Shown here: positions 1-64,000 of the stretch, in pieces | Position numbering within the stretch: position 1 is the first letter of the stretch | How the letters are laid out: every line of letters begins with the position of its first letter | Source: Squalus acanthias | Lineage: Eukaryota | DNA length: 64,000 nt | Assembly: GCA_030390025.1 (NCBI GenBank) | Contig: CM059432.1 | Span: 15,750,001 to 15,814,000, forward strand | Reading direction: 5' to 3' | Program-made: the position numbers and the translations under genes | Notes under the pieces: generated by a model | Seen by the model: the letters and a program-made list of their open reading frames with translations, nothing else | What the model was told of the DNA's origin: nothing | Databases searched by the model: none

Positions 1-1285
1 CACGGATTTGTTAAGGGAAGGTCGTGTCTGACAAACTTGATTGAATTTTTTGAGGAGGTAATAAGGAGGGTAGATGAGGGTAGTGCGTTTGATGTAGTAT
101 ATATGGACCTTAGCAAGGCTTTTGATAAGATCCACATGGCAGACTGGTCACAAAGTTAAAAGTCCATGGGATCCAGGGCAAAGTATCAAGTTGGATTCAA
201 AACTGGCTCAGAGGCAGGAAGCAGAGGGTAATGGTTGATGGGTGTTTTTGTGACTGGAAGGCTGTTTCCAGTGGGGTTCCGCAGGGCTCAGTACTAGGTC
301 CCTTGCTTTTTGTGGTACTGTATATATCAATGATCTGGACTTGAATATAGGGGGTATGATTAAGAAGTTTGCAGATGATACTAAAATCGGCTGTGTGGTT
401 GATACTGAAGAAGGAAGCTGTAGACTGCAGGAAGATATCAATAAATTGGTCAGGTGGGCAGAACAGTGGCAAATGGAATTCAATCCGGAGAAGTGTGAGG
501 TAATGCATTTGGGGAGGGCTAACAAGGAAAGGGAATACACATTAAATGATAGGACACTGAGTAGTGTAGAGGAACAAAGGGACCTTGGAGTGCATGCCCA
601 CAGATCCCTGAAGGTAGCAGGCCAGGTAGATAAGGTGGTTAAGAAGGCATACGGAATGCTTACCTTTATTAGCCGTGGCATAGAATACAAGAGCAGGGGG
701 GTTATGCTTGAACTGTATAAAACACTAGTTAGGCCTCAGCTAGAGTACTGCGTGCAGTTCTGGTCACCACATTACAGGAAAGATGTGATTGCACTAGAGA
801 GGGTACAGAGGAGATTTACAAGGATGTTGCCGGGAGTAGAGAATCTTAGCTATGAGGAAAGACTGGATAGGCTGGGTCTGTTTTCCTTGGAACAGAGGAG
901 GCTGAGGGGAGACCTTATTGAGGTGTATAAAATTATGAGGGGCATAGATAAAGTGGATAGAAAGGACCTATTTCCCTTAGCAGAGGGGTCAAAAACCAGG
1001 GGGCACAGATTTAAAGTAACTGGTGGAAGGTTTAGAGGGGATTTGAGGGGAAATTTCTTCACCCAGAGGGTTGTGGGGGTCTGGAACTCACTGCCTGAAA
1101 GGCTGGTAGAGGCAGGAACCCTAACCACATTTAAAAAGTACTTGGATGTGCACTTGGGATGCTCTAACCTGCAGGGCTACGGACCAAGAGCTGGGAAGTG
1201 GGATTAGGCTGGATAGCTCTTTGTTTACCGGCACGGACACGATGGGCTGAAATGGCCTCCTTCCGTGCTGTAACTTTCTATGATT
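1..1285 (+). mobile_element. CR1-type LINE, 3' portion (RT C-terminus and 3' UTR), runs off the window start
   Basis: ORF 341-1207 with [20 protein letters not shown] and FFTQRVV motifs; frameshifted upstream; ttctatgattct tail. Confidence 0.9.
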
Positions 1286-2401
1286 CTCCAATATGTCGGG
1301 CAGGAAGCGCACACTCGTCACGAGCCGGATGTGTGCCACCAGTCATATTGGTAAAGGCCAAATAATTGTCAGGCAGTGCCCATGCCTTTCCATATGCTAA
1401 TAAGGGAACTAATGCCTTTTTTAGGCCCCCCCACTGCAAGATTGGTTTACCTTGAGGCAGCCGGCACTGGCTGTACTGAGAAAAACCAGGTCTACAAGCG
1501 GCCTGACTGTACCCCTCCCGACCCCACATTCAAAGAACGTGGGCCGCTTTCAACAACTGCCCCCCACCTCCTCCGACCCCTCCGAGACCGTCACCACCGC
1601 TACCTCCTCCCGGGCGCCACTACCTCACGACCTGATTACCTCACCACCCCCCGCCTTATCGACCCGGTCACCCACCCCCACAACCCCCCCCATCCCCAAT
1701 GGCCCCCTATCCTTTGAATCACTTACCTGTGGGTCGCTGCTGACATCCCAGTAGCCCAATCTTCACCGGCGAGCTGCCCGTTACTGTCCGCAGTTCATTG
1801 GCTCAATGGTAGCAAGGCCTGAGGCCCAATATTGGGTGTGCCTCGTGCCTCACCATTCAGGCACAGAGATAGTTCTGCGTGGCCAGAAAGGTCGAACGGT
1901 TTTGAGAGGACAGGTAGTGAAGGGTTCTTTCCACTGGTTGGAAAACGGGTACAAGGGACATAAATTTAGGATCAGCACTACGCATAAAGAGAAAGATTAG
2001 AATACTTTTTTTTCCACAAGAATATGAATTGGATTACTGCTAGTGGCTGTTGAAGTTGAGTCAATCACAGCATTTAACAGGGATTTAGACAAACACTGGA
2101 AGAGGGGAAAATATTAAAGGGTCTGGGGAAAGAGTAGAAAAATTGGATCAGATTAGATGCCTTCAATACGGAGCTAGCACTGCAAAGACACAATGGGCCG
2201 ATTGACACGAGCTGAAATTTCTGAGTCGATGGGGGTAAAATTCAACTTCCGTGGGTCGTCCGTTATACACCCATTGATCTCGAAAGGAAAATCGGCCCGG
2301 ATCTATAACGGGTGGCCGATCCAATATCCAATATGGTTTGCACCACCACATTTCCAGTTTAACCTCGTGGTTACTGTCTGTAGTTAGTGTGCTGTCATAG
2401 T

Positions 2402-2852
2402 GTCAGCTGTGGCTCAGTGGGTAGCACTCTTACCTCTGAATCAGGAGGTTGTGTGTTCATAGTCCCACTCCAGGCACTTGAGCACCTAAATCTAGGCTGA
2501 CACTCCAGTGCAATACTGAGGGAGTGCTGCACAGTCAGAGGTGCAGTCTTTCGGATGAGATGTTAAACCGAGGCCCCTGTCTGCCCTCTCTGGATGTAAA
2601 AGATCCCATGGGAGCAGGGAGTTATCCCTGGTGACCTGGCCAATATTTATCCCTCAATCAGCATCACAAAAAAAACAGATTATCTGGTCAGTATCACATA
2701 GCTGTTTGTGGGAGCTTGCTGTGTGCAAATTGGCTGCTGCGTTTCTTACATTACAACGGTGACTACACTTCAAAAAGTACCTCATTGGCTGTAAAGCGCT
2801 TTGGGTTGTCCGGTGGTCGTGACAGGCGCTATAGAAATGCAAGTCTTTCTTT
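2402..2852 (+). mobile_element. tRNA-derived SINE (Deu-domain/SacSINE1-like) with L2-like tail
   Basis: A-box tggctcagtgg, degenerate B-box, core gtaaaagatcccatgg, tail gcgctatagaaatgcaagt; several similar copies in the window. Confidence 0.75.
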
Positions 2853-3339
2853 TATATGGAGTGGAATTTATTCACAATACCATATTGTTGCTCAGCAAAC
2901 GTGCATCATTTTCTTCGCTCAGGCTGTTTTCGTTAGAAGAGAGGGGATTACGGGGTGGTTTGATAGAGGTGCTTAAAATTGTTGAAGGGATGGGACTGAC
3001 TGAGCAGATAGAAACTGACTGTTTCCTGTGATTGAAGGGTCTAGTACAAGGAGACATAGATATAAGATTAAATGTAAGAGATTTAGGATCAAGAGCAGGA
3101 GAAACTTATTAACTTGTTAGAAACAAAGGGTTCTGAGGCCGTGGAATGCGATAGCGAAGTTAATGATTGAAGCCGAGACCATGTCTTGAGGCGTTTTGAT
3201 AGAGGAGAAACTGTTTCCACTGGCAGGAGGGTCAGTAACCAGAGGACACAGATTTAAGATAATTGGCAAAAAAGCTGGGGGGAGGGGGAAGTTTTTTTCT
3301 CTCAGCGATTTGTGATCTGCAATTTTGAGATGCCCCCCC

Positions 3340-5487
3340 CCCACCGCCCCCCAAGGATCTATCCTTGGCCCCCTCCTATTTCTCATCTACATGCTGCCCC
3401 TCGGCGACATCATCTGAAAACAGTGTCAGTTTCCACACGTACGCTGATAACACCCAGCTCTACCTCACCGCCACTTCTCTCAACCCCTCCACTCTCTCTA
3501 AATTGTCACACTGCTTGTCTGACATCCAATACTGGATGAGCAGAAATTTCTTCCAACTAAATGTTGGGAAGACTGAAGCCATTGTCTTCGACTGCCCCAC
3601 TGCAAATTCCGTTCCCTAGCCACTGACTCAAACTACCTCCCTGGCAACTGTCTGAAGCCGAACCAGATTGTTCGCAACCTTGGTGCCGTACTTGACCCTG
3701 AGATGTGCTTCCGGACCCATATCCTCGCCAACACTAAGACCGCCTATTTCCACCTCCGCAACATCGCCTTACTCCGCCCCTGCCTCAGCTCATCTGCTGC
3801 TGAAACCCTCATCCATGCCTTTGTTACCTCTAGACTTGACTATTCCAACGTACTCCTGGCTGGCCTCCCACATTCTACCCTATGTAAACTTGAGGTCATC
3901 CAAAACTTGGCTGCCCATGTCCTAACTCGCACCAAGTCCCATTCACCCATCACCCCTGGGCTCGCTGACCTACATTGGCTCCCGGTTAAGCAACGCCTCG
4001 ATTTTAAAATTCTCATCCTTATTTTCAAATCCCTCCAGGGCCTCGCCCCTCCCTATCTCTGTAATCTGCTCCAGCCCCACAACTCTCCGAGATATCTGCG
4101 CTCCTCTAATTTTGGCCTCTTGAACATTCCCGATTTTAATCGCTCCACCATTGGTGGATGTGGCGTCAGCTGCCAAGGCCCTAAGCTCTGGAATTCCCTC
4201 TCTAAACCTCTCCCCCTCTCTACCTCTCCTTCTTCCTTTAAGACGCTCCTTAAAACCTACCTCATAATAATAACATAAGAACATAAGAAATAGGAGCAGG
4301 AGTAGGCCATTCGGCTCTTTGAGCCTGCTGCGCCATTCAGTGAGATCATGGCTGATCTTCTGCCTCAACTCCATTCACTGGCCCTATCACCATATCCCTT
4401 GATGCCCTTACTAGTCAGAAATCTATCGACTTCTGTTTTGAACATACCCAATGACTGAGCCTCCACAGCCCTCTGGGGTAGAGAATTCCAAAGATTCACC
4501 ACCCTCTGTGTGAAGAAATGTCTTCTCATCTCTGTCCTGAATGGCCTACCTTTTATCCTGAGGCTGTGGCCCCTGGTTCTAGACTCCCCAACCAAGGGAA
4601 ACATTCTCCCAGCATCCACCCTATCAAGCCCTGTAATAATTTTGTATGCTTCAATGAGATCCCCTCTCATTCTTCTGAATTCAAGAGAATACAGGCCTAG
4701 TTTACTCAATCTCTTCTCATACGACAGTCCCGCCATCCCAGGAATCAATCTTGTGAACCTTCGTTGCACTCCCTCTATGGCAAGTCTATCCTTCCTTAGG
4801 TAAGGAGACCAAAATTGTACACAGTACTCCAGGTGTGGTCTCACCAAGGCCCTATATAATTGGAGTAAGACTTCTTTACTCCTGTACTCAAATCTTCTTG
4901 TAATGAAGGCCATTTGCCTTCCTAATGGCTTGCTGCACCTGCACATTCACTTTCAGTGACTCATGTATAAGGACACCCAGGTCCCTTTGAGCACCTGCAT
5001 TCCCCAATCTTTCACCATTTAGGAAATACTCTGCCTTTCTGTTTTTTCTACCAAAGTGGATAACTTCACATTTATCCACATTATATTCCATCTGCCATGT
5101 TCTCGCCCACTCACTGAGCCTGTCGAGATTCCCTTGAAGCCTCTTTACAACTGACACTGCCACTTAGCTTTGTATCATCAACAAATTTGGAAATATTACA
5201 TTTAGTCCCCTCATCCAAATCATTGATATACTGTAGATTGTGAATAGCTGGGGTCCAAACACCGATCCTTGCGGTACCCCACTAGTCACAGCCTGCCATC
5301 CTGAAAAAGACCCGTTTATCCCTACTCTTTGTTTTCTGTCTGTTAACCAATTCTCAATCCATGCTAATCATCTGCCCTAATATCTCCTTATGTGGCTCGG
5401 TGTCAGATTTTGTTTGCTAACACTCCTGTGAAGGAACTTGGGATGTTTTACTACGTTAAAGGTGCAATATAAATACAAGTTGTTGTT
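3340..5487 (+). mobile_element. L2-type LINE fragment interrupted by a CR1 insertion (4272-5370)
   Basis: YADNTQLY and AETLIHAFVTSRLDYSN...LHWLPVKQR motifs; L2 3' UTR resumes near 5370 and ends in a (gtt)n tail. Confidence 0.85.
4272..5370 (-). mobile_element. CR1-type LINE 3' fragment nested in L2
   Basis: Minus-strand ORFs 4365-4946 and 4888-5163; near-identical to ~29070-30160. Confidence 0.9.
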
Positions 5488-6021
5488 GGAATTCCTTGCC
5501 TGAAAGGGTGGTGGAAGCAGATTCAATGGTGACTTTCAAAAGGGATGTGGACATGGTCACCATTCTGCTACATAACATCATTTGAAAATTTCTTTGAAAA
5601 TTAATTGGGTAGCGCACTCAAAAATCAAATCTGAAGTGAGCAGTGCTCTGGCAGACAATTTCCATACAGCAGGTTTTTACATAGTGGAAGAAAAAATTGT
5701 GGGGTGTGGGGGGACGTAGTTACTTAATGAATGATAGTGAATTAGCTAAGGGAGAGGCAGATAGACATCTGGGAATGGTCTTAGACTCAAGTTGTTATGA
5801 TCTGGAACGCACTGCCTGAAAGGGTAGCAGAAGCAGATTCATCAGTAACTTTCAAAAGGGAATTGGAGAAATACTTGACGGGGAAACATTTGCAGGGCTA
5901 TTGGGGAAAGAGCAGGGGGAGTGGGACTAATTGGAGAGCTCTTTCAAAGAGCCAGCACAGACGTGATGGGCTGAATGGCCTCCTCCTGTGCTGTATCATT
6001 GTATGTCAGCATTGAAGAACA

Positions 6022-6745
6022 TGCTGCTCACAATGTGTTCTCCTCTACATTGGGGAGACCAAACGCAGATTGCGTGACCGCTTTGCGGAACACCTCCGTT
6101 CAGTCCGTAAGGGTGACCCCGAGCTTCCGGTCGCTTGTCATTTTAATTCACCGCTTCACGCCCACTCAGACCTCACCGTCCTCGGCCTGTTGCATTGTTC
6201 CACGGAAGCTCAGCGTAAGCTCGAGGAACAGCACCTCATCTTCCGATTAGGCACTTTACTGTCTTCCGGACTCGATATCGAGTTCAACAATTTCAGATCA
6301 TAACCTCGGCCCCTACCACATATATATATATATATAATACACACACATTTTATCCACCCTTTTGGTTTGTGCCTTTTCCCTTTTTTTCCCTCTCTCCCCC
6401 CACGGCAGCTGTCTCTCATTCTGCCAGCATTTCACACTTCACACTTCTGAGCCATCTTTTGTTTCTTAACCTGTCCTATTACCATCTCGTCTTGCCTTGA
6501 GCATCTCTTAATGTCTCTACTTACCATAGACCACCCCTTTTGTTCTTTTATTCCTCCCCCCAGCCTCCCACTTGCTTTTTTATCTGTTTCATTTCCTGCT
6601 TTTTTCTCTCAGTTCTGATGAAGGGTCTCCGACCTGAAACGTTAACTCTGTTTCTCTCTCCACGGATGTTGCCTGGCCTGCTGAGTTTTTCCAGCGTTTT
6701 CTGTTGTTGTTTCAATTTTCCAGCATCCGCAGTATTTTGCTATCA
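6022..6745 (+). mobile_element. Penelope-like element 3' fragment (GIY-YIG endonuclease C-terminus, 3' UTR, hammerhead motif)
   Basis: Frame from 6025 reads CSQCVLLYIGETKRRLRDRFAEH...VACHFN...H...LGTL..GLDIEFNNFRS*, a CxxC-YIGET/HFN pattern typical of PLE GIY-YIG. Confidence 0.85.
6611..6647 (+). ncRNA. Minimal hammerhead ribozyme motif, family A
   Basis: agtt-CTGATGA-agggtc.tcc.gacct-GAA-ACGT-T-aact: complete core, stem I agtt/aact, palindromic stem III. Confidence 0.8.
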
Positions 6746-7342
6746 TGTTAGATAGGAGGTTGAAGGAGTAATGGGGTATTGGAATAAGGCATGCACATGG
6801 ATTAGGACTATTGCTCTAGTGGGTGGGGGGGATAAATATCAACATGGACTAGTTGGGCCAAAATACCTGCTTCTGTGTTGTACTTTCTAGGTAGTTCTAT
6901 GTGTTGTAAAGGTTCAGTTTGTTGTTAACTTAATTCTGACTAAAGTAACAACACCCCTTCCCCCCCTCCCCGCAAATAAAAGCTACAGTTTTTCTTTATT
7001 TAGAAGTAAAAATAAATGTAATGTGTAATTTGATGTTTGAATATAAAGTGATACCAGTTTAATTATTATCTTCTACATGTAGTACGTGTGAGCCATAAAA
7101 GAATTAAACTTCAGAAGAAGGCATTCAATTGTGTGACCAAAATGTAGTCCTAAGATATGGAAATATTATGTTTTGTGTGTTTGTCAAACATCTGTTGTGC
7201 TGTACAGTCACAGTTATTTTTCGCGTTTGGATCAGTGATGTTTTTTGGTAGCTATCTTTACATACTGAGATTACCATAGGTTTGATTTAAGCATGAAATG
7301 AAGACGCTTATCTCAATTTCCACTCTTTTTTTGCCTAACCAG

Positions 7343-7521
7343 AGTGCAATTGCCATGGCAAAACAGGGGATTGTTACTATGACCAAAGTGTGGCTGATCG
7401 CAACCGGAGTTTGAACACCCTCGGCCAGTACATCGGTGGAGGTGTATGTGTTAATTGTACCAACAACACTGCAGGTATCAACTGTGAGACCTGTATTGAT
7501 GGCTTCTACCGACCGTACAAG
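7343..7521 (+). CDS. LAMA1: Laminin alpha-1 exon (~exon 8), LE repeat
   Basis: ccAG|...|GTaact, 179 nt; (E)CNCHGKTGDCYYDQSVADRNRSLNTLGQYIGGGVCVNCTNNTAGINCETCIDGFYRPYK resembles LAMA1 as recalled. Confidence 0.93.
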
Positions 7522-7648
7522 GTAACTGCCGCATGAAGCAGAATCCTTTCATCTCAGAGTCACTGAGCCAACTATCTCTACTTTCAGTTTCAGTCTTGGA
7601 GCACTGTGTTTTTGATATCGAAGTTACGCATTTCAAACCACAAACTAT

Positions 7649-9230
7649 GGCCCAAAATTTGCGGTCGGAGGTTTCCCGTGGGCGGATGCCTCCGACCTGT
7701 AAAAAAAAATTTACGAATTTACCTGGAGGTCCGGGAGGTACGGAGATTCGCGCTCCTGGGCCTCTCCGAGTCCGCGCGGGCAGAGGCCCACGTATCCCAG
7801 GGGCGCAGGCGGTTCGCAGGCGCCCCTGGGATCACGTGGGCCATGGGGAACCAATGGAAGAAGGGAATCCCCATTCATACTTATGGGAGTTGCGTACGTA
7901 CGGAACTGTCATAAGTATGAATGGGGATCACTTAAAAAATACACAAACACATGAAATACATTTTTTTTAAATTACATATTTAAAATTAATTAAAATGCCA
8001 TTTAATTAAATATTTTAAACAAAAATTTTATTAAAAAAATGTATGGGGGAAAAATTCAGTTGATTGCGCCTCCCGTTAGCGCCTTAAGAGGGCGCTAATG
8101 GGGCGCAAAGCATCTAGCGCCCAGGTGCGGCGAAGTTTGCGCCGCTCGCGAAATTAACTAGACATTTTGCTGCAGCGCTAAACACTACCGCCACGATCTC
8201 CTGCGCCGGCAGATCGTGACGTCAGTCGAGTGCGCAACGCCCCGGTATCGCCCCGGAGCGGATATTGAGTGGCGCCCCCTGCCTTACCGCCTGACGCTAG
8301 CAACGACAGGTTGAGGGGAGCGTTCTGCAGTCATGAAGGGAAAGGGGGAGCGCTATTTAAAGGTGACCGCTTCCTGCCTTTTATTGTTGGTGCCATTTTT
8401 GAACTACGCATTCTGAGAGAGAGAGGGAGAGACTTCTGGAGAGATTCAAAGTTGTGTGAAGGAGTTTTGGGTACTGAGCAGCACTTTGCAGGTTCATTTT
8501 GATTTGCCATTCCTTGTATCGATTTAGAAGAGACTGTGGGGGCTGCACTCTGAGCTCTTTGCCTGGTACTCTCCATTGTTCTTTCCAGCAGATTTGACGT
8601 GCAGGTCTCTCCAGGCCGAGATTCAAGGCTGCAATGAGCAGGATGTGGATGGAAAGCAAGATTAACCATCCCCTTTAAGAACTGGCCCGTGCCATTGTGT
8701 GTGTGTTCCATTGCTGACTGACATTACATGAGCTTCGCCAGCGCTCTGAGGTAGCGCCTCACTCCTCGGCCTTTGCGCCTTAAGACAGGTGTGAAGCGCC
8801 TGATTTAGCGCTCCAATCACCTCCAGGGGCGATAAAAGTCAAGTTTGCAGTCGGTGGTGATAATTAGCGCCAGGCGCTAATCTTTGCGCCCGGCTGATAA
8901 TTGCGCCCCAAATGGGGCGATACTGAATTTCTCCCCCTATATGTTGTAACGGGGCTAAAAATAAACTTTGCTTATTGGACAGGGTTTTTAATGTATAAAT
9001 GAGTGCTAAAATTATATTTTTCTATTTTTTAAAACTCTTATGCCTACTTTTACCAGGCATAAGAATTTCACAGGCATTCAGTGGGCGGAAGTCGGGCAAA
9101 TAGCGTAACTCTCCACCCGCAGAGGCCCATCTCCCGGGGATGCGGAGGATGCTCAAACCCGGAATTTGCGCGGCCCCTACGGGCGCGTACACACCTCGTA
9201 CGCACTCATATGGGTCGCAAAATACGGCCC
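7649..9230. mobile_element. Non-autonomous TIR element (MITE family 1) with a nested MITE
   Basis: Homologous along its length to 30339-31054; ends ggcccaaaatttgcg / cgcaaaatacggccc. Confidence 0.7.
8045..8937. mobile_element. MITE family 2 (PIF/Harbinger-like), 3-bp TAT TSD
   Basis: TIR gggggaaaaattcagt / actgaatttctccccc, tat on both sides; second copy at 43223-44098. Confidence 0.8.
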
Positions 9231-9385
9231 AATGACCTTATTAAAATATGTTTTCTTAATATTTTTAAATGTATTGGTAGATTTCTTTTAAATCAGGATA
9301 GATTTCAAGTTATTAATTAAATGATGAAAAACTGAAACAAGTAGAAGTTTGGTTTGGTTTGCTTATAATGTTGATATATTTGTAG

Positions 9386-9491
9386 GTCTCTCCTTTTGAC
9401 CGTGATCCTTGCTTGCCATGTGGTTGTGACCCAGCAGGATCTATAAATGCTACTTGTGTGAAGGATGACAATCATGCAGCCACAGAACGTG
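9386..9491 (+). CDS. LAMA1: Laminin alpha-1 exon (~exon 9)
   Basis: tgtAG|...|GTaagt, 106 nt; VSPFDRDPCLPCGCDPAGSINATCVKDDNHAATER; in frame with the previous exon. Confidence 0.92.
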
Positions 9492-9544
9492 GTAAGTTGA
9501 TATAAAAATGTGGTTTCTTAACCCTATTTACATAAATCTATTCT

Positions 9545-10035
9545 AGAGAGGGCACAGAGGAGATTTACGAGGATGTTGCCAGGACTGGAGAATTTTAGCT
9601 ATGAGGAAAGATTGAATTGGCTGGGGTTGTTTTCTTTGGAACAGAGGAGGCTGAGGGGAGACTTGATTGAGGTGTATAAAATTATGAGGGGCCTCAATAG
9701 AGTGGATAGGAAGGATCTATTTCCCTTAGCAGAGAGGTCAATAACCAGGAGGCATAGATTTAAAGTAATTGGTAGAAGGATTAGAGGGGAGTTGAGGAGA
9801 ACTTTTTTCACCCAGAGGGTGGTGGGGGTCTGGAACTCACTGCCTGAAAGGGTGGTAGAGGCAGAAACCCTCATCACGTTTAAAAAGTACTTGGATATGC
9901 ACTTGAAGTGCTGCAACCTACAGGGCTACGGACCAAGTGCTGGAAAGTGGGATTATGCTGGATAGCTCTTTTTCAGCCGGCATGGACACAATGGGCCGAA
10001 TGGCCTCATTCTGTGCTGTAAGTTTCTATGATTCA
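9545..10035 (+). mobile_element. CR1-type LINE 3' fragment
   Basis: ORF 9573-9965, same subfamily as 1-1285. Confidence 0.88.
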
Positions 10036-10402
10036 TCAATAGACCTTTATGTATTGAGAGACTTAGAAGAAGGGCCAATGCTATAGTGCACGGCAAAGTC
10101 TTAGGAATATAGGAAAGTACAGGACTGTAACAGACTCTGCAATCTTATTTGGCTAGTCCCAAAATCTAATACCTTTCAATGACCCAATCTCTCAAGTATA
10201 TCCAATCCTCCTGTACTTTATTCCGCACTATCTGCCTTTGCTGCCTCCCGAGGCAGTCCATTCCACACTTTCAGTATCCACTGCGTAAATTGGTTACATC
10301 TAGAAGAGATCTGTGTAAGTTTTTTTGTTACATTATACAGCGTTATTCAAATAATTTTGTACGTAAATCTCCATTGATTGATGTCTAATTATTTTGCACT
10401 AG

Positions 10403-10563
10403 GTCTTTTCCCTGGTCAGTGCCACTGCCGAGACGGTTACGCTGGGAAGATGTGCAACCATTGCGCTTTGGGCTTTAAAGGCTTCCCCAATTGTATGCGC
10501 TGCAACTGTAGTATAGTCGGCAGCATCAATGATGACCCCTGTGCCGAGCCATGCCAATGCAAG
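10403..10563 (+). CDS. LAMA1: Laminin alpha-1 exon (~exon 10)
   Basis: ctAG|...|GTttgt, 161 nt; GLFPGQCHCRDGYAGKMCNHCALGFKGFPNCMRCNCSIVGSINDDPCAEPCQCK. Confidence 0.92.
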
Positions 10564-10789
10564 GTTTGTAGACGCCATGTGACAATGTATCTCTTCTTTA
10601 CATTTTCTTCAAGAGAAAACAGTACATGCATATATTTTGTACAGGGTAGATGCTGAGTGGCTGTTTCCCCTGGTTGGAGAGTCTAGAACTAGGAGGCAAA
10701 GGGCTGGATTTTACCAGCCCTGAGGAGGCGGGTTTGGAGGCAGAACTGCTGGGAAAATGGGAAAAATTGGGAGCGGGTCTTTTGAACTC

Positions 10790-11235
10790 TTGGTTCCCAG
10801 TGGAACCACTCAAACCAGAGAATTGCAGGATTCAATTACTGCAGTCCTCCGGAAAGGCCAGCGAATCGTGGAAAACGAATATCTCCCCATCCACCAGGAT
10901 CTCAACAACATCCCTCACCATTGCTTGAAGTCGCCTAAGCCCTTTTGGACCCACGTGCTTAACTTTCGGCAATGCGACTTCAACCCCGATGAAGCTTGGA
11001 AAGCCAAATGGAGTTCACAACAAACACCTTGTGAAAAACCTCATGCAGAAGATACCTGGCTTCCATCTTACGCAACCCTAAACCGCACCCACACAAAACC
11101 ATGGCAGATGCAGATACTTGATGCACAAATGGAAAATTCAAACTCTCCAGTGTGTGACTGTGGTCACCCAGAACAGACCGTGGAACGTATAACGACTCAA
11201 TGCCCGATTCACAAATACAAAGGAGGCATCACCAC
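10790..11235 (+). mobile_element. Degenerate non-LTR retrotransposon C-terminus (Ingi/Vingi-like zinc knuckle)
   Basis: LPIHQDL...LKSPKPFW...ATLNR...SPVCDCGHPEQTV...QCP; clade assignment from memory. Confidence 0.45.
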
Positions 11236-11244
11236 CAACAACAA

Positions 11245-11560
11245 CAATAACTTGTATTTATATAACGCCTTTAACGTAGTAAAACGTCCCAAGGCTGCTT
11301 CACAGGAGTATTAAAAGACAAAAAAATTTGACACCGATCCACATAAGGATAAATTAGGGCAGGTGACCAAAAGCTTGGTCAAAGAGGTAGATTTTAAGGA
11401 GCGTCTTAAAGGAGGAAAGAGAGGTAGAGAGGCGGAGAGGTTTAGACAGGGAATTCCAGAGCTTTGGGTCGAGGCAACAGAAGGCACGGCCACCAAAAGT
11501 TGAGCGATTATAATCAGGGATGCTCAAGAGGGCAGAATTAGAGGAGCGCAGATATCTCGG
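11245..11560 (-). mobile_element. L2-type LINE 3' end
   Basis: GRAF...PKLWNSL...SFKTLLKIYLFDQAF plus tail. Confidence 0.8.
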
Positions 11561-12650
11561 GAGGGGGGGTGGGGGGGGGGTGGGGTTGTGAGGCTGGAGG
11601 AGATTACAGAGATAGGGAGGGTCACAGCGATACACTCCGCTACTCCTGATGCAATTATCTGGCTTAACCACCTAAATGTAAATTTATAGTTGTTGCTCTA
11701 CATCAGCCGTACGAAATAATAATAATAACCACACTCTAGTGAAGTTTTGGAGGACTCAAAGGGACTTAGGACAGGTCTCACCTGAGGCCTTTCAAGGGTG
11801 TGAAGGCAGGAATTTCCCAGGGTCCAGGAACTTGCGTGACATGCCCTTTGGCATCGGGGAACGGGTGGAAGATCCATCCATGGCACGCCTCCTCTCCCCT
11901 CCCCACCCCCTTCCCGGACAGAATTCCAAGGTCAGGTCGAAAAGTGGGGGATTCCTGGTAGAATCTGGGTGGGGGGAAACAATATTTTGGCCTCTCCCCC
12001 ACCAGTGTAACTATTACTTATTCCCTCTCCAGCCCCAGGAATTTTAGGACTGTAGTTTAAAGAAAATAATTTGGAAATGCTCAGCTGTCCCAATACCAGC
12101 TACACAACGTGTGGACATCTCGGAGGGAGAAGAAAGGATTAAAATATCCACATTTCAAAGGTTGACTTCAGCTAATGCCATGAGAGTATATTTTAATTTT
12201 AAACATGTTTCTAGAATGTCACTCTTCTATGAGTAATGTGCAATAAATCAGAAAATGCTAGAGATGCCCACAGGCCAATCAGCACTCTTCCAACACAGTT
12301 TAATTATGTTTTAACATCTCTTAAAGTTCAGAGAATGAGGGGATTTAATTGGGGCATACAACAGGCGCAAAGCATACCAGCTTAGCAGTGGGACGGCCTG
12401 CAGCCAATCTGCACAGGCGTTGGTCCCACTTCTAAATCCGTGGAGCTCACTTTATAGACGTCACGGATGAACCAGTTTAAGGACCCATTTTCAAAATGAG
12501 TTCCCAATGAGCGGGGCAGGCATCGCTCAGGATTCGCAGCAGCAGCACCCCCGCAATCGCCATCCAAAAGTTAGCATTAACATTATTTTTTTCTAAAACC
12601 CTTCCTGTCGAGCCAGCAGTCCGCCCGAAACCCCTCCTGTAACCTACCGG

Positions 12651-13457
12651 GTCAGCCTTGGCTCAGTGATAGCAGTCTTGCCTCTGAGTCAGGAGGTTGT
12701 GGGTTCAAGCCCCACTTGCATAGGAACATAAGAATTTGGGGCCGGAGTAGGCCACACGGCAACCTCGAGCCGGCTTCGCCATTCAATGAGGTCATGGCTG
12801 ATCATTGACCTCAACTCCACTTTCCCGCACGACCTCCATATCCCTTGATTCCAAAAATCTATCGATCTCAGCCTTGAATATACCCAACGTTCCAGCATCC
12901 ACAGCCCTCTGGGGCAGAGAATTCCAAAGATTCACAACCCTCTGAGTGAAGAAATTTCTCCTCATCTCAGTCATAAATGGCCGACCCCTTATCCTGAGAC
13001 TGTGCTCCCCAGTTCTAGATTCTCCAGCCAGGGGAAACAACCTCTCAGCATCTACACTGTCAATCCCCTTCAGAATCCAGTTTAACAACGTAAGCACACA
13101 ATCTAGGCTGACACAATAGTACAGTACTGAGAGAGTGCTGCACTGTCACAAGCGCCATCATTTGGATGAGACGTTAAACCGGGTCTGCCCTTGCATGTGG
13201 GCGTAAAAGATCCCATGGCACTATCTTGAAGAAGAGCAGGGGAATTATCCCCTGTGTCCTGCCCAATATTTATCCCTCCGCCAACACCTAAAAACAGATT
13301 ATCTGGTCATTATCTTATTGTTGTTTGTGGGAGCTTGCTGTGCGCAAATTGGCTGCTGCGCTTCCTACATTACAACAGTGGCTATACTTCAAAAGTAATT
13401 CATTGGCTGTCGAGTGCTTTGGGCAGTCCTGAGGTCATGAAAGGATCTTTCTTTACC
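12651..13457 (+). mobile_element. tRNA/Deu-like SINE interrupted by a minus-strand CR1 3' fragment (~12720-13080)
   Basis: SINE head tggctcagtg...gggttcaagccc; body resumes at atctaggctgaca near 13101. Confidence 0.75.
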
Positions 13458-14056
13458 TGAGGCAGCACTGCCGGCAAGGCGGGCAGCCTGATAGGCTTCT
13501 TCCCCGTCGGGTGAGCTGCACGTGACCAGTGCCAACAGCCACAATTATCTGGATAAGGCCGAGGACCAATTTCTATCGATCCTTGCCCCTCTTGATTTGG
13601 GCGCACGTCGCCAACCAGACGAATATTTGCCCCTAAAACTCCAAAGTCTAGAAATAGCTGTCTGCAATATTAGTGCAGTGACGCTTATTGCACTCATGAC
13701 GTTTCTCTGTCCATTGTTTCAATGGGTGTTGCCCAGTGACCACTGTTCCCCCTTAATTTTATTTGGGCGCGCAGTCCATTTAACGGACTGTGCGGCCCAT
13801 TCAAAATGTCAGTGTCCCATTGAAAAGCCGGTGATTGGCCAGCCCGGGACCTCCAGACACGCGCAACTTAACAGGAACATTGCCAGGGACATGTTACCTG
13901 GCGCATTTGCCCATTCAAGGAATGAATGATACCTGCTTTCACTGCTGGAGGGTTGCGAATGAGGTTTGTTATTATAAAAACGTGGTATAAATCATACAAT
14001 GCACTGCCGCCAGTAATTCATTCTCGGACCAAGACTAAAACAATTCTGAATTACAG

Positions 14057-14197
14057 CGAAACGTGGAGGGAGAGAACTGTGACCAGTGCAAGCCCGGGTT
14101 CTACAATCTGCAGGAGAGAAATCCTGAAGGCTGCACAGAATGTTTCTGCTTTGGACTCTCTGGTGTTTGTGAAAGCATTTCCTGGCCTATTATACAG
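14057..14197 (+). CDS. LAMA1: Laminin alpha-1 exon (~exon 11)
   Basis: tacAG|...|GTgagt, 141 nt; [47 protein letters not shown]. Confidence 0.93.
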
Positions 14198-16289
14198 GTG
14201 AGTGCTAACTGGTTAACTATGCTTGATTTACATTTGCCAAATATTTGTCCTTGCGGAATTGAACCATGCAGTGTTCTCACTTAAATTGGAAAAAGATGAA
14301 GATGGATGTTTTGCAAACCATTATAAATCCTGCACAGTGCTTGTAGCTCAGAGTCAGTAGAATAGTGCAAGATGAAGTTTAGCTCTACACTCTTTCTTTG
14401 AAAGCGTTTAAAACATTGTTGTTGCGGATTTGTAAGCTGTCGCTATGCTGGAGGTTATTAAATCAGCTCTGCGTTTATAGTTGTCTGTTGCTGTGTTGCA
14501 AAATTGCTTAGCAAGGCGACACAGCCTATTAACTCTCCCTTTAAACTGTGAAGCTGTACAGAAGAAAATTGCATGGATTTTATGACATTTTGGTGTCTGT
14601 AAATTGCCTTGTAGCCTTCTCAGCCGTTGCACAGAAGTCTTGGACTTAATAAACGTGCAAGAATTTTTAGAACCAGGTAAAGGTCTTTAGGCCCAAACAA
14701 GTCAATACTTCACCACGGAATGGAATTAACTCTCAAGCCATCGGGCAGGAGGAAGGGAGAGTTTTCACTTGTAACAGAGCAGGAAATGCCTGACCTGTGT
14801 TCTTCAAGTTTCATTTAATCTGGATATTGGCTCCAGTTTGCCAATATGCCATGCAGTGATTGGAATGATTATTAGGCAGTATTATGAGTGCCATGCAAAG
14901 GTATTTATATTGAAAAATTCACCTTAAAATTAATAAACTTTTCAATCAAACTAAAAGATGTAAACCTTAATTGTTGCTGCAATTATAAAGTTTTGTTTCA
15001 CAGTTTAAATGAAACTCATCGCACCATCTCCAACTCTAATTCATTCTTTTTCAGGGCATCAAAGCATTGGAACTCCTTACCTTCCTTAGTCCTTCCTTTG
15101 ACCTTTATCAGGGTCTTATATAATCTACAGACATTTAAAATCCGCTTGGTGTCACCCAACGTCTATAATTGATTTATACCTCTTCTCCTTTTCTATCATT
15201 TGCATACTTGGTAACATGCTACGCTGTGGACCTTGACCCCCTTCATATCGATTTCTCAATTCCAAGGCAGTTTAATCAAAATCTAACCGTAGGCTCTTTG
15301 TATGGACGTTGGGTGATAAATTAGACTTCCGCCTGAAGGGGGCGCCATGTCAGCAGAGTGTCCGCTGCGCTCCTCTCTCCCCCCCCGTCCCTCCGTCCCC
15401 CCGTCCCCCCCGTGCCCCCGTTTGTGCTGGGGTGGGGTCCAAACCAAATTCAGGATCGGACCGCATTTAAATGCCACCGGTAAGCGTCAGGCGACAAACG
15501 AACGCCCCCCCCCCCCACTGCGACTCGCCGGCTGTGAGAGGGCCAGAAATCAGTTTGCTCCTACGCTGAACCATCTGGCAAATCGGGTCTGGGGTGGGGG
15601 GACGCGGCAGAGGTGATCCTGGGGAGCCTCGAACAGACCGGCAGCGGGCCAGAGTTTTTCTTGGGGCCCAGGGTGAGCTGCTCCTGCTGCTCCTGGGCCT
15701 GCAAAAAATAGAAACTCAAAATTTCCTGGGCCGTTTGTGGAGCAGCCTCCAGCGATTAGGCCGCGCATGCTCCACCCATTTGCAGCCCCCATTTTGCAAT
15801 CGTGGTCCTACAGCCATTATAGGACCCCCTATTTCCATATTTAAGCAGCCTTGCGCTTGTTTCAGGTGGGCGTTCTACTCACCTATTTACGAGCCCGCCT
15901 GAATTATGCCTCAGGCGGGCCTTGGGTGTAAAGGGGGCGGATGAGGTGTTGTGCCCCCGCCCCCCGGACAAATTTCAACTGCTGGCTGCCCATATTTCAG
16001 GCCCCATTGTTTATTTAAACCCAAGCAACTTTGCTCTGACACGTGATCTAAATTACTCCTGCTTTCTGGAGGATTGCCTTTGTAAATCGAAAACCTTTCA
16101 AAGCATTGAAGTTAATGAGTAGAAGTTTCATGTCAGACTAATCCAGTGTTCCGTTTAAATCAGCTGTCCCAAGAAACAAAAGGACAGGGACCTCCCTTAT
16201 TCTAATTACTGCACTAATGGTTGGGTAGGTAATTCCCCTGCCTGAACATATAAAAAATCAATTTGATTTAAATATGTCCAAAAGAAAGA

Positions 16290-16665
16290 TAAGAACATAA
16301 GAAATAGGAGCAGGAGTAGGCCATTTGGCCCCTCGAGCCTGCTCCGCCATTCAATAAGATCATGGCTGATCTTCTACGTCAACTCCACTTTCCTGCACTA
16401 TCCCCATATCCCTTGATTCCCTTAATATTCAAAAATCTATCGATCTCTGTCTTGAATATACTCAACGACTGAGCCTCCACAGCCCTCTGGGGTAGAGAAT
16501 TCCAAAGATTCACCACCCTCTGAGTGAAGAAATTTCTCCTCATCTCAGTCCTAAATGGCCGACCCCTTATTCTGAGACTGCGACCCCTGGTTCTAGACTC
16601 CCCAGCCAGGGAAACATCCTCCCTGCATCTACCCTGTCAAGCCCTGTAATAATTTTTTATGTTTC
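16290..16665 (-). mobile_element. CR1-type LINE 3' fragment
   Basis: taagaacataagaaataggagcaggagtaggcc tail and TEMRRNFFTQRVV-coding sequence. Confidence 0.85.
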
Positions 16666-16986
16666 AAAGATACGTGACTCAAGCATGTTCCCATTCTGAA
16701 TATTTGTTTTTTTGAAACACATTGAAGTGATTGATTGTTCATTCCACTGAGCGACCAGTTTGTTATTTTTAACACAGAACTTTGTATGGTATTTAAGTAC
16801 TGACTTTTTGTAAATAAAGAATACCATAGATGTAGTCCAATATTGGTTATCATTTAATTTGTACATCATTTTCATCAGCATTGTTGACCCATTGGTGAAT
16901 GGCATTAATTATATTTGTACCTGTGCAGAATCTTGTAATTAACAATGCAAGACAAATATTGCACCATTTACATTTTTATTCTGAAG

Positions 16987-17160
16987 GTCATGGATGTTAA
17001 TAGCTGGCAAGTGACTGATCGTCAGGGTATAAAGAGGGTGCGACCCTATCAGGATCTGTTTGATGGCCCCAACCAAATGAGCATTAACAACACCGAAGCC
17101 AGAAAATCTCTGCCTGCTTTGTATTACTGGACAGCTCCAGAATCATACTTGGGTAATAAG
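16987..17160 (+). CDS. LAMA1: Laminin alpha-1 exon (~exon 12), L4a domain start
   Basis: gaAG|...|GTaaat, 174 nt; VMDVNSWQVTD...LYYWTAPESYLGNK, containing the laminin IV YW.AP..YLGNK motif. Confidence 0.92.
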
Positions 17161-17906
17161 GTAAATCGATTTTTTTTTTTTTAAGTTTAAATTGAACCCT
17201 TTATTTTGAAATTGAAATTTAAAAACGTGTTTGGAGATTATTGCCTTGACTGGCTGATGAGAAAATGGCCAATAAAGTTTTATTTATAAAGGAAAGAATT
17301 AACTTTGCTCGGGGAGACAGTTCAAGTATGGAGAGCGACACCGTTTTAGCGACATGCCTTAAATTTAGTAGAAAATGCCGGATTACACTCACAATACAGG
17401 TAAATGTACTGCACATGTGTCCATTCACTTAACAAACATCTACCACCATTCAGTGACCAAGGAAGTAAAGCACCCACAGCGAACAAAAAGTACTCGCACA
17501 CTCTGTTTTTCATCTTAACCATTTTACAAACAAACGCACAAAGAGGTTAAAGTACACGCATGCGAATAACAAATATTGAGATGCCCAGCAAAGGTGTCTA
17601 TTACTCATTTCTTATTTACTAATCAGAAATGCAGTTAGCCACATCTGGATTCCCAATTTGCCGCATGTGTCCAGTGGCTAATGTATTGGACGACACTGAT
17701 CGACAACCCCCTTCACCCCATAGAATGCGACCACCCAGTGAAAGCTCCGTCCAGCCGATACCCCCTTTCTACAGGCATTGCCCCTGACAAATATCGCATT
17801 TGCCACTGGTTGTAAATTGCAGACTGCCTGATGTGACAAATGGTTCCTATGGTGGATTGGAAGGATGTGATGGCATGAAAACTTCATGAAGGCCTTGTCT
17901 TGAGGA

Positions 17907-18004
17907 CAAAAATGAGAAGTCGCACAACACCAGGTTATAGTCCAACAGTTTTATTTGAAATTACGAGCTTTCGGAGCTCTGCTTCTTCTTCAGGTACAGG
18001 TACA
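17907..18004 (-). mobile_element. 98-bp hammerhead-containing mini-insertion, family B, 12-bp TSD
   Basis: ttgtcttgagga at 17895-17906 and 18005-18016; minus strand gtac-CTGAAGA-agaagc.aga.gctcc-GAA-AGCT-C-gtaa (17961-17997). Confidence 0.8.
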
Positions 18005-18714
18005 TTGTCTTGAGGAAGACAAGGCCATTCCTGTTCCAGATGTTGTCTGCGGGTTATCCCGCAGCAGATGCCACATACCCTGTGGCAGCCACCCTTGTGA
18101 AGCAGAAGCTCAAAAGACAAGTCTCTTGCATGTCCAGGTCGAGGTGGCGGGTTGAATAAACACAGATGCGGGGGTAGTGTTGGTGCAGGCAGAATGTTTC
18201 AAGTCTTGTTGCAACCTTCATTTCTGGCTCCTCACAATCCACAGTACTATCTCAATGCACAAAGTAATTCCGATGTTCACCACTTGATATGGTTCCATTT
18301 AATAAAAGCAGCTACCAAGCTATAGGGAGGAGAATACTGGCAGGAAAAAACCCCAAAATATTAATAATGGTGCACTACACCAACTAATGCATGGAGCAGA
18401 ATGCAGCAAAACTTAACAGAAAGGACAAAATAAACAAATATTCTTCGAAGTAACTGCAACATTAACCTTTCTTGTTTGCCTAACTCATAAGTCTATATCC
18501 TCAGCACTCTTGTGATATGGAGTCGTTTCACAAAGGACAACAAATGTCCTGGTTCTGTTTTAGAAGCGGAGAGAAAGCCTCGGAAATTGAGGCATCGTGA
18601 AAGAGTCCATTTTTTAAAAAAAGGAGCCGGGACACCAGCTTCCAAAAACACCAGATTGTAAGAGGAAATATTTACATACATCAGCCTGAGAGAGAGAGAG
18701 ACAAACTACTTGAG

Positions 18715-19985
18715 AGAGGCAAAAGAACCAGAGGAGACATGAGGAAGCATTTTTTTTACACCGCGAGTTGGTGTGATCGGAAATGCACTGCCTGAAAGGG
18801 CGGTGGAAGCAGATTCAGTAGTAACTTTCCAAAGGGAATTGGATAAATACTTGAAGGAATTTATTTTTACTGGGCTATGGGGAAAGAGCAAGGGGAGTGG
18901 GGCTAATTGGATAGCTCTACCAAAGAGCAGGCACAGGTACGATGGGCCAAATGGCCTCCTTCTGTGCTGTGTCAATCTATGACTCTATTAAGAAATCTTA
19001 TGAGGGGCATAGATAGCGTAGATAGAAAGGAACTTATCCCCTTAGTAGAGGGGTCAATAACCAAGGGGCATAGTTTCAAGGTAAGGGGCAGGAGGTTTAG
19101 AGGGGATTTGAGGAAAAACTTTTTCACCCAGAGGGTGGTTGGAATCTGGAACTCACTGCCTGAAAGGGTGGTAGAGGCAGGAACCCTCACAACATTCAAG
19201 AAGCATTTAGATGAGCACTTGAAACGCCATAGCATACAAGGCTACGGACCAAGTGCTGGAAAATGGGATTAGAATAGACAGGGCTTGATGGCCGGCGCGG
19301 ACACGATGGGCCGAAGGGCCTCTTTCTATGCTGTATCACTCTATGACTCTATCTACTTAGGAACAGGAGTAGGCCATTCAGCCCCTCGAGCCTGTTCCAT
19401 CATTCAGTTGGAGCATGGCTGATCTGTATATTAACTCCATCTACCCACCTTGGTTCTGTAACCCTTAATACTATTGCCCAACTAAAACCTATCAACTTTA
19501 ATTTTAAAATTTTCAATTGACCCCCAGCCTCAACAGCTTTCTGCAAGAGAGAGAGTTCCAGATTTCCACTACCCTTTGTGTGAAGAAGTGCTTCCTGACA
19601 TCATCCCTGAACGGCCTAGCTCTAATTTTAAGGTTCTGCCCCCTTGTCCTGGATTCTCCCACCAGAGGAAATAGTTTCTCTCTATCTACCCGATCAACTC
19701 CTTTCATCATCTTAAACACTTCAATTAGATCACCCTTTCAATCTTCTACACTCAAGGGACTGCAAGCCTAGTCTGTGCAATCTGTTCTCATAATTTAACC
19801 CTTTTAGCTCCGCAATCATTCTGGTGAATCTTCACTGCACTCCCCTCCAAGGCCAATATATTCCTCCTGAGTTGCAGTGCCCAGAACTGTATGCACTACT
19901 CTAAATTTGGGTCTAACCAGTGTTTTATATACCTGGAACATAACTTCCACTCGCTTGTATTCAAGCCCCCTTAAGATAAAGGCCA
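18715..19985. mobile_element. Cluster of three CR1-type 3' fragments (+, +, -)
   Basis: ORFs 18773, 18907 and 19513(-) with WNSLP/FFTQRVV motifs. Confidence 0.82.
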
Positions 19986-20374
19986 ACCCTTGAGCAGACC
20001 AGGCCCCAGGAACCTGGATTTGCCCATTTTATTTATCGCTGAGGTGCAAACTGTGGGAAGAGCTCAACCGGTTAGGAAATTAAGATGAGGGATCCAATGG
20101 TAAATACTTATTCTATTGCAATGAGGCCCATGCAAGCTGGTAGCAAGGCCTCATTTTATTCCATGCAAATTGTGCCTGAGAAGATCGGGCATGGGTTGTT
20201 TTCAGTTGCGCATGATCAGAGCCCTGATTAGCCAACCTATGATCGCTTCTCATGAGTCTCCTCATCGTCAGCGAAGCCTTAAAAAAATCGGGGCTTTAGA
20301 ACTTCACTGAGAGGAGTCATCATTGGATTCTGTACCGCTTCAGTTCTGATTTTAGTTTCTCTTTAATAAATATT

Positions 20375-20495
20375 CTGGTTCCTACATTACAACACTGACT
20401 ACACTTCAGAAGCACTTCAATGGCTGTAAAGCGCTTTGGGATGTCCTGAGATTGTGAAAGGCGCTGTATAAATGCGAGTCTTCCTTTTTTTTCCC
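20375..20495 (+). mobile_element. SINE 3' tail abutting the acceptor of LAMA1 exon ~13
   Basis: ttcctacattacaac...gtaaagcgctttggg...gcgctgtataaatgcgagtcttcc matches the tails at 2740-2850 and 26630-26740. Confidence 0.75.
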
Positions 20496-20502
20496 TTCCC
20501 AG

Positions 20503-20604
20503 CTGACTGCCTATGGAGGATACCTGAAGTTCACTGTGTTGTACGATTTTCCAATGGAAAGCACCGACAATGAGCTGACTTCTAATATTGATGTCATTAT
20601 TGAG
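20503..20604 (+). CDS. LAMA1: Laminin alpha-1 exon (~exon 13), L4a domain
   Basis: cccAG|...|GTaagg, 102 nt; LTAYGGYLKFTVLYDFPMESTDNELTSNIDVIIE. Confidence 0.92.
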
Positions 20605-20672
20605 GTAAGGATGCTGGAAACAATTACAAATTGAATAAAACTGATTGCACAGAGAAACAACTCCCAAACTAT

Positions 20673-21508
20673 GGGGGCGATTTTGCCAGCCCTGGGGAGG
20701 CGGGTATGAAGGTGGGACTGCCGGGAAAATGGCAGAATTTGGAGGCGGGTGCCCAACTGCCCCCAACCCACCATCTTCCCAGGAGGCGGGTAGCCGTCCC
20801 GCGCCGGGTCCCGTCTCCTTGGAGGCGGGAAGGGATTAAAGCCTATTAACTGTCTGTTAACAGGTAGTTAACAGGCAGAAAATAGGATTATCCCCTTTTT
20901 GCCCTCACAAGTGCGGGCTTCCCGAAGGCTCCAAAACCCGCCAGCTCAGCGAGGCGAGTACTGGGTCTGCGGGGGTCAGGGGGATGCAAAAGTGTGGTGT
21001 GAAGGTAAGTGATGGGTGCAAGAGTGTAGAGGTGAGTATCTGAGGTAAGTGCAAAGTGTTTTTAAAAGTGTACTTACCTTTGTTTCTTCCTGCAGGCTTC
21101 CGTCGGTGTGTATGCGGAGAGTCTCGGACCTCCGTGTTGCAGATGAGAGATGGCCGTTGCATTCTCAGATGCAACAACCATCTAATTTCTGTAAAACAAA
21201 GAAGTTTGGTAAGGTGTTGTAAGCAAGACCTCATCAAACTGCAGAGAATGTTACTGTTTGACAGCTTCACAGAGCTGTCAAACGATAACAATTCATCTGT
21301 CAAAAATTTTTGACAGGTGAAACGTCATACATTAACGTGCTCTGCAACCGGCTTTCCCTTAATTGGCCTGCTCAGCCCGCTGGGCGGACTTAACAAGGTC
21401 AATCAAGGGAAAATAGTGTGGGTTGGCTACAAATCGATGGAGGTGGGACATCGACCCGACAAGCAGCAGTCCCGCCTCCAATGCGCCCCCATTCACAAAA
21501 TTGCCCCC
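20673..21508. mobile_element. MITE family 3, 3-bp TAT TSD
   Basis: TIR gggggcgattttg / caaaattgccccc, tat flanks. Confidence 0.7.
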
Positions 21509-22654
21509 TATGATGCCGGAGGTCTGTGCACATTGTACATATTCTTGCTGAGCGCACTTCTTGGAGGTGACATACATTGAAAGGGTAATTCTGGGCTCAC
21601 AGTGGAGTGAGTGTGGGTCAGAGATAGGGCTATAATATAACCCCAGTTCTCTGACCCTCTTCCCCAGAAGCAGGGAATCATGCAATTATCCCTTTCGCCT
21701 ACACGTTACATGCAGGTCACCAGTATGTTTTCTGTTTTAGCTCCTGTAAAACATTATTTACACCCAGGAAGTAAATTGGACACAGTTTGAAGGATGATTT
21801 TCATTTGTCACAGTAATTCATATACAGAAGTATGTTATTAAGCAAAAGTGAACCCGTAGGACTCACGCAGTTAATGATTTACAATAAAAGCCTGCTTAAT
21901 CCTGGGAAACTCCCATGTGGTGAATCTCATTAAAAACCCCTTTTGTTGATGCCAGAAGGCATTAATGTCCTTTTGTAAACCTTATTGAGCGTCTAATACT
22001 TGGAGCATACTGATAGCTGGCAGGTCCACACAAACTGCCTAAAACCCAAAATTAGCAAAATACCACCAACATTGATGAGCTGCAAGACTGTAATCTAATC
22101 TCTGGGATTAATTGCTGTAAATTAATTCAATTCCCTCTTGTGATTTATTAAACTGAAGCCCTTGATTAGATTACATAGAGCATGCTGGCTAAATGGGAGT
22201 AATTACAAGAGAAGAATCTCATCAAGGGGTGCAAATGATGTCATTAACTATGAAAGCAATTTGCTTTGTCACCTAAAATGCAAAATGCGATTATTTTCAT
22301 GATAGTCACTCACATGTGCTCATCAACAACCAGAACATCTTCTATTTATATCGAGCCTTTGACATAGTAAAACGTCCCAAGGAACATTCCCTTTAAGCTG
22401 CGCGGCCACTCGGTGCTCTGGAGATCCCACGCAACCGGCCCACCGGCTGTTAAATGGGAGAAACCGCGCGTGGCACGGAATTTTGAAGGGGCCGCTTCAT
22501 CCAAAAAATATTAAATGCAACATTGGTCCCAAGGCGCTTCAGAGGAGCGTCATAAAACAAAATGTGACACGGCGCCACATAAGGAGAAATTAGGGCAGAT
22601 GACCAAAAGCTTGGTCAAAGAGGTAGGTTTTAAGGAGCGTCTTTTTCTTAAAAA

Positions 22655-23178
22655 TTTATGGGATCTGGGCGTCGCTGGCAAGGCCAGCATTTATTGCCCA
22701 TCCCTAGTTGCCCTTGAGAAGGTGGTGGTGAGCCGCCTTCTTGAACCGCTGCAGTCCGTGTGGTGAAGGTACCCCCACAGTGCTGTTAGGGAGGGAGTTC
22801 CAGGATTTTGTCCCAGCGACGATGAAGGATCGGCGATATACTTCTAAGTCAGGATGGTGTGTGACTTGGAGGGGAACTTGGAGGTGGTGGTGTTCCCATG
22901 CGCCTGCTGCCCTTGTCCTTCTAGGTGGAAGAGGTCGCGGGTTTGGAAGGTGCTGCCGAAGAAGCCTTGGCGAGTTGCTGCAGTGCATCTTGTAGATGGT
23001 ATACACTGCAGCCACAGAACGCCGGTGGTGAAGGGAGTGAATGTTTAAGGTGGTGGATGGGGTGCCAGTCAAGCGGGCTGCTTTGTCCTGGATGGTGTCG
23101 AGCTTCCTGAGTGTTGTTGGAGCTGCACTCATCCAGGCAAGTGGAGAGTATTCCATCACACTCCTTACTTGTGCCTTG
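22655..23178 (-). mobile_element. CR1/L2-group LINE 3' fragment nested in an L2 remnant
   Basis: MEYSPLAWMSAAPTTLRKLDTIQDKAARL...KSWNSLP; same family as 46500-47352; L2 sequence on both sides. Confidence 0.8.
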
Positions 23179-24642
23179 TGGTCTTAAAGGAGGAGAGGGA
23201 GAAGTAGAGAGGCGGAGCGGTTTAGGCAGGGAGTTCCAGAGCTCAGAGCCTTGGCAGCTGAAGGTGTGGCCGACAATGCTGGAGCGATTAAAATCGGGGA
23301 TGTTCAAGAGGCCAGAATTAGAGGAGTGCGGGTATCTCGGAGGGTTCCACTTTTTTATGATGTATATTTGTTTTGATTCTGAGTCAGAAAATAATGGGTT
23401 CAACCCCCACAGCAAGACTTCATCACATAACCTAGGCTGGCACTCCACTACAGTACTGAGGAGACTCTGTATTGTCACATGTACTGCCCTTCGGATAAGA
23501 TGTTAAAGTGAGGCTCTGTTTTGTTATTCTAGCTGTCTAGATGACTGTGAAAGATGCAATAGCTCTAGCTGCCCTATTATCATGCTCTTTCAGTTTGAGC
23601 TGTAGATTCAGTGGTAAGGATGCTTGAAAAATCGTTCCCCTCCTGCTGAAGAGTGGACAGTGCCAGTCCCTCCACCCTGATCTCCTTTTCTTCTCGCCCC
23701 TCCTGTTTGTTGATAAGCAAAGTTTTTCTTGAAATAAGTCAGTCAGTTCCCCTAAATTGGGTGCTGTCACCTTACAGATAGTAATGATGAGGGCTGTGTG
23801 ATTTCATTCAATTTCACACTGATGGCATTGACGGAGGAGGGAGAAGGGCAAGGAATAATATTTAACGGGACACCATTTGGCAAACTTTTGCTCAGCTTCC
23901 ATGGGGCATATTTTGCTCCATTTGCTAACTTTATGCTCACCCTGACTTATTAGCTTCAGTTCGCAAGCAGAAAAAAATATTCCTCCAGTGGCGCGATCAA
24001 GTTGAAACCCAACATCATCACACTTCTACATGATATCACCAATAAAGATGTGATTGACAGGCTCTTTTACCTCCCAAAGAGACGGCCTTGTAACAAATGT
24101 TTTGTGCTCTTTGATTTTTAGTGCCAGCTTTATTTAAGCTAACTCGCACCTCCAGGTCAGACAGTTGTAGTTCATGTTTCATTCCAGGACTTGCTTATGT
24201 AATCTAGCCTGACACTTCAGTGCAGTACTGAGGAGGTGCTGCATTGTCAGCGATGCCATCCTTTAGAAGAGACATTAAACTGCGTGTTCCAGTGGTTCAG
24301 GTCAACATAAAAGATCCCATGGAACTATTTCAAAAAGGGTAGGGAGTTCTTCCATTCTCTGGGCCAACATTGCTTCTTCAACCGACAATACCAAGAACAA
24401 ATTGGTCATTCATCTCCACGCTGCTCATGAAGTCTTGCTGTATGCAAGATAGCTGCCACATTTCCCCACATAATGAGACTCTGCTGAATTGCTCCTGTTT
24501 GAAGCTTTGATATTATTGTTTAATGACGCATTTAATCACAGTATTGTTCTGACTGGATTACAATATTTTTTCCAGTGCTGCACAGCACGGTAAATGCTCT
24601 CTCTTATTTTGTAAACTGACTGTGCACATTTTGATCATTTAG

Positions 24643-24854
24643 GGCAATGGTCGAACGCTGAGTACAGGGTCCGATGGCCTTCTGCTCCAACCATATGAAG
24701 AACAATTGGTTGCAGTTCGACTCCTACCCGAAAACTTTGTGGACCTTAATACAAATAATGCAATAGACCGAGATCGACTCATGACCGTTCTAGTAAATGT
24801 AACACGCCTGCAGATCAGGGCCACATACAACATTGCCAGAAAGGCTGTGTACAG
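24643..24854 (+). CDS. LAMA1: Laminin alpha-1 exon (~exon 14), L4a domain
   Basis: tttAG|...|GTgagt, 212 nt; GNGRTLSTGSDGLLLQPYEEQLVAVRLLPENF...DRDRLMTVLVNVTRLQIRATYNIARKAVYR. Confidence 0.93.
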
Positions 24855-26272
24855 GTGAGTGTACACATTCAACAAGTGTAAAGGACTGCACAATGTCAAA
24901 AGAAAGTGTGATGAGAACTGTTACAAGTTTAGGGTCTTGCCTTCGATATTCCCTTGGATACAGTGGTAAGAGTCACCCCAGTAAGTGGTTTAATATGGTC
25001 TTATGGTTAGAGGTGTACCCATAGTGCAAATATCTAACTATAAGATAGCATAACTAAAGGCTGTAACAACCCTTGTGATCTGAACTGGATAGTCATGTCT
25101 TTTACATTTCAATTTAAAGGCGGACTGAAAAAAGCACCTGGTGAGATAAGGACAAGACCTGAATCTTTAAGCTGCTTTACTTCACAGCAAGTGTATGTAG
25201 AGAGCAACAATTATGATTTGAAAGAACACAAAAATAAGGGACACACTAAATGTCCCCACGTCAGTGGGCTATCTTGCTTGACTTTAAACAAAATAGCTTC
25301 TAACCAGCCTCCTGCAAGCTCCGTCTGAGCATGCTCAAGGCATGCTCTTGCAGCTTCTGTTTAACAACTTGACTGCCTTCACAGGCTTTGCTGGACCTGA
25401 CCGACTGCCTGTGTCTCTGTCTCTGTATTTTTTAAATCTTCCTTTGTTCACAGCCAGAAAAAAAACAGAGACTTCCCAGCACAATGGGTGTGAGGGGTGT
25501 TTTTTGCTGAGACAAACAAATAAATTGCTTATTATTTAATCTATGGGGAAACAACATCAAAGCTTATCTCATTAATATTTTAACTGCCAATCATCTCAAA
25601 GTCCTTTTTAACTTGTCTGAATACACTTTGCTTTAAAAACCACAACACTTAAAAATTACTTTTTTTTTTCTTAGTCTTTTCTGTGGAATAATAGTCAAAA
25701 AATTCCAAAATGTGATAAGTACTTTTAAGATTTGTCCGGTATCTAACAAATAGTTATCACACCAGGGAAGTGTGAGTTGCTGAACAATTTGCTGAAAGAT
25801 TTTCAACATCAATACTACCTTCAACATATCAAGTTGCAATTTGAGACTTACTCGAGTGTAATGTAGTGGTTGTAGTATTTAACTAGCAACCCAGAGGCCA
25901 TGAGTTCAAATCCCACCATAGTAAGTTGTGAAAGCCAGTTCAATAAATCAGGTAGCTTGAGGGATTACAAGAGAAAAATATCTATGAAAGCAGCCGTATA
26001 GTTGTAAAAACATAACTGGTTTATTAAAACTGTCACTCCTACTCAATCTGGTCTACACAGGAAATAATCCCATGCCATGACTCTTAAAATGGCTACTGAA
26101 ATGGCCGAGCAAGACACTCAGTTGAATAAACAATCATTTCTCCAATAGAGGATCCATTACCAGCTTCTCAGGCTAACGGGAGGAGATATCGTTAATTTAT
26201 TCAGACAGTTTTTTCTTCTTTGTCCGCCTACCCAGTTTACCCTGGCGCTCTCCCGCACTGCTCCCTCTCAGG

Positions 26273-26745
26273 TGTCTTCCGTGGCTCAGTTGGTAGCACG
26301 CTTGCCTCTGAGTCAGAAGGTTGTGGGTTCAAGCCCCACTCCAGAGACTTGAACACAAAAATCTAGGCTGACACTCCAGTGCAGTTCTGAGGGAGTGCGG
26401 CACTGTCGGAGGTGCCATCTTTCAGATGAGACGCTAAACCGAGGTCCCATCTGCTCTCTCAGGTGGATGTAAAAGATCCCATGACACTATTTCGAAGAAG
26501 AGCAAGGGAGTTATCCCCAGTGTCCTGGCCAATATTTATCCCTCAACTAACATCACTAAGCAAACAGATTACCTGGTCATTATCACATTACTGTTTGTGG
26601 GATCTTGCTGTGCACACATTGGCTGCTGCATTTCCTATATTACAACAGTGACTACACTTCAAAAGTATTTCATTGGCTGTAAAGTAATTTGGGACATCCT
26701 GAGGTTGTGAAAGGCACTATATAAATGCAAGACTTTTGATTTTTC
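26273..26745 (+). mobile_element. tRNA/Deu-like SINE, full length
   Basis: A-box tggctcagttgg, B-box gggttcaagccc, same body and tail as 2402-2852. Confidence 0.8.
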
Positions 26746-27113
26746 TCAGTTAACACTGGCACTCCCCCTGACTACTCCCTCTCAGTTAATAGTTCTCACC
26801 ATGCATTCTGAAACTCCCTCCAGCTGCATTCCCCTCACTCACAATGCATTCTGTCCTCTTCCCTTTATGGTACATTCTGACCCTTCCCCCCGTGACATGC
26901 ATTTTTCCCCTTTCCCTTCCCCTCCCCGTTGCCATGCATTTTCTCCCTCGGTATCCATTTCCCCCGCTCGCCTCTCCCCAAATCTGCTGGCTAACGCCCC
27001 AGACAGGTCTCTTACCACTTCTCCCACTGGCCAGGCTTGCTGACTCTGTAGATTGCAGGTGGGAACTCCTGTTCTTGCAAGTATACAGAGGCACCAATCC
27101 TGGCCATTAGTGC

Positions 27114-27341
27114 TGACGTAAGAAAACTACTAGGCACTTGGTCTAAGCGTTAAACAAAGCTTTAATCAACTGTTTTTCAACATGGAGATCAGTTGTGTCC
27201 TTCACTAGTTCCTGTTAAGGAATGTCCTGAGCAAGCTGGGCCCATGCCTGAGTATTTATACTCTCCCTGGACAGCGCCACCAGCAGGCCGCCCAGTATTA
27301 CTTCATAAGTCATTTCCACATGAATGACAAGATTCATGTCA
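27114..27341 (-). mobile_element. Solo LTR with 5-bp TSD (agtgc)
   Basis: TGAC...GTCA termini; minus-strand TATAAATA and ATTAAA; second copy at 44687-44912. Confidence 0.8.
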
Positions 27342-27917
27342 AGTGCTTTAGGGGAAGTGGGAATGGTCTTGGTGCTTTAGCCACCAGACTCAGAAAGAGT
27401 GGGATGGGGAAGCGGTGGGGGATAAGGGTCTTAGTTGCATTGACTTAGGTCATCAAGCAGTGACACAGTGACTGGACACCCAAATTGTTGTCACCATGAA
27501 ATGCTGACAGTTGGTATGTATGTAAAGGTTTTGCCAGGAAAAACATAGAATCTGGAAATATCTCTCATTAAATAATATCAGTGTCTCCAATGATGTAGTG
27601 GAGGTGGCCTCTATGGTATTTGATTGGCAGTTTAGCTGTTTTTATTTGCTGTTAAGGTCTCAAGCATGGGGCATTTTCATTTGGTTAACCATTATGCTGG
27701 TTTGATTAACCAATTGGATATGAGCCAGACCTGAATGAGTTTAGAAGAAACGGAATAAGTGGCACTTACAATAACCTGCCTAGTTGTGCTGAGCTTGGTT
27801 TGTCCTCCCCACTGTAAGTAGACATTGTTTTGATTTATTGCAAGACGCCCACAATTGATCCACCTCACACTTTAAGTACTATAATAGTGGAAATTATGCA
27901 AATCTTTGTACTTTCAG

Positions 27918-28029
27918 GCTGAGTTCTGTCACCTTGGATGTGGCAAACCCCAATGCCATCGACATTCTTCCTGCAGTGGACGTTGAACACTGTGAATGCC
28001 CACCAGGCTACACCGGCATTTCCTGTGAG
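27918..28029 (+). CDS. LAMA1: Laminin alpha-1 exon (~exon 15)
   Basis: ttcAG|...|GTaata, 112 nt; LSSVTLDVANPNAIDILPAVDVEHCECPPGYTGISCE. Confidence 0.93.
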
Positions 28030-28069
28030 GTAATACAGAAAAAACTCGTCTTTTGATTACATCTTTATA

Positions 28070-30160
28070 TGCAACAAACATATATTCCTCTCGGGCATAA
28101 AAACCCAAAAGGAAAAGTGATCCAACCATGGCTAACAAAAGAAATTAAAGCTAGTATTAAGTCAAAGGAGGAAGCTTATAAAGTTGTCAGAAAAAGCGGT
28201 CAGCCTGAGGATTGGGATCTTTTTAGAAATCAGCAAAGGAGGACCAAGAAATTGATAAAGTAAGGGAAAATGGAATATGAGCACAAACTAGCGAAAAATA
28301 TAAAAACGGATTGTAAAAGCTTCTATAGGTATGTGAAAAGGAAAAGACTGGCGAAGGTAAATGTAGGTCCTTTACAGTCAGAGACGGGAGAATTTATAAT
28401 GGGGAATGAGAAAATGGCAGAGAAATTAAATAAATACTTTGTTTCTGTCTTCACGGAGGAAGACACAAAAAACCTCCCAGAAATATGAGAAAACCAAGGG
28501 TGTGACGAGAATGAGGAACTTAAAGAAATTATTATTAGTAAAAAAACATAGTACTAGCAAAATTAATGGGACTAAAAGTTGATAAATCCCAAGGACCGGA
28601 TGACCTACATCCTAGGGTTTTGAAAGAGGTAGCCATTGGAATAGTGGACGCATTGGTTGTCATCTTCTGAAATTCTATAGATTCTGGAATGGTTCCTGTA
28701 GATTGGAGGATAGCAAATGTAACCCCGCTATTTAAGAAAGGAGGGAGAGAGAAAACGGGGAACTACAGACCTGTTAGCCTCACATCAGTAGTTGGGAAAA
28801 TGCTGGAATCTATTATAAAGGATGCAATAACTAGGCACTTAGAAACTAATAGTAAGATTGGGCAGAGTCAACATGGATTTATGAAAGGGAAATCCTGTTT
28901 GACAAACCTATTGGAGTTCTTTGAGGATGTAACTAGTGGAGTAGACAAAGGGGAACTGGTAGATGTGGTGTATCTGGATTTTCAGAAGGCCTTTGATAAG
29001 GTCCCACACAAGAGGTTGGTGAACAAAATTAGGGCACATGGAATTGGGGGTAATATACTAGCATGGATTGAGAATTGGTTAACAGACAGAAAACAAAGAG
29101 TAGGGATAAACGGGTCTTTTTCAGGATGGCAGGCTGTGACTAGAGGGGTACCGCAAGGATCGGTGCTTGGGCCCCAGCTATTCACAATCTATATCAATGA
29201 TTTGTATGAGGGGACTAAATGTAACATTTCCAAATTTGCTGATGATACAAAGCTAGGTGGCAGTGTCAGTTGCAAAGAGGATGTGAAGAGGCTTCAAGGG
29301 GATCTCGACAGGCTCAGTGAGTGGGCGAGAACATGGCAGATGGAATATAATGTGGATAAATGTGAAGTTATCCACTTTGGTAGAAAAAACAGAAAGGCAG
29401 AGTATTTCCTAAATGGTGAAAGATTGGGGAATGCAGATGCTCAAAGGGACCTGGGTGTCCTTGTACATGAGTCACTGAAAGTGAATGTGCAGGTGCAGCA
29501 AGCCAGTAGGAAGGCAAATGGCATGCTGGCCTGCATTACAAGAGGATTTGAGTACAGGAGTAAAGAAGTCTTACTCCAATTATATAGGGCCTTGGTGAGA
29601 CCACACCTGGAGTACTGTGTACAATTTTGGTCTCCTTACCTAAGGAAGGATATACTTGCCATAGAGGGAGTGCAACGAAGGTTCACGAGATTGATTCCTG
29701 GGATGGCGGGACTGTCGTATGAGAAGAGATTGAGTAAACTAGGCCTGTATTCTCTTGAATTCAGAAGAATGAGAGGGGATCTCATTGAAGCATACAAAAT
29801 TATTACAGGGCTTGATAGGGTGGATGCTGGGAGAATGTTTCCCTTGGCTGGGGAGTCTAAAACCAGGGGCCACAGCCTCAAGATAAAGGGTAGGCCATTC
29901 AGGACTGAGATGAGAAGAAATTTCTTCACACAGAGGGTGGTGAATCTTTGGACTTCTCTACCCCAGAGGGTTGTGGAGGCTCAGTCATTGGGTATGTTCA
30001 AAACAGAAGTCGATAGATTTCTGACTATAAGGGCATCAAGGGATATGGCGATAGGGCCGGTGAATGGAGTTGAGGCAGAAGATCAGCCATGATCTCATTG
30101 AATGGCGGAGAAAGCTCGAAGGGCTGAATGGCCTACTCCAGCTCCTATTTCTTATGTTCT
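28070..30160 (+). mobile_element. CR1-type LINE, 5'-truncated, with a 467-aa open RT segment
   Basis: ORF 28689-30092 with [30 protein letters not shown] and KFADDTK; stop codons upstream. Confidence 0.93.
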
Positions 30161-30338
30161 TATCAACATTTTCAATGTTAGAGAGGAAGGATACAGATGA
30201 CTTTTCAACTTGTGCTAATGTCATAACATTTGGGATTCATTACCTTTCAGTTGTGCAGAACTACTCCAGCCCTTCCTTCCCAAGTATACAATGGAGTACC
30301 AGTAAATAGACCGTGAAAATGATAGACACCAAAATAAT

Positions 30339-31054
30339 GGCCTGTATTTTCCGATAGGAGGCTTCCTGTGTGCGGATGCCTCCTATCGGGAAAAAATCTA
30401 CGCCCTTACCCGAAGGCTCCCGAGGTGCGGCCATTTCTGATCCTGGGCCTGTCCACAGTCGAAATGCACAGGGCGCAGGAATCCCAGGGGCGCAGGCCGT
30501 TCGCAAGCGTCCCTGGGATCACGTGGGCCAGGCCAGCCAATAGGAAAAGGGAATCTCCCTTCATACTTTTGACAGCTAGACCTGTCAAAAGTATGAATGG
30601 AGATCACCCCAAAAACGCATCAAAACATTAAATAAATTTTTAAAAAACCATCACGGTGTTAAAATTACATTAAATTAAATATTTTAAACAAAATTTTAAT
30701 TTTTTGAAAAAATAATTAAAGTTTTTTATGGGGCTAAAAATAAACTTAGCTTTTTAAAAAGTGTTTTAAATTATAAATGAGTGGAATTTTTTTTAATTAC
30801 TTTTTTTAAACTCTTATGCTGGTAAAAGCAGGCGTAAGATTTTGAAGTGATTTCAGCAGGCGGAGGTTCTGCAGAAAGTGGAACTCTCCACCCACAGAGG
30901 CCCTTCTCCAGGGCAGGCGTCCGATCTGTCAAGAGGATTCTTGACAGATCGGAAATGCCGGTTTTCAGCGCATGCGCTTCGCATGCCCTGAAACCGGCAT
31001 TTCCGATGTCCCTACGGGTGGGTACACACCCGAAGTCATCGGAAAATACGGGCC
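30339..31054. mobile_element. MITE family 1, 3-bp AAT TSD
   Basis: TIR ggcctgtattttccgat / atcggaaaatacgggcc (16/17), aat flanks. Confidence 0.8.
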
Positions 31055-31777
31055 AATAGAGTTTCTACCATGAAGAGCTAGGAATTACATGCACTAGTAC
31101 ATTATCTGTACAGTAAATACATCTTCCATAGTGATATCGGCATATCTCTGTTTTGATCTCTGTTTTGTCGATATGTGACTTCATAAATGTCCTGTTTCTA
31201 ACCTATGTACCATGGTCATTTCCCACCTAATTTGGCTAGTGCAAGCAATCTCCGAAATTTCAGTATAGTGGAAAGCTTTTCAGCCCATTGTGTCCATACA
31301 GTGTTCGTTCTCCCACTACAGCTATCTGCTGCAACACCACGGCCCTGCGCTTTCCCCATACCTTTCAATAGTTTTCTTCTTCAAGTGTTTATCTTCCTTT
31401 CTCCTATATAATGCGAGAGAATCTCGATGGAACCTGTTGCGAGTTGTTATGATCTGGAGCGCACTGCCTGAAAGGGTGGTGGAAGCAGATTCAATAATAA
31501 CTTTCAAAAGGGAATTGGAAAGGGTAAAATTTGCAGGGCTACGGGGAAAGGGCAGGAGAGTGGGACTAATTGGATAGTTCTTTCAAAGAGCCTGTGCAGG
31601 CACGATGGGACGAATGGCCTCCTCTGTGCTCTATCATTCTCTGATTCTACGATTGATTTAGCTTCCCATGCCACTTATGGTAAAACATTTCGGGGGAGAA
31701 ATTCAGTGTCGCCCCATTTGTCTCTTTTTTTCTTTCTTAATCTTTCCCTTTTCTTTATTTCTCTTTCTGTTCCTGAT

Positions 31778-31935
31778 ATATACTGTGTAATAGATTCCCT
31801 CACTGTACCTTTACCTGACGAAGGGGCAGCAGCTCGAAAGCTCGTAATTTTAAATAAAACTGTTGGACTATAACCTGGTGTTGTGCGACTTCTCATTTTT
31901 GTCCACCCCAGTCCAACACCTGCATCTTCGCATCA
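31778..31935 (+). mobile_element. 158-bp hammerhead-containing mini-insertion, family B, 10-bp TSD
   Basis: tgttcctgat at 31768-31777 and 31936-31945; ttac-CTGACGA-aggggc.agca.gctc-GAA-AGCT-C-gtaa at 31811-31847. Confidence 0.8.
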
Positions 31936-33803
31936 TGTTCCTGATTTGACATTGAATTCACCCACTCTAAATCACCCTGCTTCTCAGTCCTTCCTCTGTT
32001 TATTTCTTAACCCTCATTGGTTAAGGAGATACCCTGTTGGTCCCATTGTTCACCAGCGTCCCAGATGCCCTGTTGCCGTTATCAGCAACTTTCAGGGCAA
32101 AAAGATTTTTGAACGGAGGGCTGAAGGAAAAAGTCTAACTGACCGGGCACACCGTGAGATGCCCTGCTCCAGCAAATTCTGGTCCCAATATCTTTCAAAG
32201 ATCTGTGTGTTGGTGCACCGATACCTCTGTTCCACTGACACACTGAGAATTTTACCATTTAGGTAATTTACCATTCAAAAATAGATCATTGTGAAATGCC
32301 AAAAGTGCACACAGTCACGCACCAGTAATGGTTTGAAAATCAAGACTATGATCTCATTTCTGTCAATATGCTAACTTGCTTAATTCCAAATCATGAATAA
32401 ATGTTGGTTTCACTAACTAGTAGTTCCTGAGTTTACTCTCACTCTGGAAAAGCAGCCAGAAGGGATTTGTAATTTGAAGAAAATCAAATGGGTAGTTTTG
32501 CAATTATTTCATTTCTTCGATAACGGAAGCTGAAAAATAAATGCAATAGACTTTTGTGACATGTATAACTAATTTTCTATCATTTATTTTTATACATGCC
32601 TTGGGGGGGGGGGTGAAATTTGTGCTGTCAATAATTTTATTGGAAAAAGGTCAGCGTGGAGCTGTTTTGTACTCGCACTGACTTTTCCACTAATATTATT
32701 GCTTGGTGAATTTTCACCCTGATGTATACCTTTGAAAGGAGAATGGGTAAGCTGCAGTACAAATATCAAAATTCAGAAACGTGAATTTTTGTGTGTTCAC
32801 AACACTTGAATATCAAATTGCCTCATCACTTGATGGCCAAACATTTCTTAATTTCTCAATGTTCCAGATTTTGCTGAAGTATCATAATAAAGATATAACC
32901 TGCGAAGTATGCCATACACGTCCCTATCTTTCTGAAACTGAAAAAGGTGATTTTGTGAGGCTGCACTCCTGGTGTTGAGCCTTAGACCAGAGCGTGGGTT
33001 GCAGAATCTTCTCTATAGTGTTATAGCCCTATTTCCACCCCACAATCTTGTGTAATGAGGCACAGTGCCAGGGCTGTTGTCCTTAAAGGGGCAGCTGCAG
33101 GCTGCTCTGAAAATAGGGGGGGGGGGAAAACACCGTGGCACTCATTTCTGTGGGGCAAGGAGAAGCATGAATGTTCCCACCCGCTGCTGGTCTCTTAGTG
33201 CTTCATACCCCCACCTTTAAGGGCCCCCGTACGGTGCTGGTAGCTTGCCAAACATATTCTGACCCTGAACATGGTTCGGGCCTCTCACTAGTGGGTGGGC
33301 AGCGCGATCACTCCGCCCGATGCGCACTCTGAACAAAAATCAGCTTGTGGGAGTCTTCACAGGAACAAAGAGCGTGACCCTCACACTTAAACGCATTGTC
33401 ACGCCATTGTTTACATTATTCATTTACTCATTTACTTTGTTAGAATTCAACCTTTCCACATGAACATGACTTCCCAACATAATACTATGCTTCCAGCTTA
33501 AAAGGTGCTACCTTTTCTTATGGGGGGGCTGGGGAACCTCATTCACTGGCAGTGCATATGGACAATCATGGGCTCTTTTCTGGTATGTGCTGGTGGTGGG
33601 TAAAGTTCCTTCCCCCCCCCCCCCCTCCGCCGCCTCCCCACCAACATGGAAAATTAACCCAAAGTTTTTTTGAAAAAAAAATGAATCCAAGAAAGAGGTC
33701 TTTTGAATGGTCTTTGAATTATAACTTGGGATATTAGAACTTTAAGAGATGTCAGAAATGCTCTGCAGTGGGTTTTTATGGACTCAATTATTATTTTCAA
33801 CAG

Positions 33804-33914
33804 TCTTGCATCCCGGGTTTTTATCGTGTCGATGGAATATTGTTTGGAGGCATCTGTCAGCAGTGTGAATGCAACGGCCACGCTACAGAATGTGACACTA
33901 ACGGCACTTGCTTG
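33804..33914 (+). CDS. LAMA1: Laminin alpha-1 exon (~exon 16)
   Basis: aacAG|...|GTgagt, 111 nt; SCIPGFYRVDGILFGGICQQCECNGHATECDTNGTCL (the YRVDGILFGGICQ stretch favours LAMA1 over LAMA2). Confidence 0.93.
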
Positions 33915-34171
33915 GTGAGTTCCAGTTAATGCAATTTACCTAATCTACAACCAGATGCGAGGTGAAATCCTAAAAGCAAAACATTTTTATTGTGGTACAC
34001 GGGAGCCGGTTTTTATACAGTTTCACATTTATTTGTAAAATCTTTCTTAAATAAGGATGGCATCAACAATGGGAACTTGTCCGAAGGTCTTTCGTGGTAT
34101 TGTATGTGTTTGGGGTATGTGACTTCAACTTTTAAAGGATTGTACTTTAGGTTAAAATTTCATAAAAAGAA

Positions 34172-34606
34172 TGAAAGACTTGCATTTATATAGCGTCCCA
34201 AAGCACTTTACAATGAAGTACTTTTGAATTGTAGTCATTGTTGTAATGTAGGAAAAGTGGCAGCCAATTTGCACACAGCAAGCCTCCACAAACAGCAATG
34301 TGATAATGTCAGATAATCTGGTACAGTGATGTTGATTGAGGGATAAGTATTGTCTAGGACACTGGGGATAACTCCCCTGCTCTTCTTCGAAACAGTGCCG
34401 TGGGATCTTTTACATCCACCTGAGAGAGCAGACGGGGGCCTCGGTTTAACGCCTCATCCGAAAGACGGCACCTCCGACAGTGCAGCGCTCCCTCAGCACT
34501 GCACCGGAGTGTCGGCCTGGAATTTTGTGCTCAAGTCTCTGGGGCGGGACTTGAACCCACAACCTCCTGACTCGGAGGCAAGGGTGCTACCCACTGAGCC
34601 ACGGCT
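34172..34606 (-). mobile_element. tRNA/Deu-like SINE
   Basis: Reverse complement of the 2402-2852 family (ccactgagccacggctga head). Confidence 0.8.
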
Positions 34607-34841
34607 GATATCCATGCCAAGCTCAGGGGTGCTGAGGCTAACTGCCCCAGCTGGGAGCAGCAAACTCGTGGTCAGGCTGTGCATCTTTACTACTTTTATA
34701 TTTATGTAGCTTTTTTATGAAGTACTATATTATTTAAAAATATATAACCAGTTACCGAGGGGAGAAAAGAACTTGGAATTACGGTCAGTATTTTTTTTCC
34801 CACAAACTATATTTTAACTGAAACGATGCACTGCTTTCCAG

Positions 34842-34969
34842 GACTGTCGGCACAACACAACCGGCCCTAATTGCGATCGGTGCTCCCTCGGTTTATATGG
34901 CGATCCCAGCAGAGGGACTCCTGAGGATTGCCAGCCATGTGCCTGCCCACTGAATATTTCCTCCAACAA
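34842..34969 (+). CDS. LAMA1: Laminin alpha-1 exon (~exon 17)
   Basis: tccAG|...|GTaagc, 128 nt; DCRHNTTGPNCDRCSLGLYGDPSRGTPEDCQPCACPLNISSN(N). Confidence 0.93.
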
Positions 34970-35304
34970 GTAAGCCTGCTGTGGTTTTTAGTGCAAAGGA
35001 TTTTAATAAATGTTGTTGCCTCTAGTAACTGTGCTCGTAGTAATAAAGAGGAAATGCACAACAATTTTGACAATAAATGGATCCTTTCTGCACAAGTATT
35101 TTGTGTAGATGAAATATACTGTACAGAACATTCGACAAAATTATGATCTCCTGCAGTGGTATAATAACATCTCACAGCATGGAATAAATTATTCTATAAC
35201 CTAACTGTAAAATATTGTGACTGAATCTACTCCTAAGCCCATTGTCTAGTCCTCAATGTAGCCACCATATTGAAAATCCCACTTTAGGTGAAAGAATTAG
35301 GGTC

Positions 35305-35790
35305 TGAAGAGATTTACTAGAATGATTCCAGGGATGAGGGATTACAGTTACGTGGATAGACTGAAGAAGCTGGGGGTTGTTCTCCTTAGAGCAGAGAAGG
35401 CGAAGAGGAGATTTGATAGAGGGGTTTAAAATCATGAGGGGTTTAGATAGAGTGAATAAAGAGAAACTGTTTCCAATGGCTGATGGGTCGATAACGAGAG
35501 GGCACAGATTTAAGGTGATTGGCAAAAGAACCAGAGGTGACATGAGGAAAAACTTCTTTACGCGACGAGTGGTTAGGATTTGGAATGCAGTGCCTGATAG
35601 GGTGGTGGATGCAGATTCAATAGTAGCCTTCAAAAGGGAATTGGATAAATACTTGAAGGAGAAAAAATTGCAGGGATATGGGGAAAGAGCCAGGGAGTGG
35701 GACTAATCGGATTGCTCTTCAAAAGAGCCGGCGCAGACTCGATGGGCCGAATGGCCTCCTTCTGTGCTGTACTATTCTATGATTCTATGA
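35305..35790 (+). mobile_element. CR1-type LINE 3' fragment
   Basis: ORF 35377-35706; (attctatg)n tail. Confidence 0.87.
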
Positions 35791-35971
35791 TCCCATCAGT
35801 TTCAACTGGATATGAAACAAGGTCCCATCCCAGAGGTGAAAGACCATTACTTAAGCCACTGTATCCGTCAGTTTGAAAGGACTACCGTTTCTACCCACTT
35901 GAAACCATTCTGTGGATGCTCTGATGTTTTAATAACTGAAGCACTTCTAAAGTTGTTTATTATTGCTCTAG

Positions 35972-36058
35972 TTTCAGTCCCACCTGCCACTTAAACAGAA
36001 CAGGAGAAGTCATATGTGACCAGTGCCGGCTGGGCTATACAGGATCCAGATGTGAGAG
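35972..36058 (+). CDS. LAMA1: Laminin alpha-1 exon (~exon 18)
   Basis: ctAG|...|GTaata, 87 nt; FSPTCHLNRTGEVICDQCRLGYTGSRCE(R). Confidence 0.92.
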
Positions 36059-36104
36059 GTAATAGTTAAAGACTATGTAATGTTGGTAAATGATTTTCTT
36101 TTTT

Positions 36105-36486
36105 TTATTTGTTCATGGGTGTTGCTGGCAAGACCAGCATTTATTGCCCATCCCTAATTGCCCTTGAGTGGCTTGCTAGGCCATTTCAGAGGGCAGTTAA
36201 GAGTCAACCACATTGCTGTGGGTCTGGAGTCACGTATAGACCAGACCGGGTAAGGACGGCAGATTTCCTTACCTATAGGACATTAGTGAACCAGATGGGT
36301 TTTTATGACAATCCGATAGTTTCATGATCACCATTACTGATACTAGCTTTTTAATTCCAGATTGATTTAATTAACTGAATTTAAATTCCCCAGCTGCCGT
36401 GGTGGGATTTGAACTCTTATCTCTCACAATTATTAGTCCAGGCCTCTGGATTACTAGTCCAGTAGCATAACCACAATGCTACCGTT
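36105..36486 (-). mobile_element. tRNA-headed SINE sharing its 3' tail with the LINE at 22655/46500
   Basis: Minus-strand B-box gagttcaaatccc; shared gctggcaag.ccagcatttattgcccatcccta.ttgcccttgag. Confidence 0.65.
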
Positions 36487-37482
36487 TCCTATTTCTGTTG
36501 AGATATGATTAACTCTTTAGCATGCACAATTGTAATTTCTTTATGTTGGTATGTTGTGGTTCCCAGAATCTTGACGTAGCTCAGCTGCACATTACTGTCA
36601 ACATCTCACTAATTAAAGTAACATTTTCAAAACAGAAGCTTGATCATGAAATCCAGGTGAAGGGGAAAAGGCCTGTACAGCAGGGCACCACCCAGGTTGA
36701 AAGCACTAGAAGAGAAATTGAGATGAAACAGTGGTTAGGTGTTGGCAAGTGTGGGTTTTAAAAGCTTATTAGATTGTAAGCTTAAGGAAAGACTGAGGGA
36801 TGTATAGAGTGCCACAGTTTTCAGATCCTGAGCAAGAATGAGTTAGCACTGAATATGAGTCTCTCAGTGAGATTGTAGGGAGGAGATGGAGGACCTGAAA
36901 CTCTGACAGCGCGTTTGGATCTGAGGTGGAGAGGGACTCCAGCCCGTCTTTACCCAGCGGCGCCAGTTTACACAGGCAGAGGAAGGCAAACTGTTTAAAT
37001 ACAGCTGGGAATACACCTCATGAGAGGGCGGGATACCTGGAAGAAAAGAAATCCAGTCCAGCAGCAAGATATTAAACCTGCTGCTGCTTAAAGAGGAAAC
37101 GGCAGCACTGGAGGAAGAGGTAACCGAGGTGACAAGGTCGAAGAGTCGAGCAGCAAATCTTAGGAAGAAAAACCAGAGGAATTTCTTCTCTCAGAGGGTC
37201 GTGAATCTGTGGAATTCTCTTCCCCAGAGAGCTGTGGAGGCTGGGTCATTGAATATATTTAAGGTGGAGATAGACAGATTTTTGAATGATAAGGGAGTCA
37301 AGGGTTATGGGGAGCAGGCAGGGAAGTGCAGTTGAGGCCAAGATCAGATCAGCCATGATCTTATTGAATGGCGGAGCAGGCTCGAGGGGCCAAATGACCA
37401 ACTCCTGCTCCAACGTCTTATGTTATTATGTTCTTAGGAAGCTGGACCTGCATGTCCTCTTAAAGGAGCAGCAGGAATAGTC

Positions 37483-37677
37483 GCTACTTATCACAGACCT
37501 CCCCCTTTTGTTCTTTTATTCCTCCCCCAGCCTCCCCTTGCTTTTTTATCTGTTTCATTTCCTGCTTTTTTCTCAGTTCTGACGAAGGGTCTTCGACCTG
37601 AAACGTTAACTCTGTTTCTCTCTCCACGGATGTTACCTGGCCTGCTGAGTTTTTCCAGCGTTTTCTGTTGTTATATT
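37483..37677 (+). mobile_element. 195-bp Penelope-like 3' insertion with hammerhead (family A), 13-bp TSD
   Basis: agcaggaatagtc at 37470-37482 and 37678-37690; hammerhead 37575-37611; near-identical to ~6520-6710. Confidence 0.82.
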
Positions 37678-37727
37678 AGCAGGAATAGTCTGTTTGGAGT
37701 CTTGAGCTAGAGTATGGCGCACGCGAA

Positions 37728-39375
37728 TGTGGCAGAGGGAGGTGGCTGTGGCGGAGGGAGGTGGCTGTGGGAGAGCGAGGTGGCTGTGGCGGAGGGAGGT
37801 GGCTGTGGCGGAGGGAGGTGGCTGTGGCGGAGCGAGGTGGCTGTGGCGGAGCGAGGTGGCTGTGGCGGAGGGAGGTGGCTGTGGCGGAGGGAGGTGGCTG
37901 TGGCGGAGGGAGGTGGCTGTGGGAGAGCGAGGTGGCTGTGGCGGAGCGAGGCGGCTGTGGCGGAGCGAGGCGGCTGTGGCGGAGGGAGGCGGCTGTGGCG
38001 GAGCGAGGTGGCTGTGGCGGAGGGAGGTGGCTGTGGCGGAGGGAGGTGGCTGTGGCGGAGGGAGGTGGCTGTGGCGGAGGGAGGCGGCTGTGGCGGAGGG
38101 AGGCGGCTGTGGCGGAGCGAGGCGGCTGTGGCGGAGCGAGGCGGCTGTGGCGGAGGGAGGCGGCTGTGGCGGAGGGAGGTGGCTGTGGCGGAGGGAGGTG
38201 GCTGTGGCGGAGGGAGGTGGCTGTGGCGGAGGGAGGTGGCTGTGGCGGAGGGAGGCGGCTGTGGCGGAGGGAGGCGGCTGTGGCGGAGGGAGGCGGCTGT
38301 GGGGGAGCGAGGCGGCTGTGGCGGAGGGAGGCGGCTGTGGCGGAGGGAGGCGGCTGTGGCGGAGGGAGGCGGCTGTGGCGGAGCGAGGTGGCTGTGGCGG
38401 AGGGAGGTGGCTGTGGCGGAGGGAGGCGGCTGTGGCGGAGCGAGGCGGCTGTGGCGGAGGGAGGCGGCTGTGGCGGAGGGAGGCGGCTGTGGCGGAGGGA
38501 GGCGGCTGTGGCGGAGGGAGGCGGCTGTGGCGGAGCGAGGCGGCTGTGGCGGAGCGAGGCGGCTGTGGCGGAGGGAGGCGGCTGTGGCGGAGGGAGGCGG
38601 CTGTGGCGGAGCGAGGCGGCTGTGGCGGAGGGAGGCGGCTGTGGCGGAGGGAGGCGGCTGTGGCGGAGGGAGGCGGCTGTGGCGGAGGGAGGCGGCTGTG
38701 GCGGAGGGAGGCGGCTGTGGCGGAGGGAGGCGGCTGTGGCGGAGGGAGGCGGCTGTGGCGGAGGGAGGCGGCTGTGGCGGAGGGAGGCGGCTGTGGCGGA
38801 GGGAGGCGGCTGTGGCGGAGGGAGGCGGCTGTGGCGGAGGGAGGCGGCTGTGGCGGAGGGAGGCGGCTGTGGCGGAGGGAGGCGGCTGTGGCGGAGGGAG
38901 GCGGCTGTGGCGGAGCGAGGCGGCTGTGGCGGAGGGAGGCGGCTGTGGCGGAGGGAGGCGGCTGTGGCGGAGGGAGGCGGCTGTGGCGGAGGGAGGCGGC
39001 TGTGGCGGAGGGAGGCGGCTGTGGCGGAGGGAGGCGGCTGTGGCGGAGGGAGGCGGCTGTGGCGGAGGGAGGCGGCTGTGGCGGAGGGAGGCGGCTGTGG
39101 CGGAGGGAGGCGGCTGTGGCGGAGGGAGGCGGCTGTGGCGGAGGGAGGCGGCTGTGGCGGAGGGAGGCGGCTGTGGCGGAGGGAGGCGGCTGTGGCGGAG
39201 GGAGGCGGCTGTGGCGGAGGGAGGCGGCTGTGGCGGAGGGAGGCGGCTGTGGCGGAGGGAGGCGGCTGTGGCGGAGGGAGGCGGCTGTGGCGGAGGGAGG
39301 CGGCTGTGGCGGAGGGAGGCGGCTGTGGCGGAGGGAGGCGGCTGTGGCGGAGGGAGGTGGCTGTGGCAGAGCGAG
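37728..39375. repeat. GC-rich 19-bp minisatellite, about 86 units
   Basis: Unit GGCGGAGGGAGGCGGCTGT with GAGCG and GGTGG variants. Confidence 0.97.
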
Positions 39376-39711
39376 CCACCTCCTTGAAGCCCAGGATTCC
39401 TTTGCGATGTAGAATGTAATGACCTCATGAGAGGCAAGCCACCTGCTCTCTCTTGCAGTCTCTTTATAGGTGTGGCACTCCTTCATTTATTGCCCTCGCA
39501 GCACCACAAAACTCTGACAGTAGGGAGCACAGGCCAGCCCTCGGTTCCCAGATCTGTGCACTCACATCCCTGGGATCCTGCTGTAAAAAGACGATGCTCG
39601 ATGAACCTCACACTCGCATGGAGGCACTGAGGGCTACCTTGGAGAATCTGAAACAGATGGCAGCAGTCATGGCGATGTCAAGTTCAATTCAATGCCAATA
39701 TCCAACAACAA

Positions 39712-42700
39712 CAGCTACTTGCAATTATATAGCACCTTTAACACAGTGAAACGTCCCAAGGCACTTCAACAGGAGCGTATTCAAACAAAATTTGACACCG
39801 AGCCACATAAGGAGATATTAAGGCACTTGGTCAAAAGAGGTAGGTTTTAAGGAGCATTTTAAAGGAGGAGAGAGAGGTGGAGAGGCGGAGAAGTTTAGGG
39901 AGGGAATTCCAGAGCTTAGGGCCTAGGCAACGGAAGGCACAGCTGTCAGTGGTGGAGCGATTAAAATCAGGGATGCGCAAGAGGCCAGAATTGGAGGAGC
40001 GCAGAGATAGGGAAGGGCGAGGCCATGGAGGGATTTGACAACAAGGATGAGAATTTTAAAATCGTGCGTTGCCGGACCATGAGCCAGTGTAGGCCAGCGA
40101 GCACAGGGGTGATGGGTCAATGGGACTTGGTGCAAGTTAGGATATGGGCAGCAGGGTTTAGGATGAGCTCAAGTTTTTGGAGGGTGGAAGAACATAAGAA
40201 ATAGGAGCAGGAATAGACCACTTGGCCCCTGAAGCCTGCTCCGCCATTCAATAAGATCATGGCTGATCTTGGGCTCAAAGCCACTTCCCAGCCCGCTCCC
40301 CATAACCCTTCACTCCCTTATCTTACAAAAATCTGTCTATCTCCACCTTAAATGTATTTAATGACCCAGCCTCCACAGCTCTCTGGAGCAGAGAATTCCA
40401 CAGATTTACGACCCTCTGAGAGAAGAAATTCCTCCTCATCTCAGTTCTAAAAGGGCGACCCTTTATTCTGAAACTATGCCCCCGAGTTCTAGATTCCCTC
40501 ACGAGGGGAAACATCCTCTCTGCATCTACCTTGTCGAGCCCCCTCAGTATCTTATATGTTTCAATAAGATCACCTCTCATTCTTCTAAATTCCAATGAGT
40601 ATAGGCCCAGCCTGCTCAACCTTTCCTCATAAGTCAAAACCCTCATCTCTGGAATTAACCTAGTGACTCATCTCTGAACCGCCTCCAATGCAAGTATATC
40701 TTTCCTTAAATAAGGAGACCAAAACTGTACGCAGTACTCAAGGTGTGGTCTCACCAATGCCCTGTACAGTTGTAGCAGGACTTCCCTGCTTTTATACTCC
40801 AACCTCCTTGAAATAAAGGCCAACATTCCATTTGCCTTTTTGATTACTTGCTGTACCTGCATGCTAACTTTTTTGTGTTTCATGCACAAGGACCCCCAGG
40901 TCCCTCTGAGCTGTAGCATTTTGTAATCTCTCTCCATTTAAATAATAGTTTGCTTTTTTATTTTTCCTGCCAAAGTGGATAACCTCGCACTTTCTTACAT
41001 TATACTCCATCTGCCAAATGTTTGCCCACTCACTTAGCCTGTCTATATCCCTTTGCAGATTCTTTGAGTCCTCTGCACAACTTGCTTTCCCACCCATCCT
41101 TGTATCATCCGCAAACTTGGCTACATTACACTCAGTCCCTTCATCCAAGTCATTAATGTAGATTGTAAATAGTTGAGGCCCCAGCACCGATCCCTGTGGC
41201 ACCCCACTAGTTACCGTTTGCCAACCGGAAAATTACCCATTTATCCTGACTCTCTGCTTTCTGTTAGTTAGCCAATTCTCTATCCATGCTAATATATTAC
41301 CCCCAATTCCGTGAGCTCTTATCTTATGCAGTAACCTTTTATTTGGCACCTTATCGAATGCCTTCTGGAAATCCAAATACACCACATCCACTGGTTCACC
41401 TTTGTCCACCCTGCTCGTTACATCCTCAAAGAACTCCAGCAAATTTGTTAAACATGATTTCCCTTTCATAAAACCATGCTGACTCTGCTTGACTGCATTA
41501 TGATTTTCCAAATGCCCTGCTACTGCTTCCTTAATGAAGGACTCCAGCATTTTCCCAACAACAGATGTTAGGCTAACTGGTCGATAGTTTCCTGCTTTCT
41601 GTCTCCCTCCTTTCTTAAATAGGGTTGTTACATTTGCGGTTTTCCAATCCGCTGGACCTCTCCAGAGTCCAGGGAATTTTGGTATATTGCAACCAATGCA
41701 TCCACTGTCTCTGCAGAAGATGGGAGGCCGGCCAGGAGAGCATTGGAATAGTCAAGTCTGGAGGTAACAAAGGCATGGATGAGGGTTTCAGCGGCAGATG
41801 AGCTGAGGCAGGGCAGAGTCGGGCGATGGTATGGAGGTGGAAGTAGGCGGTCTTGGTGATGGAGCGGATATGTGGTCAGAAGCTGATCTCGGGATCAAAT
41901 ATGACATCAAGGTTGCGAACGGTCTGGTTCAGCCTCAGACAGTTGCCAGGGAGAGGGCTGGAGGTGGTGGCTAGGAAATGGAGTTTGTGGCGGGGGCCAA
42001 AGACAATGGCTTTGGTCTTCCCAATATTTAGTTGGAGGGAATTTCTGCTGATCCAGTGCTGGATGTCGGACATCCGGTCGTAGCCAGAGAATCGCCTGCA
42101 ATGGCTTCTCTTCATGTGGTGAGCTAGAGCTGGGTGTCGTCAGCGTACATGTGGAAACTGGCGCTGTGTTTTCGGATGATGTCGCTGAGTAGCAGCATGT
42201 AAATGAGAAATAGGAGGGGGCCAAGGATAGATCCTTGGGGGACACCAGAGGAAACAATGCGGGAGCGGGAAGAGAAGCCATTGCAGGTGATCCTCTGGCT
42301 ACGACCACATAGATAAGAATGGAACCAGGCGAGTCCCACCCAGTTGGACAGCGGAGGAGAGGTGTTGGAGGAGGATGGTGTGGTCAACCATGTCAAAGGC
42401 TGCAGCAGGTCGAGACGGATGAGGAGGGATAGTTTACCACTGTCACAGTCACATAGGATGTCATTTGTGACTTTGATAAGGGCCGTTTCAGTATTGTGGC
42501 ATGGGCGGAAACCTGATCGTAGGGATTCAAACATGGAGTTCCGGGAGAGATTGGCACAGATTAGGGAGGCAACAGCATGTTCAGGGACTTTGGAGAGGAA
42601 AAGGAGGTTGGAGATAGGGTGGTAGTTTGCAAGGACAGAGGGGTCAACAGTGTTTTTTTTGAGGAGAGGGGTGATGACGGCAGATTTGAAGGATTTGACG
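39712..42700 (-). mobile_element. L2-type LINE interrupted by CR1 (40190-41715)
   Basis: SGFRPCHNTETAL, GVPQGSILGPLLF and YADDTQL motifs; L2 text gggtggaag...gaagatgggagg joins across the CR1. Confidence 0.85.
40190..41715 (-). mobile_element. CR1-type LINE (RT region, frameshifted)
   Basis: ORFs 41233, 40864, 40668 and 40323 are consecutive CR1 RT pieces. Confidence 0.9.
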
Positions 42701-43222
42701 GGGAGACGAGGAGAAATTATTTACTTCGTGAGTTGTTATGAGATGTTGGCAGAAGGGTCGGTCACCAGAGGAGACAGATTGAAGGTGATTGGCAAAAGAA
42801 CCAGAGGCGACATTAGGAAACATTTTTTACACACCTATTTGTTGTGATCTGGAATGAACTGCCTGAAAGGATGGTGGAAACAGATTCAACAGTAACTTTC
42901 AAAAGGGCATTGGACATATACTTGAAAAGGAAACATTTACAGGGCTATGGGGAAAGAGCAAGGGGCGTGGGGCTAATTGGATCGCTCTGTCAAAGAGCCG
43001 GCACAGGCACGATGGGCTGAATGGCTGCCTTCTGTGCTGTGTCATTCTAGGATGCAGTGCTACCTGGAATTGGTGGTGGCTCTGCGAACACCTGCAACCA
43101 GCCCCCAAACAGAGAGGCTTCACTACCAGTCGGTGCGTCCAAAGTGGATGCTTTGACTACTGGCCTTCAGTCCGATGGCAACAGCTTCCAAGAGCTTTGA
43201 GATGATATCTCTCTGACTCTAT

Positions 43223-44098
43223 GGGGGGAAAATTTGGTTGCTTTGCGCCTCCCGTTAGCACCCTAAAAGGGCGCTAATGAGGCGCAAAGCAACTAGCGCC
43301 CGGGCGCGACGATGTTTGCGCCGCTCGCGAAATTGATCAGACATTTTGCGGCGGTGCTAAACACTACCGCCACGATCTCCTGCGCCCGCAGATCATGACG
43401 TCAGTCGAGCATGCAACGCCCCGGAGCGGATATTGAGTGGCGCCCCCTGCTTTACCGCCTGCCGCTAGCAACAACAAGTTGAGGGGAGCGTTTTGCAGTC
43501 GGGAAGGGACTGGGGGAGCGCTATTTAAAGGCGACCGCTTCCTGCCTTTTTTGTTCGGTGACATTTTTGCACCACGCATTCTGAGAGAGAGACTTCTGGA
43601 GAGATTCAACGCTGTGTGAAGGAATTTTGGGTACTGAGCAGCACTTTGCAGGTTCATTTTGATTTGACCTTCCTTGCATCGATTTAGAAGAGACTATGGG
43701 GGCTGCACTCTGAGCTCTTTCCCTGGGCCTCTCCATTGTTCTTTCTAGCAGATTTGATGTACAGGTCTCTCCAGGCCGAGATTCAAGACTGCAATGAGCA
43801 GGGTGTGGATGGAGAGCAAGATCGACCCTCCCCTTTAAGAACTGGCCAGCGCCAGTGTGTCTGTGTTCCATTGCTGACTGACATCACATGAGCTTCGGCA
43901 GCGCTCTGAGGTAGCGCCTCGCTCCTCGGCGTTAGCGCTTTAAGAGAGGTGTGTAGCGCCTGATTTAGCGCTCCAATCACCTCCAGGGGCGATAGAAGCC
44001 AAGTTTGCAGTCGGAGGCGATAATTAGCGCCAGGCGCTAAACTTTGCGCCCGGCCGATAATTGCGCCCCAAACGGGGCGATACTGAATTTCTCCCCCC
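43223..44098. mobile_element. MITE family 2, second copy, TAT TSD
   Basis: Colinear with 8045-8937; tat flanks. Confidence 0.8.
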
Positions 44099-44686
44099 TA
44101 TGACTCTATCTCTCAGGGTCTGCAGAATCGAACAGATACTGTCAGGTCTGCCCTGCTGCTGAACAGTGGGTGCTGAGATCCAGGACCCAACACAAGTGGC
44201 ATGGCTAGAATGTAACTTCACAATGCCATTCTGACGACAACTTGTGACCTTTCCAGACAGCCCCCTCATGTAGGGGTCAGAATGCAGGGCAATGGCTGCC
44301 CGTACGCCTGCAGTGGCGACAGAACCTGCTGGAGCCTTCGTGGGGGTAACAGAAGCCCCGACAAGGCTCACCCTGCTACCAGGGGGCTCATGATAGCAGA
44401 ATTAGGAGTTGTGGAGAAGAAAATTCTTGATGTTGCAGGGCATTAGTACTCTGTGCATCGTGGGCTTGAAACCTGCTTTGACATCTGCCTCCAGTGCCGT
44501 TCGCACCCTGTTTTCCCGCAGACATCGATTTTTTAACTGAGGGAGGGAGAAGAGCCAGACCACAAAGCCTCCGTTTTATCGAAATGACATTTAGTGCGAG
44601 TGACACAATGGTTTATCTTTTGACATGGTTTAAGTCATTGCCAAACGCTGCGCTGTTGAGCCTCTTCAAAAATACAACATGCACAC

Positions 44687-44912
44687 TGACGTAAGAAAAC
44701 TACTCGGCACTTGGTCTAAGCGTTAAACAAAGCTTTAATCAACCGTTTTACAACATGGAGGTCCAGTTGTGTCCTTCATAGTTCCTGTTAAGAATGTCCT
44801 GCGCAAGCTGGGCCCGTGCCCGAGTACTTATACTCTCCCTGTACAGCGCCACCCGCAGGCCACTCAGTATTATTTCATAAGTCTTTCTTTCATGAATGAC
44901 AGATGCATGTCA
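44687..44912 (-). mobile_element. Solo LTR with 5-bp TSD (cacac)
   Basis: TGAC...GTCA termini; homologous to 27114-27341. Confidence 0.8.
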
Positions 44913-45464
44913 CACACCACCTTTTATTACAAGTGATAAGTGGCCACAGTGGATTCGCACATCACTGGGATAACAGAATTATTCATACACTATGGAGATG
45001 GAGCACGCGGTGTCCGCCGGCACACTTGAGGCCTTGCGAGACCGGTGGGCGCCGCGTGGACTGGAGTGCATCATCAGCCCGGCCAATCAAATTCTAGTTT
45101 AATTTGTTAAGTTTTATTTAATGTTTTATAAATTTACAGTCGATTTGTTCAATCACCCCACCAGAAAGAGTAGACTCAAACAGCCCCGTGACACCCTGCT
45201 GAGTGTCCGTTCATGGGAAATGTGTTAAATCAAAGATCACCTTGCGACAGATGTGCAAAGCTTGGTGTACCTGTAAAGCTGCAGTAATTATCAGATGCTT
45301 CCAAGCCAATTGTAATTTTTTTTTAAAAATCAACAATTTGGGCACTTCATCAAATTTAGAAGCTCCATACTCCAGTTGTTTCATAAAGGAGCAATTACAG
45401 ATGTTTAAACGAAAGCTGCAGTTCTGTATTTAAGTTTTAAAAACTCTTGGCTGGCATCTCCATA

Positions 45465-45898
45465 TAGAAACATAGAAACATAGAATCTAGGAGCAGGAGT
45501 AGGCCATTCGGCCCGTCGAGCCTGCTCCGCCATTCAATACGATCATGGCTGATCATCCAAATCCAGTACCCTGTCCCTGCTTTAATCCCCACAGTACACA
45601 TATCCCACCCTACCCCCGTAACCCCACGTATTTAATTGCCCCTAACATATCCCATCCTATCCCCATAACCCCACATATTTAATCCCCCCTAACACTAAGG
45701 GTCAATTTATCATAGCCAAATCAACCTAACCCACACATTTTTGGACTGTGGGAGGAAACCGGAGCACCCGGAGGAAACCCACGCAGACACAGGGAGAATG
45801 TGCAAACTCCACACAGACAGTCACCCGAGGTCAGATTCGAACCCGGGTCTCTGGCGCTGTGAGGTACCAGTGCTAACCACTATGCCACCGTGTTGTCC
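45465..45898 (-). mobile_element. HE1-like V-SINE with CR1-derived tail
   Basis: V-domain gtgggaggaaaccggagcacccggaggaaacccacgcagaca, tRNA head ttcgaacccgggtc...taaccactatgccacc, CR1 3' tail (catagaaa)n. Confidence 0.8.
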
Positions 45899-46049
45899 AC
45901 TTGCACGCTCGCCATTCTAATGGACAGAGAATCTTGGGACTGGCGAGCACAGAAGTGGAAACCTCCGGCCTCGGGCTTGCGAAAGGTCACGCAGAACCGT
46001 GTTAAATTACAAGGGCTCAAAAACTCATTTGTAAATTCTCTCTGCGTAG

Positions 46050-46261
46050 GTGTGCTGACGGTTACTACGGAAACCCAACAACACCCGGAGAGTCTTGTGA
46101 GCCATGTGACTGTAATGACAACATCGACCCGTCAGTTCCAGGGCACTGTGACCCGGTGACCGGAGAATGTCTGAAATGTATCAGGAATACAGCCGGCAGA
46201 TTCTGCGAGCGATGTGCGGACGGATACTACGGCGATGCAGTAATTGCTAAAAATTGTCACA
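46050..46261 (+). CDS. LAMA1: Laminin alpha-1 exon (~exon 19)
   Basis: cgtAG|...|GTaagt, 212 nt; CADGYYGNPTTPGESCEPCDCNDNIDPSVPGHCDPVTGECLKCIRNTAGRFCERCADGYYGDAVIAKNCH. Confidence 0.94.
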
Positions 46262-46499
46262 GTAAGTAAAATATGGTACAAAGGGAAAGGGAAGAATTTT
46301 TTAAACCTTTTATAAGGTATTATGTCAAACGGGCAATGCACTCCTCTGGAAATTCCCCGGGTCCAAAAGAAAGTCCAGTGGACCTACATCTGGCTACCAA
46401 CGCTCCAGCATTGGCGGGAGGCTTGTGTGTAATATCGCAATCTCCTTCCTAAGGAGCCAACTTCACGCCTTCAATGCAGGGACCCGTTTCTTTTTTAAA

Positions 46500-47352
46500 A
46501 TTCATTCCTGGGATGTGGGCGTCGCTGGCAAGGCCAGCATTTATTGCCCATCCCTAGTTGCCCTTGAGAAGGTGGTGGTGAGCTGCCTTCTTGAACTACT
46601 GCAGTCCGTGTGGTGAAGGTACTCCCACAGTGCTGTTAGGGAGGGAGTTCCAGGATTTTGACCCAGCGACGATGAAGGATCGGCGAGATATTTCCAAGTC
46701 AGGATGGTGTGTGACTTGGAGGTGGTGGTGTTCCCATGCGCCTGCTGCCCTTGTCCTTCTAGGTGGTAGAGGTCGCAGGTTTGGGAGGTGCTGCCGAAGA
46801 AGCCTTGGCGAGTTGCTGCAGTGCATCTTGTAGATGGTACACACTGCAGCCACGGTACGCCGGTGGTGGAGGGAGTGAATATTTAAGGTGGTGGATGGGG
46901 TGCCAATCAAGCGGGCTGCTTTGTCCTGAACGGTGTCGAGCTTCTTGAGTGTTGTTGGAGCTGCACTCATCCAAGCAAGTGGAGAGTATTCCATCACACC
47001 CCTTACTTGTGCTTTGTAGATGGTGGAAAGGATTTGGGGAGTCAGGAGGTGAGACACCACAGAATGCCTAGCCTCTGACCTGCTCTTGTTGCCACAGTAT
47101 TTATGTGGCTGGTTCAGTTAAGTTTCTGGTCAATGGTGACCCCCAGGATGTTGATGGTGGGGGATTCTGTGATGGTAATACCGTTGAATGTCAAGGGGAG
47201 GTGGTTAGACTCTCGCTTGTTGGAGATAGTCATTGCCTGGCACTTCTGTGGCGCGAATGTTACCTGCCACTTATGAGCCCAAGCCTAAACGTCGTCCAGG
47301 TCTTGTTGCATGCGGGCATGGACTGCTTCATTATCTGAGGAGTTGCGAATGG
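46500..47352 (-). mobile_element. CR1/L2-group LINE 3' fragment
   Basis: LSTIYKAQVRGVMEYSPLAW...; same family as 22655-23178. Confidence 0.8.
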
Positions 47353-47889
47353 CACAGAGCTGCTTAGTCCTGTACTGACTTGGTTTTACGCAGATGTGCC
47401 CACCAGCAGGGAGTGATTCCTGGGTAGAAAAATCATCACAAAGTGGCAGTGGGGCTGGGGCAGTAGGCTGCGCGGTTCGGAGAAGCAGGGAGCGGCAGGG
47501 ATTCAAGGCAGTAGCGGCAGCAGAACAAGAAAATAGGTCACCAAAAAAAAAAGGGCAACAAAAAATATAAAATTTTCACTGAAGAAAACGGAGGACAGGA
47601 CACTTCGGAGAACTCTCCCCTTCCTGGTTAGACAAAGAAATAAAGTTACTAATCCAATTTGTTTAAACTATAGTAAAATACTGCGGATGCTGGAAATCTG
47701 AAATACAAACCGAAAATGCTGGAAACACTCAGCAGGTCAGGCAGCATCTGTGGAGAGAGAAACAGAGTTAACATTTCAGGTCGTTTATCTGAATACCTGA
47801 CATTTACAATCATATCCCCTTGTAGTCTACACTTATGCAAAGTAAAAAAAAAGCCCCGATAATTTATGGGCCCTTAACTAGGTATCAAT

Positions 47890-48367
47890 ACAGGCACTTT
47901 ACAGCCTTCTGGACTCAACATCGAGTTCAACAATTTCAGACCATAACCTCTGCCCCTATCATTTTTTTCTCCATTTTTTTTTTCTCTCTCACATGGCAGC
48001 TGGCGATCATTCTGCCATTGCCATTTACACTTCATCTAGAGTCATCTTTTGTTTCTTAACTTGTCCCATTACCATCTCCTTTTGCCTTGCACCATCATCC
48101 CTTTTGTCTCTTAATCTCTCCTGCCTTCCAGCCTATCACAGACCTTCCCTTTTGTTCTTTCCTCCCCTCCCCCCCCTTTTCCTGCCCCTACACTTGCTTA
48201 AAAACCTGTTCAATCTCCAACTTTTTTCAGTTCTGATGAAGGGTCATCGACCTGAAACGTTAACTCTGTTTCTCTCTCCACAGATGCTGCCTGACCTGCT
48301 GAGTATTTCCAGCATTTTCTGTTTTTATTTCAGATTTCCAGCATCCGCAGTAATTTGCTTTTGTATA
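47890..48367 (+). mobile_element. Penelope-like 3' insertion (GIY-YIG end, UTR, hammerhead family A), 10-bp TSD
   Basis: aggtatcaat at 47880-47889 and 48368-48377; begins GTLQPSGLNIEFNNFRP*; hammerhead 48229-48265. Confidence 0.82.
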
Positions 48368-48405
48368 AGGTATCAATCAAGTTGTCCTGCTCTGGACCTT
48401 TTCCT

Positions 48406-48600
48406 GGTTAACGTTTCAGGTCGATGACCTTTCGTCAGAACTGGAAGAAGTTGGAGCTTTATCAGTTTTTAAAGTAAGTTCAGAGCCAGGGAAAAGGGGG
48501 AAGAAGAAGGAACAAAAGATAGAGGTCAGTGATAGGGTGGAGGGCAGGAGTGACTAAATGACATAAGGCGTAATGGTGCAAGGCAGACCGGGCTGATAAT
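48406..48600 (-). mobile_element. Penelope-like UTR fragment with hammerhead (family A)
   Basis: Minus strand agtt-CTGACGA-aaggtc.atc.gacct-GAA-ACGT-T-aacc (48406-48442); the matching downstream tail lies at 47672-47783. Confidence 0.72.
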
Positions 48601-48762
48601 AGAAACACAGAAACATAGAAAAATAGCAGCAGGAGTAGGCCATTCGGCCCTTCGAGCCTGCTCCGCCATTCAATATGATCATGGCTGATCCTCTATCTCA
48701 ATACCATATTCCCGCGCTCTCCCCATACCCCTTGACGCCTTTTGTGTCTAGAAATCTATCTA

Positions 48763-49187
48763 CAGGAAACTTTTGTTTATCCGGCACCCAAATATCCGGA
48801 ATTCTCGCTTAACCGGCAAAAATCATCCTCCGAAAACTCCTCTCAAATAACCGGCAATGTTGCCGAGTCGCAGTCGAGTCTCCGCGAACGCCGAGTACTC
48901 CGAAAACTCCTCTCAAATAACCGGCAATGTTGCCGATCCCGAGTCCGAGTCCGAGTCCGAGAACGCCGATTTAGTCAGTAGGGGTAGTTTTCAAAAGTGC
49001 CACTACTCGGCCTCCTGGCGCTGTCGGAAGTCCGAAACACTGCAGTAGCAGGAGTTGATTCTCCCGCGCTGCCTGGAGTCTCTTTGTTAAAAATAGCCTC
49101 GGTAGATATAACTCTCCGTTATCCGGTACTTTCGATAAACCGGCACCACGCCGGTCCCGTCGGTGCCGGTTAATAAAGAGTTTCCTG
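48763..49187. mobile_element. Tc1/mariner-pogo (Tigger-like) MITE with TA TSD, inserted in a CR1 3' fragment (48600-49395, -)
   Basis: ta|caggaaacttttgtttatccggcacc ... ggtgccggttaataaagagtttcctg|ta. Confidence 0.8.
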
Positions 49188-50209
49188 TATCTCCTTCTTA
49201 AATATATTTAGTGACTGAGCCTCCACAGCCTTCTGTGGTAGAGAATTCCACAGGTTCACCACCCTCTGAGTGAAGAAATTTCTCCTCATCTCAGTCCTAA
49301 ATGTCCTACCCCGTATCCTGAGACAGTGACCCCTCGTTCTAGACCCCCGCCCCCCCCAGCCCGGGGAAACATCCTCCCTGCATCCAGTCTGTCTGGGACA
49401 AGTAAAGAAACAAAAGACTTGTTTAAACTTGTGCTTGGCTAGAAGGCAGGCTGCACAGATTGAGAAGACATCCATTGGCCAACGGAGAGAGAGCAGGGAG
49501 GCGGCTGAAATTTCCCTGCAGTCATTTCACTGGCGAGTGAGTGGCTTTTAATTTTACCGTTACCATGGTTTTGGGGGCAAACGCTCAGCTGCCTGTGTGT
49601 GTGGGGCTGGCTGCAAATAAAGAGAAAATGCACGCCTGGGATTTCCCAGCGTTGCCAGCCCTGACATTGATGTGACAGGCGGCCGCCGCAGTGCAACTAA
49701 ATAGTAATATCGCTCACCAGAACTCATCCCCAGAGCTCTCCATAAGCCACAAGCTAGGGCTCACTCTGTTATGCACATGCATAGTGTATGGAATGAAAAC
49801 AATGCATCACTACCACATGTGGTAGCTGAAATACATCTGTCATCATTTAGAAAAAAAATAAACCTCATTTTAAGAAAATAATTTCCAGGTCCTGTCAGGT
49901 CCACATGAGGAAACTGCATCGCTGCACTTCCACCCACCTGTAGCCTGACCTCATTTTTCAGCCAGCGTGTAGCACAATGACAGTTGTGATATGCACACCA
50001 TCATCTGTCACACCCGCTGAATTAGAGGAACACAAGGCTGATTCCATAAGGGAGTCAGCTCCATAGTTTTAGTGCAACTAATACCTGATACACAAATTAC
50101 ATCGAATTTACAGCACAGAAACAAGGCCATTCGGCCCAACTGGTCCATGCCAGTGTTTATTCTCCGCACAAGCCTCCTCCCACCCCGCTTATTCAATGTA
50201 TTCAATATG

Positions 50210-53000
50210 CAGGAAGGACAGGAAACATGGCTCCAGGGTGGCCAAGGCTGGGAACTCAATATTCAATATTTAGGAAAGATAGGCAAAAAAGAAAGGGAGG
50301 TGGGGTAGCATTGCTGGTTAAAGAGGAGATTAACACAATAGTAAGGAAGGATATTAGCTCTGATGATGTGGAATCTGTATGGGTAGAGCTGAGAAATACC
50401 AAGGGGCAGAAAATGTTAGTGGGAGTTGTATACAGACCCCCAAACAGTAATGCTGAGGTTGGGGATGGCATTAAATGGGAAATTAGAGATGCGTGCAATA
50501 AGGGCACAGCAGTTATCATGGGTGACTTTAATCTACATATAGATTGGGCTAACCAAATTAGTAAAAATACTGTGGAAGAGGAATTCCTAGAGTGTATACG
50601 GGATGGTTTCCTGGACCAATATGTCGAGGAACCAACTAGAGATCAGGCCATCTTAGACTGGGTATTATGTAATGAAAAAGGATTAATTAGCAATCTTGTT
50701 GTGCGAGGCCCCTTGGGGAGGAGCGATCATAATATGATAGAATTCTTCATTAAGATGGAGAGTGAAGTAGTAGTTGACTCAGAGACTAAGGTACTGAATT
50801 TAAATAAAAGAAACTACGATGGTATGAGGCGCGAGTTGGCTAGGATGGATTGGGGAATGTTACTTAAAGGGTTGACGGTGGATAGGCAATGGCAAACATT
50901 TAAAGATCGCATGGATGAACTACAGAATTTGTTCATCCCTGTTTGGCATAAAAATAAAACAAAAAAGGTGACTCAACCGTGGCTAACAAGGGAAATTAGG
51001 GATAGCATAAGATCCAAGGAGAGGACATATAAATTGGCCAGAAAAAGCAGCAAACCTGAGGATTGGGAGCAGTTTAGGATTCAGCAAAGGAGGACAAAGG
51101 GATTAATTAAGAGGGGGAAAATAGAATATGAGAGTAAGCTTGCAAGGAACATAAAAACTGACTGTAAAAGCTTCTATAGATATGTGAAGAGAAAAAGATT
51201 GGTGAAGTCAAGCGTAGGTCCCTTGCAGTCAGAATCAGGGGAATTTATAATGGGGAACAAAGAAATGGCAGACCAATTAAATACATTCTTTGGTTCTGTC
51301 TTCACAAAGGAGGACACAAATAACTTACCAGAGATGTCGGGGAACATAGGATCTAATGAGAGGGAGGAATTGAATGAAATCAGTATGTGTTAGGGAAATT
51401 GACGGGATTGAAGGCCGATAAATCCCTAGGGCCTGATAATCTACATCCTAGGGTACTTAAGGAAGTGGCCCTAGAAATAGTAGATGCATTGCTGGTCATC
51501 TTCCAAAATTCTATAGACTCTTGAACAGTTCCCATGGATTAGAGGGTAGCTAATGTAACCCCACTATTTAAAAAAGGTGGTAGAGAGAAAATGGGGAATT
51601 ACAGACCGGTAAGCTTGACATCGGTAGTGGGGAAAATGCTAGAGGCCATTATAAAAGATGTAATAGCAGAGCACTTGGAAAACAGTGACAGGATCGGACA
51701 AAGTCAACATGGATTTACAAAAGGTAAATCATGCTTGACTAATCTACTGGAATTTTTTGAGGATGTAACTGGTAGAATAGATAAGGGAGAACCAGTGGAT
51801 GTGGTGTATTTGGACTTTCAGAAGGCTTTCGATAAGGTCCCACATAAGAGATTAGCGTGCAAAGTTAAAGCACATGGGATTGGGTGTAAGGTACTGATTT
51901 GGATAGAGAACTGGTTGGCAGACAGGAAGCAAAGAGTTGGAATAAATGGGTCTTTTTCCGAGTGGCAGGCAGTGACTAGTGGGGTACCGCAGGGATCGGT
52001 GCTAGGACCCCAGTTATTCACACTATATATAAATGATCTAGACGAGGGAACTAGATGTAATATCTCCAAGTTTGCAGACGACACAAAGCTGGGTAGGTGT
52101 GTGTGCTGAGGAGGATGCAGAGAAACTCCAGTATGATTTGGACAGGTTGGGTGATTGGGCAGAAGCATGGCAGATGCAATATAACGTGGATAAATGCAAG
52201 GTTATCCACTTTGGTGGCAAAAACAGGAAGGCAGATTATTATCTGAACGGCAATAGATTGGGAAAAGGGGAAGTGCAACGAGACCTGGGTGTCCTTGTGC
52301 ACCAGTCGCTGAAGGTAAGCATGCAGGTGCAGCAGGCGGTTAAGAAGGCAAATGGTATGTTGGCCTTCATAGCGAGAGGATTCGAGTACAGGAGCAAAGA
52401 TGTCTTGCTGCAGTTGTACAGGGCCTTGGTGAGACCACACCTTGAGTATTGTGTGCAGTTTTGGTCGCCTTATCGGAGAAGGATGTTCTTGCCATGGAGG
52501 GAGTGCAGCGAAGATTCACCAGACTGATACCTGGGATGGCAGGAATGACGTATGAAGAGGGATTGGGTCGATTAGGCTTATATTTGCTAGAGTTTAGAAG
52601 AATGAGAGGGGATCTCATTGAAACTTATAAAATTCTAACAGGACTAGACAGACTAGATGCAGGAAGGCTGTTCCCGATGGCGGGGGAGTCCAGAACCAGG
52701 GGTCACAGTCTAAGGATAAGGGGTAAGCCATTTAGGACTGAGATGAGGAGGAATTTCTTCACCCAGAGAGTGGTGAACCTGTGGAATTCTCTACCACAGA
52801 AGGCAGTTGAGGCCAATTCATTAAATATATTCAAGAAGGAGTTAGATATATTTCTTAAGGCTAAAGGGATCAAGGGATATGGGGAGAAGGCAGGGATAGG
52901 GTACTGAATTTGGATGATCAGCCATGATCACATTGAATGGCGGAGCAGGCTCGAGGGGCCGAATGGCCTACTCCTGCTCCTAGCTTCTATGTTTCTATGC
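50210..53000 (+). mobile_element. Long CR1-type LINE ORF2 remnant (APE endonuclease to RT to 3' UTR), frameshifted
   Basis: RKDR..RKGGGVAL, VGVVYRPP, MGDFN and SDHN (APE); [11 protein letters not shown] and KFADDTK (RT). Confidence 0.93.
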
Positions 53001-53574
53001 TTCATCTCACCCTATCAGCATATCCTTCTATTCCTTTTCTCCCTCATGCACTTGTCGAGCTTCCCCTGAGTCGCTTAACTGAATAAGTATCTTCACGATC
53101 CTCTTTAAGTAGTGCAGGTTGGGGAATCCTTCATTCCGTTTAATGGTGTGTTCAGCTGTGCACGGTTATGACAGGGCGCTGGCTGGAGTGTGGAGTTGCA
53201 AAATGGCAGCGGTGGCTTGAAATCAGCATTGCACGCTCATTCGCGTCACCATCTCGCTGCTCTGCATGCTGCCGGCGGTCACGCAAACGTGCGCAAACCC
53301 CCTTACCAAAATGGCATCCTGCGCACTCCCTGTCGGAAATATGCGCGCGTGCATCTCGGACCCCATGTTTGAGTTTCAGTTGGGCGCGTAGTGCCTACAA
53401 AGCGGGCACTATATGGTCCAATTTAGCCCCCGCCCCCAGTGCCTTGCCATATATATATCAGGAAAGGATGAGCAGGCTGGGTCTCTTTTCTTTTGAAAAA
53501 AGAAGGCTGAGGGGTGACCTAATAGAGGTCTTTAAATTTATGAAAAATTTTGATAGAGTGGATAAAGAGAGAAT

Positions 53575-54216
53575 GGGCTGGATTTTGATACTGGGGCGGG
53601 TTGGGGTCGTGTCATCCACTTTTCGTGTTATCCACCCGACTGCAATTGGATGTGGGAGATTGATGCGATTTTCACCTAATTGGGCAATTGAGTTCCAGCA
53701 TGTGGGAACCCACGAACCAATTAGAGGTTTCAGTCTGAAAGTCGCCTCTGATGATGTTATCATTGCTGCTGCATTGAAGGTCTGCAAAGACTGCCTGGCC
53801 TTTGCTGTGAGAGGACCTGGATGTAAAATGAGCAGCAGCAGCCCTAAGTCTGCTCCCAGATATTTTTACACTACCACTCAGAGAGAGAGAGAGAGAGAGA
53901 GAGAAGCCAGCCAAATGTGCTCCCGCCAGGTTTCACAATCGTGGTTCAGAACAGGCGTGCTTCACGTAGAACAAGGGTTAAAATCACAAAGGCCTTTCAA
54001 AATGGCATTATAGAGCCAATTTAGTGCTTGTTAAGGGCCTTAACAGCCTATCCCGTCTCTTAAAGGCGGGACGCAGGCGGGATCAGCAGACACGATTTCA
54101 TGAAAATTGCACGGAGGCGGGATGGAGGCAGACTTGTGCCCACCCGCCAGTTTTCGCAATTTTAACCCCCCACACACCTCCAAACCCACCTCCAAGGGTC
54201 AATGAAAATCCAGCCC
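53575..54216. mobile_element. MITE family 4, 3-bp AAT TSD, inserted in a CR1 3' fragment (53455-54535)
   Basis: Perfect 12-bp TIR gggctggatttt / aaaatccagccc; removal restores CR1 gagagaatgtttccacttg (ERMFPL). Confidence 0.82.
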
Positions 54217-55239
54217 AATGTTTCCACTTGTGGGGAAGAGCATAACTAGAGGCCATCAATATAAGATAGTCACCAAGAAATCCAATAGGGAATTCAGAAG
54301 AAACCTCTTTACCCAGAGAGTGGTGAGAATGTGGAACTTGCCACCACAGGGAGTGGTTGAAGTGAAAAGTATAAATGCATTTAAGGGGAGGCTGGACAAG
54401 CAGATGAGGGGAAAGGGAATAGAGGGTTATGCTGATAGATTTAGATGAGGAAAGACGGGAGGAGGCTCGAGTGGAGCATAAACGCCAGCATGGACTGGTT
54501 GGGCCGAATGGCCTGTTTCTGTGCCGTGTATACTATTTAATCCATTCCAGAAATTGGGATGTTTAGTATTGTTTAGGGCTGCCTCAAATAGTTGCTCCTC
54601 TCGGAAGCTTATTCTATGGCACTGATTTAAAAACACTTTTCTTTTTAGTGTCGATCATTGTTGATGAGAACTCAATAGGCAATCATATTTTTAAAGTTTT
54701 AAAATGCCAATATTCTCCCTCATTTGGTGCATGTCTCTTTGTCCTCTCCACCGGAGGACATTTTCTGTGGCCAATCGTACACGTCAGCGGGAATCTGAGG
54801 AGAATGAGTGAAATAAAGGAAAGTGTAAAAGAGTTGGCATTTTCGCCAGATTTGAAGATTGAAAGATAAACCGTTGTACTGACTCTAATTGAAATACTAA
54901 AAGCCCAATCTCGCCCACTTTGAAGGAGCATAGCATTTTGTGTAGGGAGTAATGGCTATTTGACGACTATTTTGTAGAAGCCTATTGACTGAACAGAAAA
55001 TCAGCTGCCTGTTGGGCTGATATATTTGCCAGGATTTACAGGAATAAAATTAGATTGAACACTCGACAAAAGAAAGATCCCGTCAGCGCCCCAGCTCAAA
55101 TGGCCTGTTGATACGTAGTGCCATCTACAGGCAAAAGAAACAAGTTAGAAGAACTCTCTTTTTTTCCCCCCCCAGATTATATATGTTACCTTTGGGTCGG
55201 CTCCTGCTTCACTTATGGTTTTTATCTTTTGTATTTCAG

Positions 55240-55346
55240 CTTGTGACTGTAGCGTGAATGGTTCGTTTAATGAGGTGTGTGACCTCAAGACTGGTCATTG
55301 CCAGTGCAAGGCCAACGTGCGGGGCCAGAAGTGTGACCAGTGTTTG
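55240..55346 (+). CDS. LAMA1: Laminin alpha-1 exon (~exon 20)
   Basis: ttcAG|...|GTatgt, 107 nt; CDCSVNGSFNEVCDLKTGHCQCKANVRGQKCDQCL. Confidence 0.93.
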
Positions 55347-57029
55347 GTATGTATTTATGGTTTGCGTCGGCTTGCTAACGATCATTCACGCGGGACCCAA
55401 AGAAGCGAATAAAACCGGAAGTTTGATTGTAGGTCCGCAAAGTATTTCCTGTGTATTTGTTAAGTCGTGCTTTCTGAGCAGTTGTCTAGGAAGCTACAAG
55501 CTTCTCGCTTAGCGATCTCTTAAATCTGCCTGCTGGAACAATGCAACTTTAAATCCACGAGCCGGTTTTAACGTGAGATGATATCTCTATTGCTTAGGTA
55601 AAAGCCAGATGCCTAAATCTTTATATTGCAACAAAATAAGCTAATTGACGTTACACCTCGCAGCCTGCAGTTAACAGCTGAACCATATTATCACTGCCCT
55701 TAGGTTTGTAATTTTTTTAAATTTAAGTTCTAATCGTGGAACTGATTTGATTTAATAATGATACATTTTGACTTGATTTCAGGCAGCCGAAGTGAGGCCC
55801 ATTAGGCATGGTTGTAAGGCTTTTATTCCTGTGAAGTATTCAAATAGATGGAAAACAATAGATTCCGCAGAGGGACTCCTTGGCTGCAATCTTATTGAGG
55901 AGTTTACGTCAAAATCTGAAAGCAAAGCTCAGCGTCTAACTGGCTGTTTCCCAATCTCAGAATAATATCTGGTGATCATTCTCACACGCCCATTGTTTTC
56001 TGATAGTGTACAATAGGGAGTCGACATTTTATTTTTGTTTTTTTTCTCCTTTTTTTTTAGTTTGTTTTTTTGGCCATTGCCAAGATGGCCAAGCGTGAGA
56101 GTGAAGGATTACTGCTTGCAATATCATTGTTTTTAATTTATCTAACGGTGATCACGGATTGACCGCGTCAAGAGTAAGCGAGAGCATTTTGCATTCGATC
56201 AAGCTACGCAATCCTAACCAGTACCTTGAACAAGGGACAGAAACAAGGGACAGAAATGCTGCAACATGGATTGACGGGACATAGCCCACATCTGCAATTT
56301 TCCACAAAATGGGCTCCTGATTTCAATCCTGCAACTTTTGAGATTTTCAAGTGGCGGCCAATACTGCCACACAGGATGCAAAAAAAATTCTAAAGGACCA
56401 GTAGTTATGTTAAATAGTTTTATTTTACTGGGACCCTTCCATTTACTGCAGGGAGGCAGGGAAGGGGGATAATCACAGAATCATACAGCACAGATGGAGG
56501 CCATTCGGACCATCGTGTCTTTGAAATGAGCTAAACCATTAGTTCCCTGCTCTTTCCCCATAGCCCTGCAAATTTCTCCTCTTCAAGTGTATATAGTGTT
56601 GCCTCCGAGTAGCATTCCTGTGCTTTCTTTTGCTGGGGAGCAGCAACAGCAGAAGGAACAGCTTTGAATCCCAGCTCAGAAGCATCAAGTTAGCCAAGCA
56701 CTAAAGGTGACGTTACGAGTAGTGCAATTTAACTGTGTGAAGTAAGTTGAACTGACAGGTTGGCTAGCCGTTGACGGACGTTACTATGTTTCAGGAAATT
56801 TGAAAGCTCTGTAGTCTGTTGTTTGCCATTAGTGGGATGGAAGATGTTTTGAAACTGCCATCACTAGGTTTCTAAGCTTCAGTGCCAGGCATTGTGGGAT
56901 TTCAGCAGGCACAAAAAACCATGAATTCAGAAACCGTCCAACACAACTCCGTCCGTTAATATTTGGTTCTCGAGTGGTATACAGGACAATAGCTGGGTGG
57001 TTCATAGTGAGATACAAACAATAATGATA

Positions 57030-57845
57030 ACTTGCCTCCACAGCTCCTTTAACATAGAAAAACATCCCCAAGGCTCTTCACTGAGGAGCAATCAAACAAA
57101 AAAATGGGCGTCAAGCCAAAGAAGGAGATATTCGAAGGGGTGGCCAAAAGATTTAATTGCGAAGATGAGAATTTTTAAATTGAGGTACCGGCACCAATGT
57201 AGATCAGCAAGGACAAGATTGATGGGTGAGCGAGACTTTGTTCAGATTGGGATACAGGGAGCAGAGTTTTGGATGAGCTGAAGTTCATGGAATGTGGAGA
57301 ATGGGAGGCTAGCCAGGAGAGCATTGGAATAGCCAAGTCTGGAGGTAGCAAAGGCATGGATGAGGCTTTCAGCAACAAATGGGTTAAAGCAGGGACGGAG
57401 ATAGGTGATGGTACGCAGGGAAAAGTAGACAGTCTTTGTGATGGGAGAGGATGTAGAATTGGAAGCTCAGCTCTGGGTCAAATTGGATACTGAGGTTGCA
57501 AACAGTCTTGTTCAACCTAAGACAGTGGTTGTGGAAGGGGTGGAATAGGTGGTGAGGGTCTGCAGTTTGTGGAGGGGCCAAAGTCGATGGCTTCGTACTT
57601 CCCAATGTTTAACTGGAGTATATTGCGACAGGATGTCGGACAAGCAGTCTGATATTACAGAGGCAGTGGAGGGGTTAAGTGAAGTGGTGGAGAGGTAGAG
57701 CTGCTGTCTTCACTGGAAAGTGACCCCATGCTTTCGAGCAATGTCACCGAGGGGCAGCATGTAGGTGAGGAAGAGGAGACGACCAAGGATAAATTTTTGG
57801 GGGACTCTAGAGGTAACGGCACAGGGGCAGGAAGAGAAGCCATTT
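57030..57845 (-). mobile_element. Degenerate L2-type LINE with internal deletions
   Basis: Similar to 39712-42700 and the reverse complement of 3340-4260. Confidence 0.7.
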
Positions 57846-58192
57846 AATAAACATTCTTTAAATGATGAAGGACTTTGATAGGACGAATAGGGACAGATTG
57901 TTTCTCTGGTCGGGTAGTCAGTGATGAGGCGTCATCAATTTAAAATTTTCATTAAGCGAGGTGAGGAAAAAGGTTCGGAGAAACTTAATTACACAGAGCA
58001 TGGAATGCTGCGCCAGAGGGAGTGGTTAAGGAAAAATTAGATCAACATTTGAAACAGAGGAAGATACAGGGCTACAGGGAGAGCGGAGTAATGAGATCTG
58101 TTTTAAATTGTTCCAGTCAGCACTGACACGATTGGTGCAATCGACTCTTTCTGTGCAGTAAACCTCTATGGTTCTATGAATATTATTCATTG

Positions 58193-58289
58193 AAACAAAA
58201 ACAGAGAATGCTGGAAATACTCAGCAGGTCAGGCAGCATTTGTGGAGAGAGAAACTGAGTCAACGTTTCAGGTCGATGACCCTTCGTCA
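58193..58289 (-). mobile_element. 97-bp hammerhead mini-insertion, family A, 15-bp TSD
   Basis: gaatattattcattg at 58178-58192 and 58290-58304; minus strand CTGACGA-agggtc.atc.gacct-GAA-ACGT-T-gact. Confidence 0.82.
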
Positions 58290-58732
58290 GAATATTATTC
58301 ATTGGGCTATCAGTGTTATTTTATGTATGTATCTAGTGTGTTATTGGTCTTTATTATTTCCTGCATATCAGTTTAATTATGTTAGGGGGAAGCAGTGTAT
58401 GTGACAGCAATGTGCCAAATAAACACGGATGCTTATTTTGTTTTTATCCGTGTTTTTTGGAGTCCATTTTTTTTTCCTTTGATTTTCTCTGGATTCTGAT
58501 GGCCAAAAATAGAATTTGAAAAGTACTGGAAAAAAAATGTGTTTTTAAATCAATTAAAAAAAAAAGTAACTTTAATGATCTTTACTGAGGAAGGTGCTAA
58601 CCTACCTGCCTGCCGCTTGCAAGTCTAAACTCGCTGACTCCTTTGCCTGGACAATGCATATTGTAGTGAATTGTTCAAATTGCTTTGGCCTCTGCACTGA
58701 TGCCTAACCAACGCTCTTACTGTGCCTAACAG

Positions 58733-58913
58733 CATGGGTATTTTGGCTTGAGCACTGGACTGGGCTGTGTTCCCTGCAACTGCAGCCAATTGGGCTCAAT
58801 CTCTGAGGACTGCAGCGATGGTGGGCAGTGCCGCTGTGTGCCAGGGGTGAGTGGAGAGAAGTGTGACCGCTGTGCACATGGCTTTTATGGATTCCAGGAT
58901 GGTGGCTGTACAC
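58733..58913 (+). CDS. LAMA1: Laminin alpha-1 exon (~exon 21)
   Basis: aacAG|...|GTaagt, 181 nt; HGYFGLSTGLGCVPCNCSQLGSISEDCSDGGQCRCVPGVSGEKCDRCAHGFYGFQDGGCT. Confidence 0.93.
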
Positions 58914-60018
58914 GTAAGTGCTTAAACTATTTTTGGAAGTACGGAGTGAAAGTGATAACTTTGCAAAACTCCCTTTTCAGTTCAAAGGAGCAACTGCATT
59001 TACGAAAATTTCTTTAAAAAAAAAAGAAGCTATATCAACACGAGAGGCTGTATCGGTATAATATCAGTATAGAGTAGAAACCTCCGAATACACAACCGGA
59101 ATGCAAAGCTCGATGAATCCATGCCGTTATCTGCAATGCATGGGAATATTTGCTCCTTATCTTCAACGCAGGGCAGATTCTCATATAAAGGGGAGCCAAG
59201 TAATTGAAAGCCAATTGATCTAATTATTTTTTTTTCCCAATTTTATCCCTTTCTCCTCTGATCCTGGAGTACAATTCCATGACGGCTGCTTGCACTCTGG
59301 TACCTCACAGAAGCATCCATTTTTAAAAAAAATGTGTGTGCCTAGTGTCAGCGGACGATTCCACCATAAAGCCCATCAAAGCTGAGGCCAAGCTTGTCCT
59401 CAATCGACATCCACGTAAAGAGTGGGTCACTGGAGAGTGATCAGGAACTGGCACGCTGGCTGACTTCTCTCCTTTGCTAGCCCAGGGGCATTGAGGCTCT
59501 CGCTAACTCGGCACAGACCAGGGTTTGAACTTGGCGGCTCCAAAGCCTGGATGGTCCATTGCAACATCAGTCAGCGCCTTTTTACCCATTGCACCATCAG
59601 CTGAGCTTGGTTGATTTTCTTCGAACAAGACAACCCTGAAACTAGCTGTGCAGTATTATTGTACACATGCTTACCATCTTCTTATCAAATTGCCTTATAT
59701 TAACAGAGGCATTAATTCATTTCAATTAAACGGGTTACTACCTTTTCAGATGAAGGGGCTGACACCTGTGTTGCAATCTCAGACAGCAGAATTTGACATG
59801 CACACATTAAACATTCATGCAATAATATTGCACAGCATAATTTATGGACTAATGGTACTGAATAATAGTTGCATTGGATGGTAATATTCCCTGGAAAATA
59901 AGTGGACACACAGAATTTAGTGCTGAATTTTGAAGTAGAATATATTTAATGAATATTTTTGACAACGGTAGGGTGGAAAAGCCCTTTCCTACAAAATCTC
60001 AATGTGTTTTCGCTGCAG

Positions 60019-60155
60019 CTTGCGACTGTGCCCACACTCGGAACAATTGTGCGGAAGGTTCTGGCCAGTGTATCTGCCCACCACACACCGAGGGAGCCAA
60101 ATGTGAACGCTGTGAGGCCAACTACTGGGGTCACGACCCTGAAAGTGGATGCAAG
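60019..60155 (+). CDS. LAMA1: Laminin alpha-1 exon (~exon 22)
   Basis: tgcAG|...|GTagag, 137 nt; CDCAHTRNNCAEGSGQCICPPHTEGAKCERCEANYWGHDPESGCK. Confidence 0.93.
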
Positions 60156-62052
60156 GTAGAGTAAGCAGAATGCATTGCATTCAGCGGCAAGGCCTTGCTC
60201 CCATTTCTGTTCTTTTGATGCGCTTTTCATCAGTCCTACCTTTATGAAGTCTAATGCCAAGCCCCTTTGATCCTTTTAATCTTTCATGATCGCGATCAGT
60301 AGAAATCATCAATTATTATTTCCCTCGGGCATGAGCGAACAATTAAATGAAATGGCCTGTTTAGAAACAGTTGTTGGTGCCTGTCCAGCCTCTACTCTGC
60401 CCAGATTGAAGACGCTGATGATGATTAGAAACTGGACTGTAAATGTTGCATTTTTACATTGGTTCAAGCTGCCTACAATGGTTCTCTTTTACATTTGCTT
60501 CCTAGTTCTTGACCCGTATGAAAATCAGAATGCAGGGCTAATGAGACATCTATGCTCCCAGTGGAGAATCTGTGCTCACAAAGAGCTAGGGCTGGAGATA
60601 AGGGAACAATACTGTCGTCCTGATTCTCCCTGCGCGCTCTGTGAGCGTGGTTCCCCACTTGGAGTATGGAGTTGTGAAATCCTTAATCCTTATAAGACGT
60701 GGATAAAGATTGCACAAATTACAGGCTTCCTCTTCCTCCATTTTGATGTCCTTTTAAGAGCCCAATAGCTTGGGATTTGCTATATTGACTATTGCAGCAT
60801 GTTCAGCAAAGTTGTTAACCAATGCTGTTCTAATATGAAACAGCCTTGACCCTTATGAATCCTTGTGGACTTATTGCTGTTAATGTTGCGAGGATCTGCT
60901 GCCAGCACAGTACCTTTTTAGGCGTGAGTGCGAGACAGTGATAGGCTTACAACACTATAGACCCAATTCTCCGACCTGCACTCGCCACTAGCGAGGCTTC
61001 CACAGAGCCATAGAAAATTAACCCAACTAACTGTTGCACTTGAAAGTGATGTTAAGTAACTTTGCTTAAAAATTTGTTTAACTAATTGGCATAGAATCAT
61101 AGAACCTCAGGAACGACAATGCTGTAGTAATCACTTTATTCCAAAAGGGTAATTTCAGACCCAACAGGGTAGATTTTAGCTTTCGGGTGGTTGCCCACCC
61201 GTGCTGGGAGCGAAGAGGCCATGGGAACTTCGAAGCCGGGGACTCATTTGAACGGTCCTCGTTGGCTGTACCGCCTGTAAAACTGGTCAGAGTGTGCACG
61301 GCGCACACTGCACACAGTTGCCCCCCCCAAAATGGCAGTCAGGGTCCTATTTATGTCATAGGGCCCCGATTTGCATCTTAAAGGCCCACCGCCTGAAACG
61401 GGCTGGCGCTTCATCCGCCCAACGGTAGGGCTGGAGCTTCAGCGTTATGTGGCGGTAAGTCTGCCGACGCCATTTTGGGACCATTAGCATCTCGTTAACA
61501 CCGACTAGACCTCGTTGAAATAGGCCCCAACAGTTTCTTAGAAATTAGTTACTTCGATCCTGGATTGATGTCAGTCAAAGCTTGCAAACCATCATGCAAT
61601 AGTAAAACAGAAACCATTAAAAACCACAAGCTACAACAATTCAAGTTGTTTATTTTTTTTACACAAGAAACCATTGTGCAGTGCTCTGTAGTAATTATGG
61701 TGATAAAAGTATGACTTACACTTTGGGATATATTTTTTGTCTGTTAGTAAAAGTCAGCTTAAGTATAAAGTGGTTTTGAATAACAGGAAAATATACCCGT
61801 TGTCCTGATCAAAATTGGATCAAAGGTCGACTGGCTAAAAGCAGGCATTGTTGGACTGGAAATTCCGTCAATGCCACTTGTTATTGAAATAAGGCTTATT
61901 GTAAAGACTGATCAGTATGAAGTCTTTAACCTGCTTTTAATCCTCAAATATTTCCAACTGTGATACAGCTGCTCTTCGATTTACACTATAAAGACGTAAT
62001 GAAAGCTCGTTTATCACCATCATCTCAATTCCTTTTTTTCATTTTTGGGCAG

Positions 62053-62289
62053 TCTTGTAACTGTAGTGAGATCGGTTCCGTTGGTCTTCAGTGTGATGGA
62101 ACGAGTGGTCACTGCCCCTGCAAAGGAGAGTTCAGTGGAGAAAAATGCAACAAGTGTGCTATTGGCTACAGGGACCACCCTCAATGCATTGCCTGTAAGT
62201 GCGATCCCAGTGGTACCAGACCTGAAAAATGTGATCTGACACAAGGAGTTTGCAGCTGTGAGGAACGCACTGGGCTTTGTCCCTGTAAG
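62053..62289 (+). CDS. LAMA1: Laminin alpha-1 exon (~exon 23)
   Basis: ggcAG|...|GTacag, 237 nt; SCNCSEIGSVGLQCDGTSGHCPCKGEFSGEKCNKCAIGYRDHPQCIACKCDPSGTRPEKCDLTQGVCSCEERTGLCPCK. Confidence 0.93.
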
Positions 62290-62681
62290 GTACAGCATCA
62301 CTTACATAACTATAGCATCTAATGAGAATGACTAACTTTATTCTCTTTTTATCGCACCTCTCTCCACTGTTCTATTTTTCTTGCTTTCTTTAGGCCCTCT
62401 TGTGTCATGTGCTTCTCTCAAGAGAGGCAGCAAATAACTTGCCTCCAGCTTCCTGATAATCTGCTATGCCGCATTTGACCCTGCCCTCCCCTGTAGGACA
62501 GCTGCAGAATGAGTTGACCTCTTATTTTTATGCCTTTCCTTATGTGGTAGAGAACCTCCCTAGATGTTAAGCCGAGATAGGGAACTCACCAATTGTTGGT
62601 AGGAACCTGAATGATACCACCTATTCCTTGGAATTCTCTACACCAGAGGGCTGTGGATGCTCAGTCATTGAGTATATTCAA

Positions 62682-62832
62682 TGATGCGGAGATGCCGGTG
62701 TTGGACTGGGGTGGACAAAAATGAGAAGTCGCACAACACCAGGTTATAGTCCAACAGTTTTATTTGAAATTACGAGCTTGTAATTTCAAATAAAACTGTT
62801 GGACTATAACCTGGTGTTGTGCGACTTCTCAT
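62682..62832. mobile_element. 151-bp family B insertion folded into a palindrome, 14-bp TSD, inside a CR1 3' fragment (62625-63000)
   Basis: ttgagtatattcaa at 62668-62681 and 62833-62846; inverted repeat 62719-62834. Confidence 0.85.
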
Positions 62833-63414
62833 TTGAGTATATTCAAGGCTGTGATCGATAGATTTTTGGACTCTAAGGGAATCAAATGGGCATTGGGCAG
62901 GAAAAGAGGTCGAAGATCAGCCATGATCTTATTGAATGGCGGAACAGGCTCGAGGGGCCGTATGGCCTACTCCTGCTCCTATTTCTTATGTTCTTATGTT
63001 AAGTGAAGCTGTGGTGGTGGCAGGGTGCATCCACTGTATTATGGAGTGGAGAGGCACAGGTTTAAAATCCCAAATCCTGCTGTGTTGTTGCTGAGGAGAG
63101 GTCTGGCTCTCATTCAGCAGATGATAGAAAATTGGAGGGAGAGTCTGTCGAGCTACTGTCATGTGCCTCAGGCTGAAGAATGGAGTCCTGGTAGAAGGTC
63201 ACCATCCCTCTTAGCGACAGAAAGTACATGAACTGGCAAGATCAGGAAATCAGTAATTTGATATGTTCAAAATATACAATTGAGGATCGTAACTTAAAAA
63301 AATCAATTCTTTTTATATTCCTTTTTGAGGGGGATTGACAGGGTAGATACTAAGAGGTTCTTTCCCCTTGCATGAACAGTCTAGAACTAGGGGCATAGTT
63401 TCAGGATAAGGAGT

Positions 63415-64000
63415 CATAAGAACATAAGAATTAGGAGCTGGAGTAGGCCATTTGGCCCCTCGAGCCTGCTCCGCCATTCAATAAGATCATGGCCGATCTT
63501 CTACCTCAACTCCACCTTCCCGCACTATCCCCATATCCCTTAATTCCCTTAGTTCCCAAAAATTTATCGACCTCTGTCTTGAATATACTCAATGACTGAG
63601 CATCCACAGCTCTCTGGGGTAGAGAATTCCAAAGATTCACCACCCTTTTAGTGAAGAAATTTCTCCTCATCTCAGTCCTAAATGGCCGACCCCTTATTCT
63701 GAGTCTGTGACCCCATGTTCTAGATTCCCCAGCCAGGGGAAACATTTTCTCAGCATTAACCCTGTCAAGCCCCTTAAGAATTTTATATGTTGCAATTAGA
63801 TCACCTCTCATTCTTTTAAACTCTAGCGAATATAGGCCTCAATCTCTCCTCATAGGGCAATCCCCTCATCCCAGGAACCAGTCTAGTGAACCTTTGTTGC
63901 ACTCCCTCTAAGGCAAGTATGTCTTCCTTAGGTAAGGAGACCAGAACTGTACATTGTACTCCAGGTGTGGCCTCACCAATGCCATGTATAATTGTAGTAA
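63415..64000 (-). mobile_element. CR1-type LINE 3' portion, runs off the window end
   Basis: ORF 63506-63811 and cataagaacataagaa tail. Confidence 0.88.

What the first reader, a model, noticed from the sequence alone, without database searches (positions are those of the whole stretch)
17895..62846. Family B: a tiny non-coding mobile element built around a hammerhead ribozyme (retrozyme-like), three independent insertions
Seen: three related inserts, 17907-18004 (-), 31778-31935 (+) and 62682-62832. Each is only 98-158 bp and each has its own direct repeat (12, 10 and 14 bp). They share gtaattt.aaataaaactgttggactataacctggtgttgtgcgacttctcatttttgtcc, and two end at the same 3' point (...gcatct(c/t)cgcatca). 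Two contain a full hammerhead core, CUGANGA-stemII-GAA-AGCU-C, with stem I ttac/gtaa. Known: Penelope-like elements and retrozymes carry minimal type I hammerheads whose palindromic stem III allows cleavage as dimers. Inference: this is a non-autonomous self-cleaving RNA element mobilised in trans, probably by PLE machinery. It is distinct from family A (AGCU versus ACGU palindrome, unrelated flanks) and has no ORF in this window. I cannot tell whether it has already been catalogued.
Basis: partly seen in the sequence, partly recalled or inferred. Interest (0 to 1): 0.85.

Follow-up and report, generated by a model that had tools for sequence, protein, structure and literature searches.

The report
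Stubby Penelope retrotransposon ends, not retrozymes
The three tiny insertions are real, but they are end pieces of a very abundant protein-coding jumping gene (a Penelope-like element) whose terminal repeat carries a known kind of small hammerhead RNA motif; many such stubs start just before that motif, which likely marks where the element's RNA begins.

Summary
The three inserts, their 12/10/14-bp target duplications and the hammerhead motif are real. They are not a separate non-coding element. A 40-mer from them has 28,121 exact genomic matches. [quoted passage not shown] This is a Neptune-type Penelope-like element with close shark relatives. Insert 3 is the known fold-back form; 45 of 47 scorable fold-backs pair one tailed arm with one tail-less arm, and no tandem arrays were seen in 79 insertions. 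The ribozyme fold is conserved across subfamilies, but inserts 1 and 2 each have a damaged stem II. One extra: about 1% of arms start at the predicted cut site, while 32 of 100 start 40-49 nt upstream of the anchor, just before the ribozyme and about 30 nt after a TATA-like box, often after a G. That fits capped, uncleaved RNA as template. The step is weak in the window's own subfamilies, and this scan noted the clustering before on other genomes.

The parts
17895..17906 (.). Target-site duplication of insert 1, left copy (12 bp)
   Evidence: Exact match to 18005-18016
17907..18004 (-). Insert 1: solo, tail-less pLTR fragment of the Penelope-like element; starts 2 nt inside the predicted start of its subfamily
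   Evidence: 91% to element unit 2874-2978; same ribozyme type runs into the ORF end in L048/L049
17961..17997 (-). Minimal type I hammerhead motif of insert 1 (3-bp stem I, one stem II mismatch; predicted cut after 17965)
   Evidence: cleavage untested
18005..18016 (.). Target-site duplication of insert 1, right copy
31768..31777 (.). Target-site duplication of insert 2, left copy (10 bp)
   Evidence: Exact match to 31936-31945
31778..31935 (+). Insert 2: solo, tailed pLTR fragment; begins inside the TATA-like box and ends just before the ORF start codon
   Evidence: 95.7% to element unit 2849-3009; 29 other best genomic matches continue further upstream
31811..31847 (+). Minimal type I hammerhead motif of insert 2 (stem I TTAC/GTAA, stem II one C short; predicted cut after 31843)
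   Evidence: cleavage untested
31896..31935 (+). Optional 30-40-bp PLE tail (approximate left edge)
   Evidence: 37 of 100 arms carry it, 62 lack it, 1 intermediate
31936..31945 (.). Target-site duplication of insert 2, right copy
62668..62681 (.). Target-site duplication of insert 3, left copy (14 bp), inside a high-copy host repeat
   Evidence: empty paralogous site
62682..62779 (-). Insert 3, tailed arm; reaches only the last 6 nt before the predicted cut site
   Evidence: 96.9% to insert 2
62775..62832 (+). Insert 3, inverted tail-less arm; junction on the AGCT palindrome (62775-62778)
   Evidence: 96.7% to insert 2
62833..62846 (.). Target-site duplication of insert 3, right copy

Best explanation
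The three inserts are short copies of the terminal repeat of a protein-coding, Neptune-type Penelope-like retrotransposon, likely laid down by that element's own nuclease and reverse transcriptase from uncleaved RNA. Shown: the inserts are contiguous, in longer copies, with an RT plus GIY-YIG ORF; they have target duplications, an optional tail, ragged 5' ends and frequent inverted partners. Inferred, by analogy with the anole PLE in vitro: the nuclease nicks both target strands about 10-14 bp apart; each nick primes reverse transcription at one of two internal sites (tailed and tail-less ends); one cDNA gives a solo copy (inserts 1, 2), two cDNAs joined head to head give a fold-back (insert 3). 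Also inferred (about 0.55): the commonest short class is cDNA that ran off the capped 5' end of a transcript starting in the pLTR about 30 nt after the TATA-like box and 7-10 nt before the ribozyme core. The hammerhead is selected in the active masters and is a decaying passenger in these stubs.
For: 28,121 exact matches of a 40-mer, reversed control 0. L031 has inverted partial pLTR, 292-bp pLTR, ORF, pLTR. ORF: RVT_1 E 3.4e-9; CHGNLCKTC linker and VVY..YIG motif; C-terminal 220 aa model (pLDDT 86.7) best matches I-TevI, probability 1.00, TM 0.85 of target, E 0.003; 19 of 120 listed relatives carry PF01541, best hits 92% and 85% from sharks. In the first 100 listed arms, 15 run 400 nt or more upstream and lengths span 9 to about 2,900 nt. 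48 of 79 insertions have an inverted partner; 45 of 47 scorable ones pair a tailed with a tail-less arm, as described for PLEs (PMC8557442, PMC3846280, PMC11167929). Starts at the cut site: 373 with a purine before it, 5 of 15 checked being point mutants, against at least 28,121 arms. Pile-up 40-49 nt upstream of the anchor: 32 of 100 arms against 4, 9, 5, 3 in flanking bins and 33 of 100 in a second, partly overlapping sample. Genome-wide one-base step in the largest subfamily tested: 11,309, 9,579, 7,456, 6,503 copies at 42, 44, 45, 48 nt, that is 22% lost at one base against 8% and 4.5% per base on either side; the base before that A is G 67, T 21, A 12 of 100.
Against: No intact ORF was found: both full-length copies examined (L031, L078) are frameshifted. 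Pfam gave no GIY-YIG match on the element's own ORF and the fold match has E above 0.001. For the start-site step: in the window's own two subfamilies only 85 of 1,428 copies (6%) break at the homologous A; none of the three window inserts starts exactly at a peak base; many G junctions can be read as templated by the inverted arm (14 of 22), and the cluster in the insert-2 subfamily sits on a GTAC palindrome. No raw reads were available, so transcript ends are not shown.
Confidence: 0.92

Rival explanations
1. A part of the short copies comes from non-autonomous masters: truncated copies that kept the TATA box, start site, ribozyme and tail are transcribed and moved in trans by the PLE protein, like a SINE.
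For: A discrete short size class exists; many solo copies keep the TATA-like box; capture in trans between pLTRs is described in a rotifer (PMC3846280, passages).
Against: Short and ORF-reaching copies share ribozyme variants where this could be read (12 of 30 parsed short arms, the rest mostly differing at junction letters); tailed ends often continue into the ATG of the ORF (10 of 37); a run-off cDNA from the full mRNA gives the same size class without a new master.
Confidence: 0.15
2. One reading: a separate retrozyme-like RNA that self-cleaves as a dimer, circularises and is inserted by PLE proteins.
For: The ribozyme core, stems and palindromic stem III are conserved across subfamilies, with a C-G to U-G to U-A series in stem I; animal retrozymes are proposed to derive from pLTRs (bioRxiv 10.64898/2026.07.22.740005).
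Against: No tandem unit in the window; one close head-to-tail pair and no array among 79 insertions; about 1% of arms start at the cut site; the sequence is contiguous with a PLE ORF; copies are not circularly permuted, they share two fixed 3' ends.
Confidence: 0.04
3. The pile-up of 5' ends before the ribozyme is not a transcription start but a joining bias: cDNA ends are trimmed to palindromes or microhomologies (GTAC, AGCT, AAGT/ACTT), or the polymerase pauses after the stem I strand.
For: Insert 3 folds on AGCT; several junctions are perfect palindromes; weak step at the homologous A in two subfamilies.
Against: Solo copies without an inverted arm also start on the same A, some with an extra G between duplication and element (L158 one G, L151 TG); G outnumbers A 67 to 12 where the inverted arm has 38 G to 32 A (p 9e-9); the peak sits 30-33 nt after the TATA-like box in four of five long copies measured.
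Confidence: 0.35

Closest known systems
Endonuclease-positive Penelope-like elements, Neptune type (Craig et al. 2021, PMC8557442; passages seen)
   Same: One ORF with RT then GIY-YIG, CX2-5CxxC linker, pLTRs from partial tandems, strong 5' truncation, adjacent inverted truncated copy, 30-40-bp tail at one end.
   Different: Nothing of kind. Copy number is high (at least 28,121 arms) and a large share of copies is under 160 bp. Clade placement by tree was not done.
Minimal hammerheads in pLTRs of metazoan PLEs (Cervera and De la Pena 2014, PMC4209133; parts 1-2 of 4 read)
   Same: Core, extra base between 9 and 10.1, G10.1-C11.1 pair, palindromic 15.2-16.2, 4-bp stem I; mostly single motifs from truncated PLEs; opposite-strand pairs 100-700 bp apart.
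   Different: Stem II is 5 bp here against 7-8 in the Schistosoma families; the parts read do not mention sharks.
Poseidon of Anolis carolinensis in vitro (Frangieh et al. 2024, PMC11167929; parts 1-2 of 4 read)
   Same: Both strands cut and extended, two internal RT start sites that bound the tail, uncleaved RNA as the main substrate, no reads ending at the ribozyme cut site.
   Different: There the ORF starts inside the ribozyme and the RT starts lie 111-118 nt into the ORF; here the tail ends at the ATG and the ribozyme lies about 90 nt upstream of it. That paper does not map genomic 5' ends.
Animal non-LTR retrozymes (Li et al. 2026 preprint 10.64898/2026.07.22.740005; parts 1-3 of 5 read)
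   Same: Non-coding pieces related to pLTRs that carry a type I hammerhead; seen in the one chondrichthyan sampled.
   Different: Defined by tandem units each with a hammerhead; these inserts are solo or fold-back stubs with target duplications.
Adineta vaga Penelope pLTRs (Arkhipova et al. 2013, PMC3846280; passages) and Drosophila virilis Penelope promoter (Schostak et al. 2008, PMC2377424; passages)
   Same: A TATATATA box followed by an Inr-like TCACT in the pLTR, inverted pLTR shorter by the tail, 8-10-bp duplications; a promoter shown inside the pLTR.
   Different: The passages seen do not report genomic copies piling up at the start site or an extra G.

Membership tests
EN+ Penelope-like elements | Single ORF with RT followed by a GIY-YIG endonuclease (in the parent) | tested here: met
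   RVT_1; fold of the C-terminal 220 aa matches I-TevI and UvrC GIY-YIG domains; ORF collinear with an 881-aa relative but frameshifted in both full copies seen
EN+ Penelope-like elements | pLTR-ORF-pLTR partial tandem | tested here: met
   L031: two 292-bp direct repeats, 98.6% alike, flank the ORF
EN+ Penelope-like elements | Variable 5' truncation and adjacent inverted truncated copy | tested here: met
   Arm lengths 9 to about 2,900 nt upstream of the anchor; 48 of 79 insertions with an inverted partner
EN+ Penelope-like elements | 30-40-bp tail at only one end | tested here: met
   45 of 47 scorable fold-backs; insert 3 likewise
EN+ Penelope-like elements | Short target-site duplication | tested here: met
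   3 of 3 in the window; candidate duplications in 59 of 79 sampled insertions, mode 13-14 with one mismatch allowed
EN+ Penelope-like elements | RT groups with PLE and telomerase RTs in a tree | not tested
   No named reference panel was at hand
Neptune clade | CX2-5CxxC linker upstream of a C-terminal GIY-YIG | tested here: met
   CHGNLCKTC at 557, nuclease motif at 594; the three cysteine pattern is invariant in 22 aligned relatives. Shared with Nematis; excludes Penelope/Poseidon and Naiad per PMC8557442
Neptune clade | Phylogenetic placement apart from Nematis | not tested
   Inferred from vertebrate host and relatives only
PLE minimal type I hammerhead | CUGANGA and GAAA core, extra base after A9, G10.1-C11.1, palindromic 15.2-16.2 | tested here: met
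   67 of 72 parsed arms have an intact CTGANGA, 72 of 72 GAAAGCT(C/T); 6 of 78 arms not parsed, mostly longer loop II
PLE minimal type I hammerhead | Stems kept by compensatory change | tested here: met
   One stem I pair: C-G 37, U-G 9, U-A 22, unpaired 4; one stem II pair: A-U 65, G-U 7. Formal count on 15 hand-picked rows (one mis-cut): 96.8% paired, 8 of 500 shuffles, only one pair changed on both sides, so few independent events
PLE minimal type I hammerhead | Self-cleavage as dimer or with protein help | not testable with these tools
   No experiment; the window's two cores have damaged stem II
Non-LTR retrozymes | Tandem repeats of two or more units, each with a hammerhead | tested here: not met
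   0 of 3 in the window; one close head-to-tail pair and no array in 79 insertions from the first 11 Mb of one contig
Non-LTR retrozymes | Non-coding unit independent of an ORF | tested here: not met
   Contiguous with the PLE ORF in longer copies of both window ribozyme types
Non-LTR retrozymes | Unit bounded by cut sites; circular RNA | tested here: inconclusive
   Genomic ends do not fall on the cut site; circular RNA cannot be seen in contigs

The most novel reading that the evidence does not exclude
The commonest stubs are strong-stop-like cDNAs: the PLE reverse transcriptase primes internally at the pLTR-ORF junction of its own capped mRNA and runs off the cap about 90-130 nt later. Tens of thousands of genomic fossils then map the element's transcription start to the base, show in vivo that the ribozyme had not cut the RNA that was copied, and explain how short upstream pLTRs and mini fold-backs arise.
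Probability: 0.5. Interest if true: 0.5.

Novelty: new member of a known kind. Interest (0 to 1): 0.24.

Why it matters
As a family it is ordinary: one more Neptune-type element with the hammerhead known since 2014. It matters for annotation, since such stubs pass as retrozymes or SINEs when seen alone. The side result bears on an open question, what the PLE ribozyme does and which RNA is copied. If 5' ends mark a capped start upstream of an uncut ribozyme, the genome gives in vivo support to the in vitro finding that cleavage is not needed for insertion, and names a base to test by 5' RACE.

Tried and rejected
Rfam scan of the window: three weak unrelated matches, no hammerhead. PDB sequence search with the ORF: nothing below E 0.2. 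Pfam on the N-terminal ORF piece: none. Folding energies against shuffles: not significant for any of three ribozyme copies. Expression: 22 runs listed, all contigs, RNA status mostly guessed; three related-species runs cover all 30 bins of the element, but contigs show no ends, strand or circles, so this is not used as evidence. Haplotype test for private short-copy masters: inconclusive, small sample and junction letters confound it. Idea that insert 3 marks the cut site because its plus arm can be read to start there: rejected, the junction is ambiguous on the AGCT palindrome and cut-site starts are about 1% genome-wide. Idea that the same A is the start in all subfamilies: not supported. 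Literature searches found no paper on this shark family or on PLE copies piling up at a capped start; subscription journals, Dfam and Repbase were not searchable, and supplements of the 2026 preprint were not seen and may list this family.
Full report
Observation. An empty paralogue of the site of insert 3 lies in the window and shows the 14-mer region once. Insert 3 is a head-to-head fold-back of a tailed and a tail-less arm without a ribozyme core. Inserts 1 and 2 hold the core CTGANGA-A-stem II-GAAAGCTC, each with one lesion in stem II relative to sister copies. Rfam does not detect the motif.

Parent element. The genome has 3.7 Gb. The 158-bp insert drew 1,994 candidates, 40 scored, and a 40-mer from its middle has 28,121 exact matches with a reversed control of 0. 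The 29 other best loci all share sequence upstream of where insert 2 begins, some for about 1.1 kb. Locus L031 reads inverted partial repeat, 292-bp repeat, ORF, 292-bp repeat; the inserts map to the last 160 bp of this unit, and the tail ends at the ORF's ATG. The ORF has an RVT_1 domain (E 3.4e-9), a CHGNLCKTC linker and a VVY..YIG motif. Pfam did not call the nuclease, but a model of the last 220 residues built on 22 relatives (pLDDT 86.7) matched I-TevI first (probability 1.00, rmsd 1.9, E 0.003) and other GIY-YIG domains next. The closest of 2,289 relatives are shark proteins at 92% and 85% identity, named only as uncharacterised; 19 of the 120 listed carry PF01541. The host is therefore likely a shark. 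The linker motif with a C-terminal nuclease points to the Neptune clade (PMC8557442, passages); no tree was built. Both full-length copies examined are frameshifted.

Shape of the copies. I took the first 100 listed 40-mer matches (first 11 Mb of contig C1; one further arm that came along was dropped). They form 79 insertions: 48 with an inverted partner within 1.5 kb and 31 solo. In 45 of 47 scorable fold-backs one arm has the 30-40-bp tail and the other lacks it. Candidate duplications were found in 59, mostly 13-14 bp with one mismatch allowed. Five arms had a same-strand neighbour within 1.2 kb, only one as a close head-to-tail pair, and none formed an array. Upstream reach ranges from 9 nt to about 2,900 nt, with 15 arms at 400 nt or more. 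The ribozyme types of inserts 1 and 2 both occur in copies that reach the ORF. All this is the described PLE pattern (PMC8557442 and PMC3846280, passages; PMC11167929, parts 1-2) and fails the tandem-unit definition of animal retrozymes (preprint 10.64898/2026.07.22.740005, parts 1-3).

The ribozyme. Of 78 arms that reach stem I, 72 parsed: 67 have an intact CTGANGA, all have GAAAGCT(C/T), loop II varies in length and sequence, one stem I pair runs C-G 37, U-G 9, U-A 22 with 4 unpaired, and one stem II pair A-U 65, G-U 7. A formal count on 15 hand-picked rows gave 96.8% paired and 8 of 500 shuffles as high, but only one pair changes on both sides and the rows are related. The features match the minimal PLE hammerheads of Cervera and De la Pena (PMC4209133, parts 1-2). 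The L031 form folds into stems I and II; the two window forms do not; no z-score is significant. Cleavage is untested.

Where copies begin. If cut RNA were the template, copies would start 8 nt upstream of the anchor. Only 373 arms start there after a purine, 5 of 15 checked were point mutants, against at least 28,121 arms. Instead 32 of 100 arms end 40-49 nt upstream, against 4, 9, 5 and 3 in the flanking bins, and 33 of 100 in a second sample of the window's own stem I type, which partly overlaps the first. For one large subfamily, whole-genome counts fall 11,309, 9,579, 7,456, 6,503 at 42, 44, 45, 48 nt: 22% at a single base against 8% and 4.5% per base beside it. That base is the A of an Inr-like TCACTT (motif recalled; a TATA plus TCACT pair is also noted in rotifer pLTRs, PMC3846280), 30 nt after a TATA-like box. 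The base before it, when not the templated C, is G 67, T 21, A 12, and some solo copies have an extra G between duplication and element. An untemplated G is read as a copied cap in L1 work (PMC9341517, passages). Against this: in the window's own two subfamilies only 85 of 1,428 copies break at the homologous A, with G over A 27 to 5 in the insert-1 type and 10 to 9 in the insert-2 type (hand count); the insert-2 type clusters 3-5 nt further in, 31 nt after its TATA-like box but also on a GTAC palindrome; and 14 of 22 G junctions in fold-backs could be templated by the other arm. None of the three window inserts starts on a peak base.

Mechanism. Shown: origin from the PLE terminal repeat, two fixed 3' ends, target duplications, fold-backs, avoidance of the cut site. 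Inferred from the anole PLE in vitro (PMC11167929): nicks on both strands prime reverse transcription at two internal sites on uncleaved RNA; one cDNA gives a solo stub, two give a fold-back. Inferred at about even odds: the commonest stubs are run-off copies from the capped 5' end of the element's mRNA. A minor trans-mobilised class cannot be excluded (inconclusive). Public contigs cover the element but show no RNA ends.

Family A is a second PLE: 10 of 20 loci have protein matches at 27-45% to this ORF, there is no DNA similarity, and a GIY-YIG fragment precedes the family A motif at 6046-6255 in the window.

Earlier notes of this scan, seen only after my own counts, reach the same reading on other genomes, including the clustering of 5' ends before the ribozyme; they are not independent evidence. 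Verdict: real feature, known kind, new or uncatalogued member; interest low, with a testable side result on the RNA start.

Noticed in passing
window 6046-6740, 37579, 48233, 48438, 58290: Family A hammerheads are the terminal repeat of a second, distinct Penelope-like element (about 30% protein identity, also with a CxxxxCxxC-type linker); a GIY-YIG fragment lies at 6046-6255, and 48233/48438 form a tail-to-tail inverted pair.
   Followed up: partly
window 62668-62681; L026, L051, L058/L059, L074, L091, L111: The same site of a high-copy host repeat (GAGTATATTCAA core) was hit by several independent insertions of different structure; other host-repeat sites recur too (L046, L056, L062; L038, L043). 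Points to nuclease preference for near-palindromic AT-rich targets.
   Followed up: no
window 37728-39375: GC-rich 19-bp minisatellite, 86.7 copies, 97% matches, about 50 bp after a family A stub.
   Followed up: no
L073, L096, L101, L112, L265: Subfamilies with a longer loop II (7-8 nt) between intact stem II strands, and N7 = G in some.
   Followed up: partly
L089 (G000:C1:7561331-7562706): Two mini fold-backs in mirror arrangement flank about 1 kb of other sequence; possible capture of host DNA between pLTR pieces.
   Followed up: no
L098 (G000:C1:9084413-9086534): Three fold-back stubs of different subfamilies about 1 kb apart; a local hot spot.
   Followed up: no
L097 (G000:C1:8318641): The one close head-to-tail pair: two ribozyme motifs about 127 nt apart in one orientation, the arrangement that could fold as a dimer.
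   Followed up: no
P0017: A shark gene model annotated as an epn2 isoform includes a 94% identical piece of this element's RT; likely an annotation read-through or exonised copy.
   Followed up: no

Follow-up and report, generated by a model that had tools for sequence, protein, structure and literature searches.

Two head-to-head ends of a Penelope-like element, probably joined at AGCT, in an intron-like stretch of a laminin gene of Squalus acanthias

The locus described here is a palindrome whose centre, AGCT, is also stem III of a minimal hammerhead ribozyme. It raises two questions: whether this self-complementary motif drove the inversion, as an earlier note on the same DNA had proposed, and whether the two arms were copied from one primed strand or from two. 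"The window" refers to the whole stretch of 64,000 nt that was analysed (assembly GCA_030390025.1, contig CM059432.1, positions 15,750,001 to 15,814,000). PLE: Penelope-like element. TSD: target-site duplication. PMC numbers and DOIs refer to those portions of the papers that were available.

The locus, its host gene and its target site

The inverted repeat has no spacer (62719-62776 / 62777-62834; 58 + 58 nt, 116 bp, 98% complementary). Its arms carry a single mismatch (g62774/t62779). These features, read in the sequence, are as the earlier note gave them. The same is true of the net insert of 151 bp flanked by an exact 14-nt direct repeat, and of the host repeat, which is restored when the insert is removed (empty site ungapped and 84/96 identical to a second copy at 63540-63635). 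Judging by its translated C-terminus, the host repeat is presumably a CR1. The folding z-score of the palindrome is -20.3 (0/200 shuffles equally stable). A self-complementary centre is expected of any spacer-less inverted repeat; what is real is that the central four bases are readable on both arms.

The locus keeps stem III and the 3′ side of the minimal hammerhead core. Stem II and CUGANGA are absent; the absence of the CUGANGA half had been noticed earlier, and this half is present in the window copies at ~31815 (+) and ~17993 (-). The 37-nt PLE tail, overlooked by the earlier note, extends the left arm and matches the end of another copy in the window. The element shares 1 nt with one end of the duplication and 2 nt with the opposite end. 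Because of these shared bases and of the family mode of 12 nt, the true stagger of the cut may be 12 nt rather than 14. Two starts can be proposed for the short arm: AGCT at 62775, with one C-to-T change, or the predicted cleavage G at 62780, with no change.

Table. Coordinates of the features of the locus and of its surroundings in the window. Strands are given where they apply.
Feature	Position	Strand	Remarks
Upstream laminin coding exon, EGF repeats	62059..62290	+	PF00053, E 5.5e-12
Host LINE 3′ fragment, interrupted (presumably CR1-type)	62625..63000	+	Target site used 18 times genome-wide in this register
Left TSD	62668..62681		14 nt; stagger likely 12 nt, the remaining bases also belonging to the element
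PLE tail, 37 nt	62682..62718	-	Not on the short arm; its end meets the ATG of the element ORF in long copies
Tail arm, 3′ part of pLTR	62719..62779	-	Crosses predicted cleavage site 62774/62773 and AGCT, to hammerhead A14 at 62779
Join AGCT, stem III of minimal hammerhead	62775..62778		Readable on both arms
Short arm, tail-less	62775..62834	+	Ends at an internal site common to the family
Right TSD	62833..62846		Exact 14-nt repeat

The host gene, on the + strand, is a laminin with EGF repeats (PF00053), and the insertion lies in an intron-like stretch after the exon listed above. A PDB search matched only netrin and laminin beta-2 EGF. A hairpin in the pre-mRNA, seen by the earlier note as a possible ADAR/Dicer substrate, is predicted by folding. 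Thousands of like hairpins are found in the genome, and the same intron carries inverted LINE pairs that are longer than the palindrome. One such pair, the LINE fragments 62625-63000 and 63415-63635, is 83-95% complementary in pieces and is a bigger potential duplex than the palindrome.

The LINE site 62668-62681 is used in the same register 18 times genome-wide, among 52,686 such sites. This is ~25- to 100-fold over chance for 100,000 to 25,000 tail copies, respectively, the copy number being assumed. Two more matches, in the opposite orientation, were found in the tail-selected sample described below (L046, L050). The recurrence suggests a target preference of the PLE for this near-palindromic LINE site.

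Identity of the element and layout of its copies

The sequence identifies the locus as the pLTR end of a PLE, probably of the Neptune type. Genome-wide, the 46-nt tail pattern has 4,600 exact matches. A relative of kilobase size, L188, contains a reverse transcriptase, a CxxxCxxC linker, a GIY-YIG-like match, a 3′ UTR, a hammerhead, an inverted tail arm and a duplication; its end module is the same as the window arms. The reverse transcriptase domain (PF00078) scores 36.4 bits (cut-off 29.6). The C-terminal match to PF01541 (GIY-YIG; E 4e-4) scores 21.1 bits, under the cut-off of 22.6; its position and motif fit. The linker of the Neptune clade is given as CX2-5CxxC (PMC8557442), and the CxxxCxxC read by eye in the L188 translation agrees with it. 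The pLTR is found on both sides of the ORF: in L188 the module follows the stop codon, and in 10/30 long loci it precedes the ATG.

Some further features of the long copies and of an array were observed. A LINE is nested within the PLE reverse transcriptase frame (L188:2730-4900). The pLTR before the ORF has an altered core (second base C) in 8/10 copies; the 3′ pLTR of the sister L188 is canonical. The altered-core copies (L296, L297, L298, L305, L309, L311, L314, L323) form one lineage and are non-independent. In an array of tail copies (C1:67.67-67.72 Mb; L156), copies are found every 1.5-7 kb on one strand, and one 10-kb piece, L156, has no open frame of 80 aa.

Two non-inverted copies of the family with the full hammerhead motif are present in the window (~31770-31937 (+) and ~17900-18004 (-)). 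One is tailed. The other ends at the internal site, starts 11 nt before the core and has a 12-nt duplication. In the window copies A and B, all parts of a minimal hammerhead (CUGANGA, stem II, GAAA, palindromic helix III, stem I) were recognised by motif. The hammerhead is read from the motif only: an Rfam scan of the window gave no match at the gathering score, and unconstrained folding of the window hammerhead copies did not give the active fold.

The layout of the family was examined on contig C1, in the 82 dispersed copies among the first 100 tail matches listed; the remainder is the array at C1:67.67-67.72 Mb and was left out. An inverted tail-less arm lies within 1-1.5 kb in 48/82 of these copies (51 by a looser rule). 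Duplications of 11-16 nt with the same layout were found in 44/51 scored loci, with a mode of 12 nt in 24/51. The short arm ends at offsets 13-25 after the anchor in 46/51, a narrow zone about one tail length inside. The tail-less, non-inverted window copy B, which has no partner, ends at the same internal site. The inversion at the locus is of the Penelope type, in line with the earlier note: a 37-nt one-sided tail, an inverted truncated copy and a TSD, in a family where 48/82 sampled copies are inverted. The 151-bp locus is an ordinary stub, one of thousands of back-to-back Penelope-type ends.

Two other identities were considered and rejected. Non-LTR retrozyme: the locus is a single inverted unit, not direct tandem units with a full hammerhead each. 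Self-copying palindromic unit (MITE or fold-back element): the centres vary by locus, and AGCT-centred loci span several subfamilies.

Positions of the joins and origin of the inverted arms

Joins were counted genome-wide as head-to-head anchor pairs. Forward counts are given; reversed-pattern controls gave 0-10. A first genome search was biased to look-alikes and was left out of the breakpoint counts. Just 5′ of the CUGANGA core, 4,491 joins were found (16-nt window), and 45/50 of those listed belong to the family. The other windows gave 328 joins around the cut site and AGCT (spacer 0-15, 16-nt window), 301 in stem II (16-nt window) and 235 downstream of the cut site (spacer 0-13, 14-nt window). 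These windows overlap and their anchors differ, so that the counts are not normalised densities, yet the 14-fold gap is large. As the earlier note expected, joins are non-uniform and AGCT recurs: 108 loci genome-wide, across several subfamilies, are centred exactly on it. AGCT is nevertheless not favoured. Among the 48 tail-selected inversions, none is centred on AGCT, 5 are shorter or in stem II, 24 lie near the 5′ edge of the core and 19 are longer. Hand counts were made in 50 listed joins per window. Around AGCT (of 328), 14 are centred on AGCT and 12 join stem III AGCT to an unrelated stem II AGCT. In stem II (of 301), 8 + 6 are centred on stem II palindromes. Downstream (of 235), 9 are centred on AATT and 4 on TTAA. 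AGCT is the largest single short-arm class but, from these sequences, it appears to act like one of several complements. The AGCT centre of the locus is likely a chance short match at which two copies were joined; most joins lie ~35 bases away.

The proposal of the earlier note was that two RNAs paired through an AGCU ribozyme dimer and that the enzyme switched template or folded back at this helix. AGCU is indeed the dimer helix predicted in PMC4209133. The 108 AGCT centres also exceed the scaled estimates for other single palindromes (~20-50 each, from shares of 50 rows), but AGCT occurs in every subfamily and is 6 nt long in most, whereas other palindromes are subfamily-bound. Joins from stem III to stem II AGCT, which a dimer does not predict, are nearly as common as AGCT centres (12 vs 14 of 50 listed). 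With 0/48 AGCT-centred cases in the tail-selected sample, and with 108 loci where the 5′ edge of the core has 4,491, the dimer is very improbable as the origin of the locus. As a driver of inversions in general, the dimerisation palindrome is not borne out: AGCT joins are about as frequent as their neighbours and 14-fold below the core edge. Palindrome variants of 6 and 4 nt do not discriminate (U17 form: 44/50 listed AGCT-centred joins vs 41/50 listed stem II joins).

Arm lengths and arm sequences bear on the number of strands primed. Fold-back of a tail-primed cDNA should give a longer tail arm and identical arms. Arm length was scored in a set of 45/50 listed loci; five of another family were dropped. 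These five (L123, L210, L212, L220, L226) show that a second hammerhead family also joins head-to-head at the 5′ edge of the core, and the hotspot may be general. Among 40 loci, the tail arm is longer in 26, the two are equal in 3 and the tail-less arm reaches further 5′ in 11, so that fold-back of one molecule, as put forward earlier, fits poorly. The excess of the tail-less arm is larger in L031, L054 and L100, and kilobases long in L188. Extents are under-estimated in L194, L204 and L216, whose subfamily is missing from the reference panel. Ungapped estimates beyond ~-20 are unreliable and were not used, nor was the loop-side assignment (13/29 ambiguous). The two arms of one locus differ (G/C) at N7 in 4/45 and by several stem II bases in 6/41, the latter possibly through later mutation or conversion. 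They are mostly of the same subfamily: 28/41 have ≤1 mismatch in 36 nt, vs 8% between loci. Because of this, a single RNA, or a single active source, is the likely origin of both cDNAs; arms of the same subfamily and often of similar length would equally be expected from fold-back or from repeated use of one RNA.

The explanation preferred here, and considered moderately probable from the sequences compared, is that the insertion, a dead end, consists of two short head-to-head copies of the ribozyme-bearing end, reverse-transcribed separately from both nicks and joined via AGCT microhomology. The endonuclease would nick both strands ~12 nt apart at a preferred near-palindromic site. One 3′ end would prime at the tail site and the other at an internal site ~37 nt upstream, as the available text of PMC11167929 and the fixed arm ends suggest. 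Both copies would stop early, mostly just 5′ of the ribozyme core (likely a capped RNA start) and less often anywhere downstream, a distribution matched by the joins. The two cDNA ends would anneal at any short complement available, here AGCT, and one CpG change would follow. The product would lack an ORF and retain one half of the ribozyme. Invoking the CpG change adds an assumption, since this locus alone, among 50 listed (of 108) AGCT-centred loci, has unlike bases at position 17. Two-sided priming is read as best on account of the arm lengths, the unlike arms, the lone tail-less copy B and the activity of a lizard PLE in vitro. The lizard enzyme cuts each strand and extends it, using one start site on either side of the tail; ribozyme cleavage is not needed and uncleaved RNA is the main substrate (PMC11167929).

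Three further alternatives to this reading were weighed. Self-priming: a strand folds back at a short palindrome and extends itself, and the endonuclease resolves the hairpin, leaving a tail on one side. It is akin to a proposal in PMC3846280, where palindromes at inverted junctions are described and interpreted as self-priming. The near-identity of most arms and the perfect palindromes at about one third of short joins agree with it; tail-less arms longer than tail arms (11/40; L188), unlike arms and joins with untemplated linkers are left unexplained, and it is quite unlikely. An assembly artefact is hardly credible. Among four short-read contig sets, none bridges the locus and two, which carry the same organism label, break at 62654, but short-read contigs break at any such repeat. 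The exact duplication, the one-sided tail, the clean empty site, the arm mismatch and the many like structures with duplications of their own speak against an artefact.

The third alternative keeps two-sided priming and has the short arm copied from ribozyme-cleaved RNA, starting at the cleavage G 62780. The tail arm would then run six bases further to A14, the AGCT symmetry would be coincidental and the mismatch would be the join itself. No mutation is required at the locus, whose arms are otherwise identical over 50 nt, and it is for this reason that a pile-up at the cut site matters here. Joins were mapped from anchors placed 6 nt past the predicted cut, on its downstream side (365 loci; 48/50 listed used, two non-family ones dropped). 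In the 29 joins without overlap, 15 arms end at +2 and 10 at +1, vs 3-5 each at +5, +4, +3, -1 and -2, although the spacer limit under-counts longer arms and a further 12 arms stop at the anchor edge, +6. In 11/48 loci the two arms both finish at +1/+2; symmetric joins are common at other positions too (8 at +3/+3), which the permutation test ignores. Minimal hammerheads cut poorly in vitro (PMC4209133), and in the available text on the lizard PLE no reads end at the cut site (PMC11167929). A cleaved template at this locus is, on balance, unlikely.

The main hotspot lies at -7 from the core, where the longer arm stops in 23/45 family loci (24 arms in all). The base before the stop is G in 21/24 arms and A in 3/24; the partner arm is itself G-rich, and the excess of G against a 2:1 null has p = 0.02. 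In 100 listed joins, the -7 base is preceded by G in 19, A in 6 and templated C in 75. By eye, 5/19 of these G's are explained by neither partner nor target, with two more cases; these sets overlap with the 45-locus set. The A at -7 sits in a YYANWYY context, which is the initiator consensus. Reverse transcriptases can add C opposite a cap; searches of the open-access literature gave no paper on this, and no passage of PMC4245944 dealt with caps. The pile-up at -7 with G in front is the basis for reading it as a capped RNA start, for which the odds are about even. An initiator-like TCACT was noted in a rotifer pLTR (Pen2a, PMC3846280). Against a single start at -7, the ends of the tail-selected loci range from -15 to -1, depending on the subfamily. 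Only one of 10 long copies begins at -7, and a T precedes it; the remaining nine extend 20 to >576 nt upstream, as would be expected of tandem templates, which is not proof of them. The -7 end may instead reflect pausing at stem I or, at this A, a branch-point stop. A splice acceptor was rejected, as no AG precedes it.

A wider reading, held tentatively and below even odds, is that the joins are a fossil map of germ-line RNA 5′ ends, with a capped start at -7 and a minor ribozyme-cut end, the locus being a product of cleaved template. The extra G before -7 arms would suggest an extra C copied at the cap. If this is true, the joins show two-sided priming, a promoter at the edge of the ribozyme and cutting by a minimal hammerhead in vivo.

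Comparison with known systems and significance of the junctions

In L1 twin priming, both target nicks prime and the cDNAs join by microhomology. There, second-strand priming is internal and the arms have no overlap; here one stretch is copied into both arms, which gives a palindrome. The head-to-head layout with a tailed and a tail-less arm is already in print (PMC8557442, PMC3846280, PMC2377424). EN+ PLE insertions with an inverted pLTR, a one-sided tail and a TSD are described for Pen2a_Av of Adineta (PMC3846280), in a general scheme (PMC8557442) and for Penelope of D. virilis (PMC2377424). Shared with these: a head-to-head inverted and 5′-truncated copy, a tail of 30-40 nt at one end (37 here), a TSD and a palindrome at the join. 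Different from these, as far as the available portions go: both arms are <100 nt here, with no ORF, the TSD is ~12 nt instead of 8-10, and thousands of copies allow a junction map.

The Poseidon element of Anolis (PAc, PMC11167929) likewise has a start site at each border of the tail, cuts and elongates both strands, and carries a hammerhead ~90 nt upstream of the start sites. Its hammerhead overlaps the start of the ORF, whereas the ORF starts here at the end of the tail, and the CxxxCxxC linker points to Neptune; inverted products, mapped here, are not mapped for PAc in the accessible part of that paper. The ribozyme resembles the minimal hammerheads of metazoan PLEs (PMC4209133) in its type I core, palindromic minimal helix III and variable stem II, but at the locus nothing beyond stem III and the 3′ side is left of it. 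The same source reports hammerhead pairs that lie on opposite strands at distances of 100-700 bp. As in non-LTR retrozymes (10.64898/2026.07.22.740005; PMC7229834), the sequence is pLTR-derived, hammerhead-bearing and non-coding; unlike their direct tandem arrays, in which every unit has a complete ribozyme, the locus is an inverted stub with half a ribozyme. A search of the open-access literature found no paper mapping PLE join positions or reporting peaks at -7 with G or at the cut site.

The locus is of value as a single member of a very large natural collection of PLE junctions. The spectrum of these junctions argues against a ribozyme dimer as the main cause of inversions. It leads to base-level predictions on the formation of inverted repeats, on the start of the RNA and on cutting by minimal hammerheads in cells.
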